Positions 1 to 64,000 of a DNA stretch of 64,000 nucleotides are shown here, piece by piece. The translations under genes and the position numbers were made by a program. The stretch comes from Malacoraja senta (Eukaryota). Each line of letters begins with the position of its first letter. The stretch's first letter is position 1. The stretch is taken from contig CM075989.1 in assembly GCA_038087875.1 (NCBI GenBank), forward strand, positions 17,424,001 through 17,488,000. The letters run 5' to 3'. Under the pieces are notes generated by a model. It had not been told where the DNA came from and did not search any database. It worked only from the letters and a program-made list of their open reading frames with translations.

Positions 1-1
1 G

Positions 2-461
2 GAGACCGCCGACGGGAAAAACCTTTGTACGGAACTGGAAATCACCAAATGTTCATCTATTCACAGGCTTTTAATAGTTTGTAATAATGTTAAGCGGTGC
101 TCTGATATTACAGGTGCATCATGGCCACATGTGACTGTGGTGAATTATGCGTATGAGTCCTCCACGCTGGATTCAATTTCTGCACAAGTGGCTGAAGCTT
201 TGAATGGAAAGCAAGTAAAATCTGTAGCTTTTGTTCTGTACAATCAGCAAGATGCGATACATATTTGCGGGGCTGGAGTGGTTCGGACACTCACGCCAAT
301 TTCTATCCACAAGCAATTAGCTGTGCGGAGATTCTTTAACAATATTGTGACCAACCACGTTGATGTGGAAGATTCAGATACCAGGATGGATATTCTGGGC
401 TGCACTGCCCTGATGACTGCAGACTTGGAGGAAGTCAAGAGGGAGCTGCAGAGTCTGACAG
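2..461 (+). CDS. Exon 1 (5'-partial): DUF4347-like domain
   Basis: Frame is open from nt 2: ETADGKNLCTELEITKCSSIHRLLIVCNNVKR...VVNYAYESSTLDSISAQVAEALNGKQVKSVAF...MDILGC...ELQSLTG. Donor G|GTATAT at 461/462, phase 1. Confidence 0.8.
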
Positions 462-3400
462 GTATATTTATATTATACATTTAACAGTATACCAAATATC
501 AGCTTTGATTTTATCAGAAAGTTATGAATTCAAGTGCTAGATGTTTGCAAAATCTACTCTGACACTTCCGCGATAGGGAGAGGTGTACTGTTTTAGGTGC
601 TATATTTCATTTGTTATTAAACCAAGATTCCACCTGTCCTTCTGGTGAGCACACCAAATAAATGGTAACGTACAGATTAAGTTGCGAGATGCCTAGACTA
701 CTAGTCCGATGATAATTGTTTGAATCCCTCCACCACGACTCAGATATTTCAATTTAGTTAATTAAATAAATCTGCAATGAAAAGATAGTAGCTGTAATGT
801 TGGTTATGAAAACACTGTCACCTCTGCATTAGAGAAACCAAATGCAGATTGGGTTACTACTTTGCAGAGCGGGTCTGACTCCAAGGTTTGGGCTTTCATT
901 TGTCTACCATTTTAATTATTCATCCCACTCCCTGGTTGACTTTGTTGTCTTTGGTCTGTGATACTACAGCAATAAAGCCCAACATAAGCTGGAGGAATAG
1001 CATCTCATCTGCCTTCCAGGAACATTGCAGTACTCAGAATTCAACCAGCTTTTTTCTGCTTGCATCAAAATCTGCCTCAAGTGTTTGGTATTCCGAGCAT
1101 TTTCTGTTGACTCCTACATCAGCTCTGTTTCATGTCTCACATGTTATCTGTTTTTTAAATCTGTTTTACTGTTTTCTCATTTTTCCATTTTTGATGAAGG
1201 ATCATTGAACTTAAACGATTCTCTCTCCGCAGACGCTGCCTGGCCTGCCAAGTATTTCCAGCACTTTCTGTTAATAATCTGATGTTCTACAGTCACTTTG
1301 TATTTATGGCACGGGCCTGATTAACCCACGGGCTGGAAAATGGCAGCTGGGAATTTGAACTTATTAAATAAATATGGATTACAAGGTTTTTATTGGGATT
1401 GATGATTGAAATCAGTGGATTGTTGAAAAAACCCCATATTAGATTGACAACACCCTTTAGGGTAGGCTACCGTTATTCTGTTTGTGACTCCTTTCGGTAA
1501 TACTATTGACTTTAATTGCTTTATGAAATAGCCAAGCAAGTCGTTCAATTCAATACTAATTAGGATGGGCAATGAATGCCAACAATCCCCAAAACTCAGA
1601 AAACCAAAATTGCTTAACTGGACATTATATATTTTCTGGGAAGTTGCCAGTATTTAGTTATTACAGTAAACAGAAGAATTAGAGAAATGCCTATTCAAGA
1701 GATCTTTTAATTATTCACCTGAGTTATTAAAATTTGGAACAATAATTAACTAACATTCTAAAGGGAAATAACTAACCAGTTTTTAACAAGCAATTAATAC
1801 TTGGCTCAACTGAAATTTCATCATGAGGAAATATGTTATTGTATCAGGTGTGTTCTTCTTAATCTTACTAATATTAAACCTCATTAAAAATGTGTTCATA
1901 GATACAGTGAAACATCACTGAAATAAATAGAAACAGGAAACTGCAGATGCTGGTTTGCAAAAAAAAGACAAAGTGCTGGAGTAACTGATTGCCTTAATTG
2001 TCCAGTGCTTACCAGGAAATGCGTGCTGTTCTCTGTATGAGTGCCACCAGTCTCAGGATGCCCGTGCAAATGCAGAGTTCTGGAACTTGCTGGCCATTCT
2101 GGTGACTTTCCATTTGTGCTCCAGCATCAGACTCTTCATGCAGTCCAGGAGCAGAACATGAACTTGTGCTAATTCCATAGCTGTCGCACAAGGGAACAGG
2201 CCGCCAGAGTTACACAAGGTGCAAGAACACAAGGTGCCCATGCATTAAAATGGAGAACGGCAACATAGGACTGGAATAGGAATTGGGTATAATGCCTGAA
2301 TTAATTGAGTTGACATAAATGTTTTAATGTGTTTCTATTTCTAATTTAGATAATTGATTTTAACAGTTTTTGAATATAAAGTTTAATATCAATTTTTAAT
2401 ATGAGTTAACTAGTTTTGTCAATTTTTGAATAATTATTTAAAACAGGGAATGGTTCATAATTGTGGTTTATAATTGTTGCATCCTATGTCTCAGCGCAGA
2501 AGGGAGACATTCAATCCATCAAATCTACATCTGCTTAATGTAATGCTGTCATTCCAATCCAGTCATTCTTTCCTCGTGGTGCTGCAAATTATGTCATGCG
2601 AGGTGCCTGTTCTGGACTTCTCATAAGAAGGCCTTACTGAATAGAGTTCAAGGGATGTGCATTAAAATGTACTAATTTGATACTTAGTCAAGTTGTCAGC
2701 AGTGGCTCAGCAGCGAAGAGAAGCGGGTATTTCTCTCACAGGTATGAGCAACTTGCTATTTGCAGTCCACCATAAGCAGAATGTTCTGACTCAATATATC
2801 AGCTACTTTATTAGTTTCCATCATTTACCAACATAGTTCTCAGTTGATCAGTGTTGGATAAATAGATAGAGTAAAAGAGCTTAGGAACAGTTCAACAAAC
2901 ATCCTCCAAATTCACCTTTGTTAGCAGCTGTAGGATAAATCCAAAGTCGATCGTATTCCAAAATGTTTTTGGAAATACATTATTGAAAGTGCTAATAATT
3001 CCCCTTTTTCTGCTAAGCACCTGCTGCGTCATTTATTATATTACTCCATGTTTTGGATCTCAATATGTGACTGGGGTCATTTTGAATTGCTTCTAATTAA
3101 ATTAAACTAGACATGTGGAGATTTTTTTTAATTGAATCAGGTTCAGTTGGCTGTGAGGTACAGTGGTGGAAAACAAAATATCTTTGAATCCACATGTTTT
3201 GATACCCCTCACTGACATGTTGCCTGCACCCTACCAAGCATGTCTCAGGCTTTGCTGCTATCGGGAAGTCCCCACCCATTTTATGCAAAAGCCCCTGACC
3301 TCAGGGATCAGATGTGTTTGGAACAGACTGCCAGTTTCCTGGAGTATCTCGGTGCGGTGATGGCAGTAGGACTGCCAGTTAATTAAATGAAACGAGGAAA

Positions 3401-6400
3401 CAACTGGCACACAACACCAACTAATGATCATTAAATAATATGTATCTAAGTGCTTATGTATAGTGATACTTGTACTGAACAATACACATCAACAGATTTC
3501 ACTGGACCTCGGTACGTGTGACAAATAAAGTACCTTACCGTATTAATAGTAAATGCAGAGGCTTTGCTCTGGTGGTTACGTATGTTGTCATTCCAGGAGG
3601 CCAGTGACCTTGCCACTTGACCTACACCCAGTTCCACCTCAGCATGTGGCTGTTCGTTTTTTTTATAAGGTATGCCAGGTTAATATGTCTTCAAAAACCA
3701 CTGAACATCTCGTGGTATTAAAGTGGAAATTGCCTGGGTCAAATCGCCTGTGTGTTCCCGTGTAGTTGGGAGAAAGGAACATCTTGCTGCTCACACATCT
3801 AATTTTTTGTGTAAAGTCCAAAGACCTTCTGCCTACTATTTGTTTCCTTCAGGCACCAGACTTAAACTGGCCACTATTACTTTGGCGGTGGAGTATCCAG
3901 AAACTTGTTATAGTTGGTCGAACTTCAAGGTTCTGTGAATTGTATTGCATTAATAAATTATGTTTTCTTTCCAGATAAATTTGCATAAAGTCTGTTAAAA
4001 CCACATTTGTTCAAACAGAATGCTAAATACTGAGGCTAATTTAGACAAACCTCAAAGTCCTTTGATAATTTCTTGTTAGGAACGGTTAAATAATATGTTA
4101 TTTCCCAGTCTAAGGCATAGAGAGCTACTTCAGGAGAAATAACACAAATTAGTGTTCAATCGCAATTTAAATTAAAGCTAGTGTTCATTAAATAAATTTA
4201 AATACAGCTCAAGTTAACATTTTGAACATTATTTATAATTAAGTAATAATTAAGCAATTATGCCTCTGAGGTCAAGACCTGTTAATTGTGCTAATCGGTA
4301 GGATGCAAAGTAATTTACTAATTACTGCTGTTATGCTAATCGTACACAGTACCCTAATTATAGGTTATGGGGAACTTCAGCATCACTGTCATGTTGCAGA
4401 GACTCCGTTGGTGTAAGGGGATATTTAGAGCCATTATTTGCTTAATTAAGCCACTGTACTAAAATAGATATGAGTGAAACATATAACACGCAACTCTGTT
4501 CTTCACAAAATCCCCACACTTGTCCCCAAAGCCTGTACAAAGAGGAATTTGCACAGGTATTCTTATCCTGTAGATAAAACTGTGGGCATGATGAGTGAAC
4601 TACGCTCCTGGTGTTTGTCCTCACATTGCCCTACAGAGCCCTAGTGCGTAGTGAGACCACACCTGGAGTATTGTGTGCAGTTTAGGTCCCCTAATTTGAG
4701 GAAGGACATTCTTGCTGTTGAGGGAGCGCAGCGTAGGTTTACAATGTTAATTCCCGGGATGGCGAGCCTGTCATATGCTGAGAGAATGGAGCGGCTGGTC
4801 TTGTACACTCTGGAGTTTAGAAGGATGAGAGGCAGATCTCATTGAAACATATAAGATTGTTAAGGGTTTGGACACGCTGGAGGCCGGAAACATGTTCCCG
4901 ATGTTGGGGGAGTCCAGAACCAGGGGCCACAGTTTAAGAATAAGGAGTAAGCCATTTAGAACGGAGACGAGGAAACACTTTTTCTCACAGAGAGTTGTGA
5001 GTCTGTGGAATTCTATGCCTCGGAGGGCGGTGGAGGCAGGTTCTCTGGATGCTTTCAAGAGAGAGCTAGATAGGGCTCTTAAAAATAGCAGTCAAGGGAT
5101 ATGGGGAGTAGGCAGGAACGGGATACTGATTGGGGATGATCAGCCATGATCACATTGAATGGCGGTGCTGGCTCGAAGGGCCGAATGGCCTACTCCTGCA
5201 CCTATTGTCTATCGTTTATTGGACAAGAGAGGAACGTATCTCTGTGGACATGTAGTGTAGGCACAATGTAGCAAATAATAGTCGTCAAATAGTAGATTGC
5301 CCAGCTGCCATGTTGAATTACCAATCGAGCAAAGTAACCATATATGCTACATCTACAGGCTCTCTGAAGAAGGGTCTTGAAAATCACCTATTCATTTTCT
5401 CTAGAGATGCTGCCTGACCCACTGAGTTACTCCAGCATTTTGTATCTATCTTCTCTCAAGAGTGACTCTGCTTTATTAATTTATTTCAAAGTGATCAGAA
5501 GAAAATCTGAGCCAGGGTTTTCTTTTTTCAGGTGTTCCTGTTGGTATGACAAGAACCGTGCTGGGCAACGAGTTGGTGGCAGGTCCAAACCAGGTGGCGG
5601 GAGATGTAAAGATGCACATCCTGGATCTCTACTGTGAAAGCGAGAAGTTGAAACGGCCGCATCCCCAAACACTGGCAGAGTTTGAAAAGATACACATAGT
5701 GGGAAAAGGTGAGCTTGGAGACCCTACTACATGGCAGCGCAGCGGTAGAGTTGTTGCCTTACAGCACCAGAGACCTGAGTTCGATCCTGACCACGGATGC
5801 TGTATGGAGTTTGTACGTTCTCCTGTGACCGCGTGGACTTTCCCCGGCTGCTCCAATTTCCTCCCATACTCCAAAGACGTGCAGGTTTATAGGTTAATTG
5901 TTTTTGGTAAAGGTTATAAATTGTTCCTGGTGTGTAGGATAGTGCTAGTGTACGGGGATCACTGGTCAGCATGGACACAGTGGGTCGAAAGGCCTCTTTC
6001 CGCACTGTATCTCTAAACTACACTACCTCATCTTCCCACCAGGCCCATAGGACCCACACCCTCCATCACTTCCTCCACCAACCTTGCAACTGTGGGGCTG
6101 GTGGATAATGTGCACAATGTGTTCTGTTGTGCCTGAACACTGTGTGCAATAGAATTTCACTGCTGGGAGGGCTCATTTAAAATGGGTGTGTGTCCCACAC
6201 AAAATCTTTTCACCTTCTCCTGAAATAGTCAAGTTGGTTTAATTGCTGTCATAATTCTGAGCGTTTTCCGTTTGGCGCCAAAGGAATTATTGGTAGCCAT
6301 TATCCATTAGTCGCAGTAGTACAAGTGAGCATCTGATCTCTTTCCTAGAATATCATCGCTAAAATGTTTCACAGGTCAATTAATATGAGTACTCAAAAAA

Positions 6401-9400
6401 TTGTGCAAAAGTTAAGATTTCGCCGGGAGATTATCTGATCAGGTAGAAGGTACAGGAGCCTGAAGACTGCAACGACCAGGTTCAGGAACAGCTACTTCCC
6501 CACAGCCATCAGGCTATTAAACCTGGCTCGGACATAACACTGAACTTTACTAGCCAATACTGTTATTTGCACTTTATCAGTATATTGACCATTGTGTATA
6601 TATTTATAGAATGCCTTGTAGTAAATGCCTACTATGTTCTGTTGTGCTCAAGCAAAGCAAGAATTTCATTGTCCTACCAGGGACACATGACAATAAACTC
6701 ACTTGACTTGACTTGATACGATATGATAGAACTTTATTTATCCCAGGAGGGAAATTGATCTGCCAACAGTCATATAAAAACACAAAAACACAAAATACAT
6801 GAAACATGAAATTATGTTCCCATTCTTCTGCTAGGAGCCTATGGGACAGCAGTTCTGTATCGGAAGAAGGATGATGACTCCCTGGTCATTCTTAAAGAGA
6901 TCAACATGCATGAGCTGAACCACATTGAAAGACAGAGGGCATTGAATGAGGTTTGTGTGTCTAACTCTGAATTGTGTACACCATTGTTTACACACCATGG
7001 AATTTATAGGCAAAGCTGATAACAATAGATTATGGTACAAGGTGCACACCTGTCCCAGCCTGTCAGCTCCAGTGATTCAGGTTTGGCCCTGACCTCGGGT
7101 GCTCTCTGTGTGGAGTTTGCACCCTCTCCCTGTGGCAATGTGTTTTTCCCCCAGATGCTCCAGTTTCCCACATCCCAAAGAGATGCCAATTGGTGAACCA
7201 ATTGACTGCTGTAAATTGTCCCTAATGTAGGTGCGCAGTGTAAGCATTTATAAAAGAGTGGAGTTGAAGAGCATGTGCGTGCAAATACATTATAGGAATG
7301 GTCTGGGTAGAATAACATGCTAGGAGTTGGCATGGAGGTAATGAACTGAATAGTGTCATGCCATGAGAAATGTCATGTCAAGCAGAAAGTGGTGGACATT
7401 TTCCGTTCTGTCACGAGTATTGACCCCACCATTGTGTTACCTGCCTCAAGAAGGCAGCTAATATTAACAAAGAGCCAGACCACCCTGGCCACAATCTGCT
7501 CTCACTGCTATCATTGGGAAGAAGGTTCAGGAGCCTGAAAGCCATTACCTCCAGGTTCAAGAACAATTTCTTCCCATCATATATCAGGCTCTTGAACCCC
7601 TCTGCACATCCCTAACCAGAACCCCATCTGAGTAATGAACTACTGTGGATTTCTAATAAAGTTGCACTGCCTATTTTGGCTTGCACTATTATGAAACACA
7701 AAGTGCGTAGCTACTCGGGTCAGGCAGCATCTCTGGAGGGAATGGACGTGAGATTTTGGGTCGGAACCCTTCTTCAGATTATCATGGTCTTGTTACCGAG
7801 TATAACTGATAATTTATTGTATTATTGGTTAGAGTTATTTTTTATTACAATTAATGATAATATAATAACTAAATCATAGAAATATTATATTTATTATTGT
7901 TGTGTTGCTGCATTAATGTGTCTCTAAAGCTGCAGCAAGTAAGAATTTCATTGTTCTATTCCCGGTGCAAAGGACAATTAAATACTCCCTGACTTTTGAC
8001 TCTTGAAATAAGTATAAAAAGATAACCCCAGTATGGCCAATGTGAGTGAGCATGAGAAGCCCAGATACTGTGGTCCGTGTGAATGAGTATGTGTAGCCCC
8101 ATCTCTTATGGTTGAGTGTGAACTAATGCAGACCCGATGGTCAATGTGCATGAATATGAGTGTAAGCTTTTTGTTCATCTTTCCCTGCTGTAGGTGAAGG
8201 TGCTTTCCATGTTGGATCACCCCAATATTATTAATTACTACGACAGCTTTGAGGAGGATGGCGTTCTGATGATTGAGATGGAATATGCAGAAGGAGGAAC
8301 ACTGGCACAGTACTTGGCACAGCAGGTACTTTACATGGCAAAGATTTTTAACTGGAACTGGTGCATACGTTGTAGGAGCGGAATTGGGCATTCGGCCCAT
8401 CAAGTCGACTCCACCATTCAATCATGGCTGATCTATCTTTCCCTCTCAACCCCATTCACCTGCCTTCTCCATATAACCCTTGACACCTGTATGAATGAAG
8501 AATCTGTCAATCTCCACCGTAAAAATATGAATTGACAGCCTCCTCAGCCTTCTGTGACATTGTATTCCACAGATTCACCTCACTCTGACTAAAGAAATTT
8601 CTCCTCATCTTGATTCTAAAGGTACGCCCTTTTATTCTGAGGCTATGGCCTCTGGTCCTGTACTCTCCCATTAGTGGGAACATCCTCTCCACATCCAAAT
8701 GTTTAAGTGTTTCTCCTAAATGGGAGTGAGCTACAATTTAGATCTCTCCGTCAATGCCACAATGTACAATGAACCAAAGAAACTGACCCTGAGGTACAGA
8801 TTAATTGATTTAAACATTGAATAAAAAGCAAAGTGCTGGAGGAAGTCAGGGGTGAGGCAGCATCTGTGGAGGGTAATGGGCAAACAATCCTTTGGGTCAG
8901 GACCCTTCTTCAGTGTGCTCTGCCGAGTTCCTAAGCAGTTTATTTTCTCCAGGTTCCAACATCTGGAGTCTCTTGTGTCTCCGTTTGTTTGAATTGCTTC
9001 TTTAAACTTCATTAATATAGTGAGAATCTGGAATATAATGTTTCCAGTACACACTAATTCAATCAGATTTCATCAAAGGTATCAAGGCCTATTCAAGTAA
9101 AGCAGAAAGATGCACATAGTCATAGTCATAGAGTGATACAGTGTGGAAACAGGCCCTTCGGCCCAACTTGCCCACACTGGCCAACAATGTCCCAGCTGCA
9201 CTAGTCCTACTTGCCTGCGCTTGGTCCATATCCCTCCAAACCTGTCCTATCATGTACCTGTCTAACTGTTTATTAAACAATGGAATAGTTCCAGCCTGAA
9301 CTACCTCCTCTGGCAGCTTGTTCCATACACCCACCACCCTTTGTGTGAGAAAGTTACCCCTCGGATTCCTATTAAATCTTTTCCACTTCACCTTGAATTG

Positions 9401-12400
9401 ATGTCCTCTGGTCCTTGATTCCCCTTCTCTGGGCAAGAGACTCTGTGCATCTACCCGATCTATTCCTCTCATTATTTTGTACACCACTATAAGATCCCCC
9501 CTTATACTCCTGCGCTCCATGGAATAGAGACCCAGCCTACTCAACCTCTCCCTATAGCTCACACCCTCTAGTCCTGGCAACATCCACGTAAATCTTTTCT
9601 GAACCTTTTCAAGCTTGACAATAGCTTTCCTATAACATGGTGCCCAGAACTGAACACAATACTTTAAATGCGGACTCACCAACGTATTATACAACTGCAA
9701 TATGACCTCCCAACTTCTATACTGATGAAGGCCAAAGCGCGAAAAGCCTTTTTGACCACCTTATCTACTGTACCTGCGACTCGACCTTCAAGGAACCATG
9801 CACCTGTACTCCTAGCTCCCTCTGCTCTACAACACTACTCAGATGCCTACCATTTACTGTGTAGGTCCTGCCCTTGTTCGACATCCCAAAATGCAACACC
9901 TCACACATTCTCTGTATTAAATTCCATCAACGCTTCCTACGCCCACCTGGCCAATCGATCCAGATCTTGTTGCAAACGTTCACAACCATCTTCACTATCT
10001 GCAACACCACTATTTACACTCTTACACTCTTCACATAATACAACTCCTTCATTATTCTCTCTGCCTTGAGGTTCCTGTAGTGCTCCTTCACCAGCGTTAA
10101 ACTGTAAACTGCAGGGGATGTGAAATCAATCAAACTGGTTCTTCTCCCCTGCTCAAAGTCCATTTCCCAGCATTTTCTGCTTCTAATTCAGCTAACTATA
10201 TCTTCATTAGTTTCATATGAAGCCATATTTAGGCATCTTTTGAGAATCCAACCTCATTACCCACTCACCATTCCTCGTGAATTCGTTTCTAAATATCATC
10301 TGCAGTTGAAGTGCAATGCCAGCTTAAAAATGACTGGAAAGTGCTCCACAGGTCAGGCAGTCCTGAGAGAAAAGCAAAATTAATGGGCAGAATTGTGCTG
10401 AGTCTGTTCTGTCAACTGCATTCATCTACAACCCCACACTCTCCAGTACTTTTTCCACCATTGCACCGACTAGCAACAGTTTAGGCTTTAGACTTTAGAG
10501 ATACAGTGCAGAAACAGGCCCTTCAGCCCACCAAGTCCATGCCGACCAGTGATCACCCTATACACTAGCACTAACCTACACACTATGGACAATTTACACT
10601 TTTACCAAAGCCAAATACAAAAGCTCTGTGGTCCAGTTAGAACTCTATTGCATCAATTTCTCATCTCCGAGTGTCTGTTCTCCATCCAGGGTGCTATGGG
10701 TGTACAATGGCAAAGTAATAGGCCAGTCCTGAGCATTTCTGACCCCTGTGTTGCACTGTGCTGGTGCAGAGGTCAGAAGTGAGTTAACCAGCACATGGCA
10801 GTATGCAGGTGATTCTCTGTGGAACCACAGGCTGAGGTAAAGCATCATTTGGGCATTGTTTTGAATGCTTGACATTTCCTGAACCTGGGATACAATAGAG
10901 ATTTTAAGACAAATTTTAGGAAGCAGAGAAAAGGAGAGGAAAGAGAGAATGAAGGAAGGTCTGTGATGGATGGGGAAGGGATAATTGTGCAACTATGGAC
11001 AGTGTTGTAGGGACAAGCAAATAAACAAATGATGAGTCGAGGGGAGAAATAGCTGGGGAAAGGAAAATCTCTGTCTAAGACGATGGAACTCACCATTGAA
11101 TGTGGGAGACTCTCATGCACCCAATAGAAAGATTGTTCCTTGCGTTTACATGGGATCTCATCAGAACAGTGCAAGGAAACGAGGAATTAAGTCAAATTGA
11201 GAGGGGAGAGGCAGGAAAATCAAGTGTTCGGTGAACAGAGGATTAGGGATCACACTTGCAAACTGATCAGCGATGTTCTACACAGCAGCCACTTCCATTT
11301 CATGAGATTGTTGTATTGAGCACGTCTTCCTGATATCATTCCCATTCTCAGGACATGAAACGACTCTCCTCCAACCAACTGACACTTTCTCGTGCTATCA
11401 TTGTTTCAATCTGGGGAAGAACACTTCCGTGAGGAGTCCCACACTGGTGTCTGGAATGACAATGCTTTTATTGCAGGATCGAGAGTTGGAAGAGCTGGAA
11501 ATCCTGAACCTCTTCCACCAGATAGTGGCTGCCATCTGTTACCTCCATGAACACAGCGTGTTGCACCGAGATTTAAAGACGGCCAACCTTTTCCTCACAA
11601 AAGAAGGTGAAGTGAAGCTCGGTGATTTTGGGGTTGCCAAAGTGATGATGACAGGAAGTGAGGCACACACCATCTTGGGTGAGTTTTACCTCAAGCATAT
11701 GAAAAAATAAGGAAAAGGATAATGACATATTTGGTGCTAGAGTAAGAGTAGGACAAAAGCACAAAATCTCTTAAGTGAGATGTTTTAGGTTCCATGTGAC
11801 TAGGGTGGATTTACCTGATGGACTTTTTGTGCTGGGCAGGTACTCCGTATTACATCTCACCCGAAATCTGTGAGGGAAAATGTTACAATGATAAATCGGA
11901 CATCTGGTCGCTTGGTTGTATTCTTTATGAGATGGCATGTCGTCAGCGCACATTTGAAGGTAAGGGGCATGAACATTTCCAACTAATTATTAGTGAGGAA
12001 ATTCATCAGGTTAATTGGTAGAGGCATAATAGACAATCATTAGAAAGGTAATAAGGTCAAATGCTTGCATAAGAATCTGAATTTTCCAGCTTTGCAGGGA
12101 CACACACTTGCTTGGTATTGCTGGAGAATTGTGCGTATAATTGTGTTGTTCTCTTTGTTGCAGGGACAAATCTACCAGCAGTGGTAAATAAGATCATGAA
12201 AGGGCAATTTGCTCCCATCACCGATAACTACAGTGCTGAGTTTAAAGCCCTTGTGTTGGACATGCTGCAAAAGGAGACTCAGTAGGTTGCAAATGCTTAT
12301 AACCATCCCACCTACATTAATATCCAAATCACTTATGTAAGTAACGAACAACAGAGGACCCAGCAACGATCCAGGGTACCTGCTCATTACAGGCCTCCAG

Positions 12401-15400
12401 ACGGCAAACAAACTTCCACCGGCCTCTATCTCCTACTTCAAGCCAATTTTACATCTAATTGGATAGCTTCCCTTGGATTCTGTGATCTAACCTTCCAGAA
12501 TACCCTGTGTTGAGGTATCTTGTCAAAGACCTTGCTAAAGTCCATGCAAACATCAACCGCACTGCCCTCATCAGTCTTTATCGTCACCTCTTCAAAATAA
12601 TCAAATTTATGTGGCATGATTTCCCAAGCACAAAGCCATGCTGATGATTTCTGATCAGTCCTTGTCTTTTCAACTGCTGGTAGATCCCAGCTCTCAGAAT
12701 CCCCTCCAATAATGCACCCTCTACTGATCGTGGGTTCTTCGGTCTGTAGTTCCCTGCTTTTCCTTGCCGCCTTTCTTAAATATTAATCGTACAAATATCT
12801 GTCTGGGGCCCAGCAGTTTCTTCCTTATCTTCCCACAATGTCGATAGAATGTGCTTGATCAGGTCCCAGGGTTTTATATACCTTCATGTAATGGAAGCCC
12901 TCTCGCACCTCCTCTTCTGTAATGTGGGGTCTTTTCAAGACATCACTATTATTGTCCCAAGTTCCCTAATAATCTGAGCCTTTCTCCACTGTGAATACAG
13001 ATGAAAAATATTAATTCGATACATTATATATCTCCTGTGGCTCCACATAGATGACTTCATTGAACTCTAAGGGCCCTTTTCTTTTTCTATTTACTCTTTT
13101 GCCTTTAATATACTTGCAAAATCGCTTTGGATGTTCCTTCCTCTTATCTGTCAAAGTGATCTCCTGTCCCCTTTTTGCCCTCTTGGTTTCCCTCTCAAGT
13201 GTACTCCCACATCTCCTATACTCTTCAAAGGATTCACGGTCTGAGCTGCCTATATCTGACTCTTTTTTCCCGGATGTTCAACACTTTAACTCCCCTTCCC
13301 ATTCCCACACTGACCTTTCTGTCCTGGGCCTCCTCCATTGTCAGAGTGAGGCCCAGCACAAATTGGAGGAACAGGAACAGCACCTCATATTTCGCCTGGG
13401 TTGCTTACACCCCAGCGGTATGAACATTGACGTCTCTAACTTCAAGTAGCCCTTGATCTCTCTCTCTCTCCATCCCACCCCTTCCCAGTTCTCCGACCAG
13501 TCTTACTGTTTAGGACTACATTTTATCTCTGTACCGCCCACTCCCCTGACATCAGTCTGAAGAAGGGTCTCGACCCGAAACGTCACCCACTCCTTCTCTC
13601 CAGAGATGCTGCCTGTCCCACTGAGTTACTCCACCATTTTGTGTCTTTCTTTCTCTTGACCAGAGCCTCACCATCCCTTGCCATCCAGGGTTCCCTACTC
13701 TTGTCAACGCTGCTCTTCACTCTAACAGGAACATGCTGGCTCTGAATTCTCCTTATCTTTAAAAATGTCCCACTTGCCAGAGATCCCTTCCAGAGCTAAT
13801 GTCTTTCTATCGGCATAGGTACCGTCCTTCTGCCCACGAGCTGCTGTACAGTCGGCTCCCTGAAATCATGGCAAAATATGAAGCAACTCCAATCGAGGAG
13901 GAAGAGCCAGGGACAGGCGTACAACGTGGCCTGACTCACAAGAGGAATGGACGCACAGCCCTTTATTATTTCTGCATGTCTGATCTGGAGCTCTTCCCTA
14001 TTGAAGGGCTGCCTGCAAAGATTAAAATTGGACAGGTGAGTATAAGTAAAACATTCTTAATATAAAGACTCAAGGACACACGGGCAGGTGGAACCTGTGG
14101 GCCAAACACAAGTTCATCCAGTGTCTGTTTCCGTGCTGTATGACTCTATGAATCTCTATTTCAGTTCAGTTTACATGTTGCCATGTATACCGAGGTACAG
14201 TGAAAAGCTTTTTTTGCGTGCTAACCAGTTAGTGGAAAGACAATACATCATTGTGATTGAGCCATTCACAGTGTAAGGGAATAATGTTTAGTGCAAGGTA
14301 AAGCCAGTAAAGTCCGATCAAAGATAGTTCTAGAGTCACCAATGAGAGGCAGATAATAGTTCAGGACTGCTCTCTAGTTGTGCAGAGCAATGAGAGAAAA
14401 TCATATTTTATAAATTATAAAGGTGACTTTTTTATCATGCAAAATTAACAAAAGTTTAAGAATTAGTCAACTTTAACAAGTGTACGATTGACTGAATCGC
14501 AAATGAATGCAGAAAGCAGAGGAGAAATATCGAGACAAAAAGCTGGAAGTGAATGCCGTGGAGGTGGTGTTTGTTGCTTAGCCACCAGGTGGAGCCCTGC
14601 GTCAGGGAGTGTGCGAAATGTCCAGACTCTTTCAGTCGTTGTTTGCTCTTTCACCAGTAGAGGAGGAAATGGCTCCGTTTTAGACTCCATGCAGACCCCT
14701 ACCCTGGTCTGTGGTTTTCATGAATTATTTTGCTGCTGTACTTAGTGTGAATTTCATGAATAATTTATACGTAAAAAAGATTTTGCATTTCTTTTGGCCT
14801 CCTGAATTGGTTGAAAGTTGATTACTTTGGGATGTGCCACACAGCTATGAATGCAGAGTAGCTGGTGAAAAATCTCTGGAGAAGTATTACTCTAAATTTA
14901 GCTGTAAATAATCTAGCTCGTGGCACACGGACTCCAGGATAGAGTTGCCAATTCAGATTGGAAGAATTCATGGAGGTTTCTCCATATGACTCTGTCTCCA
15001 ATCTAAATGACTATCACTTCCATTCCTAATATTTTACAACCAATGCAATAAAGAATTTAAAGGAAAGAAAATTACACACTTTTTAACTCATTGAGGCTGT
15101 GGCCTCTAGTCCTAGACTCTCCCACTAGTGGAAACATCCTCTCCATATCCACTCTATCCAGGCCTTTTACCATTCGGTGAGTTTCAATGAGGTGTCCCCT
15201 CATCCTTGTAAACTCCAACGAGCACAGGCCCAGTGCCATCAAATGCTCATCACATGTTACCCCAATCATTCCTGGGATCATTCTCGTAAATCTCCTTTGG
15301 ACCCTCTCCAACGCCAGCATATCCTCCCTCTAATATGCGGCCCAAAACTGCTCACAATACTCCAAATGGGGCTACCCTTTTTATGGTTGTGAGGGTGACA

Positions 15401-18400
15401 GAAGGCCAATGCCAAGCTTCTGTGGCGGATCTATCACAAGAAGGTTGATATCGCACCAGCTGGAGGTCTGAGAGTAAGTGGCAGTTCAGAATTAAATAGA
15501 ATGATTGAGGAGAGGCTGCCCTTGCTTTAAATGGGATTCCTTTGAGTGAATGCTGTGTTCTTGGGCTGTTGATCTCCTCTCTGCCCTTAAGAATTACAAG
15601 TTAGCAGAAGCACGGGCATTTTGCTGTTTATATTACTTTATTATTGTTAACCTTTCATCCTTTGCCCAACAAATATGTCAGCACAAAAACATTTGGTTGG
15701 GAAAAGCAAACGCCAGGAGGTCAGGGGTGGCAAACATTAGTTTCCAGATCACAACTCAAACTGGAACAGGAATGTAATATTCACTCTGCCTTCTGTGAAC
15801 TTTAATGATGTGCCTGTGAGAGTGGGAGTTCTTACAACAAGGAACATCTAAAGAAAACTCGGACTTACATTTTGGTTTATTGTGTTACTTGACATATAAA
15901 AAGACACCAAGGAGAAATGTGTCTTTAGCTACCTGTGGGAGGTTCACACAACTAGCAGCCAAGGCTCCTGCGTGTATTAAGTGCTGACGATCAAAAGTGG
16001 TTTTCTCTCCCATTATTTGATGTGGTTTCCTAAAGTTATGAATGAATCCATGGGTCACAGTCCCCTATTTTGTGTCTATCTTTGGTGTAATCCAGCATCT
16101 GCAGTTCCTTCCTCCACCTTGTGTATATGGCTATTCCAGTTAAACGTCTGGCCAATGGCAATTCCCACGATATTGATAGTGGGGATTCAGTGATGCCATT
16201 GAATGTCAGGGGGTGAGAGCTGGATGTTTTGTTCTTGTTGGAAGTCGTTATTGCCTGACACTTACAACATAGAACAGTACAGCACAGGAACAGGCCCTTC
16301 AGCCCCCAAGGTCTGTGCTGAACATGATGTCAAGACTAAGACTTGTGTGGCACAAATGTTACTTGCTACCCATCTACCCAACTTGAAACATTGCCCCTCT
16401 CACCTTAAAACTATGCCTTCTCGTCCTTGATATTTCTACCCTGGAGGAAAAAATTCCTGACCATCTACCCTACGTATGCATCTCTTAATATCATAAATGT
16501 CCACGAGGTCTCCCCTCAGCCTCCGACGCTCCAGAGAAAACAATCCATGTTTGACCCACTTCTGCTTGGAGCTAATTCCCTCTAATCCAGGCAACATTCT
16601 GAAAAACTCCGCTGCCTCACAGCGCCAGGGACCCGGGTTCAAATCTGACTATGGGTGCTGTCTGTACGGAGTTTGCACGTTCTCCCTCTGACCGTGTGGG
16701 TTTCCTCCGGGTGCTCCGATTTCCTCCCACATTCCAAAGACATGCAGGTTTGTAGGTTAATTGCCCTCTGTAAATTGTCCCTAGAGTGTAGGATAGAACT
16801 AGTGTACAGGCGATCGTTGGTCGGCGTGGACTTGGTGGGTCAAAGGGCCTATTTTCATGGTTTATCGCCAAACTAAACAAATTATCTGTTACAAAAGTCT
16901 CTTTGGAATCATATGGTGCAACACAATTGTAAAAGCTAACTGTCTCGGGACTGGGCGAGGGATGGTCAAGAGTAGAAATAATGATCTCCTTACTTCTTTA
17001 TTTTTTATTTTTTACTCTCTTTTCCCCATTTTCTTTTCTTTAACTTTCTTCTTTCATTCTTTTTTCTTCTTCTTCACACACTATATATTTCACGTTTTTC
17101 TATACTTTATTATCTAATTTATTTTTCTTATTCTTCTTTATTATAATAAAAAAATAAGAAGCTGTACATAAAATGTATTATGAAAATATATATTAGGCAC
17201 TTTGGTGCCATATGATTGTACTTCTAATAAAATTAAAATATTTATTTTAAAAAAAAGTCTCTTTGACCTGATCAGTTTTGAGGTATTGGAGGTATCCAAT
17301 GATCCTGCTACACCATTCAGAAATTAACTTGAATTTTGTTTTACTTTCGAGACCAAACCAGTCGCATTCCAGATAAATAGTCATATTTTTTTAAATCATT
17401 AAACTATCAAAATTATTTCATGTTTGAGAGCCTGTGCCTTAACTAGCTTCACAAAGGCCAGTGATATTTTTGAAATATGTAGATAATAATGTCACCAATT
17501 GCTCGGTGCAATGCAAATTCTCTATCCATGCTGACCATTTAATGAGCCAGCTCTTGGAGTTTAATGAGCAGCACTTAGTCAAATGGTTTCTGATGTGAGA
17601 TTTATCAGAACTCCAGCACTTTGTCAAATTGGTGATGAATGCTTTTCCCTTTTGAGAAGTCTCTTGATCCAATTCCTCAAATTCTTTACATACATAAATT
17701 GTGAAAAATCAGATTTAATCCAATTGATCAATTATTTTAAAACATAGTGAAATACTGCAGCATCTCTGGATTAATCAGAAATTAAATTTGTTTTTTAGAT
17801 TATTGATGAAAAGATTTCCTTCTCTTTAATGATTCAGAACATTGGTGGATTCAAGCCCAGCTTCAGGGCTTGAGTTCATAACCTATATTGACACATCAGT
17901 AAAGTACTGAAGGAGTTCTACAATGTTGGAAAAGGCTTTTTTGTTCTGGCTAACATGCAAAAATGGTTTGTGCGTTTGTTTGTATAGAACCCATAATGTC
18001 AGACGTGTTTTGGATGTTAAACATTTGGAGATTGCTCTATGCGTTGCATTTTCTATCTTGTACTGGTGATAACTTCACCAGCTGCATAACTCTTAGAAAC
18101 ATCCGAAGGTCATGAATTCTTAATTCATATATAAATAAGGGTGGCGCAGTGGCGAAGAGTTGTTGCCTTCATCCCATTGAGTCTGCGCCGACCAGCAATC
18201 ATCCTGTCCACTCGTGCTATCCTACACAATAGGGACTATTTAAAATTTACAGAAGCTAATTAACCTACAACCCTGTACATCTTTGGATTGTGGGAGGAAA
18301 CCGGAGCACCCGGAGAAAGCCCATGTGATCATAGGGAGAATGTACAAATTCTGTACAGACAGCACCTATAGTCAAAATCAAGCCCGGGTCTGTGGTGCTG

Positions 18401-21400
18401 TAAGGCAGCAACTCTACCGCTGCGCTATTGTGCTGCCCTATATGTGCCTTGTCCAGCATCTGAAGTATGCATCAAGAGAAAGTTGCTCTTTGTTATTGCA
18501 GTTAGATACATATACAATGCAGAATTGTCTGAATGTGCCCAGATTTAATGGAAATCCCAGTTGTTTTATGGTTCGTGAAACTTGGTTACTCACTGTTCAC
18601 AGTACCTAACGTGACATACAAAAATAATCTTGGAATGCTTTGGGTGTAAGTTCCAGTTTAAGGCTGAAGAAAAGTTTACCCTGTCACTGTGTCCATTCTA
18701 GATCGCTGTATCTGACAAGCACATGATAGCAGTCACTGCAGATCGAGCAGTGTACACATGGGGAATCAATCTGAAAGGCCAGCTTGGTCATGGAGATCTG
18801 CAATCACGTTCACGACCTCAGCTGGTGGAAGCCCTCAAAGGAAAGTTTATTGCCAGGTAATAAAGTTTACGAGCATAAAGTTCAGAGGCTCTGGACCAAG
18901 GCAGCCTGTGAAGGGAAAGGACATTAATGGCAGATTTATCTCCTTGTCTCTGATAGTTGTGCATTTTGTGCTGTTCAGCACGGTGAAAGTTCGCCGTGTT
19001 TCAGCAGAGTATTGTTTACTAATTTATTCCTTCTTCAGTATTTCCCCTGTTAGATTAATCTCACACCACTGAAACAGTTTTATAAGTAAATGCCTTTCCA
19101 TTCCTGTTATGTTGGTAATTGTTGGATTCATAAAATTGACATTTTTTTTCAACAATAGAGACTTTGAATCCTGTTAAAAACTGAGTCTAAGAGATGAGAT
19201 TCCTCCTAGTAGGCAAAGCAGATCAATTTCAAAAGACGTGGTCTACGTTTTTGGACCTATTACAAGCATGAGGTGCAATAGTAATTTAGAAAAACAAATA
19301 AATAAATAAAAGGTATCTGGACCTGGTAATGGGAGGTAAAATAAAAATAGACTTGGTTGGTAGTTCCTTCTCTATGAAGTATGGTATAAGAGTCATAATA
19401 GAGCGATTGTTCCTTCTTTCTTTCTCTTTTTTTTCTAGGGTCTATTTTCTAACTTTACTTCCTTCTCTAACCTCTTTTCTAAGGGGCTTTCTTTTCCCAA
19501 CACTCTTTTGCACTTCACAACCTTTGCGCACTTTCTTCACTTTTCTTACTTCTTTCTTTTTCTTTCTTAAAGTTTAAAAAAGTGAAGCGGTACAAAAAAT
19601 GTATTAATATATACGTGTTGTACATTACTGTAATCTACCGTACTTCTAAAAAATAAAAAATAAAAAAAAAAAAAAAAAAAAAAAAAACTGAGTCTAGAGC
19701 TCAAACAGAATATTTGACAGAATGATGTCGTTAAGTTCTATGGTTTGAAGTGTTAGTCAAAGTGGAGAGACCTCCTCTCATTTTCATTACTGGGTGTGTA
19801 GTTTGAATTTACTAGATATGTTCCTTATCGCAAAAGAGTTTCCAATCTACTGATTGACCTTAATTATGAGTACTGGAGAAAGAGAATTAAAGTCTGAGGT
19901 ATGAGGAGGAATAACATGCTGTGTTTCAAGAACACGAGAAAGGTCTTTAACAATATTAAAATACTAGAACAACATGGATAAGAACAATTTAGAGGGATAT
20001 GGGCCAAACGCGGGCAGGTGGGGTTAGTGTAGATGGGGCAACTCAGTCGGCCTGGGAAATATAGGTCTGTTTCCATGCTGTATGACTCTATGACTCTAAG
20101 TCTAACCCACTACAGATTGCTGGGTGAAGATGATTAAGGTCTATTGCTAGATTGTCAAAAGCTAAAAGTGTGGATTAATTCTATGGGGACAATCAGATTT
20201 GGAAAATGGTCATGGGAAGAGAGAGATGATCATGTATGAGTAGGCGAGGTTGTAGGGTAAATCCGTGAGATATTAAGAGACTTAAAAAGTGGGAAAGAGG
20301 AGCTTGTGTTTTTATTAATAAAATGGTGGGAGGAAGCCTTTGCATGAGTATTTCTGATTGTGCGTACACACATGCAGGAGATAATGAATCAGAATTCATC
20401 TTTGACAGTAATACAAATTAAGGAGTAATGCAAGAACCCTCCAGTTACCCATCCTGCTTTATTTGAAGACACTAGAGTGGATGTTATAAAAATCTGAATG
20501 TTAAAAAAAATGCTGGAGTAATTCAGCAGGTCAGGCAGCATCTATGGAGGAAAAGAGTAGATGACTTTTCGGGTCGGAACCCGACTTCAGACATATCAGA
20601 AACATCACCTATTCTTTTTCTCCAGAGATGCTGCCTGACCCACTGAGCACACCAGCGTTTTGTGTCTATCTTCGGTATAGACCAGCATCTGCAGTTCCTT
20701 CCTGTGTATTTCATGCTGAATGTTATTTGGAGAAGGTGACAGGCTGATGATATGCTCGTTTTGCACGACTATCCAAATAGAAATTGTGCCCCAAGATTAA
20801 ATTCTTTACTGTCTGAAGAAGGGTCTCGACCTGAAACGCCACCCATTCCTTCTCTCCAGAGATGCTGCCTGTCCCGCTGAGTTACTCTACCATTTTGTGT
20901 CTATCTTCAGTTTAAACCAGCATCTGCAGTTCCTTCCTACACATTAAATCCTTTACTCTTCCTCTTTAACGATTGTAAGGAATGTTTTCCCAGGGCCTGT
21001 GCTGGAGAAGGATTCAGTGTGTTTGTCAGTGACAATGGAATTGTAATGACCTCTGGAGATGGAGCCCAAGGCTGCTTGGGACACGGCGATCTCTTCAGCA
21101 CCTCCAGACCGTGTTTGATTGAAACCCTGCTTGGCGTAAACGTCCAGGTCATTGCCTGCGGTCGACACCATGTGGTCTGTGTCAGCGGAGACGGCGAGGT
21201 GAGCAACCTGTATTTTTCTTTCCTTGCAATCCTTGCAGTCGTTAAAGATGAAGAGTCAGAAGTTTGAGTATAGTTTTGAGCAAGGGGAAGCCTTCACAGA
21301 AAGGATTGCCTGTCGGTTCTACAATAAGTGTCGTTTTACTGCTGGTCTCCATTGATGATTATTGCTGTTCACCACCAGTGAGATCAATGTGATGAAGAGT

Positions 21401-23615
21401 AAGAAAGGAAGATGCTTCTAGGATGTAGAGCTGGCAAAGGTTATCCAGGCAGGGTAGGACATGACCACAGAGAGATTTGGAAATGAGGCAGAAGACTTTG
21501 AAGATATAGCTGAGTCAAGTGGAAGCATAAGTAATATATAGTGCAACACTTTAAACGTACATATCTCATATTGTTTAAATTTGTTGCCGTTCATTTTCCC
21601 GCACCTGAGCAGAACTCTGAAGTTAAAGTGCAGGATGATTATAAACAGACAAACATCATAAACAGCTGCTGAGCAGATGCTGTGGACACTGAAGCAAAGG
21701 TGGAGGCGTCTAGATTGATCTTGGGCTACCTTGTCATATGGTTCAAGTAAAGGTGGGCAAAAACCATTGCACTGTGCTGGATACTGCAAGATCTGACAGA
21801 AACAGAAGAGCATGTAATGTTATGATGAGGAACATGTGCCTGCAATAGAAATCACGCAATAGTTATTTTGCTAGGCAGAGAGGTGGGGTTACCTTGCAAA
21901 ATCAATAAAAGCACATGCACTCAGGTGATTGCAAACTACTGCACATTTAATAAAAGATTATAGAAATTAATAAAATGTGAACAGCCTCATTTTGTGCTAC
22001 TTTCTTGTTTATGATGGGTATGAATATTCTATGGTATTGTTAGTGATATCAGATGATAACACCAGGAGGATTGTAAAGGAAGGAACTGCAGATGTGGGTT
22101 TAATCCGAAGATAGACACAAAAAGCTGGAGTAGCTCAGCGGGTCAGACAGCATCTCTGGAGAAAAGGAATGGGTCTGAAGAAGGATCTTGACCTGAAACA
22201 TCGCCTATTCCTTCTCTCCAGAGATGCTGACTGACCCACTGAGTTCAAGTTCAAGTGAGTTTATTGTCATGTGTCCCTGATAGGACAATGAAATTCTTGC
22301 TTTGCTTCAGCACAACAGAACATAGTAGGCATTGACTACAAACAGATCAGTGTGTCCAGATACCATTCTATAAATATATATACACACATGAATCAATATA
22401 CTGATAAAGTGCAAATAACAGTTAATTGGCTAATAAAGTTCAGTGTTTTGTCCGAGCCAGGTTTAATAGCCTGATGGCTGTGGGGAAGTAGCTATTCCTG
22501 AACCTGGTCGTTGCAGTCTTCAGGCTCCTGTACCTTCTACCTGAAGGTAGTAGGGAGATGAGTGTGTGGCCAGGATGGTGTGGGTCCTTGATGATACTGC
22601 CAGCCTTTTTGAGGCAGCGACTGTGATAGATCCCCTCGATGGAAGGGAGGTCAGAGCCGATGATGGACTGGGCAGTGTTTACTACTTTTTGTAGTCTTTT
22701 CCTCTCCAGGGCGCTCAAGTTGCCGAACCAAGCCAGCATTTTGTGTCCAACAACAGGAGGATTGAGTGATATAATGGACCGCGTTGTTACACTGCCAAAA
22801 AGTAGCTGTGTTTAATGCTGTTCTCTTCCTTTGAGGCAACTATATATAAATGCCTTGTCCAGCACACTCTGCATTTGGCATTGTATTCCAGGGGTTAACT
22901 TTCCAAGAGTACTTTTAAACATTGCTCAATTCTCTTATCTGAAGTGACAGCTTAATGCGTGTTTTCAAATAAACAGGAATGACAATGCTCAAGCCTTTCC
23001 ATTCATTAACCTTAATTTCTGTGCCCAAGTTACTGATTTGTGTTCCACTGCACACTACGAGTATTGGATCATAAAATTTGCTCCATAATTTCCATGTTAC
23101 CATGAATGTTCAATGGGATTATTGATGCTATTATATACCTCGATGGGTTCCAATTCTCTGCTGGTTCCATTTATTCTGTTCGCTGGAGTTATTGCCATTC
23201 TTACGCTGAAGATAATGGGCAGATTTATTATCTACTGGACAGGCTGTAAAAACCAGCCTACCATCTTCATGTTTTGTGAAGTTATTGGTTTTATATTCAT
23301 CACTTGAATGATTCTTCCCAAAAGCATTATGATAGCAATCTGAATTTATCATAGAAATTCTCTCTACCAATGCACTCACTGACAAACGCACTTTCACACA
23401 TTCACACACGTGCACGCACACGCACACACACACACACACACGCACACGCACACGCACACGCACACGCACATACACACACACACACACGCACACGCGCACG
23501 CGCACACGCACACGCACACGCACACGCACACACACACACACATACACGCACACACATAACACACATACACACACACACGCACACACACACGCACACACGC
23601 ACACACACACACACA

Positions 23616-23656
<41 letters not shown>

Positions 23657-26600
23657 CTCTGTTGCTCATTGTTGTTCATTCATGCACAATGTGCAGAGAC
23701 ACACATGAACCTGCAGACCCTCACACATGCCATAGTCATATACACTCACACACATATACAAGCATGTTCTCTCTCACACATGCATGCTCACCCACTAACT
23801 CATTGCCTCATGTACACATGCCCTTAGCACATGCACTTGCAAGTGATATACACGTATCTCAAATAAACATTTTTATTTATGAACACTCTAAAACATACAC
23901 GAATACACACGCACACAAAATCTTTCCTTTACACACTCACTCTCACTCACTCACTCACACTCACTCACGGTGTGCACACACACACACAGTAATTCTCTCT
24001 CTCTATCTGTCACATAAGTGTAGAGGGTAGAGCATGCCTGGAACACACTGTTGTGGATGATGCTGGAACATGGTGCTGGGGTGGAGGCGATATTTGATAG
24101 TGGCATTTAAGAGGCATTTGGATAGGTAAGTGGATATGCAGGGAATGCAAGGAAATGGATTATGTGCAGACAGATAAGAGTTGATCTTGGCATCATGTTC
24201 AGCACGGACATTGTGGGCTGAAGGTCCTGTTCTTGTGCAGTACTGATTCATATCTAGGTTCCTACCCAAAGCCAGTGAATGTTGGATATGGTCACTAAAT
24301 GAAAGGGTAAAATCTTGAAAGAGCTGAGAAATAAGCAGATAAGCAGAAGTTTACATTAAATGTGGCCTCCCTCTACGCTGAAATACCGATGGCTCTGTCA
24401 AAAGTGGATTATTTCACATTTTATTTTGGGTCTGTGAAAATGAAGTATGAAACCACGTAGTGTAATATATCTATTGACTGTGGGTCCTGAATTTGTCTCG
24501 GCATAAATCTGAACATCACAGCTAATTGACTCGCTCTGGAATAACTGAATTGAACTCAGTTCAAGATCCGTCCACTTCTAAACATGGCTACTGTTTTTTG
24601 AAACAATGAAATTCAGCTGTTTCATTGTGTTCCAGGTGTTTTCTTGGGGCAGTGGAAAATTTGGCCAACTGGGGCTTGGGAATGACGTCAATAGCTCCTT
24701 GCCAGTGAAAATAACTTTTGAGGAGCAGATCTTTGTAAAAGACGTGAAATGTGGCTTAGATGGAACCATGTTTTTAACAGGTATGTACATGACAAGATTC
24801 AATTATTATATCTCAACCATTTAATGACACTTAAACCATTACATGTATCCAAAACAGCAATTTTCTAATAGAATCAAAGTACCAGCTCAAAGTGAAAGTA
24901 TTAGGGGCGGCACTGTAGCACATTGGTAGAGTTCCTGTCCTACAGCACCAGAGACCCGGATTCAATCCTGACTATGGGTGTTGTTTGTACAGAGTTTGTA
25001 CGTTCTCCCTGTGACTGCGTGGGTGCTCCGGTTTCCACCCTGCCGCCATATAAAGGAAAGACCTATATTTTTATTTTGAATGGATGAGCCCTTCTCCTGT
25101 TATAGTTCAACCGAAGAACAGTTTTAGCTTTGCAGTTAGCACTTCTTGAGAATCTTATTCTGTGCTCAATAGATAGCGGTGGCCCTCTGGCCTGTGGTAA
25201 TAACCAATACAATAAACTCGGCTTGAATGAAAGACGAGGCCTTCTCATGCAGATGACAACGCTGTTTGCAAGAGTGAGTATATTTCATCCTTCGATATTC
25301 TACTTAGTGTTATAGACAAAGTAGCTACAGATATTTCATGCATGGTCAGATTCTTTTTAATTCGTGCATGATATGAAAACTATTCCTTTCGGCCAAAAGG
25401 CATGATTGAGTTCATTTTCAGTGACCTCTGACTGCTGTAAATCTACACCTGAGCATTTCTAAGAGCGCTGTTCCATTCACAAACTGCTGTATGGTAAGGA
25501 TAGGGTTTCTTTCAGAACAGTAGCTGTGAGCAAATTTTGAAATCTACTCCCATGTTTGCTTTCTGTGGATCAGCAGAGCTAAGCTTCCTACTTCACTGGT
25601 CAAAGGAATGCACAGAGCTATTGACGGGAGAGGGGGGGGGGGGGGGATAGGGATTCATGATGGATTGTTGAGCACAGAATTACGCAGTGAAGGTATAATG
25701 GCTGAAAACTATGTGGGCGGAACAGTGGCGCAGCAGTAGAGTTGCTGCCTTACAGCTCCAGAGACCCAGATTTGATCCGGACTATGGATGATGTCTGTAT
25801 GGAGCCTGTACATTCTCCACGTGATCGTGTGGGTTTTCTTCTGGTGTTCCAGTTTCCTCCCACGTTCAAAAGACGTGCAGGTTTTTAGGTTAATTGGCTT
25901 CTGTAGACATTCGGAAATATCCAAAGATCGACACAAAAATCTGGATTAACTCAGCGGGACAGGCAGCATCTCTGGAGAGAAGGAATGGGTGACGTTTTGG
26001 GTCGAGACCTAATCAGGCCTAGGAGACTTATCTACCTCATATGCCCTTAGGACGTCTAGTACCTCCTCAACCATAATACAGACTGTCCTCAAGACATCTC
26101 CAGTAACTGTCCCAAGTTCCCCAGTCTTCATATCTTTCTCCTTGTTAAAAGTAGAGGATAAATACTCATTGCCCATCTCCTGTGGCTCCACACAAAGATG
26201 ACCACTCCAGTTTCTAAGTGGCCCCATTCTCTCTTTAGTTACCCTCTTTCCCTTAAGGTACGTCAAATCTCTTAGGATTTTCCTTAATATTATCTGCCGG
26301 AGCTATCTCTGCCCCCTTTTTGACCTCCAGATTTCCTTTTTATGTATGCTCCACAGTTCCCAAAACTCCTCCAGGGATACACTTGATCACAGTACCCATA
26401 CCAGGCCATGCCTCCTTCTATTTCCTAACCAAATTTTCTTGCCATCCAAGCTTATTTACTCTGACCTGCCTTGCCCTTCATCCTAACTGGAACATGCATG
26501 GCCTGAACTCTTGACATCACACTTTTAAAAGCACCCCACTTTCATTGCCCCCAAACAACCCCCATTGCCCCCAAACAACCTACTCCAGTCAATGTTTAGC

Positions 26601-29600
26601 AAGTTCTGTCTATTAAGTTGAGTCCCAGTGATGTCTCTCTCCACATAAGGAATATGTTCAACATTGGTTTCTCATCTCAGAACCTGTAGGGAAAGAATTT
26701 GAATTGTGGAGTAATTCCCTCTGGTGATTTTAATTCTTTGCTTGCATAATTTGTAGTGTTTTAAGCATATCCTTGATGGAATAACCTACACTGGTCAAGA
26801 AGTGGTGGGCAACTTTGAAGGTACATAAAGGGGAATGCAGAGACCAGCAGGAGATCTAGGCTGCACAACAGCTGGGAAACGGCTCCTCCTCTAACCTCGT
26901 ACTGTATCCGTTGATCTCGGTGTGGACTCCTGTATATCAGCGAGACCAAGCGCAGACCTGGCAATCATTTCGCTGACTACCTACGTTCATTCCGCCTTGT
27001 CCTATGCTATCTCCTGGTTGCAAAAAATCTTAACTTCCCTTCCCCTTCCCATACTGAAGTTTCTGTCCTGGGCCTCTTCCATTGTCAGAGTGAGGCCACA
27101 TGCAAATTGGAGGAACAGTACCTTGTATTTCGCTTGGGCAGCTTACAACCCAGCGGTATGATGTTGATTCTCTAACTTCAAGTAACCCTTGCATTCCCTC
27201 TCTCTCTCTCTCTCCCCCTCCACCACCCTAGTCATCCTGATAGTTCCACTGTTTGCATAATCACTTTGTTATTACCTCTTCCACAGCCAACAATGGACCA
27301 TTGTGGGCTCCACCTTTCCTTGGTCATCAGTGCCGGCTCTGATTTGTTCTGAACGTTTCATGCCTATAGTTCCTTTCTCCCCTGACTCTGTTTGAAGAAG
27401 GGTCTCGACCCAAAACATCACCTATACCTTTTCTCCAGAGATGCTGCCTGACCCGCTGAGTTACTCAACATTTTGTGTCTATCTTCGTAAGTTTATCACA
27501 GCAGGGGCTTGGTGATGAAGCAATCCTCAAACAAATCGGAAGATGGGGCCCAACCCGAAGCGTCACCTATCCATGTCCCCCAGACATGATCCCTGACCCG
27601 CTGAGTTACTCCGGCACTGTGTGTCTTTTGTAAGCCAGCACCTGCAGTTTCTTAAGTTTACAATCTCTTCTGTTCCTATTGATGTTGCAGACCGATGTTG
27701 AAGGCAGAAAGGTTCCCACCCTGGTGAAGGCACTGAGAAACCAACGTGTGCGGGATGCTGTGCTGGGTCCCTCACACACCATTGTACTGGTGGAGCCAGG
27801 AAATATCTATACCTTTGGGAGGAACACAGAGGGACAGCTTGGCACGGGCAACACTAAACCCTATAAAGTGCCTGTGCATGTGAAGCAACTGCTGCATAAA
27901 ACCATCACTGTAGGTATTAATTTAAACCAGAGTTATGAATTTGTTTTGCATTGAAAGATCTTTATCTTTGGTAGTGTAAGTGCTTTATAAAAAATAAATA
28001 TCATTAGAATAAATAACATTTTCAGGCTGTGGTTGGCTTCTCGTATCCATTCTGTTATCCATAACTCAAGCCCATGTGTTGCATCAGAATTAAACATAAC
28101 TGCCTAGGTAGTAGAATTCACCATCGGTCCATAAAACAAATGCCATATTTAGACCAAACACTCAGCTGAGCGATCTTCAAAAAAAGTGACAGATATGGGG
28201 AAAGTTTCACCCTGATAGCTGCATTAAAACAAGAATTTGGTTTAGTTTAGATATACAGAGTGGAAACAGGCCCACCGAGTCCACGCTGACCATCGATCAC
28301 CCCTGCACTAGTCCTATGTTTTCCCACCGGCATCCTACACAGTAGGGGCATTTTACAGAAGCCAATTAATCTACAAACCGGCACGTCTTTGGAATGTGGA
28401 AGGAAACCAGAGCTCCTGGAGAAAACTCACGTGGTCACAAGGAGAATTTACAAACTGTATAGACCGCACCCGTAGTCGGGATCGAACCTGGGTCTCTGAT
28501 GCTGTCAGGCAGCAACTCTCGCACTGCACCACTGTGTTCTCCGGCCATGTGCAGTCATTGCATGCTGGGTTCAGGTTTGCCTCCTCAGATGTCCAAGATA
28601 ATTTTTTATAGAGAATATATATTTCTCATATGTATTTGCAACATAGAAACAAGCCACATGGCCCATCTGTTTTATCCTGGCTGGCACAACAATCTCATCG
28701 GTCCCATTGCCCTATTTCATTTCTGTAGACCATTCTTGTTAATGTGCCCATCACTTCCCCACTGACTTTCCTGTCACCCACCTACTTACTGGTCAGGGGC
28801 AATTTCACACCCAGACTAATCAACCAGCATGTCTTTGGATTGCGGGAGGAAACGGGAGCACCCAGGGAATAACCTGAAACATGCAAACTCCACACGGGCA
28901 GCCTCAGAAGTCAGGATCAAACCTGAATCACGAGATCTGTGCAACAACAACAAAACCTGCTATGGCACAATCTCACTGAATTGCTAGTTGAATCGTGTGC
29001 CCTCTAAGTAGGAGGGTTGTATGATCTATGTGCTCATTCAGACAGATAGTCCAAGGTATTCCTCATTGTAGCATCCTGCCTGCCTCATTCTTACCGATAA
29101 TAACTTCTCAATCTTGCCAAAAGAATCCATTTTAATGGAATTTTGGATTATTATAAATGTAAATACTTATTTTACAAAATAGATTAGTCCCCCTTAACAT
29201 CGGATAATTGTTTTGTCCATTTTAAATTCAAGATGAATATATTAAAGGACACAAAACAATCAGCAATCAGCAGCACAAATTATTCTATGTTTGGAAAGCA
29301 TTTAATTTATTTTCTCAATAATGGTTTCATGCATCATTTCATGAAAATGATTTCAGTCATAGTGAAGCTCAATGTTTCTGTTCTGCAGAGTAAGTTCAAT
29401 TTTAAAGGAAAGATATGGAGATGGCTTATTGTACAAAGGAACCATCAGTGGGAATAGGATGTGATACTTTGACCTGCTCTGCCTGGAGTTACAACATGCC
29501 TGATTCTACGCCTCAACCATTTTACACCAAATCCATTTCTGATTCCCTTCCGACCCAAAAAATCTATTGTTCTATTGGGGCAAAATTGATTGATCAAAAT

Positions 29601-32600
29601 GCATGAATATACACAGGAACCAGGCATACGTGACCTAGAAGAGACTGAATACTCAGAAACCTCTCATTCCCTCCCATCCTTATTCTAGTCTTACGTGGCT
29701 GATATCCTGCCCTTTGGGTTTGCACTCTGCAGCTTCTCAGCATTTATCTTGTCAGTCTATTTGAAAATTGTTAATATCGAGCTCATGGATTACGATATTA
29801 ACCTCAATGAGAAGAGAAAATGGCAGGTATTTGCCATTGATGTTCAATCAATTTGCAATTGACCTGTGGCATAAAAATATCAACTAATTGAGTAGAGTTT
29901 GATTTAGACCAGATCTCTGTGGTTGAGTTGAAATCATATTTCATTTTGGAGCACTTATGGGTGGCACAGTGGTGGAGTTAGTGGAATTATGTTCAGTCCT
30001 GAACTCTGGTGCTGTGTGTGTGGAGTTTGCATATTTCCGTTGGTGGCTGAATGGATTTCCTCCAAGTGCCTTGTTTTACTCCCACTTCTCAAGGATACGC
30101 TGGTTGTCCAATGTGAGTTGCCCCGAGGTGAGTGGTGGAATCTGGGAAATGTTGGGAATATGAGGACAATGAAATGGGGTTAGTGTGGGATTAACATAAA
30201 TGGGAAAATGATGGTCAGCAAAAGGATCTGTGTGCATACTGTATGACTCCTCTCAGTCCTTCCATTATAAAGTGGAGTGAAAGCCTGAGTTGTGCAGAAT
30301 GATTCAACGTGTACAAAAGAATCGATGGTAAAGTTTATGACAAAACCAAATTTGAGAGCACAGCAGACAGTGAGTAAGGATATACAGTGGCTTGCAAAAG
30401 TTTTCATACGCCTTGAACTTTTCCACATTTTGTCACGTTACAACCACAAACGTAAATGTATTTTATTGGGATTTTATGTGATAGACCAACACAAAGTGGT
30501 GCATAATTGTGAAGTGGAAGGAAAATGATACATGGATTTCAAATTTTTTTACAAATAAAAAACTGAAAAGTGTCGTGTGCAAAAGTATTCAGCCCCCCTG
30601 AGTCAATACTTTGTAGAACCACCTTTCGCTGCAATTACAGCTGCAAGTCTTTTGGGGTATGTCTCTACCAGCTTTGCTCATCTAGAGACTGAAATTTTTG
30701 CCCATTCTTCTTTGCAAAATAGCTCAAGCTCAGTCAGATTGGATGGAGAGCGTCTGTGAACAGCAATTTTCAAGTCTTGCCAGAGATTCTCAATTGGATT
30801 TAGGTCTGGACTTTGACTGGGCCATTCTAACACATGAATATGCTTTGCTCTAAACCATTCCATTGTAGCTCTGGCTGTATGTTTAGGGTCGTTGTCCTGC
30901 TGGAAGGTGAATCTCTGCCCCAGTCTCAAGTCTTTTGCAGACTCTAACAGGTTTTCTTCCAAGATTGCCCTGTATTTGGCTCCATCCATCTTCCCATCAA
31001 CTCTGACCAGCTTCCCTGTCCCTGCTGAAGAAAAGCATCCCCACAGCATGATGCTGCCACCACCATGTTTCACAGTGGGGATGGTGTGTTCAGGGTGATG
31101 TGCAGTGTTAGGTTTCCGCCACACATAGCGTTTTGCATTTAGGCCAAAAACTTCAATTTTGGTCTCATCTGACCAGAGCACCTTCCTCCACATGTTTGCT
31201 GTGTCCCCCACATGGCTTGTGGCAAACTGCAAACGGGACTTCTTATGGCTTTTTTTCAACAATGGCTTTCTTCTTGCCACTCTTCCATAAAGGCCCGATT
31301 TATGGAGTGCACGACTAATAGTTGTCCTGTGGACAGATTCTCCCACCTGAGCTGTGGAACTCTGCAGCTCCTCCAGAGTTACCATGGGCCTCTTGGCTGC
31401 TTCTCTGATCAATGCTCTCCTTGCCCGGCCTGTCAGTTTAGGTGGACGGCCATGTCTTGGTAGGTTTGCAGTTGTGCCATACTCTTTCCATTTTCGGATG
31501 ATGGATTGAACAGTGCTCCGTGAGATGTTCAAAGCTTGGGATATTTGTTTATAACCTAACCCTGCTTTAAACTTCTCCACAACTTTATCCCTGACCTGTC
31601 TGGTGTGTTCCTTGGGCTTCATGATGCTGTTTGTTCACTAATGTTCTCTAACAAACCTCTGAGGCCTTCACAGAACAGCTGTATTTATACTGAGATTAGA
31701 TTACACACGTGGACTCTATTTACTAATTAGGTGACTTCTGAAGGCAATTGGTTGCACTGGATTTTATTTAGGGGTATCAGAGTAAAGGGGGCTGAATACT
31801 TTTGCACACGACACTTTTCAGTTTTTTATTTGTAAAAAAATTTGAAAACCATGTATCATTTTCCTTCCACTTCACAATTATGCGCCACTTTGTGTTGGTC
31901 TATCACATAAAATCCCAATAAAATACATTTACGTTTGTGGTTGTAACGTGACAAAATGTGGAAAAGTTCAAGAGGTATGAATACTTTTGCAAGCCACTGT
32001 ATATTTGCAGGAGGACATGGACAGGATAGTAAATTGGCCAGGACATTGGCAGATACAGTTAAGGAGAGTGAGTAATCAACAAGGTGACAGATGCTAGATT
32101 ATCAGTGGTAAAGAGCAAAGGAAGATGCAAAAATACTCCTCATGTGAGATTATTAGGTTATGGAGCAATTAGTGCTAGATTAAAAAAATATGGGAAAGGA
32201 CAGATCCCTTGACAACAAAAAGGCCTCCACTGTGATGTAAATTTTGTAAAATGAATGTATTGCTCATTAACACTTTGAAAGTTAATACTTTCTGTAATAA
32301 ATTGCATTAATAAATTACGTGATGCTTTTCTATTTCCTGTGTTATATACAAGCCTGCTTCTCTTTGATGTACGGAGGGATCTTGGGATGCAAGTCCATAG
32401 GTTCCTGAAAATGGCAACACGTAGAAAGGATGGCAATGAGAGCGTAGGCATGTTTGCCTTGATTGGTTGGGGCGTTAAGTATAAAATTAAAGAAGTATTG
32501 TTGTAGCTAAATAAAAACTTGGTTGAGTCACATTTGAAGTATTGTGTGTATGTTCTGGTTGCTACATTACAGGAAGGATGTGATGGCTTTGGAGAGGGTG

Positions 32601-35600
32601 CAGAAGAGATTCAGCAGGACTTTGCTTGGATTAGAGAGTGTTAGCTACATGGAGAGGTTGGACAAACTTGTCTTCTCTGGAGTATCAGAGGCTGATCGGC
32701 GATTCTACATAAGGATATAAAACAATGAGAGACATAGTAGATAAGGTAAAAATAGCTAGAATCTTTATCACAGGATGGAAACGTCAAATACTAAAGAGTG
32801 TATGTTTATGGTCAGAGAGGGAAAGTTGAAAGGAGATGTGCTGGGCTAGGTTTTTACACAAAGAGTGGTGGGTGCCTGGAACATGCTGCAACAAATATGA
32901 TAGTGGCATTTAGTGGAGCTTTTAGATAATCACATCGACATGCAGGGAATGGAGAGATTTGGATTACATGCAGGTAGAGGAGATAGCTTAATTTTGCAAC
33001 ATGTTTGGCACAGACATGGTGCGGAAGCTTAACATTATTGCACAGTACGTAGAGAGCATTGGTGTTCATCGCAGTATAGAATGTCCAAAGACATCGTAGG
33101 GTAGAAAAAACAGCATTCTGCTGTGTGGACATTTTCTACTGGAAAGAACATTGGTACTGTCCACATATTTAATTGCTGTGTTCAAACTCAACTTGTACGA
33201 TTCAACACACTCTAAATTGTCCCTAGTATGTGTGGGCTTGTGTTAACGTGCAGGGATCGCTGGTCGGTGTGGACTCGGTGGGCCGAAGGGCCTGTTTCGA
33301 CGCTATCTCTAAACTAAACTAATCATGCATAACGTGTGAGGGAATTCCGACATACTTTACTCCGAATCAAGCGTTGGAATACTATAATATGGTATTACAC
33401 CCTCGTGCAGGGGCCGGTTAAAGAGCTGTGTACTGGTTCACAGGAGGGTAATTTCAGAGCCTTTGTGTCTCTCTCACTTTCTTTCAGATGATCAGCTGTG
33501 GAGAGACATTCAGCGTTGCTGGAACAGACGATAATAATATCCTCTTCTGGGGCACTAAGTCCAGGTCGGTACTCTCCCACAACCCATCGAGTGTAGTCAC
33601 AGTGTATCGGACAAGTGCTTCTGCCAGCGCAGCATCACCTTCAAAGCCCCTTATTGGAACTGCCAGTCACAAACAAAGTGAGAAACATGGTGAAAATGAA
33701 AAGCAGCTTGTGGGAATCAGTACCGCCAAACCTCCTGATGACGAACCAGAACCACCACATTCACAGGTTAGCTTCTATTACCTCGTGAGAATGTATCGCA
33801 TATCTTTATTTAACTGTGCCTCAAACCATTGCAACTAACAGTAGCAATATCTGATTCTTCCGAATTGTAAGAGCTCCATCTATACTATTGTTAACTATGG
33901 ATGACATTGGTTATAATGTGATGTGCTCTCTCCTGCAGAAGGACAATAGTTGGTCAAAAGCTGTTTCACTGGACGAGCGCATGACATCAATTAAAGGCCA
34001 GAGGAAAGCTATGAGAGGTGATTTGTTGAATGCACTATGACCACTGCCAATTGATTTGAACTGCCTCCGATTTTTACCACAAGTCTCAATATTGTTTATT
34101 CTTCACCTTGAATCAAGTATTCGAGATTTCATCAGAAACATGAATATGTTGATCAGATGAAAATGCAAGAAAGTTTTGCATATGCGTGTGTACTGAAATA
34201 CCAAGTCTAAATTCTACCTAAACGAGTGTGTCATCTACTTGCTGCAGTGAATTCAGTATGATTGTTCCTTTCCATAAACGATTAATCCAAGTAAAATTCT
34301 CGTGATATATTTGGTAATTCGGGCCATACCATCGACAGACGACAGCAGACACAGTTGATGGAAGGTTGGGCCTGTTGCCATCTCAGTTGTGATGCACTTT
34401 GATACATACTTGGGACTATTTTAAAGACTTCCTGGATGTCACGTGTAATGACGTGCTATATGCTGTAATGACTTGCTAATGTCTGTTATAAATATGAGCC
34501 AACTATCTGATCAAGGCTGTCAGCATCATGTTCCGATAGGTTACGGCCTTTCCTCTAGTCCTGCTGGCTTCCCTCATTCTATTCTCCATGAACGTAAGCT
34601 CTTCCAATCCTCTGCTGTCCATATTCTAAGCTATACTGCATTCAGTCCCCACAACATCCCTGTGCTTTTTGACTAACTTGGCTTGTTTAAGTTAGTCTTG
34701 TTTTAAAATTGTCATTCTTGTTACTTTTTAAATTCCTCTATGGTTTCAAACCCCATCCCTGCCCTTATCATGTAATCTTCTCCAGCCTAGCATTATTCTG
34801 AGATGTCTGCAATCTGATTCCATTCTCTTGCTCATCCCTGAATGTAATTGTCCCATCACTGGACGTAAGGCCATCACTTTCCAAAACCCTAAGCATGAGA
34901 GTTCATTTCCTAAGGCGCGCATCCTTTCCATCTCTCTGTTTTCATTCCAAATACATTTTACTATCTTTCTCTTTGCCGACACTTTTGACCATAGAGATAT
35001 ACTGCATGGAAACAAACCCTTTGGCCCAACTCGTCCACGCCTACCAAGATACCCATCTATGCAAGTTTCATTTGCCTGCATTTGACCCACATCGCTCTAA
35101 ACCTTTCCTATTCATGTACCTGTCCAAATTTATTTTAAATGCAGCTATTAAATCTGCTTTATATGTTATTTGACATCAACCTTTACTTGATAAAGGTTCT
35201 TTGGGTCATGTTGTAACATTACAGGTGATATATAAATGGAAGTTGATTTTGATGTTTCAGTTTCAACGTATTGTCATTGCCTTGGCTACACTCAAATAAA
35301 GGTCACTGGTTAACCGCACAACACACCTCCATACTCCCTCAGCCACATTAGATTCACCTGTGTTTGGGTTTTTTTCATTGTTTTTCGTCTCCACTTCCCC
35401 AGTTCAAGCAGATCCATGCACATTCAACCTCCTTGTGTATCCCTCTTAATACTAAACCTATTTATTATAAACTCCTTGAAGTTTTCCTCTAATTGACAAA
35501 CATACAGTCACGGATGCAAACATATCCAGTCATTGCCACATATTAAAGCTGCCAATGCGCCACATAACATGGTGTTAAATTACTTTAGGTTGAGCATAGA

Positions 35601-38600
35601 GTTACATTATGGTGTTAATCTTATCCAAATATATTTAATCAGTTTCAACATTATTCTTAGTTCTTATATAAAATGTTGTGTGAATTTAAAGCTAATAAGC
35701 ATTTGAATTCCTTCTTTAGATCAACTAGAAACCACCCCTGGGAGCATTCGGTCTGAGTGTAAGAATCTGCAAGAATCCGCCGGTTCAAAACCAAACACTT
35801 TTGGGAGTGAGAACAGCCTTCAGGAAGGAGAAAGTAGCCATCTGGTTCCTGTTGCTATCGTGTCTTTGAAGCAGAACTTGCAGGACCATGCTGATGTGTG
35901 TGCGCCCTGTCTCAGGAGTATTGTCTGTAACAGGGAGAGCATCTATGTCCTTGTGGAGGGCACGGATCCACCTTGTCACAAGCCCGCCAGGAAGTATCGG
36001 AGCTTTCGAAAGCGTGGAAACCGTGAGCAAGGACGTACCCTTCATTATTCCCACTCCAGCAATGAAGCTGAAGATGAGTACACGAGCTCCGAGATGTCCG
36101 AGCTGGAGACCAGTAACTTTATCCCAACATGGATTAGAAATGAACTGAATGATGCAGTCCCGATGGAAGCACGGGGAGATGAGAGGGGCAATGAAACTGG
36201 TACCATCGCCACCCCAGCCAGCACAACAGCAGCACACTGGAGCCCCATGGGCAAAATCAACAAAGAGGGGACCATTGCACCAGCTAAAAAGGAGGTAGTC
36301 GTAGCTTTGAAAAAGCCAAGTGGTAACGGAAGTTTAGCAAAACACAGCAACGTCTCCACGTCAGGAAGTTCAGATGGACATCCAATCTCCATCAAACCAC
36401 AGATTGCCAGAGATAAAGATGGACGTGGGGAACGTGGTGAGACAGGCCTGATTAAAACCATTATAACAGCCTAAATTTCTAACCACAGCCCTAGAATGAT
36501 GTACCAACTCAGAAATGCCTTCATTGATCAGCATTACCTTGTCGGCCACACCTTTTGATTTAATTAGCAACTCCAATCTGAGCAGCAAAATGGAAAGGCT
36601 CAAATCAAATAGGCACAGTAACCCGGGTCTCCCTCCATTATGTTACTTCATTCATAATCATCATCAATTTGGAGGCGTACTAGTGGCAGATTGTCCTTAA
36701 TTGTCCCTTTGAAACATCATTGAAACTTACTGAATAGTGAAATGCTTGGATAGAGTGGATGTGGAGAGGATGTTTCCACTAGTGGGAGAGTCTAGACTAG
36801 AGGTCATAGCCTCAGAATTATGGGTGTTTTAGGAAGGAGATGAGGAGAAATTACTTTAGTCAGAGGGTGGTGAATCTCTGGAATACTTTGCCACAGAAGG
36901 CTGTGGAGGCCGTCGGATATTTTTAAGGTAAACAGATAGATAGATTTGTGATTAGTGTAAGGGGTCAGAGGTTATGGGGAGAAGGCAAGAGAATGGGGTT
37001 AGGAGGGAGAGATAGATCAGCCATGATTGAATGGCAGAGTAGACTTGATGGGTCGAATGGCCTAATTCTACTCCATATGACCTTTGTGTCGAAGTTTTTG
37101 GGCTGAAATTACTCAAACCGTATTAAAATAAAAGTAGAATATAATTCAGCACATCTGGCAGAATCTGTGCTCAGAGAAGCAGAAAGGTCCAGTTTACAAC
37201 GATTTTCATTTAAATAAAATAATAGTTCACATACTGCAGATGGGAGACTATTCTTTTTTTTTAAATGAGGTAAGTGTGAATCTCGACTGTTTTTTAGAAT
37301 TTAAACGTCCATAAGAGCAGGGAAATCCACGTAATTCTGGGTGGATTTGAAGTTGATTGGAGAAAACCAAAGGTGGGTGTCTTTACTGCAACCAGGCTCA
37401 CCCCCTTGAATGTTTTTTATTGAAGAATCCCTTGGTCTATGATTGACCCGCGATCTTAGTGCAAACAATTCGGTAGCACAGGTGTCCATTGCTCCAACAA
37501 CAAAGGACTTTCAGTGGAGTGAGCTTGATCAGTTGCTGAAATATCTTTTCCAAAATCCAGTGCTGATTTATGCTAGATCTAGACGAGTGGCTTTCCAGAC
37601 AAAATTGGCAAATAAGCAAATATGCAGAGTGAAGTAGGGCTGTTCTTGTACCATTTTTATGCCTGCAACACCATAAATGTACTAGTATAACAATAAATAG
37701 TATGTCAACTAGAATGTCAACATTTAAGAAACATTTTGAACGGAGACGAGGAAACACTTTTTCTCACAGAGAGTGGTGAGTCTGTGAAATTCTCTGAGAG
37801 GGCGGTGGAGGCAGGTTCTCTGGATGCTTTCAAGACAGAGCTAGATAGGGCTCTTAAAAATAGCAGAGTCAGGGGATATGGGGAGAAGGCAGGAATGGGG
37901 GACAGATTAGGGATGATCAGCCATGATCATATTGAATGGCGGTGCTGGCTCGAAGGGCCGAATCGCCTATTCCTGCACCTATTGTCTATTGTCTATTTAG
38001 ACAAGTACTTGGATAGGTCAAATTTAGAAGAATATGAGCCAAACGTAGGCAGGTGGGACTAATGTAGATAGAACAGTGTGGGCAAGTTGGACCAAAAGGC
38101 CTCTTTCCACACTGTAAGGCTTTATGACTATAGATAGAAGTGAGAATAGAGAATTATCCACACCATCTACCTGAGCCTCGGTTGGACAGGAATCTGACCC
38201 AACCTTAAAATTGGCAGCTGCAGAATCATTCCGTGAAGCTAACTGATAGGAGAACTAGAAATCTCATGATGTTATGGTGGGAAATGTAGGCAGGTGTTAA
38301 CGGGCAATGTCATTGTGCTACAGGTAATCTAGCAAGAGCTTTGCTTTGCTTTCATCCCTTATTGTACTTGACTCCTGAGCATTGGATGTTAATAGTGGTT
38401 GACAAGAATGTAAGAATGTTCTATACCCACCCCCCCTTCTCCTCCAGAAATGACATTTCTCACTTGAGAGAGTGGTAAATTAGACAAAATGCCACAGAAA
38501 AGAGTAAAAGTAGCAGCTGTAGCTCAGGAAACCCCTGGGCTCACTGCTTGCGGAAGGTGGAGTGGGGGTCTTAAGCTATTAAACTGCACACCGGTCTATG

Positions 38601-41600
38601 ATTGGATCCTATAGATATTGTGCATCACAGATGGGCATTGTGAGTATCTCTGGGATTATTGGTATTTCTGACAAGCCTTGGGGAAGAGAGCTTTACAGGG
38701 CAAAGGGCAAAGGGCAAATCAGGGGTCATTGTGTTTAGTAAAGAACCAGCTCCTAAAATCTAACCACAATAAAACCAGTTCAAACCTTACAACATACAGA
38801 AGCTGTTGTCAGTGGCATGACAGGAAGAATATTATTGCAGATTTTAAGAAGCGAGTTTGGTTTGGAGAAGCTACAGGAGGCAGAGCTTGAATGCTCCAAC
38901 GTCCAAAGTTAAGATCAGCTTATTCCCCACTGGTGTTAGACTCCTGAATCAATTGCCCTTTATCACACCCCTGTCCCGAAAGTGCTGCAATGTACTCTTA
39001 TTCTTAACTCTACCTCACTCGGTTGCCCCATTATTGCACTTTAGTTTTTTTGCATTATTTCAAATTGCACAATGATCTTTGTGTCATTCTGCTCTTTTGC
39101 CTTCGTTGTTGCATCTATTATTGTTTCTATCATTGTTGTGTTTACTGTTTACAAGGAACAAGGAATTTATTTGCACCCTGGTGTATATGACAGTAATCTG
39201 AATGTGTAGTGATACATCATGGGATGGGAGGCAGTTTTCCTTCAGACAAGATTATGGTAAAGGCCTTGTAAACATTATGCAAAGATTTTTTGCATCTCCC
39301 ACTTCTTTCAGAATCAAAGTTACAATGAACAATTTTGGTGCAATGTCCAACAGTAGAAATTGAGCCCAAGCGCAGGCTCGGCGATCGTTTCACTGAACAC
39401 CTCCGCACAGTCTGCCTAAACTTACCTGATCTCCCAGTTGCTAACCACTTTAACTCCCCCTCCTATTCCCACACTGACATTTCTGTCCTGGGCCTCCTCC
39501 ACTGTCAGAGTGAGGCTCAGCGCAAATTGGAGGAACAGCACCTCATATTTTGCTTGGGCAGCTTACACCCCAGCGGTATGAATATTGACTTCCCTAACTT
39601 CAAGTAACCCTCCATCTAACACTCTCTCTCCATCCCTCCCCCTTACCAGTTCTCTGACCAGTCTGCCTGTTCCACTGATTGCATTTTATCTCTGCATGCT
39701 TTGTTGTCACCTTCTTCTAGCTAACAATGATCTATTCTACATTTTCCTTGAACTTCATCCCCTTTGATGTCTCGTTTTCATTCTTTACCCATCCTTATCT
39801 TTGTGTCTCCCTCTCCCCTGACTATCAGCCTGAAGAAGGGTCTCGACCCAAAATGTCAGCCATTTTTTCTATCCAGAGATGCTGCCTGCCCCGCTGAGTT
39901 ACTCCAGAATTTTGTGTCTACGGTAGAAATTTTCTCTTACTTATCCCTGAAGTGAAGGACGTGACTAGATTTGTAAAAGGGCATTTGTTGATTTAGATTA
40001 TTCTTGCACTAAATGTTGTACCCTTTATCCTTTATCTGTACACCATGGACAGCTTGGTTGTAATCATGTATAGTCTTTTCTTTGACTGGATAGATAGCAC
40101 ACCAAGTAAAGTTTTTCACTGTACCTCGGTGCACGTGATAATAATAAATTCAACTAAACTAAAGAATGCTTGTAAGTGGACCCTCAATTTCAAGTAACTT
40201 CAATAACTTCAAGTAACCTTTGCTTTCCCGCTCTCTCAATCCCTCCCCATCCTAGTTCTCCGATCCATTTGACTGTCCTCCTGGTGACATTTTACATTGT
40301 ATACCTCGTTGTCAGCTTCCCCTATTCTACATTTTCCTTGAAGTTCGATCCCTTTGATCTCTAATTTTCACACCTTACCCTTCCATATCTCTTGTTTCCC
40401 TCTCGCCTGCCTCTCAGTCTGAAGAAGGGTTTCGACCCGAAATGTCACCCATTCCTTCTACCCAGAGATGCTGCCTGTCCCGCTGAGTTACTCCAGCATT
40501 TTGTGTCTATCCTCGAGTTGATAACTTCACTTACACACACTCCATAGAAATAGTTAAGCCTTGTTAAATCTAGTTTGAAATGATGCCATTCTTCTGGATG
40601 ACAAATGTAAGTGAATTGTTTCAGAGCAAAAATATGCCGTTTAATCTTTAAAGTGCTGGAAGAGGCATAAGTTGGTAAAAAAAAATTACATTCTATTAAC
40701 AAGAGTTTCATTAATAAACATCCAACGGAATTAGTATTATCAATGAGGATGTGTGAACAGAATCCACTTCACTCACTTAAAACACAGAACTAGTTAAACC
40801 AAGGCCACTGACTTTGAGTGTGTGATGTAGGCTGAGCCCACTGAAGGTTTGAGGTGTTATTGTGTAATGTGTTCCAGCACTCTGGATGAGAAATGATTGC
40901 TCTTCCTTTGAACACAACATAGAGAGAGGCTGGTTTCTATTACATATTATTCATTATTGCTGTAACCTGCAGTTGTTAAATGGGTCTAATCTTCAAGTTG
41001 GTGCAAAACATATGGAAGAACTTGTTAAAACATGTTTGTGTTTCAATTATTTGTTCTCAGTACAAGATTTTTCTGTGTCCGCAAGCCGGAGGGGACATTA
41101 CCAAACTGAGGTGGATGTGGGCTCAATCTCAACTCAGGTATGTAGTTGGAATCCAGATGATCTCCAAGTGGCAAGATCTTGCACACATATATGACCATTC
41201 AATCCATTCATATTATGCTGGCTAAAATTGAGCCTTTCGGGGGGGTTTTCAGCACGGTGGCGCAGCAGTAGTGTTGCTGCCTTCCCGCATTATAGACCCC
41301 GGTTCAATCCTGACTACAGATGCTATCTATAGAGAGTTTGTATGTTCTCCCTGTGACCTCAAGGGTTTTCTCCGGGAGAATGTAATTGTAAATTGTCCCT
41401 AGTATGTAGGATAGTGTTCGGGGTTCGCTGGTCAGCGCGGACTCGGTGGGCTGAAGGGTCTGTTTCCGCGCTATATCTTTAAACCAGCTCTTTAAGTTCT
41501 CATGCAGTCATTTTTTAAAGGTGGGGGTTTACTTTTACCACCGTTCTAGGCAGGGAGTTTCACATCCCCAGTGCTCACTGAATGTAACACGTCTTCCTCA

Positions 41601-44600
41601 ATTGCCCTCTCTCATCCTTCCGCCAGTTGTCTCCGTTATCCCCGCCAAAGGAAATCGGTAATTCCTATTGAACTTCTCAAGACCTACCCCTCAGTTAAAT
41701 ATCCTCGATTTCCCTTGGAACAAAATAATCAAGGACTGGGCAATCTCGCATAAATGTAGATATCCATACCTACTCCCATTGTGGTCAAAAGCCATTGGCC
41801 CTTCCACTTCTTTACTATAGGCTATGAAGGTTGGGTTTAGATATTTTAGTAATGAACCTCTGTTTCTCATTCCACAGATTCTGCCTGAGTGTTTCCAGCA
41901 ATTTTTTCCATCCACATTTGTTATTGAAATAGTTTGGACTGCAGCAGGCAGTGGCTGTTGCAATAGAGAATTCACCGTCTTTTGTGTAACTTCTGCAATT
42001 GTGAACCAAAGTACAGTAGACAGGGTTGAAAGGACACCATTGTTGCCATTTCTATTCCTGCACGTTTATGGATAAAGTCTCTTCATCCAAGTATTAATCA
42101 TAAGCAGATCGGTTGTACTGATGTACAGTATAATTTGACTGGATAGCATGGAGAATCTGGGTGGTGAATCTGTTGCCACAGAAGGCTGTGGAGGCCAAGG
42201 CAATGGATATTTTGAAGGTGGAGATTGATAGGTTCTTGATTAGTATGGGAGTCAGAGGTTATGGGGAGAAGGCAGGAGAATGGGGTTGAGAGGGAAAGAT
42301 GGGCCAGCCATGATTGAATAACGGAGACTTGATAGGTCGCATGGTGTAATTTTGTATCTATAACTTATGAACTTATTAGAACAAGTATTTAATCGTACCT
42401 CTGTACACATAACAATAAAGAAATGAACCTAAACTAAGGCTAGATTGTCATAAGCATGGTAGTCATAAATGTTTCCGTCTGCTTGCTGTGCGGAGTTCAC
42501 TAAACAGCACAAGAGCCTCGGGTGCCTGGGTGCGATCAAAAACCCTTGAACAACATTCCTGTTTCCTGAACACATCTTTTTCTTTCCAATCTCTCACAGG
42601 AGGTGTTGTATTTGCTCAAACTCTTCTTCCTTGTGTCCTGCAGTTAAATATTTACTGCTATCAGTTGACTGAGTTTAAACAAAATATTGGACCTTTTCAG
42701 CTGTTAAAGTATATTTTTGTATTGGCCAACCTTTCAGTGTTGTCTTACTTGGGGATGAAGCATCAATTTACAAAGTGCATTATATGGAATGCTATTGTGT
42801 TTGTTGCAGTTGTGATACTGTAACAGTGATTTGGTTGGACTTCACCGGCAAAATATGTTGTCTTCTTTTCTGTGCATAGATCTGCTCCAATCCAGGTACA
42901 ACTTGTGGTAGAAATATCTCCAATTCTCCATGGAAACCAGGAATGCTGAACACTCCAGGTACTGGAAACCAAAAATCACTTAACAGACTCCGAGTTGGCA
43001 GAGGACGTGGAAAGAGTAGAGGTAAGATGGTGATGGAGATTGTTGTTCAATGATACAGCAAGTTAGTGGAGAAAGGTTAAAGATAGGACATGCATGTTTG
43101 GGCAAGGTTTCCTTCACTATTAGGCCCACAGGAAGACTTGATTAAACATAGCATCAAATTTTTAAAATAATTTTCACATGATTGATTTTGAATTCTATTT
43201 AGTCGTCAGACTCAATGGGTAACTCCTTGAGAGCTTTGAATCAGAATGCAACAGATAGTAAAGAAACAAAGAACTGCAGATGCTGAAATCTTGAGTGAAA
43301 TACAAAGTGCTGGAGTAACTCAGAGACACAGACAGCATCAGTGGAGGAAATGGATAGGCAACGTTTCAGGCTATAAAATAAGGAATGTGAAATGCAGTGT
43401 TCTATAAAACTCACCAATGACTTGCATTACCAGCAGGCAAAGAAATGGATTTAAGCAGATGCGGAACAGCAAGGAATGCCGAAGTTTAGTTCAGTTTAGA
43501 GATGCAGCGTGGAAACAGGCCCTTCAGCCCACCGAGTCCACACTGACCACCAATCGCCAATCACTAGTTCCCTAGTACTAGATCCCTCTGCTCAACAACA
43601 TTCCCCAGGGCCCTCCCCTTCACTGTGAAGGTCCTGCCCAGTTTGACTTTGCAATAAATACCAGTAGCCATTCCTCAGCCACTTTACCCAACTGATCAAG
43701 AGCCTGCTGTAATTTTTGATAACCATCTTCACTATCTGTGATACCATCCACTTTCGTGTCATCTGCAAACTTACTAATCATGCCTTGTACATTCTCATCC
43801 AAATCGTCAATACAAATCACAAACAACAATGGGCCCAGCACCAATCCCTGAGGCACACCATTAGTCACAGGCTGTCATCCGAAAAACAGCCTTCCACCAC
43901 CAACTGCTTCCTGCCATGAAGCCAATTCTGTATCAAGGCAGCTATCTCTCCCTGGATCACATGCGATCTAACCTTCCAGAGCAGCCTACCATGTGGAACC
44001 TTATCAAAAGCCTTGCTGAAGTCTATGTAGACAACTTCTATGACCTTGCCCTCATTAATCTCTTTGGTTACCTCTTCAAAAAAACTCAAATCCATAAGAG
44101 AGAATCTCCCACATAAAACAAAACGACTATCTCTATTCAGCCCCTGAGTGACAAAAAGTCTATATATGTTATCCTTCAGAATTCTCTCCAGTAAGTTGCC
44201 TACCACTGATGTTAGACTCACTGGTCTGGAGTACGCAGGCTTTTCCTTGCAGCCCTTCTTAAATAGATGCACAGCATCAGCAACCCATTAGTCATCGGAA
44301 CCTCTCCTGTCTCTAACGATGATTCATATCTCAGCCTGGGCTCCCACAATTTCTTCACTAGCTCCCACAGTGTCCTTGGATATACAATCATAAGAGATAG
44401 GAGCAGAATTAGGCCATTTGGCCCATCAACTCTACTCCGCCATTCAATCATGGCTGATCAACCTCTGACACCCGTATTAATCAAGAATCTATCAATTTCT
44501 GCCTTAAATATATCCACTCACATTCTGGAAAAGAGCGGTGGGTTGGGGCAAAGCCTGGCACGTAATAGGTGGATACGTGTGGGGAAGGGTGATTGGTGGA

Positions 44601-47600
44601 TGGATGGAGGTAGACAAACCTTCATCTGCCTCTCTTTGCCTGATATCTTTCCCCATTCCATCAGTCTGAAGAAGGGTTCCAACCCAAAAGGTCATCTTCC
44701 ATTTACCTCCACAGGTGCTGCCTGACCCGCTAAGTTCCCCCAGCACTTTGCTTGCATCATTTAATTACCAGCTATCATATCAATGGAATGTTTCTTCACA
44801 GGTGTTCTGCATAAACTTTAGAAAACTTGAGTTAAATCTCAGTATCCATAATTTCTCTGACATTCGTCTTCTATGCCTAGGTGTCTGGCTGAATTCTGAG
44901 GCTTCAGTTCTGAAGAGCTCCAAATATTCCCACCACCCATCTCACACTACATCACCTCTCCCAAAGAATAAGGTCTGGCAGCTTCCTGTAAATATCAGTG
45001 TGGTTTAATTAGCTTAAAAATAGTTCTTTTCTAAACGTACTCTGCATAATCACAATTTAATTGCATGAAATTTGCATATGCCATGTCTTAATAGAATATT
45101 AATTCAGCTAATTGTATTTTAATCTTTTTTTATTAAAGATATGTTGTTTTTTAAATGTCCCTGATGGTTATGTGAATAGGGAGTAAATTGCTTGCGGACA
45201 AAGGAACATCCGGAAAATGGGATGCGTTTATAAACATGATGACAAGAGATGAGAGCCTGCATCTTCCTGTTGAAATGAAGGGCAAGACTGGTGGGAGTAA
45301 GATGGCCTGGATGATGAGAACAAGTGAGGCTCTGGTCAGGAGAATGTAGGAGGAATGGGGTCAGATACAGGCAGGTGGGATCATGTGTATCCCTGGAAGA
45401 GCTTTGGGACTGAGGAGAATAATTATGCCTGAAATCAAAGAGGCAAAAAGGGAGTAGGAGGTAGCTCTGGCTGATAACATCAAGAAAAATCCAGAGGTTT
45501 TGTATACATTCAGGAAAAGAGTGTAACTAGAAAGAATAGGACCCTTCAGAAACCAAAGCGGTCCTCTCTTGCAGCTCCATATGGAGATGGGCAAGGTCCT
45601 CAACTAGTATTTCTCCTCGGTTTTTAGAGAAGGACATAAAGGCAGGGGAACTTGGGACACAAGCCAATCATGACGTATCAGACCAGAGTTCAACCCATGC
45701 CTGGGTTAGGATGGGTGGTGACCTACAGTGGATGGCATCAGTTCACTGGTTGTGTTTTGATAGTAATCTATTGGCTATATTGGAACACGGGAGGCTTCGG
45801 GGTGACCTTTTAGAGGTTAATAAAATGATGAGAGGCGTAGATAGGATAGAGAGAATCTGTCTGTTCTATCTAGAGATCAAAATCTTTTTCTCAGAGCAGG
45901 CTAGAACTCATTGGCATGCGTTAAAGGTGAGAGGGGAGAAATTGAAAGGAGATCGTAGGGATAAGCTTTCACACAGAGGGTTGTGTTAACCGGAACAAGC
46001 TGCCAGTGAAGGTGCAAGGGGCAGACACAATTACAATGTTTAAAAGGCAACTACTGTTATTGAATCAAACGGCATGGAAACTGGCCCATCAGCCCAATTC
46101 ATCTATGCCAACTAGTACCAGTTAAGTGCATTTGGCCCATATTCCTTTAAACATTTCCTATTCATGTACCTGTCCAGGTGTCTTCGAAATATTGTTATTA
46201 AATCTGCCTCAACTACCTCTTCTGACAGCTCATTCCATATACCCACCACCATCAGTGTGAAAAAGCTTCCCCCTCTGTATAAAATTAGGTTTTAACATAT
46301 CAGCTTCAACAATAGTTTCAAGACTTCAACAAAGGGTGGATGAGCAATAAAACCCTGCTTCTGTTCACCAGGGTACCAACTTCACTGGAGAGGTGAAGAG
46401 AAAACAGACAGCTGATGAGATAATTCAGTCTCAAGAGAAAAACTGCACCAGTCTGTACCTCCTGGAGGAGCAGCAACGATTGACACTGGTAAGATAGCTT
46501 GTTTCTGTTGAAGGGTTTGACCCCATTAATGTTGGGAACATGTGCGGATCTTCAGGTGATGCAGTGAAACTGGCCTGGAACTACCATTGAAATGTAATGC
46601 AGTGTCCTTCAGATAGCCGAACTGCTTCAAGCTGTAACTAACCTATGGCTCCACACACACACATACACACATCTCCACAGTTGTCTTTAAGTTAGGTTCA
46701 ATAATATTGACCAAAACTGATTCATGGTATGTTCCAAATTTGTCATTATTGTTGGACAAACAGCAATGGGCCCAGCACCGATCTCTGAGGCACACCACTA
46801 GTCACAGGCCTGCAGTCCAAAAAAACAACCCTCCACCATTGCCCTTTGCATCCTTCCTTGAAGCCAATTCTCTATTCCATCAGTTACCTCTCCCCGGATC
46901 CCATGCGACTAACCTTCCAAAGCAGCCTACCACGCAGAACCTTATCAAATGCCTTGTTGAAATCCACATAGACAATGTCTACAGCTTTGTCCTCGTCAAT
47001 CTTTGCAGTTATTTCTTCAAAATACTCAATCAGATTGATAAAACACAATCTCCCATGTATAAAATTGTGCAGACTATCACTTCTCCACCACTGTCTATCC
47101 AAATCTTTAGAATCCTCACCAGAAACTTGCCTACCACCGATGTTAGGCTCACTGGTCTATAGGTCCCAGGCTTTTGTTTACAGCCCTTTTCAAAGGTGTT
47201 TTACTGAGAACCACAACAGTTGTAGTCTCTGGGGTTTCAATAACAAGGACCAAATGATTTATTTTTGATGATTGTGTTTCACTGTAATGACCCTACAAAC
47301 CTTGGATTCTCTGGTAACCCAGGACTTTTGCTGCACTGGAAGTAAGGCCTGGATTATATGCTCAAGTGCAGGACTGTGGCTTGAATCAATATTCTTCAGT
47401 GGCATGTAAATGTTTATCAATTAGTTCAAACTGGTGCCTTGAGATGGAAAGTTGCTGCTCCAGATTGGCTGATGTTCAGGCTGCAATAATGATGTCCCCT
47501 GAAACAGATACAGACGATTTGGAAAATAAAAATTATCCTTCTGCTCTCAAAGCAATGAAACGCACACGTGAGAGGCAGGCTTGAAACATTTATGTGCCCA

Positions 47601-50600
47601 CAGGAGAAGCAAGTAGATTTATAAAATATAAAATATCCCTTTGCTGCAGGAAACTGTAGGAAACAATGAATTTACCTTTTACGCTCCACTGTGGATCACC
47701 CATAGAACATCGATTGCTCAACTCAAAGCCCAAAGATTGCTCAAAAAATTCATTATAAATATTTTAGATAGCATGCATCTCTTTGGGCTAGTGGGTATTC
47801 TTTCTTGCGTGTGCCAAATCTTCTAATTTACTCCAACTTTTTTTTTTGCATTCTGTCCAGGAAATGGTTTAGAACCTGTCAGTATCCTATCTTCCTTGCA
47901 CTTCCAATTTTAATTTAAAATTATAAAATGCTTCTGGTACAATATCAACAGTCTTGGTAGTTGCCAAATGAAGGCACTGCAGCATAAAGTATATAAATGG
48001 GACATCAATAAAAATCAAAGGTAGACAAAAATGCTGGAGGAACTCAGCGGGTGAACCAGCATCTATGGAGAGAAGGAATAGGCGACGTTTCGGGTCGAGA
48101 CCCTTCTTCAGACAAAATAGCCAAAACCAAATTAATTAAGATATCTACTGCCTACTGTTTTAATAAAAAAATATTAAAGCATTTAAATCCTTCTGTGAAC
48201 ATGGACAGGAGATTTGGCCCAGAAAATTCAACTGTGATTCACTTGCTATTGCAAACACCAATTAACAACTTAATAAGAATTGTTCATTTGAAGCTTTTCC
48301 AGTATTTACAATATTTACAATTAAGGAGCATTAAAACAATGAAAAAAGCTTGGCACTCTTCAAAATACTTTTGATGCAATATTGAATGCCAAGGCTGTAT
48401 TCCACACAGGTGACCAAGGTGTCAAAGTGCATTTAATGGTCCAAATACAAGTTTAAAAAAAATATTAGGTGTAGAACTGAGGTGTCTTGTATCTAGTGCT
48501 CGGATAATATATTTGCCAGCACTGTCTTGAAATAAACACTTATTTGTTGTCATTGAAGGTTGAGAAGGTTGTGGATGGGGTTTAATAGAAGGTTACATAA
48601 AATTGGAGAAATCAATGTTCATACCGTTGGGTTGTAAGCTACCCCAATTTTTATGATGGTGTTCTCTCACTGTAGAGTGGTGAATTTCCTCACTGTAGAG
48701 ATGGGTCTTTGTTTCCATACCAACAGTATGGTCAACCTTGCCAATTGTCCAAACAACGTCCCAGAAAACATGAGAAAATTCTCAGAAAGTTGATTGTGGA
48801 AGAAAATGCCTTTTAGGGTTCACAATGTTAATACGTTCGCACAGACATAGCTCCTGTCCTAATGTAGATAAACACAAAATGCTGGAGTAACTTAGCGGGA
48901 CAGGCAACATGTCTGGATAGAATGAATGGGTGACATTTCAGGTCACCCATTTCTTCTACCCATAGATGCTGCTTGTCCCGCTGAGTTACTCTAGCATTTT
49001 AAGTCTATCTTCAGTATAAACCAGCATCTGCAGTGCCAACTATGATACTAATCCCATCTGCCTGTTTATGGTCCTTATCCCTCTATTCCATGCCTGTTCT
49101 TATGTCTAAATGCCTCTTTAACATTGCTATTAAAATGGCTTCTACCATCCCCCCTGGCAACGCATTCCAGGCACCTCAGAAACCTCCTTTAAACTTTCCT
49201 CTTCTCAGCTTAAATCCATGCCTTCTAGTATATGATGTTTCCACTCTAATAAAAAGACTCTATTTATGCCTCTCAATTTTATAAACTTCTATCAGCCTCC
49301 AACTCTACGGAGAAAACAATCCAAATGTGATCAATCTCTGTGTGCAGCTAATACTCTCCACTAAGCAACAGAGAACTGTGGCAGAATTGTAGTGATTGCC
49401 CTTATCAATGGCATCGTGTAACCGGACACTCAACTGGAAGTGATTTACTTTCCCTGTAATGTGAAACACCTGGGTGCCCTGCCCCCGAGTCTCCCCATCG
49501 TGTCGTGGGGGACGTCATCAGTGCAACATCTGGGTAATTTCAGGCACAACCCCTTGCTCCGGTTACCGTGAGTCTGAATGTCCCATGGTGTCACCCACTC
49601 TGGAAGCACCTTTTGATCCGGCGTGGGGACAGAAGTCAGACACGACAAGAGCCCATGCTGGAAATGGTGTGTGCATCCGATCATATCGCTGGGCTCCGTC
49701 TGCACTTAAATTAGGAACATACAACATTCTTAGTGCCCTGTGTGCCTCTGAACCGTCCTCCCAACTCTTTATAGGCACTTGGGGGAAGATTCCTTCTCTG
49801 AGCCGCGTGTAGCAAATTCATAAACCCCTCGTTTATAGACGCAGAAGAGATCCTACTTTTTCCCATCTCCCAGAAAAGATGTTAAGAAATGATAGTTTAT
49901 GGAGATGGGCTTGCGCTGGCTGCAATTATACTGAGATATGCCTCCCAGCCACGCATTCACTCTCTAAATCAAAATCTTACACCGGTCCGGTCACAGTTAA
50001 ATTACACGTTTTACAGTGCAGTGAGGTTGAAATCATATAACTGCATCATGAGGCCCCAGCGGCTGGCTAATGAGATCTTAACAGGCAACAAGAAAGCCCG
50101 AAGAAAATTGGAGATTAAAATTTTCTCACCAAATTAGCATCACATAAATATTTACGGGCAGATCTAAGTGTGTATTAATGATTAGTGAAAACATTTCAAA
50201 TTAATTATGGCAAGCAGTTGAGAGTTTAAAATAAATTCTTTTAGGAGTGGAAAAGACAAAAACCTTCTGCACAAATGAGATCATTAGTGGGGGAAGATGT
50301 CAGATTCACAGGGGGCCACAGTGGGCTTTGATTCAGAACTTGATGTCAGGGTCACTGCACCCTGGGTAGGGGTCACTGAGCACGGCTATCATTACTGATT
50401 GGCTGTATTCTGATGACACTCCTGAGCAATGCTGAAGAAAGACCAAAAGGAGTTAAAGTGATCCAGGGAGGCAGGGAACAATACAGCGGCAGCTTTCTTT
50501 TACAGCTGCCCGGGCTTCCGTTAGAGAAAGGAGTCCAGGGAGAAAAAGGAGACAGGAGTTAGAATGAAAATAGGCCTCAAACAAAGGCTTGACTAATATG

Positions 50601-53600
50601 CCAACAATGAAAGGGAGTTTTTCAATCTCCTTTTTTGATTCTTTTGTGGAAAATACTATGAGACAAAGCAGCAATCCAAGCCGTTACCACTGGGAGTGAG
50701 AGAGTGCCATCGCTTATGACATTCTCTCATTTTCTTAGATCCTAATCGTGACGGTGTCCATTTAACGCAGATTTTTCAAGCTTGCTGTGTGCTTGTTTAG
50801 CTCTCTCGTGGTTTGTAATGATAAAGGTGTTAGCTGGCACCAGGCCTGGCTGCATATTATCACGTTGTGTGTGATCCCGCTGCCAGTGTCACACTTCAAA
50901 CCACAAGGGGCACTTCTGCAGCACCAGACTGACAGAAGACATGTTCCTGTGTTGTACTGTTCTATATAAAGCAGGGCAGAATCGCCCAGATTCAATTCTT
51001 GAATTGTTAGATGTAATTTTCATCAGGATTTTGGCATGAGAATTATGCTCGCTTTGACTGGACAAAACACGGCAATTAGACTTTTGGAGTCGTACAACAC
51101 GGAAATTAGCCTCTCGGCCCAATGGGTCTCTCCTGATCGTTCAGTATTGATTCCATTTACCAGCATTTGATGTGTAAGCATTTGTTGTGGGCTCCGTCAC
51201 TAGTGAATGCTGGGGATGGCTGAAGCCCCATGGAGTACATAGTTGACGACGGTCACGGTTTAGGGCTGTCACGGAGAGGCGTAGAGGTAGCTTTGCTGCC
51301 TTACAGCTAATCCAGCGCCGGAGACCCAGGTTCGATCCTGACTACGGGTGCTGTCTGTACGGAGTTTGTACGTTCTCCCCATGACCTGCGTGGGGTTTCT
51401 CCGAGATCTTCGATTTCCTCCTACACTCTAAAGATGTACAGGTTTGTAGGTTAATTTTCTTGGTAAATGTAAAAATTGTCCCTAGTGGGTGTAGGATAGT
51501 ATTAATGTGCGGGGATCGCTGGTCGGCACGGACCCAGTGGGCCGAAGGGCCTGTTTCTGCGCAGTATCTCTAAACTAAACTAAGACCTTGACTTTAGGCC
51601 TTAGAGACACAGCGCGAAAACAGGCCCTTCGGCGATCGGCAATCACCCCATTCACTAACATTATCCCACACACTAGGGACAATTTACAATTTTCACCAAA
51701 GCCAATTAAACTACAAATCTGTACGTCTTTGGACTGTGGGAGGAAACCGGAGCACCCGGAGAAAACCCACGCGGTCACAAACTCTGTACAGGCAGCACCC
51801 ATAGTCATAAGGTCATAAGTGACAGGAGCAGAATTGAGCCATTTGGTCCATCATGTCTACTCCGCCATTCAATCATAGCTGATCTATCTCTCGCTCCTAA
51901 CCCCATTCTCCTGCCTTCTCCCCATAACCCCTGATGCCCATCGTCAGGATTGAACCCAGGTCTCTGGTTCTGTAAGGCAGCAGCTCTACCACTAGCCACT
52001 GTGCTGACTTAGTTATGAAGAATGATCATTATTGCTAACTCTCATGGGGAGTACAATTGGAAGGACGCTGCATTCAAACAGCTTTGCAGCTGTATCAGTA
52101 TTACTGGATCATTGGTTCCTTCTGTATATTAGCTCCAGCTGAGGATCCAGTTTTACTTAATATGTTTTTGTGAAATTTGGATCCTGTACTAGCTGTGCAG
52201 CATGGGGTGAGAGTCTGTTACTCAAACATCTGTACTGTTCCATAGGAGCGGGAAGCCAGACTTCAGATGGAGATAAATAAACTGCACAAGGAGCTGAGCG
52301 AACAGAAGCAGCTCCTGAAGGAGAACCACGACGTCATGCGGCAGTTACAGGAGCAGCTTCTGAAGGTCTGAAGACTCTCCCCATCCCATTCCCACACCCC
52401 CCAGCCCCCACCCCCCACCACCACAGCCCAACCCAAGCCAAGCATCACGTCACCCCCTACCTCCCCCCACTCCCGCCTCCCCCACAACAAATCACCCCAC
52501 CTACCATCCCTCCTCCCCACCGCCAACCCTAACATCACATCAACTAACCCGCCCTATTTCCCCAATCCTGCCCCCACCACAACACCGCTCATTTACCAAC
52601 ACCACCCTATTGCCCCTACCCCCGACTCCTGCATCACGCTAGCCTATCCACCCCTTTGGTTAACCCACCCCTACCTCCCCCAACCCAAACCCACATCCCT
52701 CCCCCACCTCCCCAAACCCCAGCATCACGTCTACTAACCCGTCCCTACACCCCCCAACCCTCCCCGCATGTCCTATGATCGGTGTGCTCTGGCGACAATG
52801 GTGTGGATGCAGTGTAGCACCACTACTAATATGTTTCAGTGATTTGATGAAGGGACCATGTGTAAGATACACAAATTTGCTACTGATTCAAAGCTGGGTG
52901 GCAGAGTGGGATGTGTGAAGACATAAGGAACTGCAGATGCTGGTCTACCACAGAAGACACAGAGTGCTGAGGTAACACAGCGGGTCAAGCAGCATCTTGG
53001 AGAACATGGATAGGTGGCTTTTTGGGTCGGGTTCCTACTTCAGATTGATTGTAGTTGTGGGGAGAAAGCTGGAAGAGAGGTGGGGGCAGGACAAAGCCTG
53101 GCAAGTGATAGAGGGATAGGCTGTGTGAAGAATGCGCAAGGCTCAGTGAGGAAGGACAGCCAGTTGATTGAATAAGTACATCCATTGGGTGTATTAAGGT
53201 GAGGAGTATTTAAGGTGACAAAATTAAGGTGAAGAGTATTTCTTAAATGGTGACATGTTAATGATGCTAATGTTTGGACATTCCTGAATATCCTTGCAGA
53301 TTAATTGCTGAAAATTAACAAGCAGATACAGAGCTATTTAGAAGGCAAATTGTATATTGACCTTAATTGGAGAAAAATTTGAGTATCAGAGTGGAATCAT
53401 CTTTCTCTAGTTATAAAAGGCCCTGGTGAAACTTTTCTCATTATTTATTGAAGGATATACTTACAATAAACAAACTGCAGTGAAGGTTAACCAGATTGAT
53501 TCTTGAATCAGGTGTGTCTCCTAATGAAAAAAATGAAGCTATACTCTCTTGAGTTTAGAAGAATGAGAGATAATCATATTGAAACGTATACAATTCTTAC

Positions 53601-56600
53601 GGGGCCTCACAAGGTGGATGCTGATCTGATATTGCCGTTGACTGGAGAGTCCATGACCAGAGATCACAGTTTCATAATAAGGGATTAACCAATTCAGTAC
53701 TGAAGTGGGAAGAAACGTCATCACCCAGAGCCTGGTGAAACTCTCACTCACGATCACTGTGAAGGCTCAATTGATGACTACCATCAAGCCAGAGGAGTGG
53801 TCTACTATGCTGCTAAGCAGGATGATCACTTTGAGTGCATCAGGCATTCTGGACCCGTTGTAGGCTGGAAACTCATACCTTGCACATTGAACAGTACACA
53901 CAGGCTTGAGCATGTAAATTCAATCCACATTGTTAGGGTGGTTTTAATGTTGCTTTCTGGATGTTTTCATGCAGCATCCATAGGTGTGTGACAACATCAC
54001 AGTCTCAGGTATTATGTTGTTGGATTCATTTTAATGGAAGAATCACAGAAATTAACAGATGGAGGCCATTCTGCCCATTGTGCTGATGCATGTCAAAACC
54101 TGCTCATGTTAATCCCACCTCCAGCCCACAGTCTTGAAGACATTTCCAGTGCTCTCCCAGGTACTTCTCCAGAACAATGAAGATTTGATTTCCACCTCCA
54201 TTGCTCTTCATGTCAAAACCACCACCACCCTTGAGGTGGAAACAAAACATTCCACACCCCTCTGATCCTTTCCTCAATTACTTTAAAGTGACAAGATTTT
54301 GCCTTTTAGATAATCCCATCTATCCTTTGATTTTTGCCTCTCAGAACAGGACCATAACCTCCTGTAACAGAGCGGTTTCTGTTCAATTTAGTTTAGATTA
54401 GAGCACAGAAACAGGCCCTTCGGCCCACTGAGCCCACGCCGACCAGTGATCCCCACATACTAACACTATCCTACACACGCACTAGGGCCAATGTACAATG
54501 TTACCAAAGTAAATTAACCTACAAACCTGTCCATCTTTGGAGTGTGGGAGGAAGCCCTGCAGGTCACGGGGAGAACGTACAAACTCCGTACAGACAGCAC
54601 CCCTGCTCGGGATTGAACCGGGGTCTCAAGCACTATAAGGCAGCAACTCTACTGCTGCTCCACCTTGCTGCCCTTCTGTTCCGCCGTGCCACCCATGGAT
54701 GTGGTTGGTTTTGTCTCTGTCCACAGCAGGTTGTGAGAGAACAGCAGGCTTTGAAATACATTGATTGGAGATGAAGGGGTTAGTGCTGCTGATATTGAAG
54801 CACATCTGCTAACATCATTCTTCAGTACCTCCGGCCAATGGCCCCAAAGCCTACTTTGTTTTAGCGCAAAATCTTCTGCTTGACACATCTGCAACTGATT
54901 TGAATGAAATGCTTTCAGGAAGCATCTTTCAGACAAGAGACCCTAAATTGTTGAATAATTATTGTTTAATCAGAAAGGATCCTCTACCTTTTTCACATTC
55001 TTCAGCCTTTTAAAATAATTAAATGGCATTTATTTCTGGTCCCTACGAGTGCCCTGTGCAATATACCTGCACAGAGCTGTGTAGCACTGGTATGACCAAG
55101 AGGCTATCTGCATACACAGAACACAAAAGAGTCACCACAAGGCACCGACAAAGTTATAAAAGTACCTTTAAATATACTTGGTCCTTTCTTTGCCCCCCTA
55201 CTAATAAAAGAGTAGACACTACTCTTGTGTCTTTAACCAGCTACCTATATATCTTGCCACACTGTTTATGATCCCAATGGTAGTTGGGTCGGATGGATAC
55301 TGGTGTGGTTTGGGGAGGGATCTATTCTTGACCATGCTGCCCAAAGATCCTATAGCGGAGCAAGATAGACCACTCCTGCTAAATGCAATGGGCTGACGTG
55401 TAGTACGCAACGGAACAGAACGTGGGCCTTTTTTTCATTCTTTTCCGTAACCGGACCCGACCCGACTCGCAGTGTAATCAACGTTGCGGGGGAACAGTTT
55501 GTGTTAATAAATTAAAATTCTGAAAATGAGGAGAAGATTTTTACCAAATAACTTTTATTTTTACGAGGATGTTTCCGTAACCGGCTTCTGTCTCCGCACT
55601 ATTATCCGATGGGATCTTTGGTGCGGAGACGGAAGCCGGTTACGGAAATGGGGCCTTAAATTACCCATGTATCTGCCCATGACCGTACTATGTCTTTTTC
55701 GTCAAGTGGACTATCTTGCTCGCTATAGGATCTTTGATGCTGCTGGTCAGATCCACATTTGTTGATATGGATGAATGGGTGCACAGAGGTGAGTGCAATC
55801 ACTGAACAATACACACTACTGTCTAGTGCTGGCCAATAAAGGCACATGTCATCTCCACCAACACCCTCCCTGTGCTTGGTTTTAAAAATGAACCTCTTGT
55901 GTGTCACCAATTACCCTTTGCCAATCCACTCTGTGAATTTCCAAAAGGGACTCTGGTAGGTTTTTCAGACGCACCTGGTTTTTGCAAATATTGGCGAATT
56001 TCCAAAAAAGAACTATAGAAAGTTTACCAGGTGTGTCTGTACTTTTGCAAATATTGGTGTCATTATCTATGTTACCTCTTTCTGGGTGAGCTACTAGCCT
56101 TGTCCTTGTTACACCCTCTGGTACCCACCACCGTTGAAGTAAGACAGCTCGTGCAGATATGCGGTGCGGGCATGGGATATGTCTGAAATGGAAGGGGAGC
56201 TGTTTGATGTTATGGCTGTTGGCTCCAAGTATGGTCATAATGTGCTCTCTGTCTGCATGCATGGCTTTGCATTAATCATTGTAGCAGCATGTGCCACTGT
56301 GTGAAAATGCATTGAGTGAGTGCGCTAATGACCCGGCAGACTTCAGCCGTAATGGAAAATAAGCAGTATCTGCTGATTTATACCTGCGATGTTATTCTGA
56401 TATATGGATTGGTTCTGGCACTGTTTAGCTGCATACGGAATTCATGGGTGGATGACCTGTTTTGGCCCTTGCACTGGATTGGATAAAATCACCCCACCCA
56501 TCCCAACGTTCAGCCATCCAGCTTCCAAGATGATGAATCGTGCAGTTGGTTTTGTTTAACTCACTGTTCCTTTTTTCCTCTCCCTCCCTCCCCCCCTCCC

Positions 56601-56601
56601 T

Positions 56602-56642
<41 letters not shown>

Positions 56643-56747
56643 CCCAAGGTACAGTCCCAACAGTTCCGGAGCAACATCCAGGCAGAACGAGGGCGTGCGA
56701 TCAAAAGCACAGCCAAACCAGAGAGTAAAATCTGCGCTGTAATGTAA
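2..56747 (+). CDS. Spliced 22-exon NEK8/NEK9-family Ser/Thr kinase gene (DUF4347-like + kinase + RCC1 repeats + coiled coil + CaaX), 5'-partial
   Basis: Exons: 2-461, 5532-5708, 6835-6950, 8194-8325, 11477-11678, 11840-11959, 12164-12281, 13819-14035, 18702-18856, 20994-21198, 24636-24780, 25173-25273, 27691-27909, 33488-33766, 33939-34017, 35720-36436, 41061-41137, 42880-43021, 44881-44972, 46372-46488, 52246-52365, 56649-56747. All introns are GT-AG and phases match. Total is 4089 nt (1362 aa + stop). Kinase and RCC1 exons are secure; exons 15-22 rest on splice signals and phase. Confidence 0.88.
4627..5220 (+). mobile_element. CR1/HER1 LINE 3' fragment
   Basis: RPHLEYCVQF...LEFRRMRG and SRTRGHSLRI...FFSQRVVSLWN motifs, then a 3'UTR. 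Confidence 0.9.
5532..5708 (+). CDS. Exon 2: end of the N-terminal domain and start of the kinase (FEKIHIVGKG)
   Basis: Acceptor ttttttcag, donor G|GTGAGC. Joins exon 1 in phase (LTG|VPVGMTRT). Confidence 0.9.
5730..6020 (+). mobile_element. tRNA-derived V-SINE (HE1-like)
   Basis: A/B-box-like GGCAGCGCAGCGGTAGAG and GTTCGATCC, V-domain GGAGTTTGTACGTTCTCC, LINE-like tail TCTCTAAACTA. Confidence 0.85.
6438..6716 (+). mobile_element. Rex1/Babar LINE 3' fragment
   Basis: Near-identical reverse complement of 22245-22545, with a CTTGA tandem tail. Confidence 0.75.
6835..6950 (+). CDS. Exon 3: kinase subdomains I-III
   Basis: GAYGTAVLYRKKDDDSLVILKEINMHELNHIERQRALNE. Acceptor ctag, donor GTTTGT. 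Not in the ORF track. Confidence 0.93.
8194..8325 (+). CDS. Exon 4: kinase subdomains IV-V
   Basis: VKVLSMLDHPNIINYYDSFEEDGVLMIEMEYAEGGTLAQYLAQQ. Acceptor tag, donor GTACTT. Confidence 0.93.
8360..8698 (-). mobile_element. CR1/HER1 LINE 3' fragment
   Basis: ORF 8507-8698: ERMFPLMGEYRTRGHSLRIKG...FFSQ. Confidence 0.8.
9116..10010 (-). mobile_element. CR1/HER1 LINE fragment
   Basis: ORF 9089-9700: PHLKYCVQFWAP...TRGHQFKV...QRVVGVWN. (CTATGA)n tail. Confidence 0.9.
11477..11678 (+). CDS. Exon 5: kinase catalytic loop and DFG
   Basis: HRDLKTANLFL...KLGDFGVAKVMMTGSEAHTILG. Acceptor ttgcag, donor GTGAGT. Confidence 0.95.
11840..11959 (+). CDS. Exon 6: kinase subdomains VIII-IX
   Basis: [41 protein letters not shown]. 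Donor GTAAGG. Confidence 0.95.
12164..12281 (+). CDS. Exon 7: kinase subdomains X-XI
   Basis: GTNLPAVVNKIMKGQFAPITDNYSAEFKALVLDMLQKETQ. Phase-2 donor CA|GTAGGT. Confidence 0.92.
12290..13260 (-). mobile_element. Degenerate CR1 RT-region fragment
   Basis: GSLLGPLLFVTYISDLD motif in ORF 12172-12411, with upstream CR1-like sequence. Confidence 0.7.
13280..13650 (+). mobile_element. Penelope-like element fragment (GIY-YIG C-terminus + terminal repeat)
   Basis: HFNSPSHSHTDLSVLGLLHCQSEAQHKLEEQ..HLIFRLGCLHPSGMN, then CTGAAGAAGGGTCTCGACCCGAAACGTC. Confidence 0.8.
13819..14035 (+). CDS. Exon 8: kinase end (YRPSAHELL) and linker into the RCC1 domain
   Basis: Acceptor atag, phase 2 completes the Q codon. 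Donor CAG|GTGAGT. Confidence 0.9.
15090..15370 (-). mobile_element. CR1/HER1 LINE fragment
   Basis: ORF 15072-15320: ALERVQRRFTRMIPG...SRTRGHSL. Confidence 0.82.
16610..16878 (+). mobile_element. V-SINE (HE1-like)
   Basis: Same consensus as 5730-6020. Confidence 0.82.
16906..17252 (+). mobile_element. Retroposed L1-like 3'UTR fragment with TSD
   Basis: T-rich body, GTACTTCTAATAAAA end resembling the 19190 element, A-rich tail. 13-bp TSD AAAAGTCTCTTTG at 16893-16905 and 17253-17265. Confidence 0.7.
17835..17935 (+). mobile_element. Old Deu-domain SINE remnant (SacSINE1/AmnSINE-like); weaker copy at about 545-650
   Basis: GGTGGATTCAAGCCC...CTTGAG...TGACACATCAGTAAAGTACTGAAGGAG resembles the DeuSINE consensus as I recall it. 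Confidence 0.45.
18165..18436 (-). mobile_element. V-SINE (HE1-like)
   Basis: Reverse complement of the SINE consensus. Confidence 0.8.
18702..18856 (+). CDS. Exon 9: RCC1 repeat
   Basis: IAVSDKHMIAVTADRAVYTWGINLKGQLGHGDLQSRSRPQLVEALKGKFIAR. Donor GTAATA. Confidence 0.93.
19190..19682 (+). mobile_element. 5'-truncated L1-clade LINE with poly(A) tail and TSD
   Basis: ORF2 end EMRFLLVGKADQFQKTWSTFLDLLQA*, T-rich 3'UTR, long A tail. 14-bp TSD AAAAACTGAGTCTA at 19176-19189 and 19683-19696. Confidence 0.82.
20994..21198 (+). CDS. Exon 10: RCC1 repeats
   Basis: ACAGEGFSVFVSDNGIVMTSGDGAQGCLGHGD...IACGRHHVVCVSGDGE. Donor GTGAGC. Confidence 0.93.
22245..22735 (-). mobile_element. Rex1/Babar LINE 3' fragment inserted into a fold-back element
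   Basis: ORF reads LQKVVNTAQSIIG...HPGHTLISLLPSGRRYRSLKTATTRFRNSYFPTAIRLLN. Short CTTGAA-type tandem tail. Confidence 0.8.
23394..23654. repeat. Compound (CA)n/(CACG)n microsatellite, with degenerate CA-rich sequence to about 23990
   Basis: Directly visible. Confidence 0.97.
24636..24780 (+). CDS. Exon 11: RCC1 repeat
   Basis: VFSWGSGKFGQLGLGNDVNSSLPVKI...VKCGLDGTMFLT. Donor GTATGT. Confidence 0.93.
25173..25273 (+). CDS. Exon 12: RCC1 repeat
   Basis: DSGGPLACGNNQYNKLGLNERRGLLMQMTTLFAR. Donor GTGAGT. Confidence 0.9.
25714..25905 (+). mobile_element. V-SINE (HE1-like), 3'-truncated
   Basis: SINE head and V-domain are present. A shorter copy lies at about 24905-25040. Confidence 0.75.
26010..26620 (-). 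mobile_element. Degenerate CR1 ORF2 fragment
   Basis: ORF 26009-26266: KGKRVTKERMGPL...VDKSPRPD. Confidence 0.68.
26920..27490 (+). mobile_element. Penelope-like element fragment
   Basis: Frameshifted copy of the same GIY-YIG end and terminal repeat seen at 13280 and 39360. Confidence 0.75.
27691..27909 (+). CDS. Exon 13: RCC1 repeats
   Basis: TDVEGRKVPTLVKAL...LGPSHTIVLVEPGNIYTFGRNTEGQLGTGN...KTIT. Donor GTAGGT. Confidence 0.93.
28240..28535 (-). mobile_element. V-SINE (HE1-like)
   Basis: Reverse-complement consensus with TTTAG tail. Confidence 0.8.
30385..31999 (-). mobile_element. Full-length Tc1-family (IR/DR type, DD34E) DNA transposon
   Basis: 213-bp TIRs (30385-30597 and 31787-31999) starting CAGTGGCTTGCAAAAGT, about 5 mismatches. 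Flanking TA on both sides. Internal transposase. Confidence 0.97.
30603..31622 (-). pseudogene. Tc1 transposase, 339 codons with one internal TGA at codon 315
   Basis: Paired-like HTH, GRPPK, WSDETK, QQDNDPKH and SPDLNPIE (34 residues between D and E). The ORF stops at 30678-30680 but the frame continues AKLVETYPKRLAAVIAAKGGSTKY* to 30603. Confidence 0.93.
32360..33020 (+). mobile_element. Degenerate CR1 fragment
   Basis: GAGGGATCTTGG, TTGGAGAGGGTGCAGAAGAGATTC and ACACAAAGAGTGGTGGGTGCCTGGAAC blocks shared with other CR1 copies. Confidence 0.7.
33488..33766 (+). CDS. Exon 14: late RCC1 repeat plus Ser/Pro-rich segment
   Basis: MISCGETFSVAGTDDNNILFWGTK...PPHSQ. Acceptor tttctttcag, donor GTTAGC. 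Confidence 0.88.
33939..34017 (+). CDS. Exon 15 (short)
   Basis: Acceptor ctctctcctgcag, KDNSWSKAVSLDERMTSIKGQRKAMR, donor G|GTGATT. Supplies the phase 0-to-1 change needed between exons 14 and 16. Confidence 0.7.
35720..36436 (+). CDS. Exon 16 (large) with NEK9-like PTWIRNELNDA motif
   Basis: 717-nt open frame, including ORF 35860-36474. Acceptor ttctttag, donor G|GTGAGA. Confidence 0.82.
36735..37080 (+). mobile_element. CR1/HER1 3' fragment
   Basis: Matches the reverse complement of 8360-8698 and 15090-15180. Confidence 0.75.
37738..38130 (+). mobile_element. CR1/HER1 3' fragments
   Basis: Near copy of 4958-5220 (RAVEAGSLDAFKTELDRALK). Confidence 0.8.
39360..39920 (+). mobile_element. 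Penelope-like element fragment
   Basis: KRRLGDRFTEHLR...VANHFNSP...RKLEEQHLIFCLGSLHPSGMN plus terminal repeat. Confidence 0.82.
41061..41137 (+). CDS. Exon 17
   Basis: Acceptor ttctcag, VQDFSVSASRRGHYQTEVDVGSISTQ, donor GTATGT. Phase 1 to 0. Confidence 0.68.
41252..41485 (+). mobile_element. V-SINE (HE1-like) with internal deletion
   Basis: GCACGGTGGCGCAGC head and LINE-like tail. Confidence 0.78.
42880..43021 (+). CDS. Exon 18
   Basis: Pyrimidine tract then atag, ICSNPGTTCGRN...RVGRGRGKSRG, donor GTAAGA. Phase 0 to 1. Confidence 0.7.
43570..44385 (-). mobile_element. CR1 reverse transcriptase fragment
   Basis: RPVSLTSVVG, DFSKAFDKVPH, GVPQGLVLGPLLF and KFADDTK motifs across ORFs 43620-44272. 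Confidence 0.9.
44881..44972 (+). CDS. Exon 19
   Basis: Acceptor cctag, GVWLNSEASVLKSSKYSHHPSHTTSPLPKNK, donor GTCTGG. Phase 1 to 0, required to join exons 18 and 20. Confidence 0.6.
45210..46050 (+). mobile_element. Degenerate CR1 fragments
   Basis: Similar to the reverse complement of 26010-26620, plus RLRGDLLEVNKMMRGVDR. Confidence 0.62.
46372..46488 (+). CDS. Exon 20
   Basis: Acceptor caccag, GTNFTGEVKRKQTADEIIQSQEKNCTSLYLLEEQQRLTL, donor GTAAGA. Only phase 0 is open. Confidence 0.7.
46755..47190 (-). mobile_element. CR1 reverse transcriptase fragment
   Basis: NLIEYFEEIT...VDIVYVDFNKAFDKV. Confidence 0.85.
51280..52005. mobile_element. Two V-SINEs tail-to-tail (+ 51280-51582, - 51592-52005); the second carries a CR1 3'UTR insert
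   Basis: Consensus matches in opposite orientations, with a CR1 tail at about 51802-51933. Confidence 0.8.
52246..52365 (+). CDS. Exon 21: coiled coil
   Basis: EREARLQMEINKLHKELSEQKQLLKENHDVMRQLQEQLLK shows heptad Leu/Ile spacing. Acceptor catag, donor GTCTGA. Confidence 0.82.
52376..52766. repeat. C-rich degenerate tandem / low-complexity region
   Basis: Recurrent CCCTACCTCCCC and AGCATCACGTC units with very few G on the + strand. Confidence 0.8.
53180..53790 (+). mobile_element. Degenerate CR1 fragment
   Basis: LYSLEFRRMRDNHIETYTIL...TRDHS in ORF 53503-53688. Confidence 0.65.
54385..54692 (-). mobile_element. V-SINE (HE1-like)
   Basis: Reverse-complement consensus ending GCCGTGCCACCC. 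Confidence 0.8.
54730..54774 (+). CDS. Candidate alternative terminal exon (VVREQQALKYIDWR*)
   Basis: Acceptor tgtctctgtccacagcag (tandem NAGNAG, alternative start 54727), in phase 0 with exon 21. AATAAA at about 55203. Confidence 0.4.
   Translation, partial: VVREQQALKYIDWR
55342..55736. mobile_element. Non-autonomous hAT-type MITE
   Basis: TIRs CAAAGATCCTATAGCG(G)AGCAAGATAG... and ...CTATCTTGCTCGCTATAGGATCTTTG. 8-bp TSD ATGCTGCC / ATGCTGCT. Confidence 0.82.
56570..56640 (+). repeat. (CCCT)n(CT)n microsatellite forming the polypyrimidine tract of the terminal exon
   Basis: Directly visible. It ends 8 nt before the exon start at 56649. Confidence 0.9.
56649..56747 (+). CDS. Exon 22: terminal exon ending in CaaX (…KPESKICAVM*)
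   Basis: Long CT tract then ccccaag acceptor. Phase 0 reads VQSQQFRSNIQAERGRAIKSTAKPESKICAVM-TAA. Confidence 0.72.
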   Translation, partial: VQSQQFRSNIQAERGRAIKSTAKPESKICAVM

Positions 56748-58120
56748 AGTGGATTTTAATATATATTTATCAACAAGCACATCTCGTCTGCCAGCTTTCA
56801 TTCCAAGGACTAATATTGCCGTTTGCACACTGTATGGTCCGGCACTGAATAGAGTGGGTCAGAGTCGCGAGTTGTGTGGTTCTGCAGCTTAAAGCACAGA
56901 AACTCCTGGCTTTGCTGCCATGGTAACGCTGTTTTCAAGAGAGACTATGCAAATGAATAAGATGAAAGGCGCCCGATTTGACTTTTAGTCCCATTCTCTC
57001 TTCTGCCCTCCCCCCTCAATTCTCTTTGAAGTTCTCAAAGTCCACCCTGGAGACAGCTGCCCACCTATCAGGGCAGCCATTCCCTCTGATAAAGCACCTG
57101 AACCAATTCAGCAAGGGTTAAAGTTCAAGTGAAACTCAAGAAGGCTCAGGTCAAGCTGCTGCGTGTGGATTTTGGGCCCTTCTATAGTTTCTTGGTATGG
57201 TTTGTTGCTCCACCCGTCTCTGATACCTGACACTCTCTGAAAGAATGCTATTTAAGTTTGGGATGGTATTTCTCTAAAGCCTTTCTGCAGTTCACATACA
57301 GCATGAAACTACTTCAGGCCTTCCTAATAATATTAAGCATTGGTTTTAGATATCAAAATCTGAGCAGCATTGGACAGTACAAGACTACTTTACTTGGATG
57401 GAAGTTGAAAATAAAATAACCACAAAACTTAAGAAAGAGCAGTGAAAGCAGAATCCAGTAACTTTATAATTTAAAGTGTTTAATTGCTTCAGTTTAACTA
57501 ACGTAGTTAATTACGATTAAAACACACAAAAGTACTTGTGCTAACACTATATCAGGCCGCAAACCATTGCTAATTATTTCCTGTGGGACAATAATGATGA
57601 GAGAGTGTTTAATGGATTTTGTATTTGGTTTATTATTGTTACGTGTACCGAGATACAGTGACAAGCTTTGTTTGCCTGCTATCCAGTCAAATTGTAATCT
57701 TCAGGAATACAAGCAAGTGCAACAGATTGTGCAAAGAGAAAAATACCCGAGTGCAGCATGTAATGTGCCATATAAGTGACACTCCAATCAAACTGTGGGC
57801 AGATAAAACCCACAAGTGTCTTATAAATGACAGAGACATGATGATAGAGAGAGATTCTGAAACAAAATCAGTTAACAGAACTAGAAGTAAAGTGAAAATT
57901 AAAGTGAATACTAAAACATAAGGTGATGGGGGGGAAAGATTTAATAGGAACCTGAGGGGTAACTTTTTTCACACAAAGGGTGGTGGGTGTATGGAACGAG
58001 CTGCCGGAGGAGGTAGTTGAGGCAGGTACTATCGCAGGCATTGCAATTCTTGATTAGTACGGGTGTCGGGGGTTAAAGGGGAGAAGGCAGGAGAATGGGG
58101 TTAGGAGGGAGAGATAGATC

Positions 58121-58279
58121 AGACATAAAATGCTGGAGTAACTTAGCAGGACAGGCAGCATCTCTGGAGAGAAGGAATCTCTGGAGAGAAGACTACTCAG
58201 TCTCGGCCCAAAACGTCACCCATTCCTTCTCTCCAGAGATGCTGCCTGTCCCGTTGAGTTACTCCAGCATTTTGTGTCT
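58121..58279. repeat. Fold-back element made of inverted Penelope terminal repeats
   Basis: About 58-bp arms, AGACATAAAATGCTGGAGTAAC...GAGAAGGAAT and ATTCCTTCTC...GTTACTCCAGCATTTTGTGTCT. Similar structures at about 20507-20665, 22113-22748, 48870-49010 and 63030-63178. Confidence 0.8.
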
Positions 58280-60534
58280 ATCTTCGATTTAAACCAGCAT
58301 GTGCAGTTCTTTCATACACACGATAGATCAGCCATGATTGAATGGCAGTCAACGATGGGCCGTAATGGCCTAATTCTGCTCCTATCACTCATTACCTTAT
58401 GACCTTATGTTTAAGAAACATTTGGAGATATTGGATAGGATATGTTTAGAGGGGTATCGGGCCAAACGCAGGCAGGTGGCACTAGTGTAGATGGGACATG
58501 TTGGTTTGACTCGATGACTCCATTTATAAAGTGTTACAAGGAATTGCAGATGCTGGTTTACAAAAATGAACACCAAGTGCTGGAGTAACTCAATGGGTCA
58601 GGCAGCATCTCTGGAGAACATAGATAGATAATGTTTCAGGTCGGGCCCCTTCTTCAGATTTATTTTGGTGAAGTAAGATATGATGCATTCACAACCACCT
58701 GGAACAATAAACCAATTTAATGATCGAGCAGTCAAAACTCTAACCCCACCTCCTACCAACTTTATGGTGTCCTTCAGCCAATAATTAAACTCATGCAATG
58801 TGCTGCATATTGAAGGCCGAGAAATGTGATCCCTCACACTATTTTTATGATGAAATGGCAGCTGTGATTTTTTTTGCATAGATACCTCCTTAATGCATCA
58901 TTAATTGTATGCATTCACCCTTCCTCATGCTGGATGTCTTCTGATGACCCCATTGTGTGCAGTGAATATAGGACATTGACCTTGATCTGCAAGCAACTGA
59001 TACTTGATGATAGTTCCTGGAAACAACCATTTTATGAATACCATAGGATGGGAATACCACATGGGATAAATCAGCCAAATGTGCACAGAAAGGCCTCCCC
59101 TCCCAACTCACCCCTTCACCCACCCCTAATATTTTTGCCACAGAACTTGGACCCCCAAATCCCCAGCCATAATTCCTTATCAATACCACCCATCTGACCA
59201 CCAAATTATTTTTCCATTAGCCTTGAAATTGTATTATGCCCATGTTTAAGGTTCTAGACTCACCCATGGTCAGTCATGACCGAGGGGAGCCTACTACTAA
59301 TGTGCTAGAACATTGCAATTTAACATCGATAGCCAGGCAGATTACCCAACGAAAATAAATAATAAAGTCAGCCAAATTACAGTTTGTTGGACTTGTTTGC
59401 ATCCGGAGGAAACCCAAAGGAGACCTTCACGATTGCTCATCCAGCCTTGCAGATGCCCTGACACTTTGGTGTCCAGCAACTAGAGATGGGAGTCACCCAT
59501 AAAAAACACTCACAATTACTACTACATAGCAGCACAACAACATTCAGCTGCTCTAGATGAGATAGGGACGGCAGGGAGTCATCTCTTATAACCACTGACC
59601 AAGACATGCAAGTTCTGGACAATGGGATATATGCCAGAAGGAAAGTTCTCCTCTGCGGGCACAGCAGATGTCCCAGGGCCACCATAACAAGAGTCTAACA
59701 GGAGGCGCTATAGTTGTCTCCCCCAGGAGGGAAGGACCCTCATAGACTGGAGCAAGACTGAAAGCAATGATAAGATCCTACAAGGTGATCTGCACACCGC
59801 TTCGCCAGCTGCAGAGTGGAGAACTCACGGAAAATGCATTTTATGCGGCGGTCCAAGTCTGTTCAGTGAGGTGCCATTTATCAGGAAGTGAAGTTTATCC
59901 TAGTGAGGCTTTGAAGTATTTGGAACAGGGATTCATTCATTCAATCATTTCTCTGATCAGTGCAGGCACACTTACAGAGCAGAGTTATAGGATGATATAT
60001 GACTACTCTGAGCTCTCCTGGCTGATAATTTTAAGGCACAAGAACGTGTCTGCAAGTCTGCCCAATTATCTCAGCCATGTCAGCCTTAGAAACGTTGCCC
60101 ATGGAAGTTCCAGGGTGGATGTTGCATCTCTTAAAACACTGTGGCAGTGCCATCTTCCCCATTGACAGGTCTTTGGTCCTTCCCCGAGTTGCCCTTTCCA
60201 TGTTGATAATAATTGCCTCCAATGCAGGAAATCACCAGCTGTGCCACTACTGGGTTCTAAGTGCAACAAGTGTCTTGGTTAGTTACCGCTGGAATAAATG
60301 CTGTTAGCTATAGTGCAGTTTGTGAACTTTGGAAGATGTTTGAACAGCCTGCAGTCATCTCAGTTGTTTCTGGTCAATTAAAGAAGTGAGAGAACAACAC
60401 TCCCACCCCTTCCTCTCACCTCTTGCCCCAACCCTCCTAGTACCACTGAGATTGTTCCATGCCAGTTGCGTGAGCCTTCTAGTCTAAATAAAGTCTGTAC
60501 CACAGTCAGTAATGCCAAGGATGTAGGAAGGTGT

Positions 60535-61525
60535 TGTAGACCAGAACGTTCCAGGAGTACAGATAGTTCATTGAAATTGGCGTTATGGGTAGATAAGGTA
60601 GTCAAGAAGGCTGTCAGCACATTGGATTTCTTCAGTCAAGGTATTGAGTATAGAAATTGGGATACTATGATACCGTTGTACAAGACATTGGTGTGGCTGC
60701 ATTTGGAGTTTTGTGTTCAAGTTTGGTCATCCTGCTATAGGAAATACGTTATTAAGCTGGAAAGAGTGCAGAGAAGAGTTACGGAGGATGTTGCCAGGAC
60801 TGGGAGGGCCTGAGCTAAAGAGAGAGATTGGGCAGCCTAGGACATTATTCTTTGAAGCGCAGGTGGATGAGGGGTGATCTTAAAGGGGTGTCTTAGATCA
60901 TGAGGGGAATATTTTGGGTGAATACAGTCTTTTACCCAGTGTAGTAGAATCAAGAGGCATTGGACAAAAGTTTAAGTTAAAGGCCCTGTCCCACGATGCG
61001 TGTTCACCCAAGAGCTCTCCCGAGTTTAAAAAAAATCAAACTCGTGGTACCTCATCACAAGTATTTTTTTACTCTTGGAAATTTTTCACACTGTTGAAAA
61101 ATCTTCACGAGTTTCCGCATTTCCCGAGTACCTGCCGTTAGCGTTACGAACCACTACGAGACATCCACGGGCTCCGACGTACCCACTACGTACATTCTAT
61201 GTACTTACCACGAGTTTGATTTTTTTTTAAACTCGGGAGAGCTCTTGGGTGAACTCGCATCGTGGGACAGGCCATTACGGGGAAAGATTTAATAGGAACC
61301 TGAAAGACAACTTTTTTTCCACCCAGAGGGTGATGGGTATATGGAATGAGCTGCCAGAGGAGATAGCTGAGGCAGATACCATAACATTTAAAAGACATTT
61401 GGATATGTACTGTACATGGATCGGAAAGATTTAGAGGGATATGGACAAAGTTGTACTATCTTAGATGGGGAATCTTGGTCTGCATGGGCAAGTTGAGCTG
61501 AAGAACCTGTTTCTGTGCTGTATCA
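60535..61525 (+). mobile_element. CR1/HER1 fragment interrupted by a MITE
   Basis: LYKTLVWLHLEFCVQVWS...LERVQRR before the MITE and QRVMGIWNELPEE after it. Confidence 0.85.
60981..61274. mobile_element. MITE with long TIRs, probably PIF/Harbinger-derived, nested in a CR1 fragment
   Basis: About 65-bp inverted ends (GGCCCTGTCCCACGATGCG...AAACTCGTGGTA and TACCACGAGTTT...CGCATCGTGGGACAGGCC) with TAA/TTA flanks. Confidence 0.78.
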
Positions 61526-64000
61526 CGACTATTAACACGAACAAGTACAAATCCCATTTTACAAAATCACAAACAACAATTAAGAAATGTTTGACTAACA
61601 CTATTTTATTTTTTCATAATAATATTTTTCACACACTAAACAATTTGAACTACAAAAACAGGATCTGTCATTGTACAAAGTCAACAATCATATGATCAGT
61701 GGGAATATGAACATTCACACAAGAGGAGAGGAAAGTGCTTTGAACTTGGGCGGTGAGGGACCACAATACTTTGGTCGCACACCTACATGGGTCTTTATGT
61801 TGCTGCTTAAACGTTATGTTCACAAAGCCCGTGGATGGATGTTGACAGCAGGAGACAATGTATTTAAAAGCTACATACTGTATGCCCTTTTATTACAGTC
61901 TGGATCACTGTTTACAGTCCAGTTTCATAAGTCAGCAGCCTAGCTCCTTACAATGGTTACATGGTTTTCTCTTTGTTTCTATAATATAATTATATATAAT
62001 ATAAAACAAATGGAACATTACACCAGCATCATTTTGTGGGAACAGCTACACCTTAAATTTATGGAATGGTAATAGCACACGGTTGCAGATAACCTTGAGC
62101 ACATGGGGATATCTTGGGTATTAAGCCCACTATCGGCTTTGATAATGACGTGTACTCCTCCCTTTACTGAATCAACTGCGTTACATAAACGCGCTTCCTT
62201 TGACGGGATCAAAGGTTTACGGTTATACCACCCACACCCTCCCCGTCACTTCAGTTCCAGGGTCTGTAACACTCTCCCTCCAATTAATCAAAAGCTGGAC
62301 ATTTGGGAATGCTTTGAAAAATCATCAACTCAAATGCTGGCGGCTGGGAATTGATCAGGTGTTGATCCTGCCAGGCAGAAGCTCGGCCCAGGATCATCGT
62401 AAGGAAAGGGTCTCGGAGGGATTAACGGAGGCAGCAATATCACACATCACATTGCTATTTTCTCCCTGTGATGGGATTTCATTTACAAGCACTACCTACA
62501 TAGCTTTGGACAATCGATAAACAAAATGCTGCAAATCCGAAATAAAGACAGAAAATGCTGGAAATACTCAGCAGGTCCAGGATGCGTCTACTGAAGGAAA
62601 AACTGAATTGGAGGTCAATGACTTTTGATCAGAACATCAAGAAGCATACAATTTCACTCTGTTTCATGCGCACTCCCCCACCTGTTGAGTATCTCCAGTT
62701 TTTATTTGAATCTTCAAGATTAACAAGCATTTTAAATTGACTTAAAACATTGGGAGCAATTTTAACCCAACCAGCAAGAATGAGTTACCCACTCTACATC
62801 CTGTCATGTATTTTTGCACAATCCAACCTTGCCTCGTCCCTTTGGGGCGGTGAAGATTAAAAAAACTCCCCCCCTCAACCCCCTGTCTATTACTGTTTAT
62901 TGTCTGCATGCAACATTATACACACTTAAACAAAATAATCAGACTCCAGGTGCTAGTTCAACATGAACACAGCCTGTGAGCCTTCATGTAGAAACAAGAA
63001 ACTGCAGATGCTGGTTAATACACCAAAGGACACAAAGTGTTGGAGTAACTCAGCAGGTCAGGCAGCATCTCCGAAGAACATGTCTGAAGACTAATCTTGA
63101 CCCAAAACATCACCTATCCATGTTCTCCAGAGATGCTTCCCGACTGACCTACTGAGTTACTCCAGCATTTTGTGTCCTTCCATTGCCTTTATGACAGGAA
63201 TTATAGAAATTAGTAGGCCCCCCTCGGTCATGATTGACCATGGGTGATGCATCCTGGTCGGATGCAAGCCTGGGCGATGTCATGTGGAGGACAATTATAG
63301 AAATACATGTCACAAAAGGCCATTCATCCCAATGTGTCCACACTGGTGTAAGCAAACAAAAAATAACTAATAGACTCAGGGAATTAGATCCCAGTTTTTC
63401 CATGGAAAATGCAATAGTGTCACATGCAACAAAGACCCTTATCACTGAGATTATTTGTAACAGTATTATCCACACAGTTATCTTCAATATAGGTATATCA
63501 GACCCTAACAATATGTAGACATTTGTGTTTTAAAAATAATATATTAACTAATAAATCTAAATCTAAATATGCTCAGAAACCCCAGCAAACGTGGTATAAT
63601 ACTGAAAATAAGTCACGACAATAACAGAAAAAAAACCTGTGCATTTCTCAAAAAAAATCTTACCAAGATAAACACAAAGCTTTACTGCAGCTGTAACAGA
63701 CAGTAATCAATGTAAAAAAAATCGTATAATAAAACATTTTTTTCCCTTTATACTGAAAAACGCAAACACTGCGGTTTCACAAAAACCCGGTTTCCTGATT
63801 GATCTGCAGGTTGTGGTAGTAAGAGACAAAACTTACACCACTGCTGAGTTGGATCCCTGTGTGTGTTGTCCCTCTCACTATTTGGAAGCAGTCATTCCCA
63901 GGTGACCAAGGAACACACAATCTACTCCTGGGCCAATTTAATGCAGAGACAATTTCTGGCTTCAGACGGAAGGAAAATTTATTGGGAGTGTTTTATACAA

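Follow-up and report, generated by a model that had tools for sequence, protein, structure and literature searches.

We consider it rather probable that the cartilaginous fish Malacoraja senta carries a third member of the NEK8/9 group, likely lost in bony vertebrates, whose CaaX tail, predicted to be farnesylated, would likely route the kinase via PDE6D to cilia. By its domains and motifs, the predicted gene product is shown to be a NEK8/NEK9-group kinase with intact catalytic motifs. The window is the whole 64,000-nucleotide stretch of contig CM075989.1 analysed here (positions 17,424,001 to 17,488,000, forward strand), and coordinates refer to it unless another locus is named.

Exons were placed by mapping homologous proteins onto the window with tblastn, followed by splice-site inspection. 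The resulting model has 22 exons on the forward strand with predicted splicing, and all 21 introns are GT-AG. The window holds the 3' part of exon 1 (2-461), which encodes most of a DUF4347-type alpha/beta N-terminal domain (N-domain); exon 2 (5532-5708) encodes the end of this domain, a linker and the start of the kinase. Exons 3 to 8 lie at 6835-6950, 8194-8325, 11477-11678, 11840-11959, 12164-12281 and 13819-14035, exons 9 to 14 at 18702-18856, 20994-21198, 24636-24780, 25173-25273, 27691-27909 and 33488-33766, exons 15 to 20 at 33939-34017, 35720-36436, 41061-41137, 42880-43021, 44881-44972 and 46372-46488, and exons 21 and 22 at 52246-52365 and 56649-56747. The joined frame of 4,089 nt encodes 1,362 aa and a single terminal stop, ending in ESKICAVM. 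The model was 96% identical to Amblyraja P0002 over 1,147 aa and 68-74% identical to four shark and ray proteins over the full length. Because homologous proteins located the exons and identity to the Amblyraja, shark and ray proteins is high, the exon model is not a product of chance.

A preliminary description of this DNA had proposed 22 phase-compatible exons encoding about 1362 aa with intact catalytic motifs, and the GT-AG introns, single frame and homologue match bear this out. It had also placed the gene within 2..56747: the exons and the CaaX end stand, but the start does not, as the exon 1 frame continues upstream and a Met in line with the start of the relatives is found 74 codons ahead of window base 2 (L016:9780). 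Counting from this upstream Met, the full protein would be about 1,436 aa long. The first AATAAA 3' of the stop, a candidate polyadenylation signal, is at 57410..57415 (forward strand). A search for RNA covering exon 16 matched nine sequencing runs, none of them recorded as RNA.

Database models differ at several exons. Isoforms of relatives (P0006, P0008, P0013, P0004) skip exons 2, 13, 17-18 and 20, possibly by alternative splicing. In Rhinoraja model P0001 the splice donor lies within the CaaX codons and the next segment is a stretch found at window 57705-57758, after which the model continues into the downstream region. This splice is probably a prediction artefact; since the stretch is also present in the window, an alternative gene end is possible, and such a splice, if used, would offer a route to drop the prenyl site. 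The C-terminus is not CaaX in P0001 and P0002, the two closest batoid database models, or in P0012.

The NEK kinase domain spans exons 2-8 (5681..13867, forward strand) and an RCC1-like beta-propeller spans exons 8-14 (13961..33565, forward strand); Pfam recognised both on the window exons. All catalytic motifs are intact: GKGAYG (aa 211), VILKE (230), ALNEV (248), HRDLKTAN (325), DFG (345) and GTPYYISPE (363). With ortholog P0018 as query, the best PDB match of the kinase was NEK1 (E 1.5e-69). Kinase identity of the model was 94% to a shark ortholog, 76% to amphioxus, 71% to Pigoraptor, 66% to sponge and 51% to NEK8. A conserved tail segment was tried as a split last propeller blade and rejected, 70-158 of 200 shuffles scoring as high.

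A tree of 40 selected kinase+RCC1 rows (624 of 1,003 columns, LG+C20 PMSF), in which the outgroup was four unnamed kinase+RCC1 rows, one of them long-branched, resolved three clades: the third family (22 rows, 100/99), NEK8 (8 rows, 100/96) and NEK9 (6 rows, 100/100). The third family was sister to NEK9 at 87/87. Invertebrate NEK8s and NEK9s had been collected with NEK8 as query against 50%-identity representatives, and invertebrate and vertebrate NEK9s formed one group at 100/100. A kinase-only FastTree of 76 rows recovered these three groups as well, the third family at a lower support of 0.87. AU tests rejected joining three chondrichthyan rows with vertebrate NEK9 (p 3.8e-41) or with NEK8 (p 3.0e-6). 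Several species also carry more than one of these genes: Heterodontus has all three (P0004, P0130, P0293), Diadema antillarum has the third-family gene and NEK9 (P0030, P0382), and Apostichopus, Limulus and Macrobrachium nipponense have the third-family gene and NEK8. The claim of a third NEK8/9-clade gene was thus upheld by three supported clades, the AU tests and the three Heterodontus genes, and the kinase falls inside neither the NEK8 nor the NEK9 clade.

Caenorhabditis bovis P0337, mosquito P0361 and sandfly P0380 fell inside the third family in the 40-row tree, which suggests that C. elegans NEKL-1 and Drosophila Niki belong to it as well. Reviews place Niki in the Nek8/9 group and NEKL-1 as NEK9- or NEK8-like (PMC5716973, PMC4263411). 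A Nematostella apical-organ gene named 'NEK8/9-like ao18' in a published study (PMC4300403) could be matched to no particular paralog and does not enter the evidence.

NEK9 (Nercc1) is the nearest clade and resembles the third family in combining a NEK kinase, RCC1 repeats, an unstructured tail and a C-terminal coiled coil, and the first half of its NEK6/7-binding segment is common to both. It differs in its separate clade, at about 45% kinase identity, in the DYG of its vertebrate members and in having neither DUF4347 nor CaaX; the F821/I822 half of its binding segment is in turn absent from the third family. NEK8 (NPHP9) likewise pairs a NEK kinase with RCC1 (51% kinase and 34% RCC1 identity), but it is about 700 aa long, starts at the kinase and possesses no N-domain, half motif or CaaX; it forms a separate clade and occupies a separate locus in the M. 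senta genome. In 120 NEK8 rows no N-domain match was found under E=1, and 74 full-length NEK8 proteins showed no CaaX.

The preliminary description had called for separate nek8 and nek9 loci in the same genome, of which the first was found and the second was not. On contig C6 lies a separate kinase+RCC1 gene, an exon of which retrieves at least 120 rows that are NEK8 where named; its neighbourhood is unlike that of the third-family gene. The latter has a PARP16 exon about 17 kb away on one flank, and on the other an opposite-strand Ig/FN3/transmembrane gene, which we take to be IGDCC3 and upstream of which it sits. NEK9 was not found in the assembly with exon queries or with shark NEK9, the latter in a stricter first pass; four degenerate patterns built from NEK9 motifs returned only NEK8, another NEK or nothing from the same assembly, and no kinase was present in the 120 kb surrounding two of the three acylphosphatase loci. 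A MutL_C search of the assembly returned no gene at all, so the NEK9 searches are lossy, and the absence reflects either an assembly gap or lineage loss.

Several further loci were noted during these searches. The NEK8 locus (G000:C6:534678-562744, L031-L034) contains a 13.8-kb tandem duplication at 98.8% identity with three kinase exons, either an assembly artefact or a real internal duplication. A NEK with its entire kinase domain in a single exon (410-codon ORF, L026:934-2166, reverse strand; G000:C7:21.378 Mb) falls outside the NEK8/9 group; its Atlas clusters are named mollusc and chordate 'Nek6-like/Nek3', and it is a candidate for the gene that fish annotations call nek12. At G000:C4:14.48-14.53 Mb (L076, L093-L097), a single-exon acylphosphatase lies beside a FIIND-CARD (CARD8-like) gene and a TMEM17-family exon.

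Homologs were collected by a kinase-region search among proteins of 760-2,421 aa, and the best 120 of 398, ranked by kinase score, were examined. This set includes near-duplicates, among them five oyster isoforms and several shark isoforms, so family counts are not independent events. Among these best 120, chondrichthyans matched the query at 84-100%, followed by invertebrates at 65-77%. Amphioxus, a tunicate, hemichordates and echinoderms represent the deuterostomes; further members came from a brachiopod, molluscs, annelids, a priapulid, arthropods, a nematode, an acoel, a flatworm, cnidarians and sponges. By their source names, members also occur in Pigoraptor chileana, Oscarella pearsei, Chromosphaera perkinsii and Barroeca monosierra; P0019, P0087 and P0112, at 40-53% identity, are not clear members. 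By this membership the family is older than animals and not restricted to cartilaginous fish. The proposal of a gene kept in cartilaginous fish therefore holds for sharks and skates but was too narrow, as Pigoraptor, Chromosphaera, Barroeca and invertebrates have it too, and the suggested kinship with invertebrate 'Nek8-like' proteins proved right.

The order DUF4347-kinase-RCC1-coiled coil-CaaX is already present in Pigoraptor and Chromosphaera and recurs in sponges, most invertebrates and sharks. An N-domain HMM matched 117 of 121 proteins, seven of them in part only; dipteran and choanoflagellate members have no N-domain, and sandfly and leafhopper entries no CaaX. Single ORFs of 1,345-1,524 aa encode the whole architecture; they come from nine Logan contigs, each 4.7-7.6 kb long, and from the Oscarella entry, named a complete transcript ORF, and we infer that these are spliced transcripts. 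Proteins labelled 'Nek8-like', 'Nek9-like' or 'LOC' in sharks, invertebrates and unicellular holozoans thus share one clade and, in most cases, one architecture under names that are automatic only. Two Lineus longissimus proteins with neighbouring numbers (P0027, P0031) have the N-domain and kinase and neither RCC1 nor CaaX: they are either truncated paralogs or the result of split gene models.

No named bony vertebrate or cyclostome appeared among the family proteins in the best 120 of 398 within the 760-2,421 aa range, and the third-family ortholog lists held no teleost. In a 148-row tree the chondrichthyan clade comprised 18 rows, all cartilaginous fish by name, and directly beyond it identity to the model dropped from 83% to 76%. 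M. senta NEK8, in contrast, was 90-95% identical to bony vertebrates over one exon. The missing bony-vertebrate member, the identity gap and the NEK8 contrast together make loss likely, and we regard a true loss in all bony vertebrates as probable, on a basis of protein databases and the 760-2,421 aa window in which a shortened bony-fish form would be missed. A chicken candidate-gene table has PARP16 and IGDCC3 as consecutive entries (PMC12937304); as a selected list, it gives weak support for an empty interval between them.

The preliminary description had also proposed a DUF4347-like N-terminal head. Pfam run on window exon 1 alone returned no family and did not reach DUF4347 (PF14252), and a shark ortholog scored 17.5 bits, below the Pfam cut-off of 24.6. 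Of eight family members scanned, five passed: Pigoraptor (39.1), Nematostella (35.9), Corticium (31.0), Lingula (29.1) and Chromosphaera (25.9). A single-sequence fold of exon 1 was unusable (pLDDT 44.8), and the fold comparison rests on the catshark ortholog P0005 instead of the window's own sequence: AlphaFold with a 93-row alignment predicted an alpha/beta domain at residues 88-263 with pLDDT of about 95. Its best structural match among 48,161 representative chains was Tce1 (Z 10.3; rmsd 3.5 A over 147 residues; 10% identity), and the next-best chain reached Z 7.0; a second structural search agreed. Foldseek alone gave only generic alpha/beta matches. The Pfam scores of relatives and the Tce1-like fold of the catshark model support a DUF4347-like head. 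A complex prediction of the N-domain with the kinase domain, made without the alignment, scored 0.00 and speaks neither for nor against contact. ESM Atlas also gave NSMF-like clusters at 0.82-0.83, a lead only. The N-terminal extension just upstream of the window (L016:9780-9998) contains DSGVIS, a DSGxxS degron-like motif; DSGxxS was rejected as a family feature, occurring in 13 of 79 rows, of which 10 were chondrichthyan, and in few invertebrates.

Tce1 (PA0256, PDB 9qpe) of Pseudomonas is reported to contain DUF4347 (PMC8262886) and is described as a putative cysteine protease with His186 and Cys240 (PMC13323088). It shares its fold with the third-family domain, and its His/Cys register is matched in many orthologs: Heterodontus His155 and Cys209 are 54 apart, the same spacing as in Tce1. 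Unlike Tce1, the family domain is fused to a eukaryotic kinase, and the pair is incomplete in 69 of 109 members and in the M. senta gene. Here the alignment places Tyr at the putative catalytic His site (239..241, forward strand; His in 65 of 110 relatives) and Cys at the putative catalytic Cys site (401..403, forward strand), 54 residues past the His site, so the pair is broken. Across 110 aligned rows, one of them gapped, the pair was complete in 40 of 109, with His alone in 25, Cys alone in 29 and neither in 15. Most sharks, amphioxus, echinoderms, horseshoe crabs and several corals have both residues. Decay of the pair, repeated and independent, points to a module that is mainly non-catalytic, and in M. 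senta the N-domain is very likely a pseudo-protease that serves in interaction.

The tail is poorly conserved apart from a half motif, the coiled coil and the CaaX. The P-x-W-I-x-x-E-L motif in exon 16 (36121..36147, forward strand) matches the first half of the NEK6/7-binding segment of NEK9; P-x-W-[LI]-x-x-E-L occurred in 107 of 117 family rows (four rows were excluded as truncated or non-members, and short entries account for several of the 10 misses), 7 of 8 NEK9, none of 79 NEK8 and 16 of 2,340 shuffled tails. In register with shark NEK9, it corresponds to human NEK9 P809, W811, L812 and L816. Each of these is reported as required for NEK7 binding, and mutation of F821 and I822 as abolishing it (PMC4632185). 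Equivalents of F821/I822 are not kept in the family, no residue exceeding 20 of 107 at either position. With the first half kept and F821/I822 not, a docking helix appears common to the family and NEK9 and NEK6/7 binding is uncertain; we suggest only tentatively that NEK6/7 or another kinase docks there.

The C-terminal coiled coil is predicted by heptad score in exons 20-22 (46372..56680, forward strand), with its core in exon 21 (52246-52365); by a simple home-made heptad score it was found in 97 of 100 CaaX-ending relatives compared with 38 of 300 shuffles. The gene then ends in S-K-I-C-A-V-M-stop (56724..56747, forward strand), a CaaX with Ser(-3) and Ile(-1), in agreement with the proposed CaaX tail. 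Cys at -4 was present in 100 of 121 proteins. Among these 100 tails the last residue was M, Q or S in 98, Ser(-3) was present in 97, across phyla, and Ser(-3) combined with V, I, L or M at -1 in 95. Farnesyltransferase prefers a last residue such as M, Q or S, and the tail is very probably farnesylated, judging by its residues. The 16 positions before the CaaX Cys held on average 3.6 basic and 1.4 acidic residues.

Ser(-3) with a hydrophobic residue at -1 is reported to confer nanomolar PDE6D affinity and ARL3-specific ciliary release on INPP5E and GRK1 (PMC5512577), the same arrangement as in the third family, here a predicted cargo. NIM1K, a prenylated kinase with Ser(-3), is described as ciliary (PMC9857354). 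According to the same source, only 12 of 25 prenylated PDE6D partners have Ser(-3), FAM219A, which has it, was not observed within cilia, and with S>K mutants 56% and 100% of cells still showed ciliary protein (PMC9857354): the Ser(-3) rule for ciliary sorting is a tendency, not a guarantee. None of the cargos INPP5E, GRK1, NIM1K and RPGR is a NEK kinase. RPGR pairs an RCC1-like domain with a prenyl tail.

We propose a chain in which each step is inferred from sequence features and phylogeny, the only parts directly shown. The protein would be farnesylated at its CaaX, PDE6D would carry the farnesylated kinase, and ARL3 would release it at the ciliary membrane; delivery by this pair seems the better expectation from the tail sequence. 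There the kinase would dimerise through its coiled coil and phosphorylate local substrates; RCC1 and the pseudo-protease head would serve to regulate it or to bind partners. By analogy with NEK9, dimerisation and RCC1-based regulation are reasonably probable.

The same tail could instead hold the kinase at the plasma membrane or on endomembranes, where it would act in trafficking or in signalling to the cytoskeleton. The basic residues before the CaaX Cys would suit such an anchor, Ser(-3) is insufficient for ciliary entry (PMC9857354), nematodes and insects, in which few cell types bear cilia (PMC5716973), have retained members, and C. elegans NEKL-2 and NEKL-3 are reported to act in endocytosis. 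Yet Ser(-3) kept in 97 of 100 tails across phyla needs a reader, for which PDE6D Glu88 is published (PMC5512577), and NEK8, called a sister, is reported as ciliary (PMC11974183); we consider the non-ciliary anchor the less likely option. For the head, an active clan-CD-type cysteine protease in many lineages, which would free the kinase or cleave a partner in a protease-kinase fusion, would explain the Tce1-like fold, the conserved spacing and the 40 complete pairs. It appears improbable given the remaining 69 incomplete pairs, the Tyr in M. senta, the residue after the His, which is usually non-Gly, and a MARTX protease domain that reached Z 5.9, within background; in addition, Tce1 is itself only a putative protease, for which no activity in yeast is reported (PMC13323088). 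The absence of caspases among the top 50 structural matches excludes nothing.

Could the gene instead be an ortholog of NEK8 or NEK9, divergent or fused, or a model joining unrelated exons? The failure to find NEK9 in the assembly, the sister relationship to NEK9 and exon joins that are predicted in M. senta would fit. The AU tests, the three Heterodontus genes, the single invertebrate-vertebrate NEK9 group and the whole architecture in single ORFs on the Logan contigs and in Oscarella speak against it, and we regard this explanation as largely refuted and very hard to credit. A more far-reaching version of the preferred third-family reading would give the animal ancestor three RCC1-NEKs, the third being farnesylated and ciliary, fused to a cysteine protease of bacterial type that still works in sharks, amphioxus, echinoderms and corals, heading a membrane NEK6/7 cascade, lost in bony vertebrates and kept as Niki and NEKL-1, which would then be orthologs of neither NEK8 nor NEK9. 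Taken as a whole, this combination is quite doubtful.

The sequences are already in RefSeq and UniRef as 'uncharacterized' or 'Nek8/9-like', so the gain is one of recognition and mechanism. Reviews count two RCC1-bearing NEKs (PMC5716973, PMC4263411), and Parker 2007 describes the NEK kinase domain as N-terminal, with exceptions only in Tetrahymena. No description of a third subfamily was found in the literature searched, where supplements with kinome tables could list the family; the parts are known, and the combination, age, apparent loss and targeting signal are undescribed in that literature. A slowly evolving third subfamily that combines a folded head with a prenyl tail would change orthology assignments in invertebrate models. 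It would be the first candidate prenylated NEK, with a specific targeting route through PDE6D/ARL3, and would give a genetic handle on eukaryotic DUF4347 domains. It also adds one more ancestral gene kept by cartilaginous fish and apparently lost in bony vertebrates.

Two other elements were observed at the locus. A Reprolysin (ADAM/ADAMTS) propeptide exon (L071:5281-6267, reverse strand) lies on the far side of PARP16, about 44 kb upstream of the gene. Intron 13 contains an element at about 30400-31980 (reverse strand), presumably of the Tc1/mariner type, a family recognised by its motifs. Its ORF (30681-31634, reverse strand) is an uninterrupted 318-codon transposase frame and its ends form an 88-bp perfect inverted-repeat match, and by its sequence the element looks young.

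Follow-up and report, generated by a model that had tools for sequence, protein, structure and literature searches.

The Malacoraja senta window (the whole 64,000 nt stretch analysed here, contig CM075989.1, positions 17,424,001 to 17,488,000) carries on its + strand a gene in which a NIMA-family kinase is likely preceded by a spliced-on DUF4347-like domain, and this gene likely belongs to an old third lineage of NEK8/NEK9-type kinases that has been kept by sharks and invertebrates. The order of domains is leader, DUF4347-like domain, kinase, RCC1 propeller, a motif resembling the NEK6/7-binding segment of NEK9, a coiled-coil-like tail and a CaaX box. The DUF4347-kinase-RCC1 architecture is present in databases, and no published description of it was found in the literature searched.

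Exon structure at the 5′ end

Inspection of the sequence showed an exon 1 reading frame without stops between nt 2 and nt 484 of the window, with a donor site (ACAG|GTAT) directly after nt 461; the window thus holds the 3′ portion of the first coding exon, at 1..461. The acceptor site, a pyrimidine tract followed by AG, ends at nt 5531, and exon 2 (5532..5708) completes the DUF4347-like domain with its last strand (ending near 5632), continues through a conserved linker and opens the kinase with its first strand and the beginning of the Gly loop. The intron (462..5531) lies within the DUF4347-like domain, is of the GT-AG type and in phase 1 with a split Gly codon (G+GT), and the joined product remains open into kinase exon 3. 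An earlier note on this DNA had proposed this in-frame phase 1 splice of exon 1 to the kinase N-terminus, together with a frame open from nt 2 that would add about 200 aa before the Gly loop; our count is 210 residues between nt 2 and the Gly loop, and every sequence motif quoted in that note is present in the translation. As 5 out of 12 nearby donor/acceptor pairs likewise gave an open frame, in-frame joining is weak evidence when taken alone, and the exon 1-exon 2 junction was instead fixed by homology, since the sequence ..TG|V[PS].. spans the equivalent junction in 12 of the 18 cartilaginous-fish protein clusters, and the DUF4347-like domain and kinase are continuous in the alignment of invertebrate orthologues. 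The other six clusters consisted of one with an insert, one without exon 2 and four beginning at or near exon 2. From these canonical sites and models we infer the 461|5532 splice in Malacoraja senta. Four sequencing runs compared with this place had the character of repeat-dominated DNA skims and listed no joint here, which is neutral with regard to the splice.

The suggestion that the first nucleotide of the window completes an ATG GAG start did not hold, as the preceding bases read ...GAGAG and lack the AT. The frame is open across 284 nt upstream of nt 1, with the first in-frame ATG located 221 nt before nt 1 (G000:C13:17423780), where the models of related species also start; this ATG is the likely start codon and extends the leader by 74 codons. 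Residues 1–95 form a poorly conserved leader that is predicted to be disordered (pLDDT <65 for residues 1–90 in the catshark model), and the first part of the DUF4347-like alpha/beta domain follows at residues 96–227 (65..461, pLDDT 90.1).

The DUF4347-like domain and its dyad

The DUF4347-like identity of this domain, first proposed from its sequence pattern, was supported by Pfam matches of orthologues, by the ESM Atlas and by a fold match to Tce1/PA0256. With the curated Pfam cut-off for DUF4347 (PF14252) of 24.6 bits, 11/14 orthologues passed (25.9–39.5 bits), these 11 being from invertebrates or holozoans and pre-selected by a database flag, while the three unflagged proteins gave no pass and a single weak match; the orthologous segments can be aligned along the entire domain. 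The cut-off was reached by none of the seven cartilaginous-fish proteins (two weak matches, 17.5 and 15.8 bits), with no DUF4347 match in the two skate models, the best shark matches falling short at E 0.0036 and 0.012, and none in either window exon when scanned singly (0/2). The ESM Atlas returned DUF4347 as top match for exon 1, at 0.92 and with 190 shared features.

Among 48,161 chains, Tce1 of Pseudomonas aeruginosa (9qpe_G) was the top match for both AlphaFold models, the first with Z 10.1 (rmsd 3.6, 151 residues aligned, runner-up Z 7.3) and the second with Z 8.7 (rmsd 3.1, 125 residues aligned, runner-up Z 6.7), at a sequence identity of just 10–11%. Tce1 is PA0256, which contains DUF4347 (PMC8262886); it is further described as a putative cysteine protease whose dyad is His186/Cys240 and whose own top fold match is the TcdB protease domain (PMC13323088). 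A possible link to the caspase-like alpha/beta fold of clan CD/CPD-type cysteine proteases runs through Tce1. In direct comparison, toxin cysteine-protease domains, caspase-1 and legumain (3ho6, 3d6f, 5obt, 8yja) matched the models at Z 5.1–6.1, level with ordinary Rossmann folds. Foldseek with the catshark model gave flavodoxin/Rossmann-type and kinase matches only, and a VIA structure comparison gave no match with Z of at least 8, with Tce1 absent among the matches listed in both; a PDB sequence search gave no useful match. The DUF4347-like domain was present in 23 of 24 homologues collected by kinase sequence alone. The likeness of the fold to that of a cysteine protease, the ancient, family-wide nature of the fusion and the placement of the kinase in a third lineage go beyond the earlier note. 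On the ECT2L link mentioned in that note, the literature searched gave no paper, and a PF14252 search of the Malacoraja senta genome matched nowhere, controls included, and so has no bearing on it.

At the expected catalytic His site, the family alignment places Tyr154 (TAC, 239..241), and the nucleophile-like Cys208 (401..403) follows 54 residues later, the same spacing as between His186 and Cys240 of Tce1. The His site was placed by alignment, spacing and end register, the latter being consistent in that the model Cys and Tce1 Cys240 are each located 19 residues before the aligned end. The predicted change from His-Gly to Tyr-Asn and the retention of the cysteine of the GC pair are thus both seen in the family alignment. 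In 105 family rows (isoforms included), His is found at the Tyr154-equivalent site in 53, among them every shark row whose exon 1 is intact, and Cys in 69; His and Cys occur together in 38 rows, and His-Gly plus Cys in 12, with the structural Asp preceding the Cys retained in 104/105. In skates Tyr replaces the catalytic His, and given this substitution and the combination of His and Cys in just 38/105 rows, the head domain is probably a pseudo-protease. A non-catalytic module, as the note had envisaged, is the best, though inferred, reading for Malacoraja senta. The skate domain further differs from Tce1, a secreted effector, in being situated within a eukaryotic kinase. DUF4347 hereby gains a testable eukaryotic context, as naturally occurring members that have the dyad can be set directly against those that lack it.

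A third RCC1-NEK lineage with a CaaX box

The kinase exons are located between 6835 and 14110 (about 6835–6950, 8194–8325, 11477–11678, 11840–11959, 12164–12281 and 13820–14110) and encode a NEK-type kinase domain in which the catalytic Lys, helix-C Glu, HRD, DFG and activation-loop Thr are all intact, followed by the exons for the RCC1 beta-propeller (18702..33784). The kinase domain of NEKs is expected at the N-terminus (PMC2031824), but here it begins at residue 278, behind a folded domain. NEKs are described as kinase-first and tail-regulated, and a protease-like head combined with a lipid-anchor signal departs from this design, an arrangement retained in lineages ranging from unicellular holozoans to sharks.

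Phylogenetic analysis separated a third group (SH-aLRT 99) from the NEK9 and NEK8 groups (both 100), and the rooted kinase tree placed NEK9 as its sister group with a support of 87; both were quick trees without bootstrap, and support for the third group was just 84 in the kinase-only tree. The third group extends back to unicellular holozoans. We rejected an identity of the skate gene with NEK9, as it falls outside the NEK9 group, and a separate NEK9 is present in both Heterodontus (a shark) and Diadema (an urchin); it was likewise rejected as NEK8, since it falls outside that group too and Malacoraja senta has its own NEK8, located on C6. A search for NEK9 in the Malacoraja senta genome did not find it, which does not establish absence, and the RCC1-exon matches in this genome are presumably to genes resembling HERC. 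No bony vertebrates were present among the named matches in the third group, and the matches listed for a 'nek12' search included no such gene from a vertebrate. The third lineage appears to have been lost in bony vertebrates, and among vertebrates this gene can apparently be studied in cartilaginous fishes alone.

The skate gene shares the kinase, RCC1 propeller, P-x-W-L-x-x-E-L motif and coiled-coil-like tail with NEK9 (Nercc1), but NEK9 rows have only 27–44 residues before the kinase, no DUF match and no S-x-[VI]-CaaX end. NEK8 (NPHP9), which is linked to cilia, shares the kinase and RCC1 propeller, but starts its kinase from about residue 4 and has neither the head domain nor the W motif. 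Uncharacterised proteins of Lingula (P0016), Nematostella (P0053) and Owenia (P0024) share both architecture and lineage with the skate gene. A Caenorhabditis bovis member has a degenerate head domain and a CaaX box, and dipteran and choanoflagellate members, unlike the skate gene, are without the head domain. C. elegans NEKL-1 and Drosophila Niki, the presumed orthologues of the C. bovis and the Bactrocera protein, respectively, would probably fall in the third lineage; reviews place them under NEK8 or NEK9. The database label 'Nek8-like' is found on many third-lineage members. Many such invertebrate 'Nek8-like' and 'Nek9-like' labels, and probably also Niki and NEKL-1, denote the third gene, and these genes would therefore be misleading as models for the human NEK8/NEK9 disease genes.

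Downstream of the propeller, the sequence PTWIRNEL (36124..36147) corresponds to the motif P-x-W-[LIV]-x-x-E-[LI], which is present in 109/138 homologues versus 2/100 non-kinase RCC1 proteins. Its spacing agrees with P809, W811, L812 and L816 in the NEK6/7-binding segment of NEK9, for which F821/I822 are needed for NEK7 binding (PMC4632185); these last two residues lack an exact counterpart in the skate protein, and the P, W, I/L and L positions agree. At 52246..52365, an exon encodes part of the C-terminal region whose pattern, as judged by eye, resembles a coiled coil. The last coding exon (56649..56747) ends in ESKICAVM-stop; this is a CaaX box in which X is Met, position −3 is Ser and position −1 is Ile, a feature missing from the earlier note. 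Such a box terminates 114 of the 138 homologues (control: 1/100 non-kinase RCC1 proteins), and within these 114 there is Ser at −3 in 109, Val or Ile at −1 in 100, and M, Q or S as X in 110. Both skate database models end without it, one by an early stop and one by splicing onward from inside the box. A Ser(−3) together with a hydrophobic −1 residue is the signature of high-affinity PDE6D ciliary cargo, and the skate protein carries it (for the −1/−3 rule and the X rule, see PMC5512577 and PMC9857354); Ser(−3) is not strictly required for ciliary entry, and FAM219A has Ser(−3) and was unseen in cilia (PMC9857354). The PDE6D ciliary cargoes INPP5E, GRK1 and NIM1K have the same C-terminal arrangement, but are unrelated to the skate protein, for which prenylation and PDE6D binding are predicted.

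Proposed function and competing readings

In the reading that we favour, albeit by a little more than even chances, the protein would be an active NIMA-family kinase, with its CaaX end farnesylated and PDE6D/ARL3 delivering it to the ciliary membrane, and it may pass a signal to NEK6/7 via the NEK9-like motif. The N-terminal DUF4347 domain with its cysteine-protease fold would serve as a non-catalytic binding or regulatory module, by docking, partner binding or ligand sensing. The head domain adjoins the N-lobe of the kinase because the conserved linker is short; a prediction of the head-kinase complex that used no alignment scored 0.00, which says nothing for or against docking.

We consider it very improbable that exon 1 is not joined to the kinase in Malacoraja senta and is instead a relic or untranslated, with the protein beginning at the in-frame ATG at 5546 in exon 2, which is the start in some database models and is in line with the four of 18 cartilaginous-fish models beginning at or near that exon. 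Exon 1 is open over 248 codons, its splice sites are canonical exactly at the junction used in 12/18 models, and the DUF4347-like domain needs exon 2 for its last strand. In addition, the domain part is better conserved than the leader, both versus the two skate relatives (93–94% against 84–85% identity) and versus sharks and rays (69–77% against 41–63%). A different alternative, which we regard as unlikely, is that the head domain acts as a cysteine protease wherever His and Cys are kept (sharks, horseshoe crabs, corals and some annelids), cutting itself or a partner, for instance by clipping of the leader as a kinase switch, with activity lost in skates and many molluscs. The occurrence of both His and Cys, or of His-Gly plus Cys, across several phyla and the Tce1-like dyad spacing are consistent with this, as is Tce2, presented alongside Tce1 as a putative cysteine protease with the dyad of Tce1 and a Cys required for yeast toxicity (PMC13323088). 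However, independent breaks of the dyad, with the domain itself retained, are seen in skates, molluscs, nematodes, tunicates, sponges, ctenophores and the two unicellular holozoans, sharks have His-Asn rather than His-Gly, and Tce1 is itself described as a putative protease (PMC13323088).

A wider scenario, which we offer as speculative and rather doubtful, is that animals ancestrally had three RCC1-NEK kinases, not two, the third being a ciliary kinase with a farnesyl anchor, under the control of a cysteine-protease domain like that of bacterial effectors. This domain would still cut where His and Cys are kept, would have turned into a pseudo-protease repeatedly, skates among the cases, and would have been lost with its gene in bony vertebrates, with Niki and NEKL-1 as members. 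With regard to location, the kinase could also be anchored in membranes by its CaaX box and yet act outside cilia, at the plasma membrane, endosomes or mitotic membranes, with the head domain as a general scaffold. A CaaX box alone suffices for membrane binding, worm NEKL-2/3 are described as acting in endocytic traffic, and the gene has been retained in nematodes and dipterans, groups with few ciliated cells. We nevertheless hold this to be improbable and prefer delivery to the ciliary membrane, as the Ser at −3 in 109/114 homologues with a mostly hydrophobic −1 residue is the signature described for high-affinity PDE6D cargo, kinases of the NEK8/9 type have links to cilia, and a NEK8/9-like RCC1 gene (ao18, which may be this or another paralogue) is expressed in the apical ciliary organ of Nematostella (PMC4300403).

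Exon 1, its junction and the start codon

As the earlier note had described, the frame of exon 1 in the window (C13:17424001–17488000) is open from nt 2, with no stop codon until nt 484. A GT donor directly follows nt 461, the acceptor AG ends at 5531, and exon 2 (5532–5708) is joined in frame in phase 1 (LQSLTG/VPVG) and remains open into kinase exon 3, giving 210 residues from nt 2 to the Gly loop, close to the 200 or so originally estimated. The open frame is in itself little proof of the junction, as 5 of the 12 donor/acceptor pairs nearby also yield one, and the junction is instead fixed by homology, as it is shared by 12/18 cartilaginous-fish clusters of database protein models; the remaining six have an insert (one), skip exon 2 (one) or start at or near exon 2 (four). 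Based on these models, we are highly confident that the skate gene uses the 461/5532 junction. The closest relatives of exon 1 are skate proteins (94% identity over the exon). The ATG GAG start suggested previously had to be abandoned, as inspection of the upstream bases showed GAGAG preceding nt 1; the frame opens 284 nt upstream of nt 1, and its first in-frame ATG, 221 nt upstream, is the start of the relatives' models.

Exon 2 is symmetrical (177 nt) and is skipped by one Mobula model (P0006), which would delete the last strand of the domain preceding the kinase (head domain) and the first kinase strand. Extra exons at 29689–29835 and about 3590–3655 in a Rhinoraja model are unused by other models and are probably prediction noise, and intronic simple repeats (CA, CT, poly-A) are located at 23417–23655, 56608–56639 and 19648–19687.

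Identity and catalytic dyad of the head domain

Pfam searches with the single exons of the window gave no match, and among seven cartilaginous-fish proteins the only DUF4347 matches were sub-threshold, in two. The DUF4347 cut-off was passed by 11/14 orthologues tested, these 11 having been flagged beforehand and picked for it, with the three unflagged ones below cut-off; as a less biased test, a head-domain profile matched 23/24 further homologues collected by kinase alone. In the ESM Atlas, DUF4347 clusters ranked top for both exon 1 (0.92, 190 features) and the whole head domain of the Amblyraja protein (0.87). AlphaFold models of a catshark N-terminal fragment (head domain pLDDT 88–98) and of the skate's own exon 1 (pLDDT 90.1) both showed an alpha/beta sandwich, for which the Pseudomonas aeruginosa effector Tce1 (9qpe_G) was the only match with a Z of at least 8 among 48,161 chains compared (catshark: Z 10.1, rmsd 3.6, 151 aligned; exon 1: Z 8.7, rmsd 3.1, 125 aligned). 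Tce1 (PA0256) contains DUF4347 (PMC8262886). Toxin protease domains, caspase-1 and legumain reached only Z 5–6, level with unrelated folds, and Foldseek alone missed the link. Pfam on orthologues, the ESM Atlas and the fold match thus support the DUF4347 assignment of the earlier note, and the head domain is almost certainly DUF4347-like. The Atlas look-alikes also include chordate NSMF clusters (score 0.84; 10% of members with DUF4347), and 71% of the top cluster for the Amblyraja domain is viral, which we regard as leads only.

Tce1 has been described as a putative cysteine protease, its His186 and Cys240 aligning with the TcdB protease-domain dyad (PMC13323088). The corresponding skate residues are Tyr154 and Cys208, 54 residues apart as in Tce1 and each directly following a strand in the model, so that the reported change of His-Gly to Tyr-Asn with retention of the cysteine is indeed present; sharks have His-Asn. 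Of 105 aligned rows (out of 107, isoforms included), 53 carry the His, 69 the Cys and 38 the complete pair; 12 have His-Gly together with the Cys, and an Asp four residues N-terminal of the Cys site is conserved in 104. The head domain is 69–94% identical among cartilaginous fishes, versus 41–85% for the poorly conserved leader (residues 1–95). The dyad was lost repeatedly while the domain was kept, and this conservation pattern therefore points to a role independent of catalysis. The skate head domain is very probably devoid of protease activity, while dyad-intact members may retain it.

A third group of RCC1-NEK kinases

The gene extends to nt 56747 and encodes a kinase with intact motifs, an RCC1 propeller, a long low-complexity stretch and a coiled-coil-like tail. 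Identity with NEK8 was rejected because the M. senta genome carries a separate NEK8 on contig C6, and identity with NEK9 because Heterodontus and Diadema each have a NEK9 besides their member of the third group. The three groups were set apart in a quick tree built from 29 rows of kinase and RCC1 sequence (SH-aLRT 99, 100, 100), and a kinase-only quick tree (64 rows) gave support of 84, 100 and 96 and placed the third group next to NEK9 (87). Proteins labelled 'Nek8-like' in dipterans and Caenorhabditis were placed within the third group; the head domain is degenerate but kept in C. bovis, and absent from dipteran and choanoflagellate members. Searches of the M. senta genome found no NEK9 exon, though the shark Heterodontus has NEK9, which could be due to a gap in the assembly, a missed match or loss. 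Three NEK8 kinase exons are present in tandem duplicate about 14.3 kb apart (C6:537212–558077, L021–L024), with identical translations where both copies are seen, representing a local duplication or assembly artefact, and an intronless NEK-type frame of 422 residues on a long branch (C7:21378362–21379150, L014) is a retrocopy or divergent NEK.

Searching with the head domain and kinase N-lobe returned 113 proteins, from taxa including sponges, ctenophores, cnidarians, acoels, many protostomes, echinoderms, hemichordates, amphioxus, a tunicate and cartilaginous fishes, and the head-domain search also matched the unicellular holozoans Pigoraptor and Chromosphaera. The window gene is a real, ancient variant of RCC1-NEK kinase, and the fusion is not skate-specific. 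No bony vertebrate or cyclostome was present among the 98/113 named rows, nor among the 108 named rows of the 120 top-ranking kinase matches (390 in total). As these kinase matches fall from cartilaginous fishes (84–100%) straight to invertebrates (≤76%), the gene was likely lost in bony vertebrates, judging from protein database entries (about 670–2570 residues) rather than genome searches. In the ribbon worm Lineus longissimus, several copies (P0032, P0116, P0117) combine head domain and kinase without RCC1 repeats or CaaX box.

NEK kinase domains are described as N-terminal with rare exceptions, and Nek8/9 as a single subfamily (PMC2031824). Reviews treat NEKL-1 and Niki as homologous to NEK8 or NEK9. 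The DUF4347-kinase-RCC1 architecture is already visible in database annotations. The literature searched, mostly outside subscription journals, contained no description of a DUF4347-NEK fusion, of an RCC1-NEK with a CaaX box or of a third lineage, and the DUF4347 papers found do not appear to concern eukaryotic kinases; the variant is apparently undescribed.

The C-terminal tail and a possible ciliary role

The last exon terminates in ESKICAVM-stop. A C-x-x-x end was found in 114/138 homologues (truncated models included), with Ser at −3 in 109 of these, Val/Ile at −1 in 100 and Met, Gln or Ser as X in 110. Controls showed such an end in 1/100 non-kinase RCC1 proteins, 1/7 NEK9 and 1/6 NEK8 rows, the latter two without the Ser(−3)/hydrophobic −1 signature. 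According to PMC5512577 and PMC9857354, Met, Gln or Ser as X points to farnesylation, and Ser(−3) together with a hydrophobic −1 is the hallmark of cargo that PDE6D binds with high affinity and that ARL3 releases within cilia, a rule that is not absolute (PMC9857354). Prenylation of the protein is accordingly predicted with good confidence from this signature. A second motif, P-x-W-[LIV]-x-x-E-[LI], was present in 109/138 homologues and 2/100 controls; it matches the spacing of P809, W811, L812 and L816 of NEK9, residues reported as needed for NEK7 binding (PMC4632185), whereas F821/I822 have no exact match.

The analysis shows how the domains are arranged, that the kinase motifs are intact and the dyad is broken, that the CaaX box is conserved and that the gene belongs to a third group. 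Beyond this, we propose a mechanism in which the protein would be farnesylated at the CaaX box and delivered by PDE6D to the membrane of the cilium, where the kinase would signal, possibly via NEK6/7, with the head domain, attached by a short conserved linker to the kinase N-lobe, acting as a putative non-catalytic binding or regulatory module. A ciliary site of action is moderately favoured by these motifs, and the mechanism as a whole has slightly better than even chances. A GT within the CaaX codons could serve as donor to an exon at ~57705 (56739–57758), and a Rhinoraja model (P0002) does splice onward from these codons, from which a non-prenylated isoform would result.
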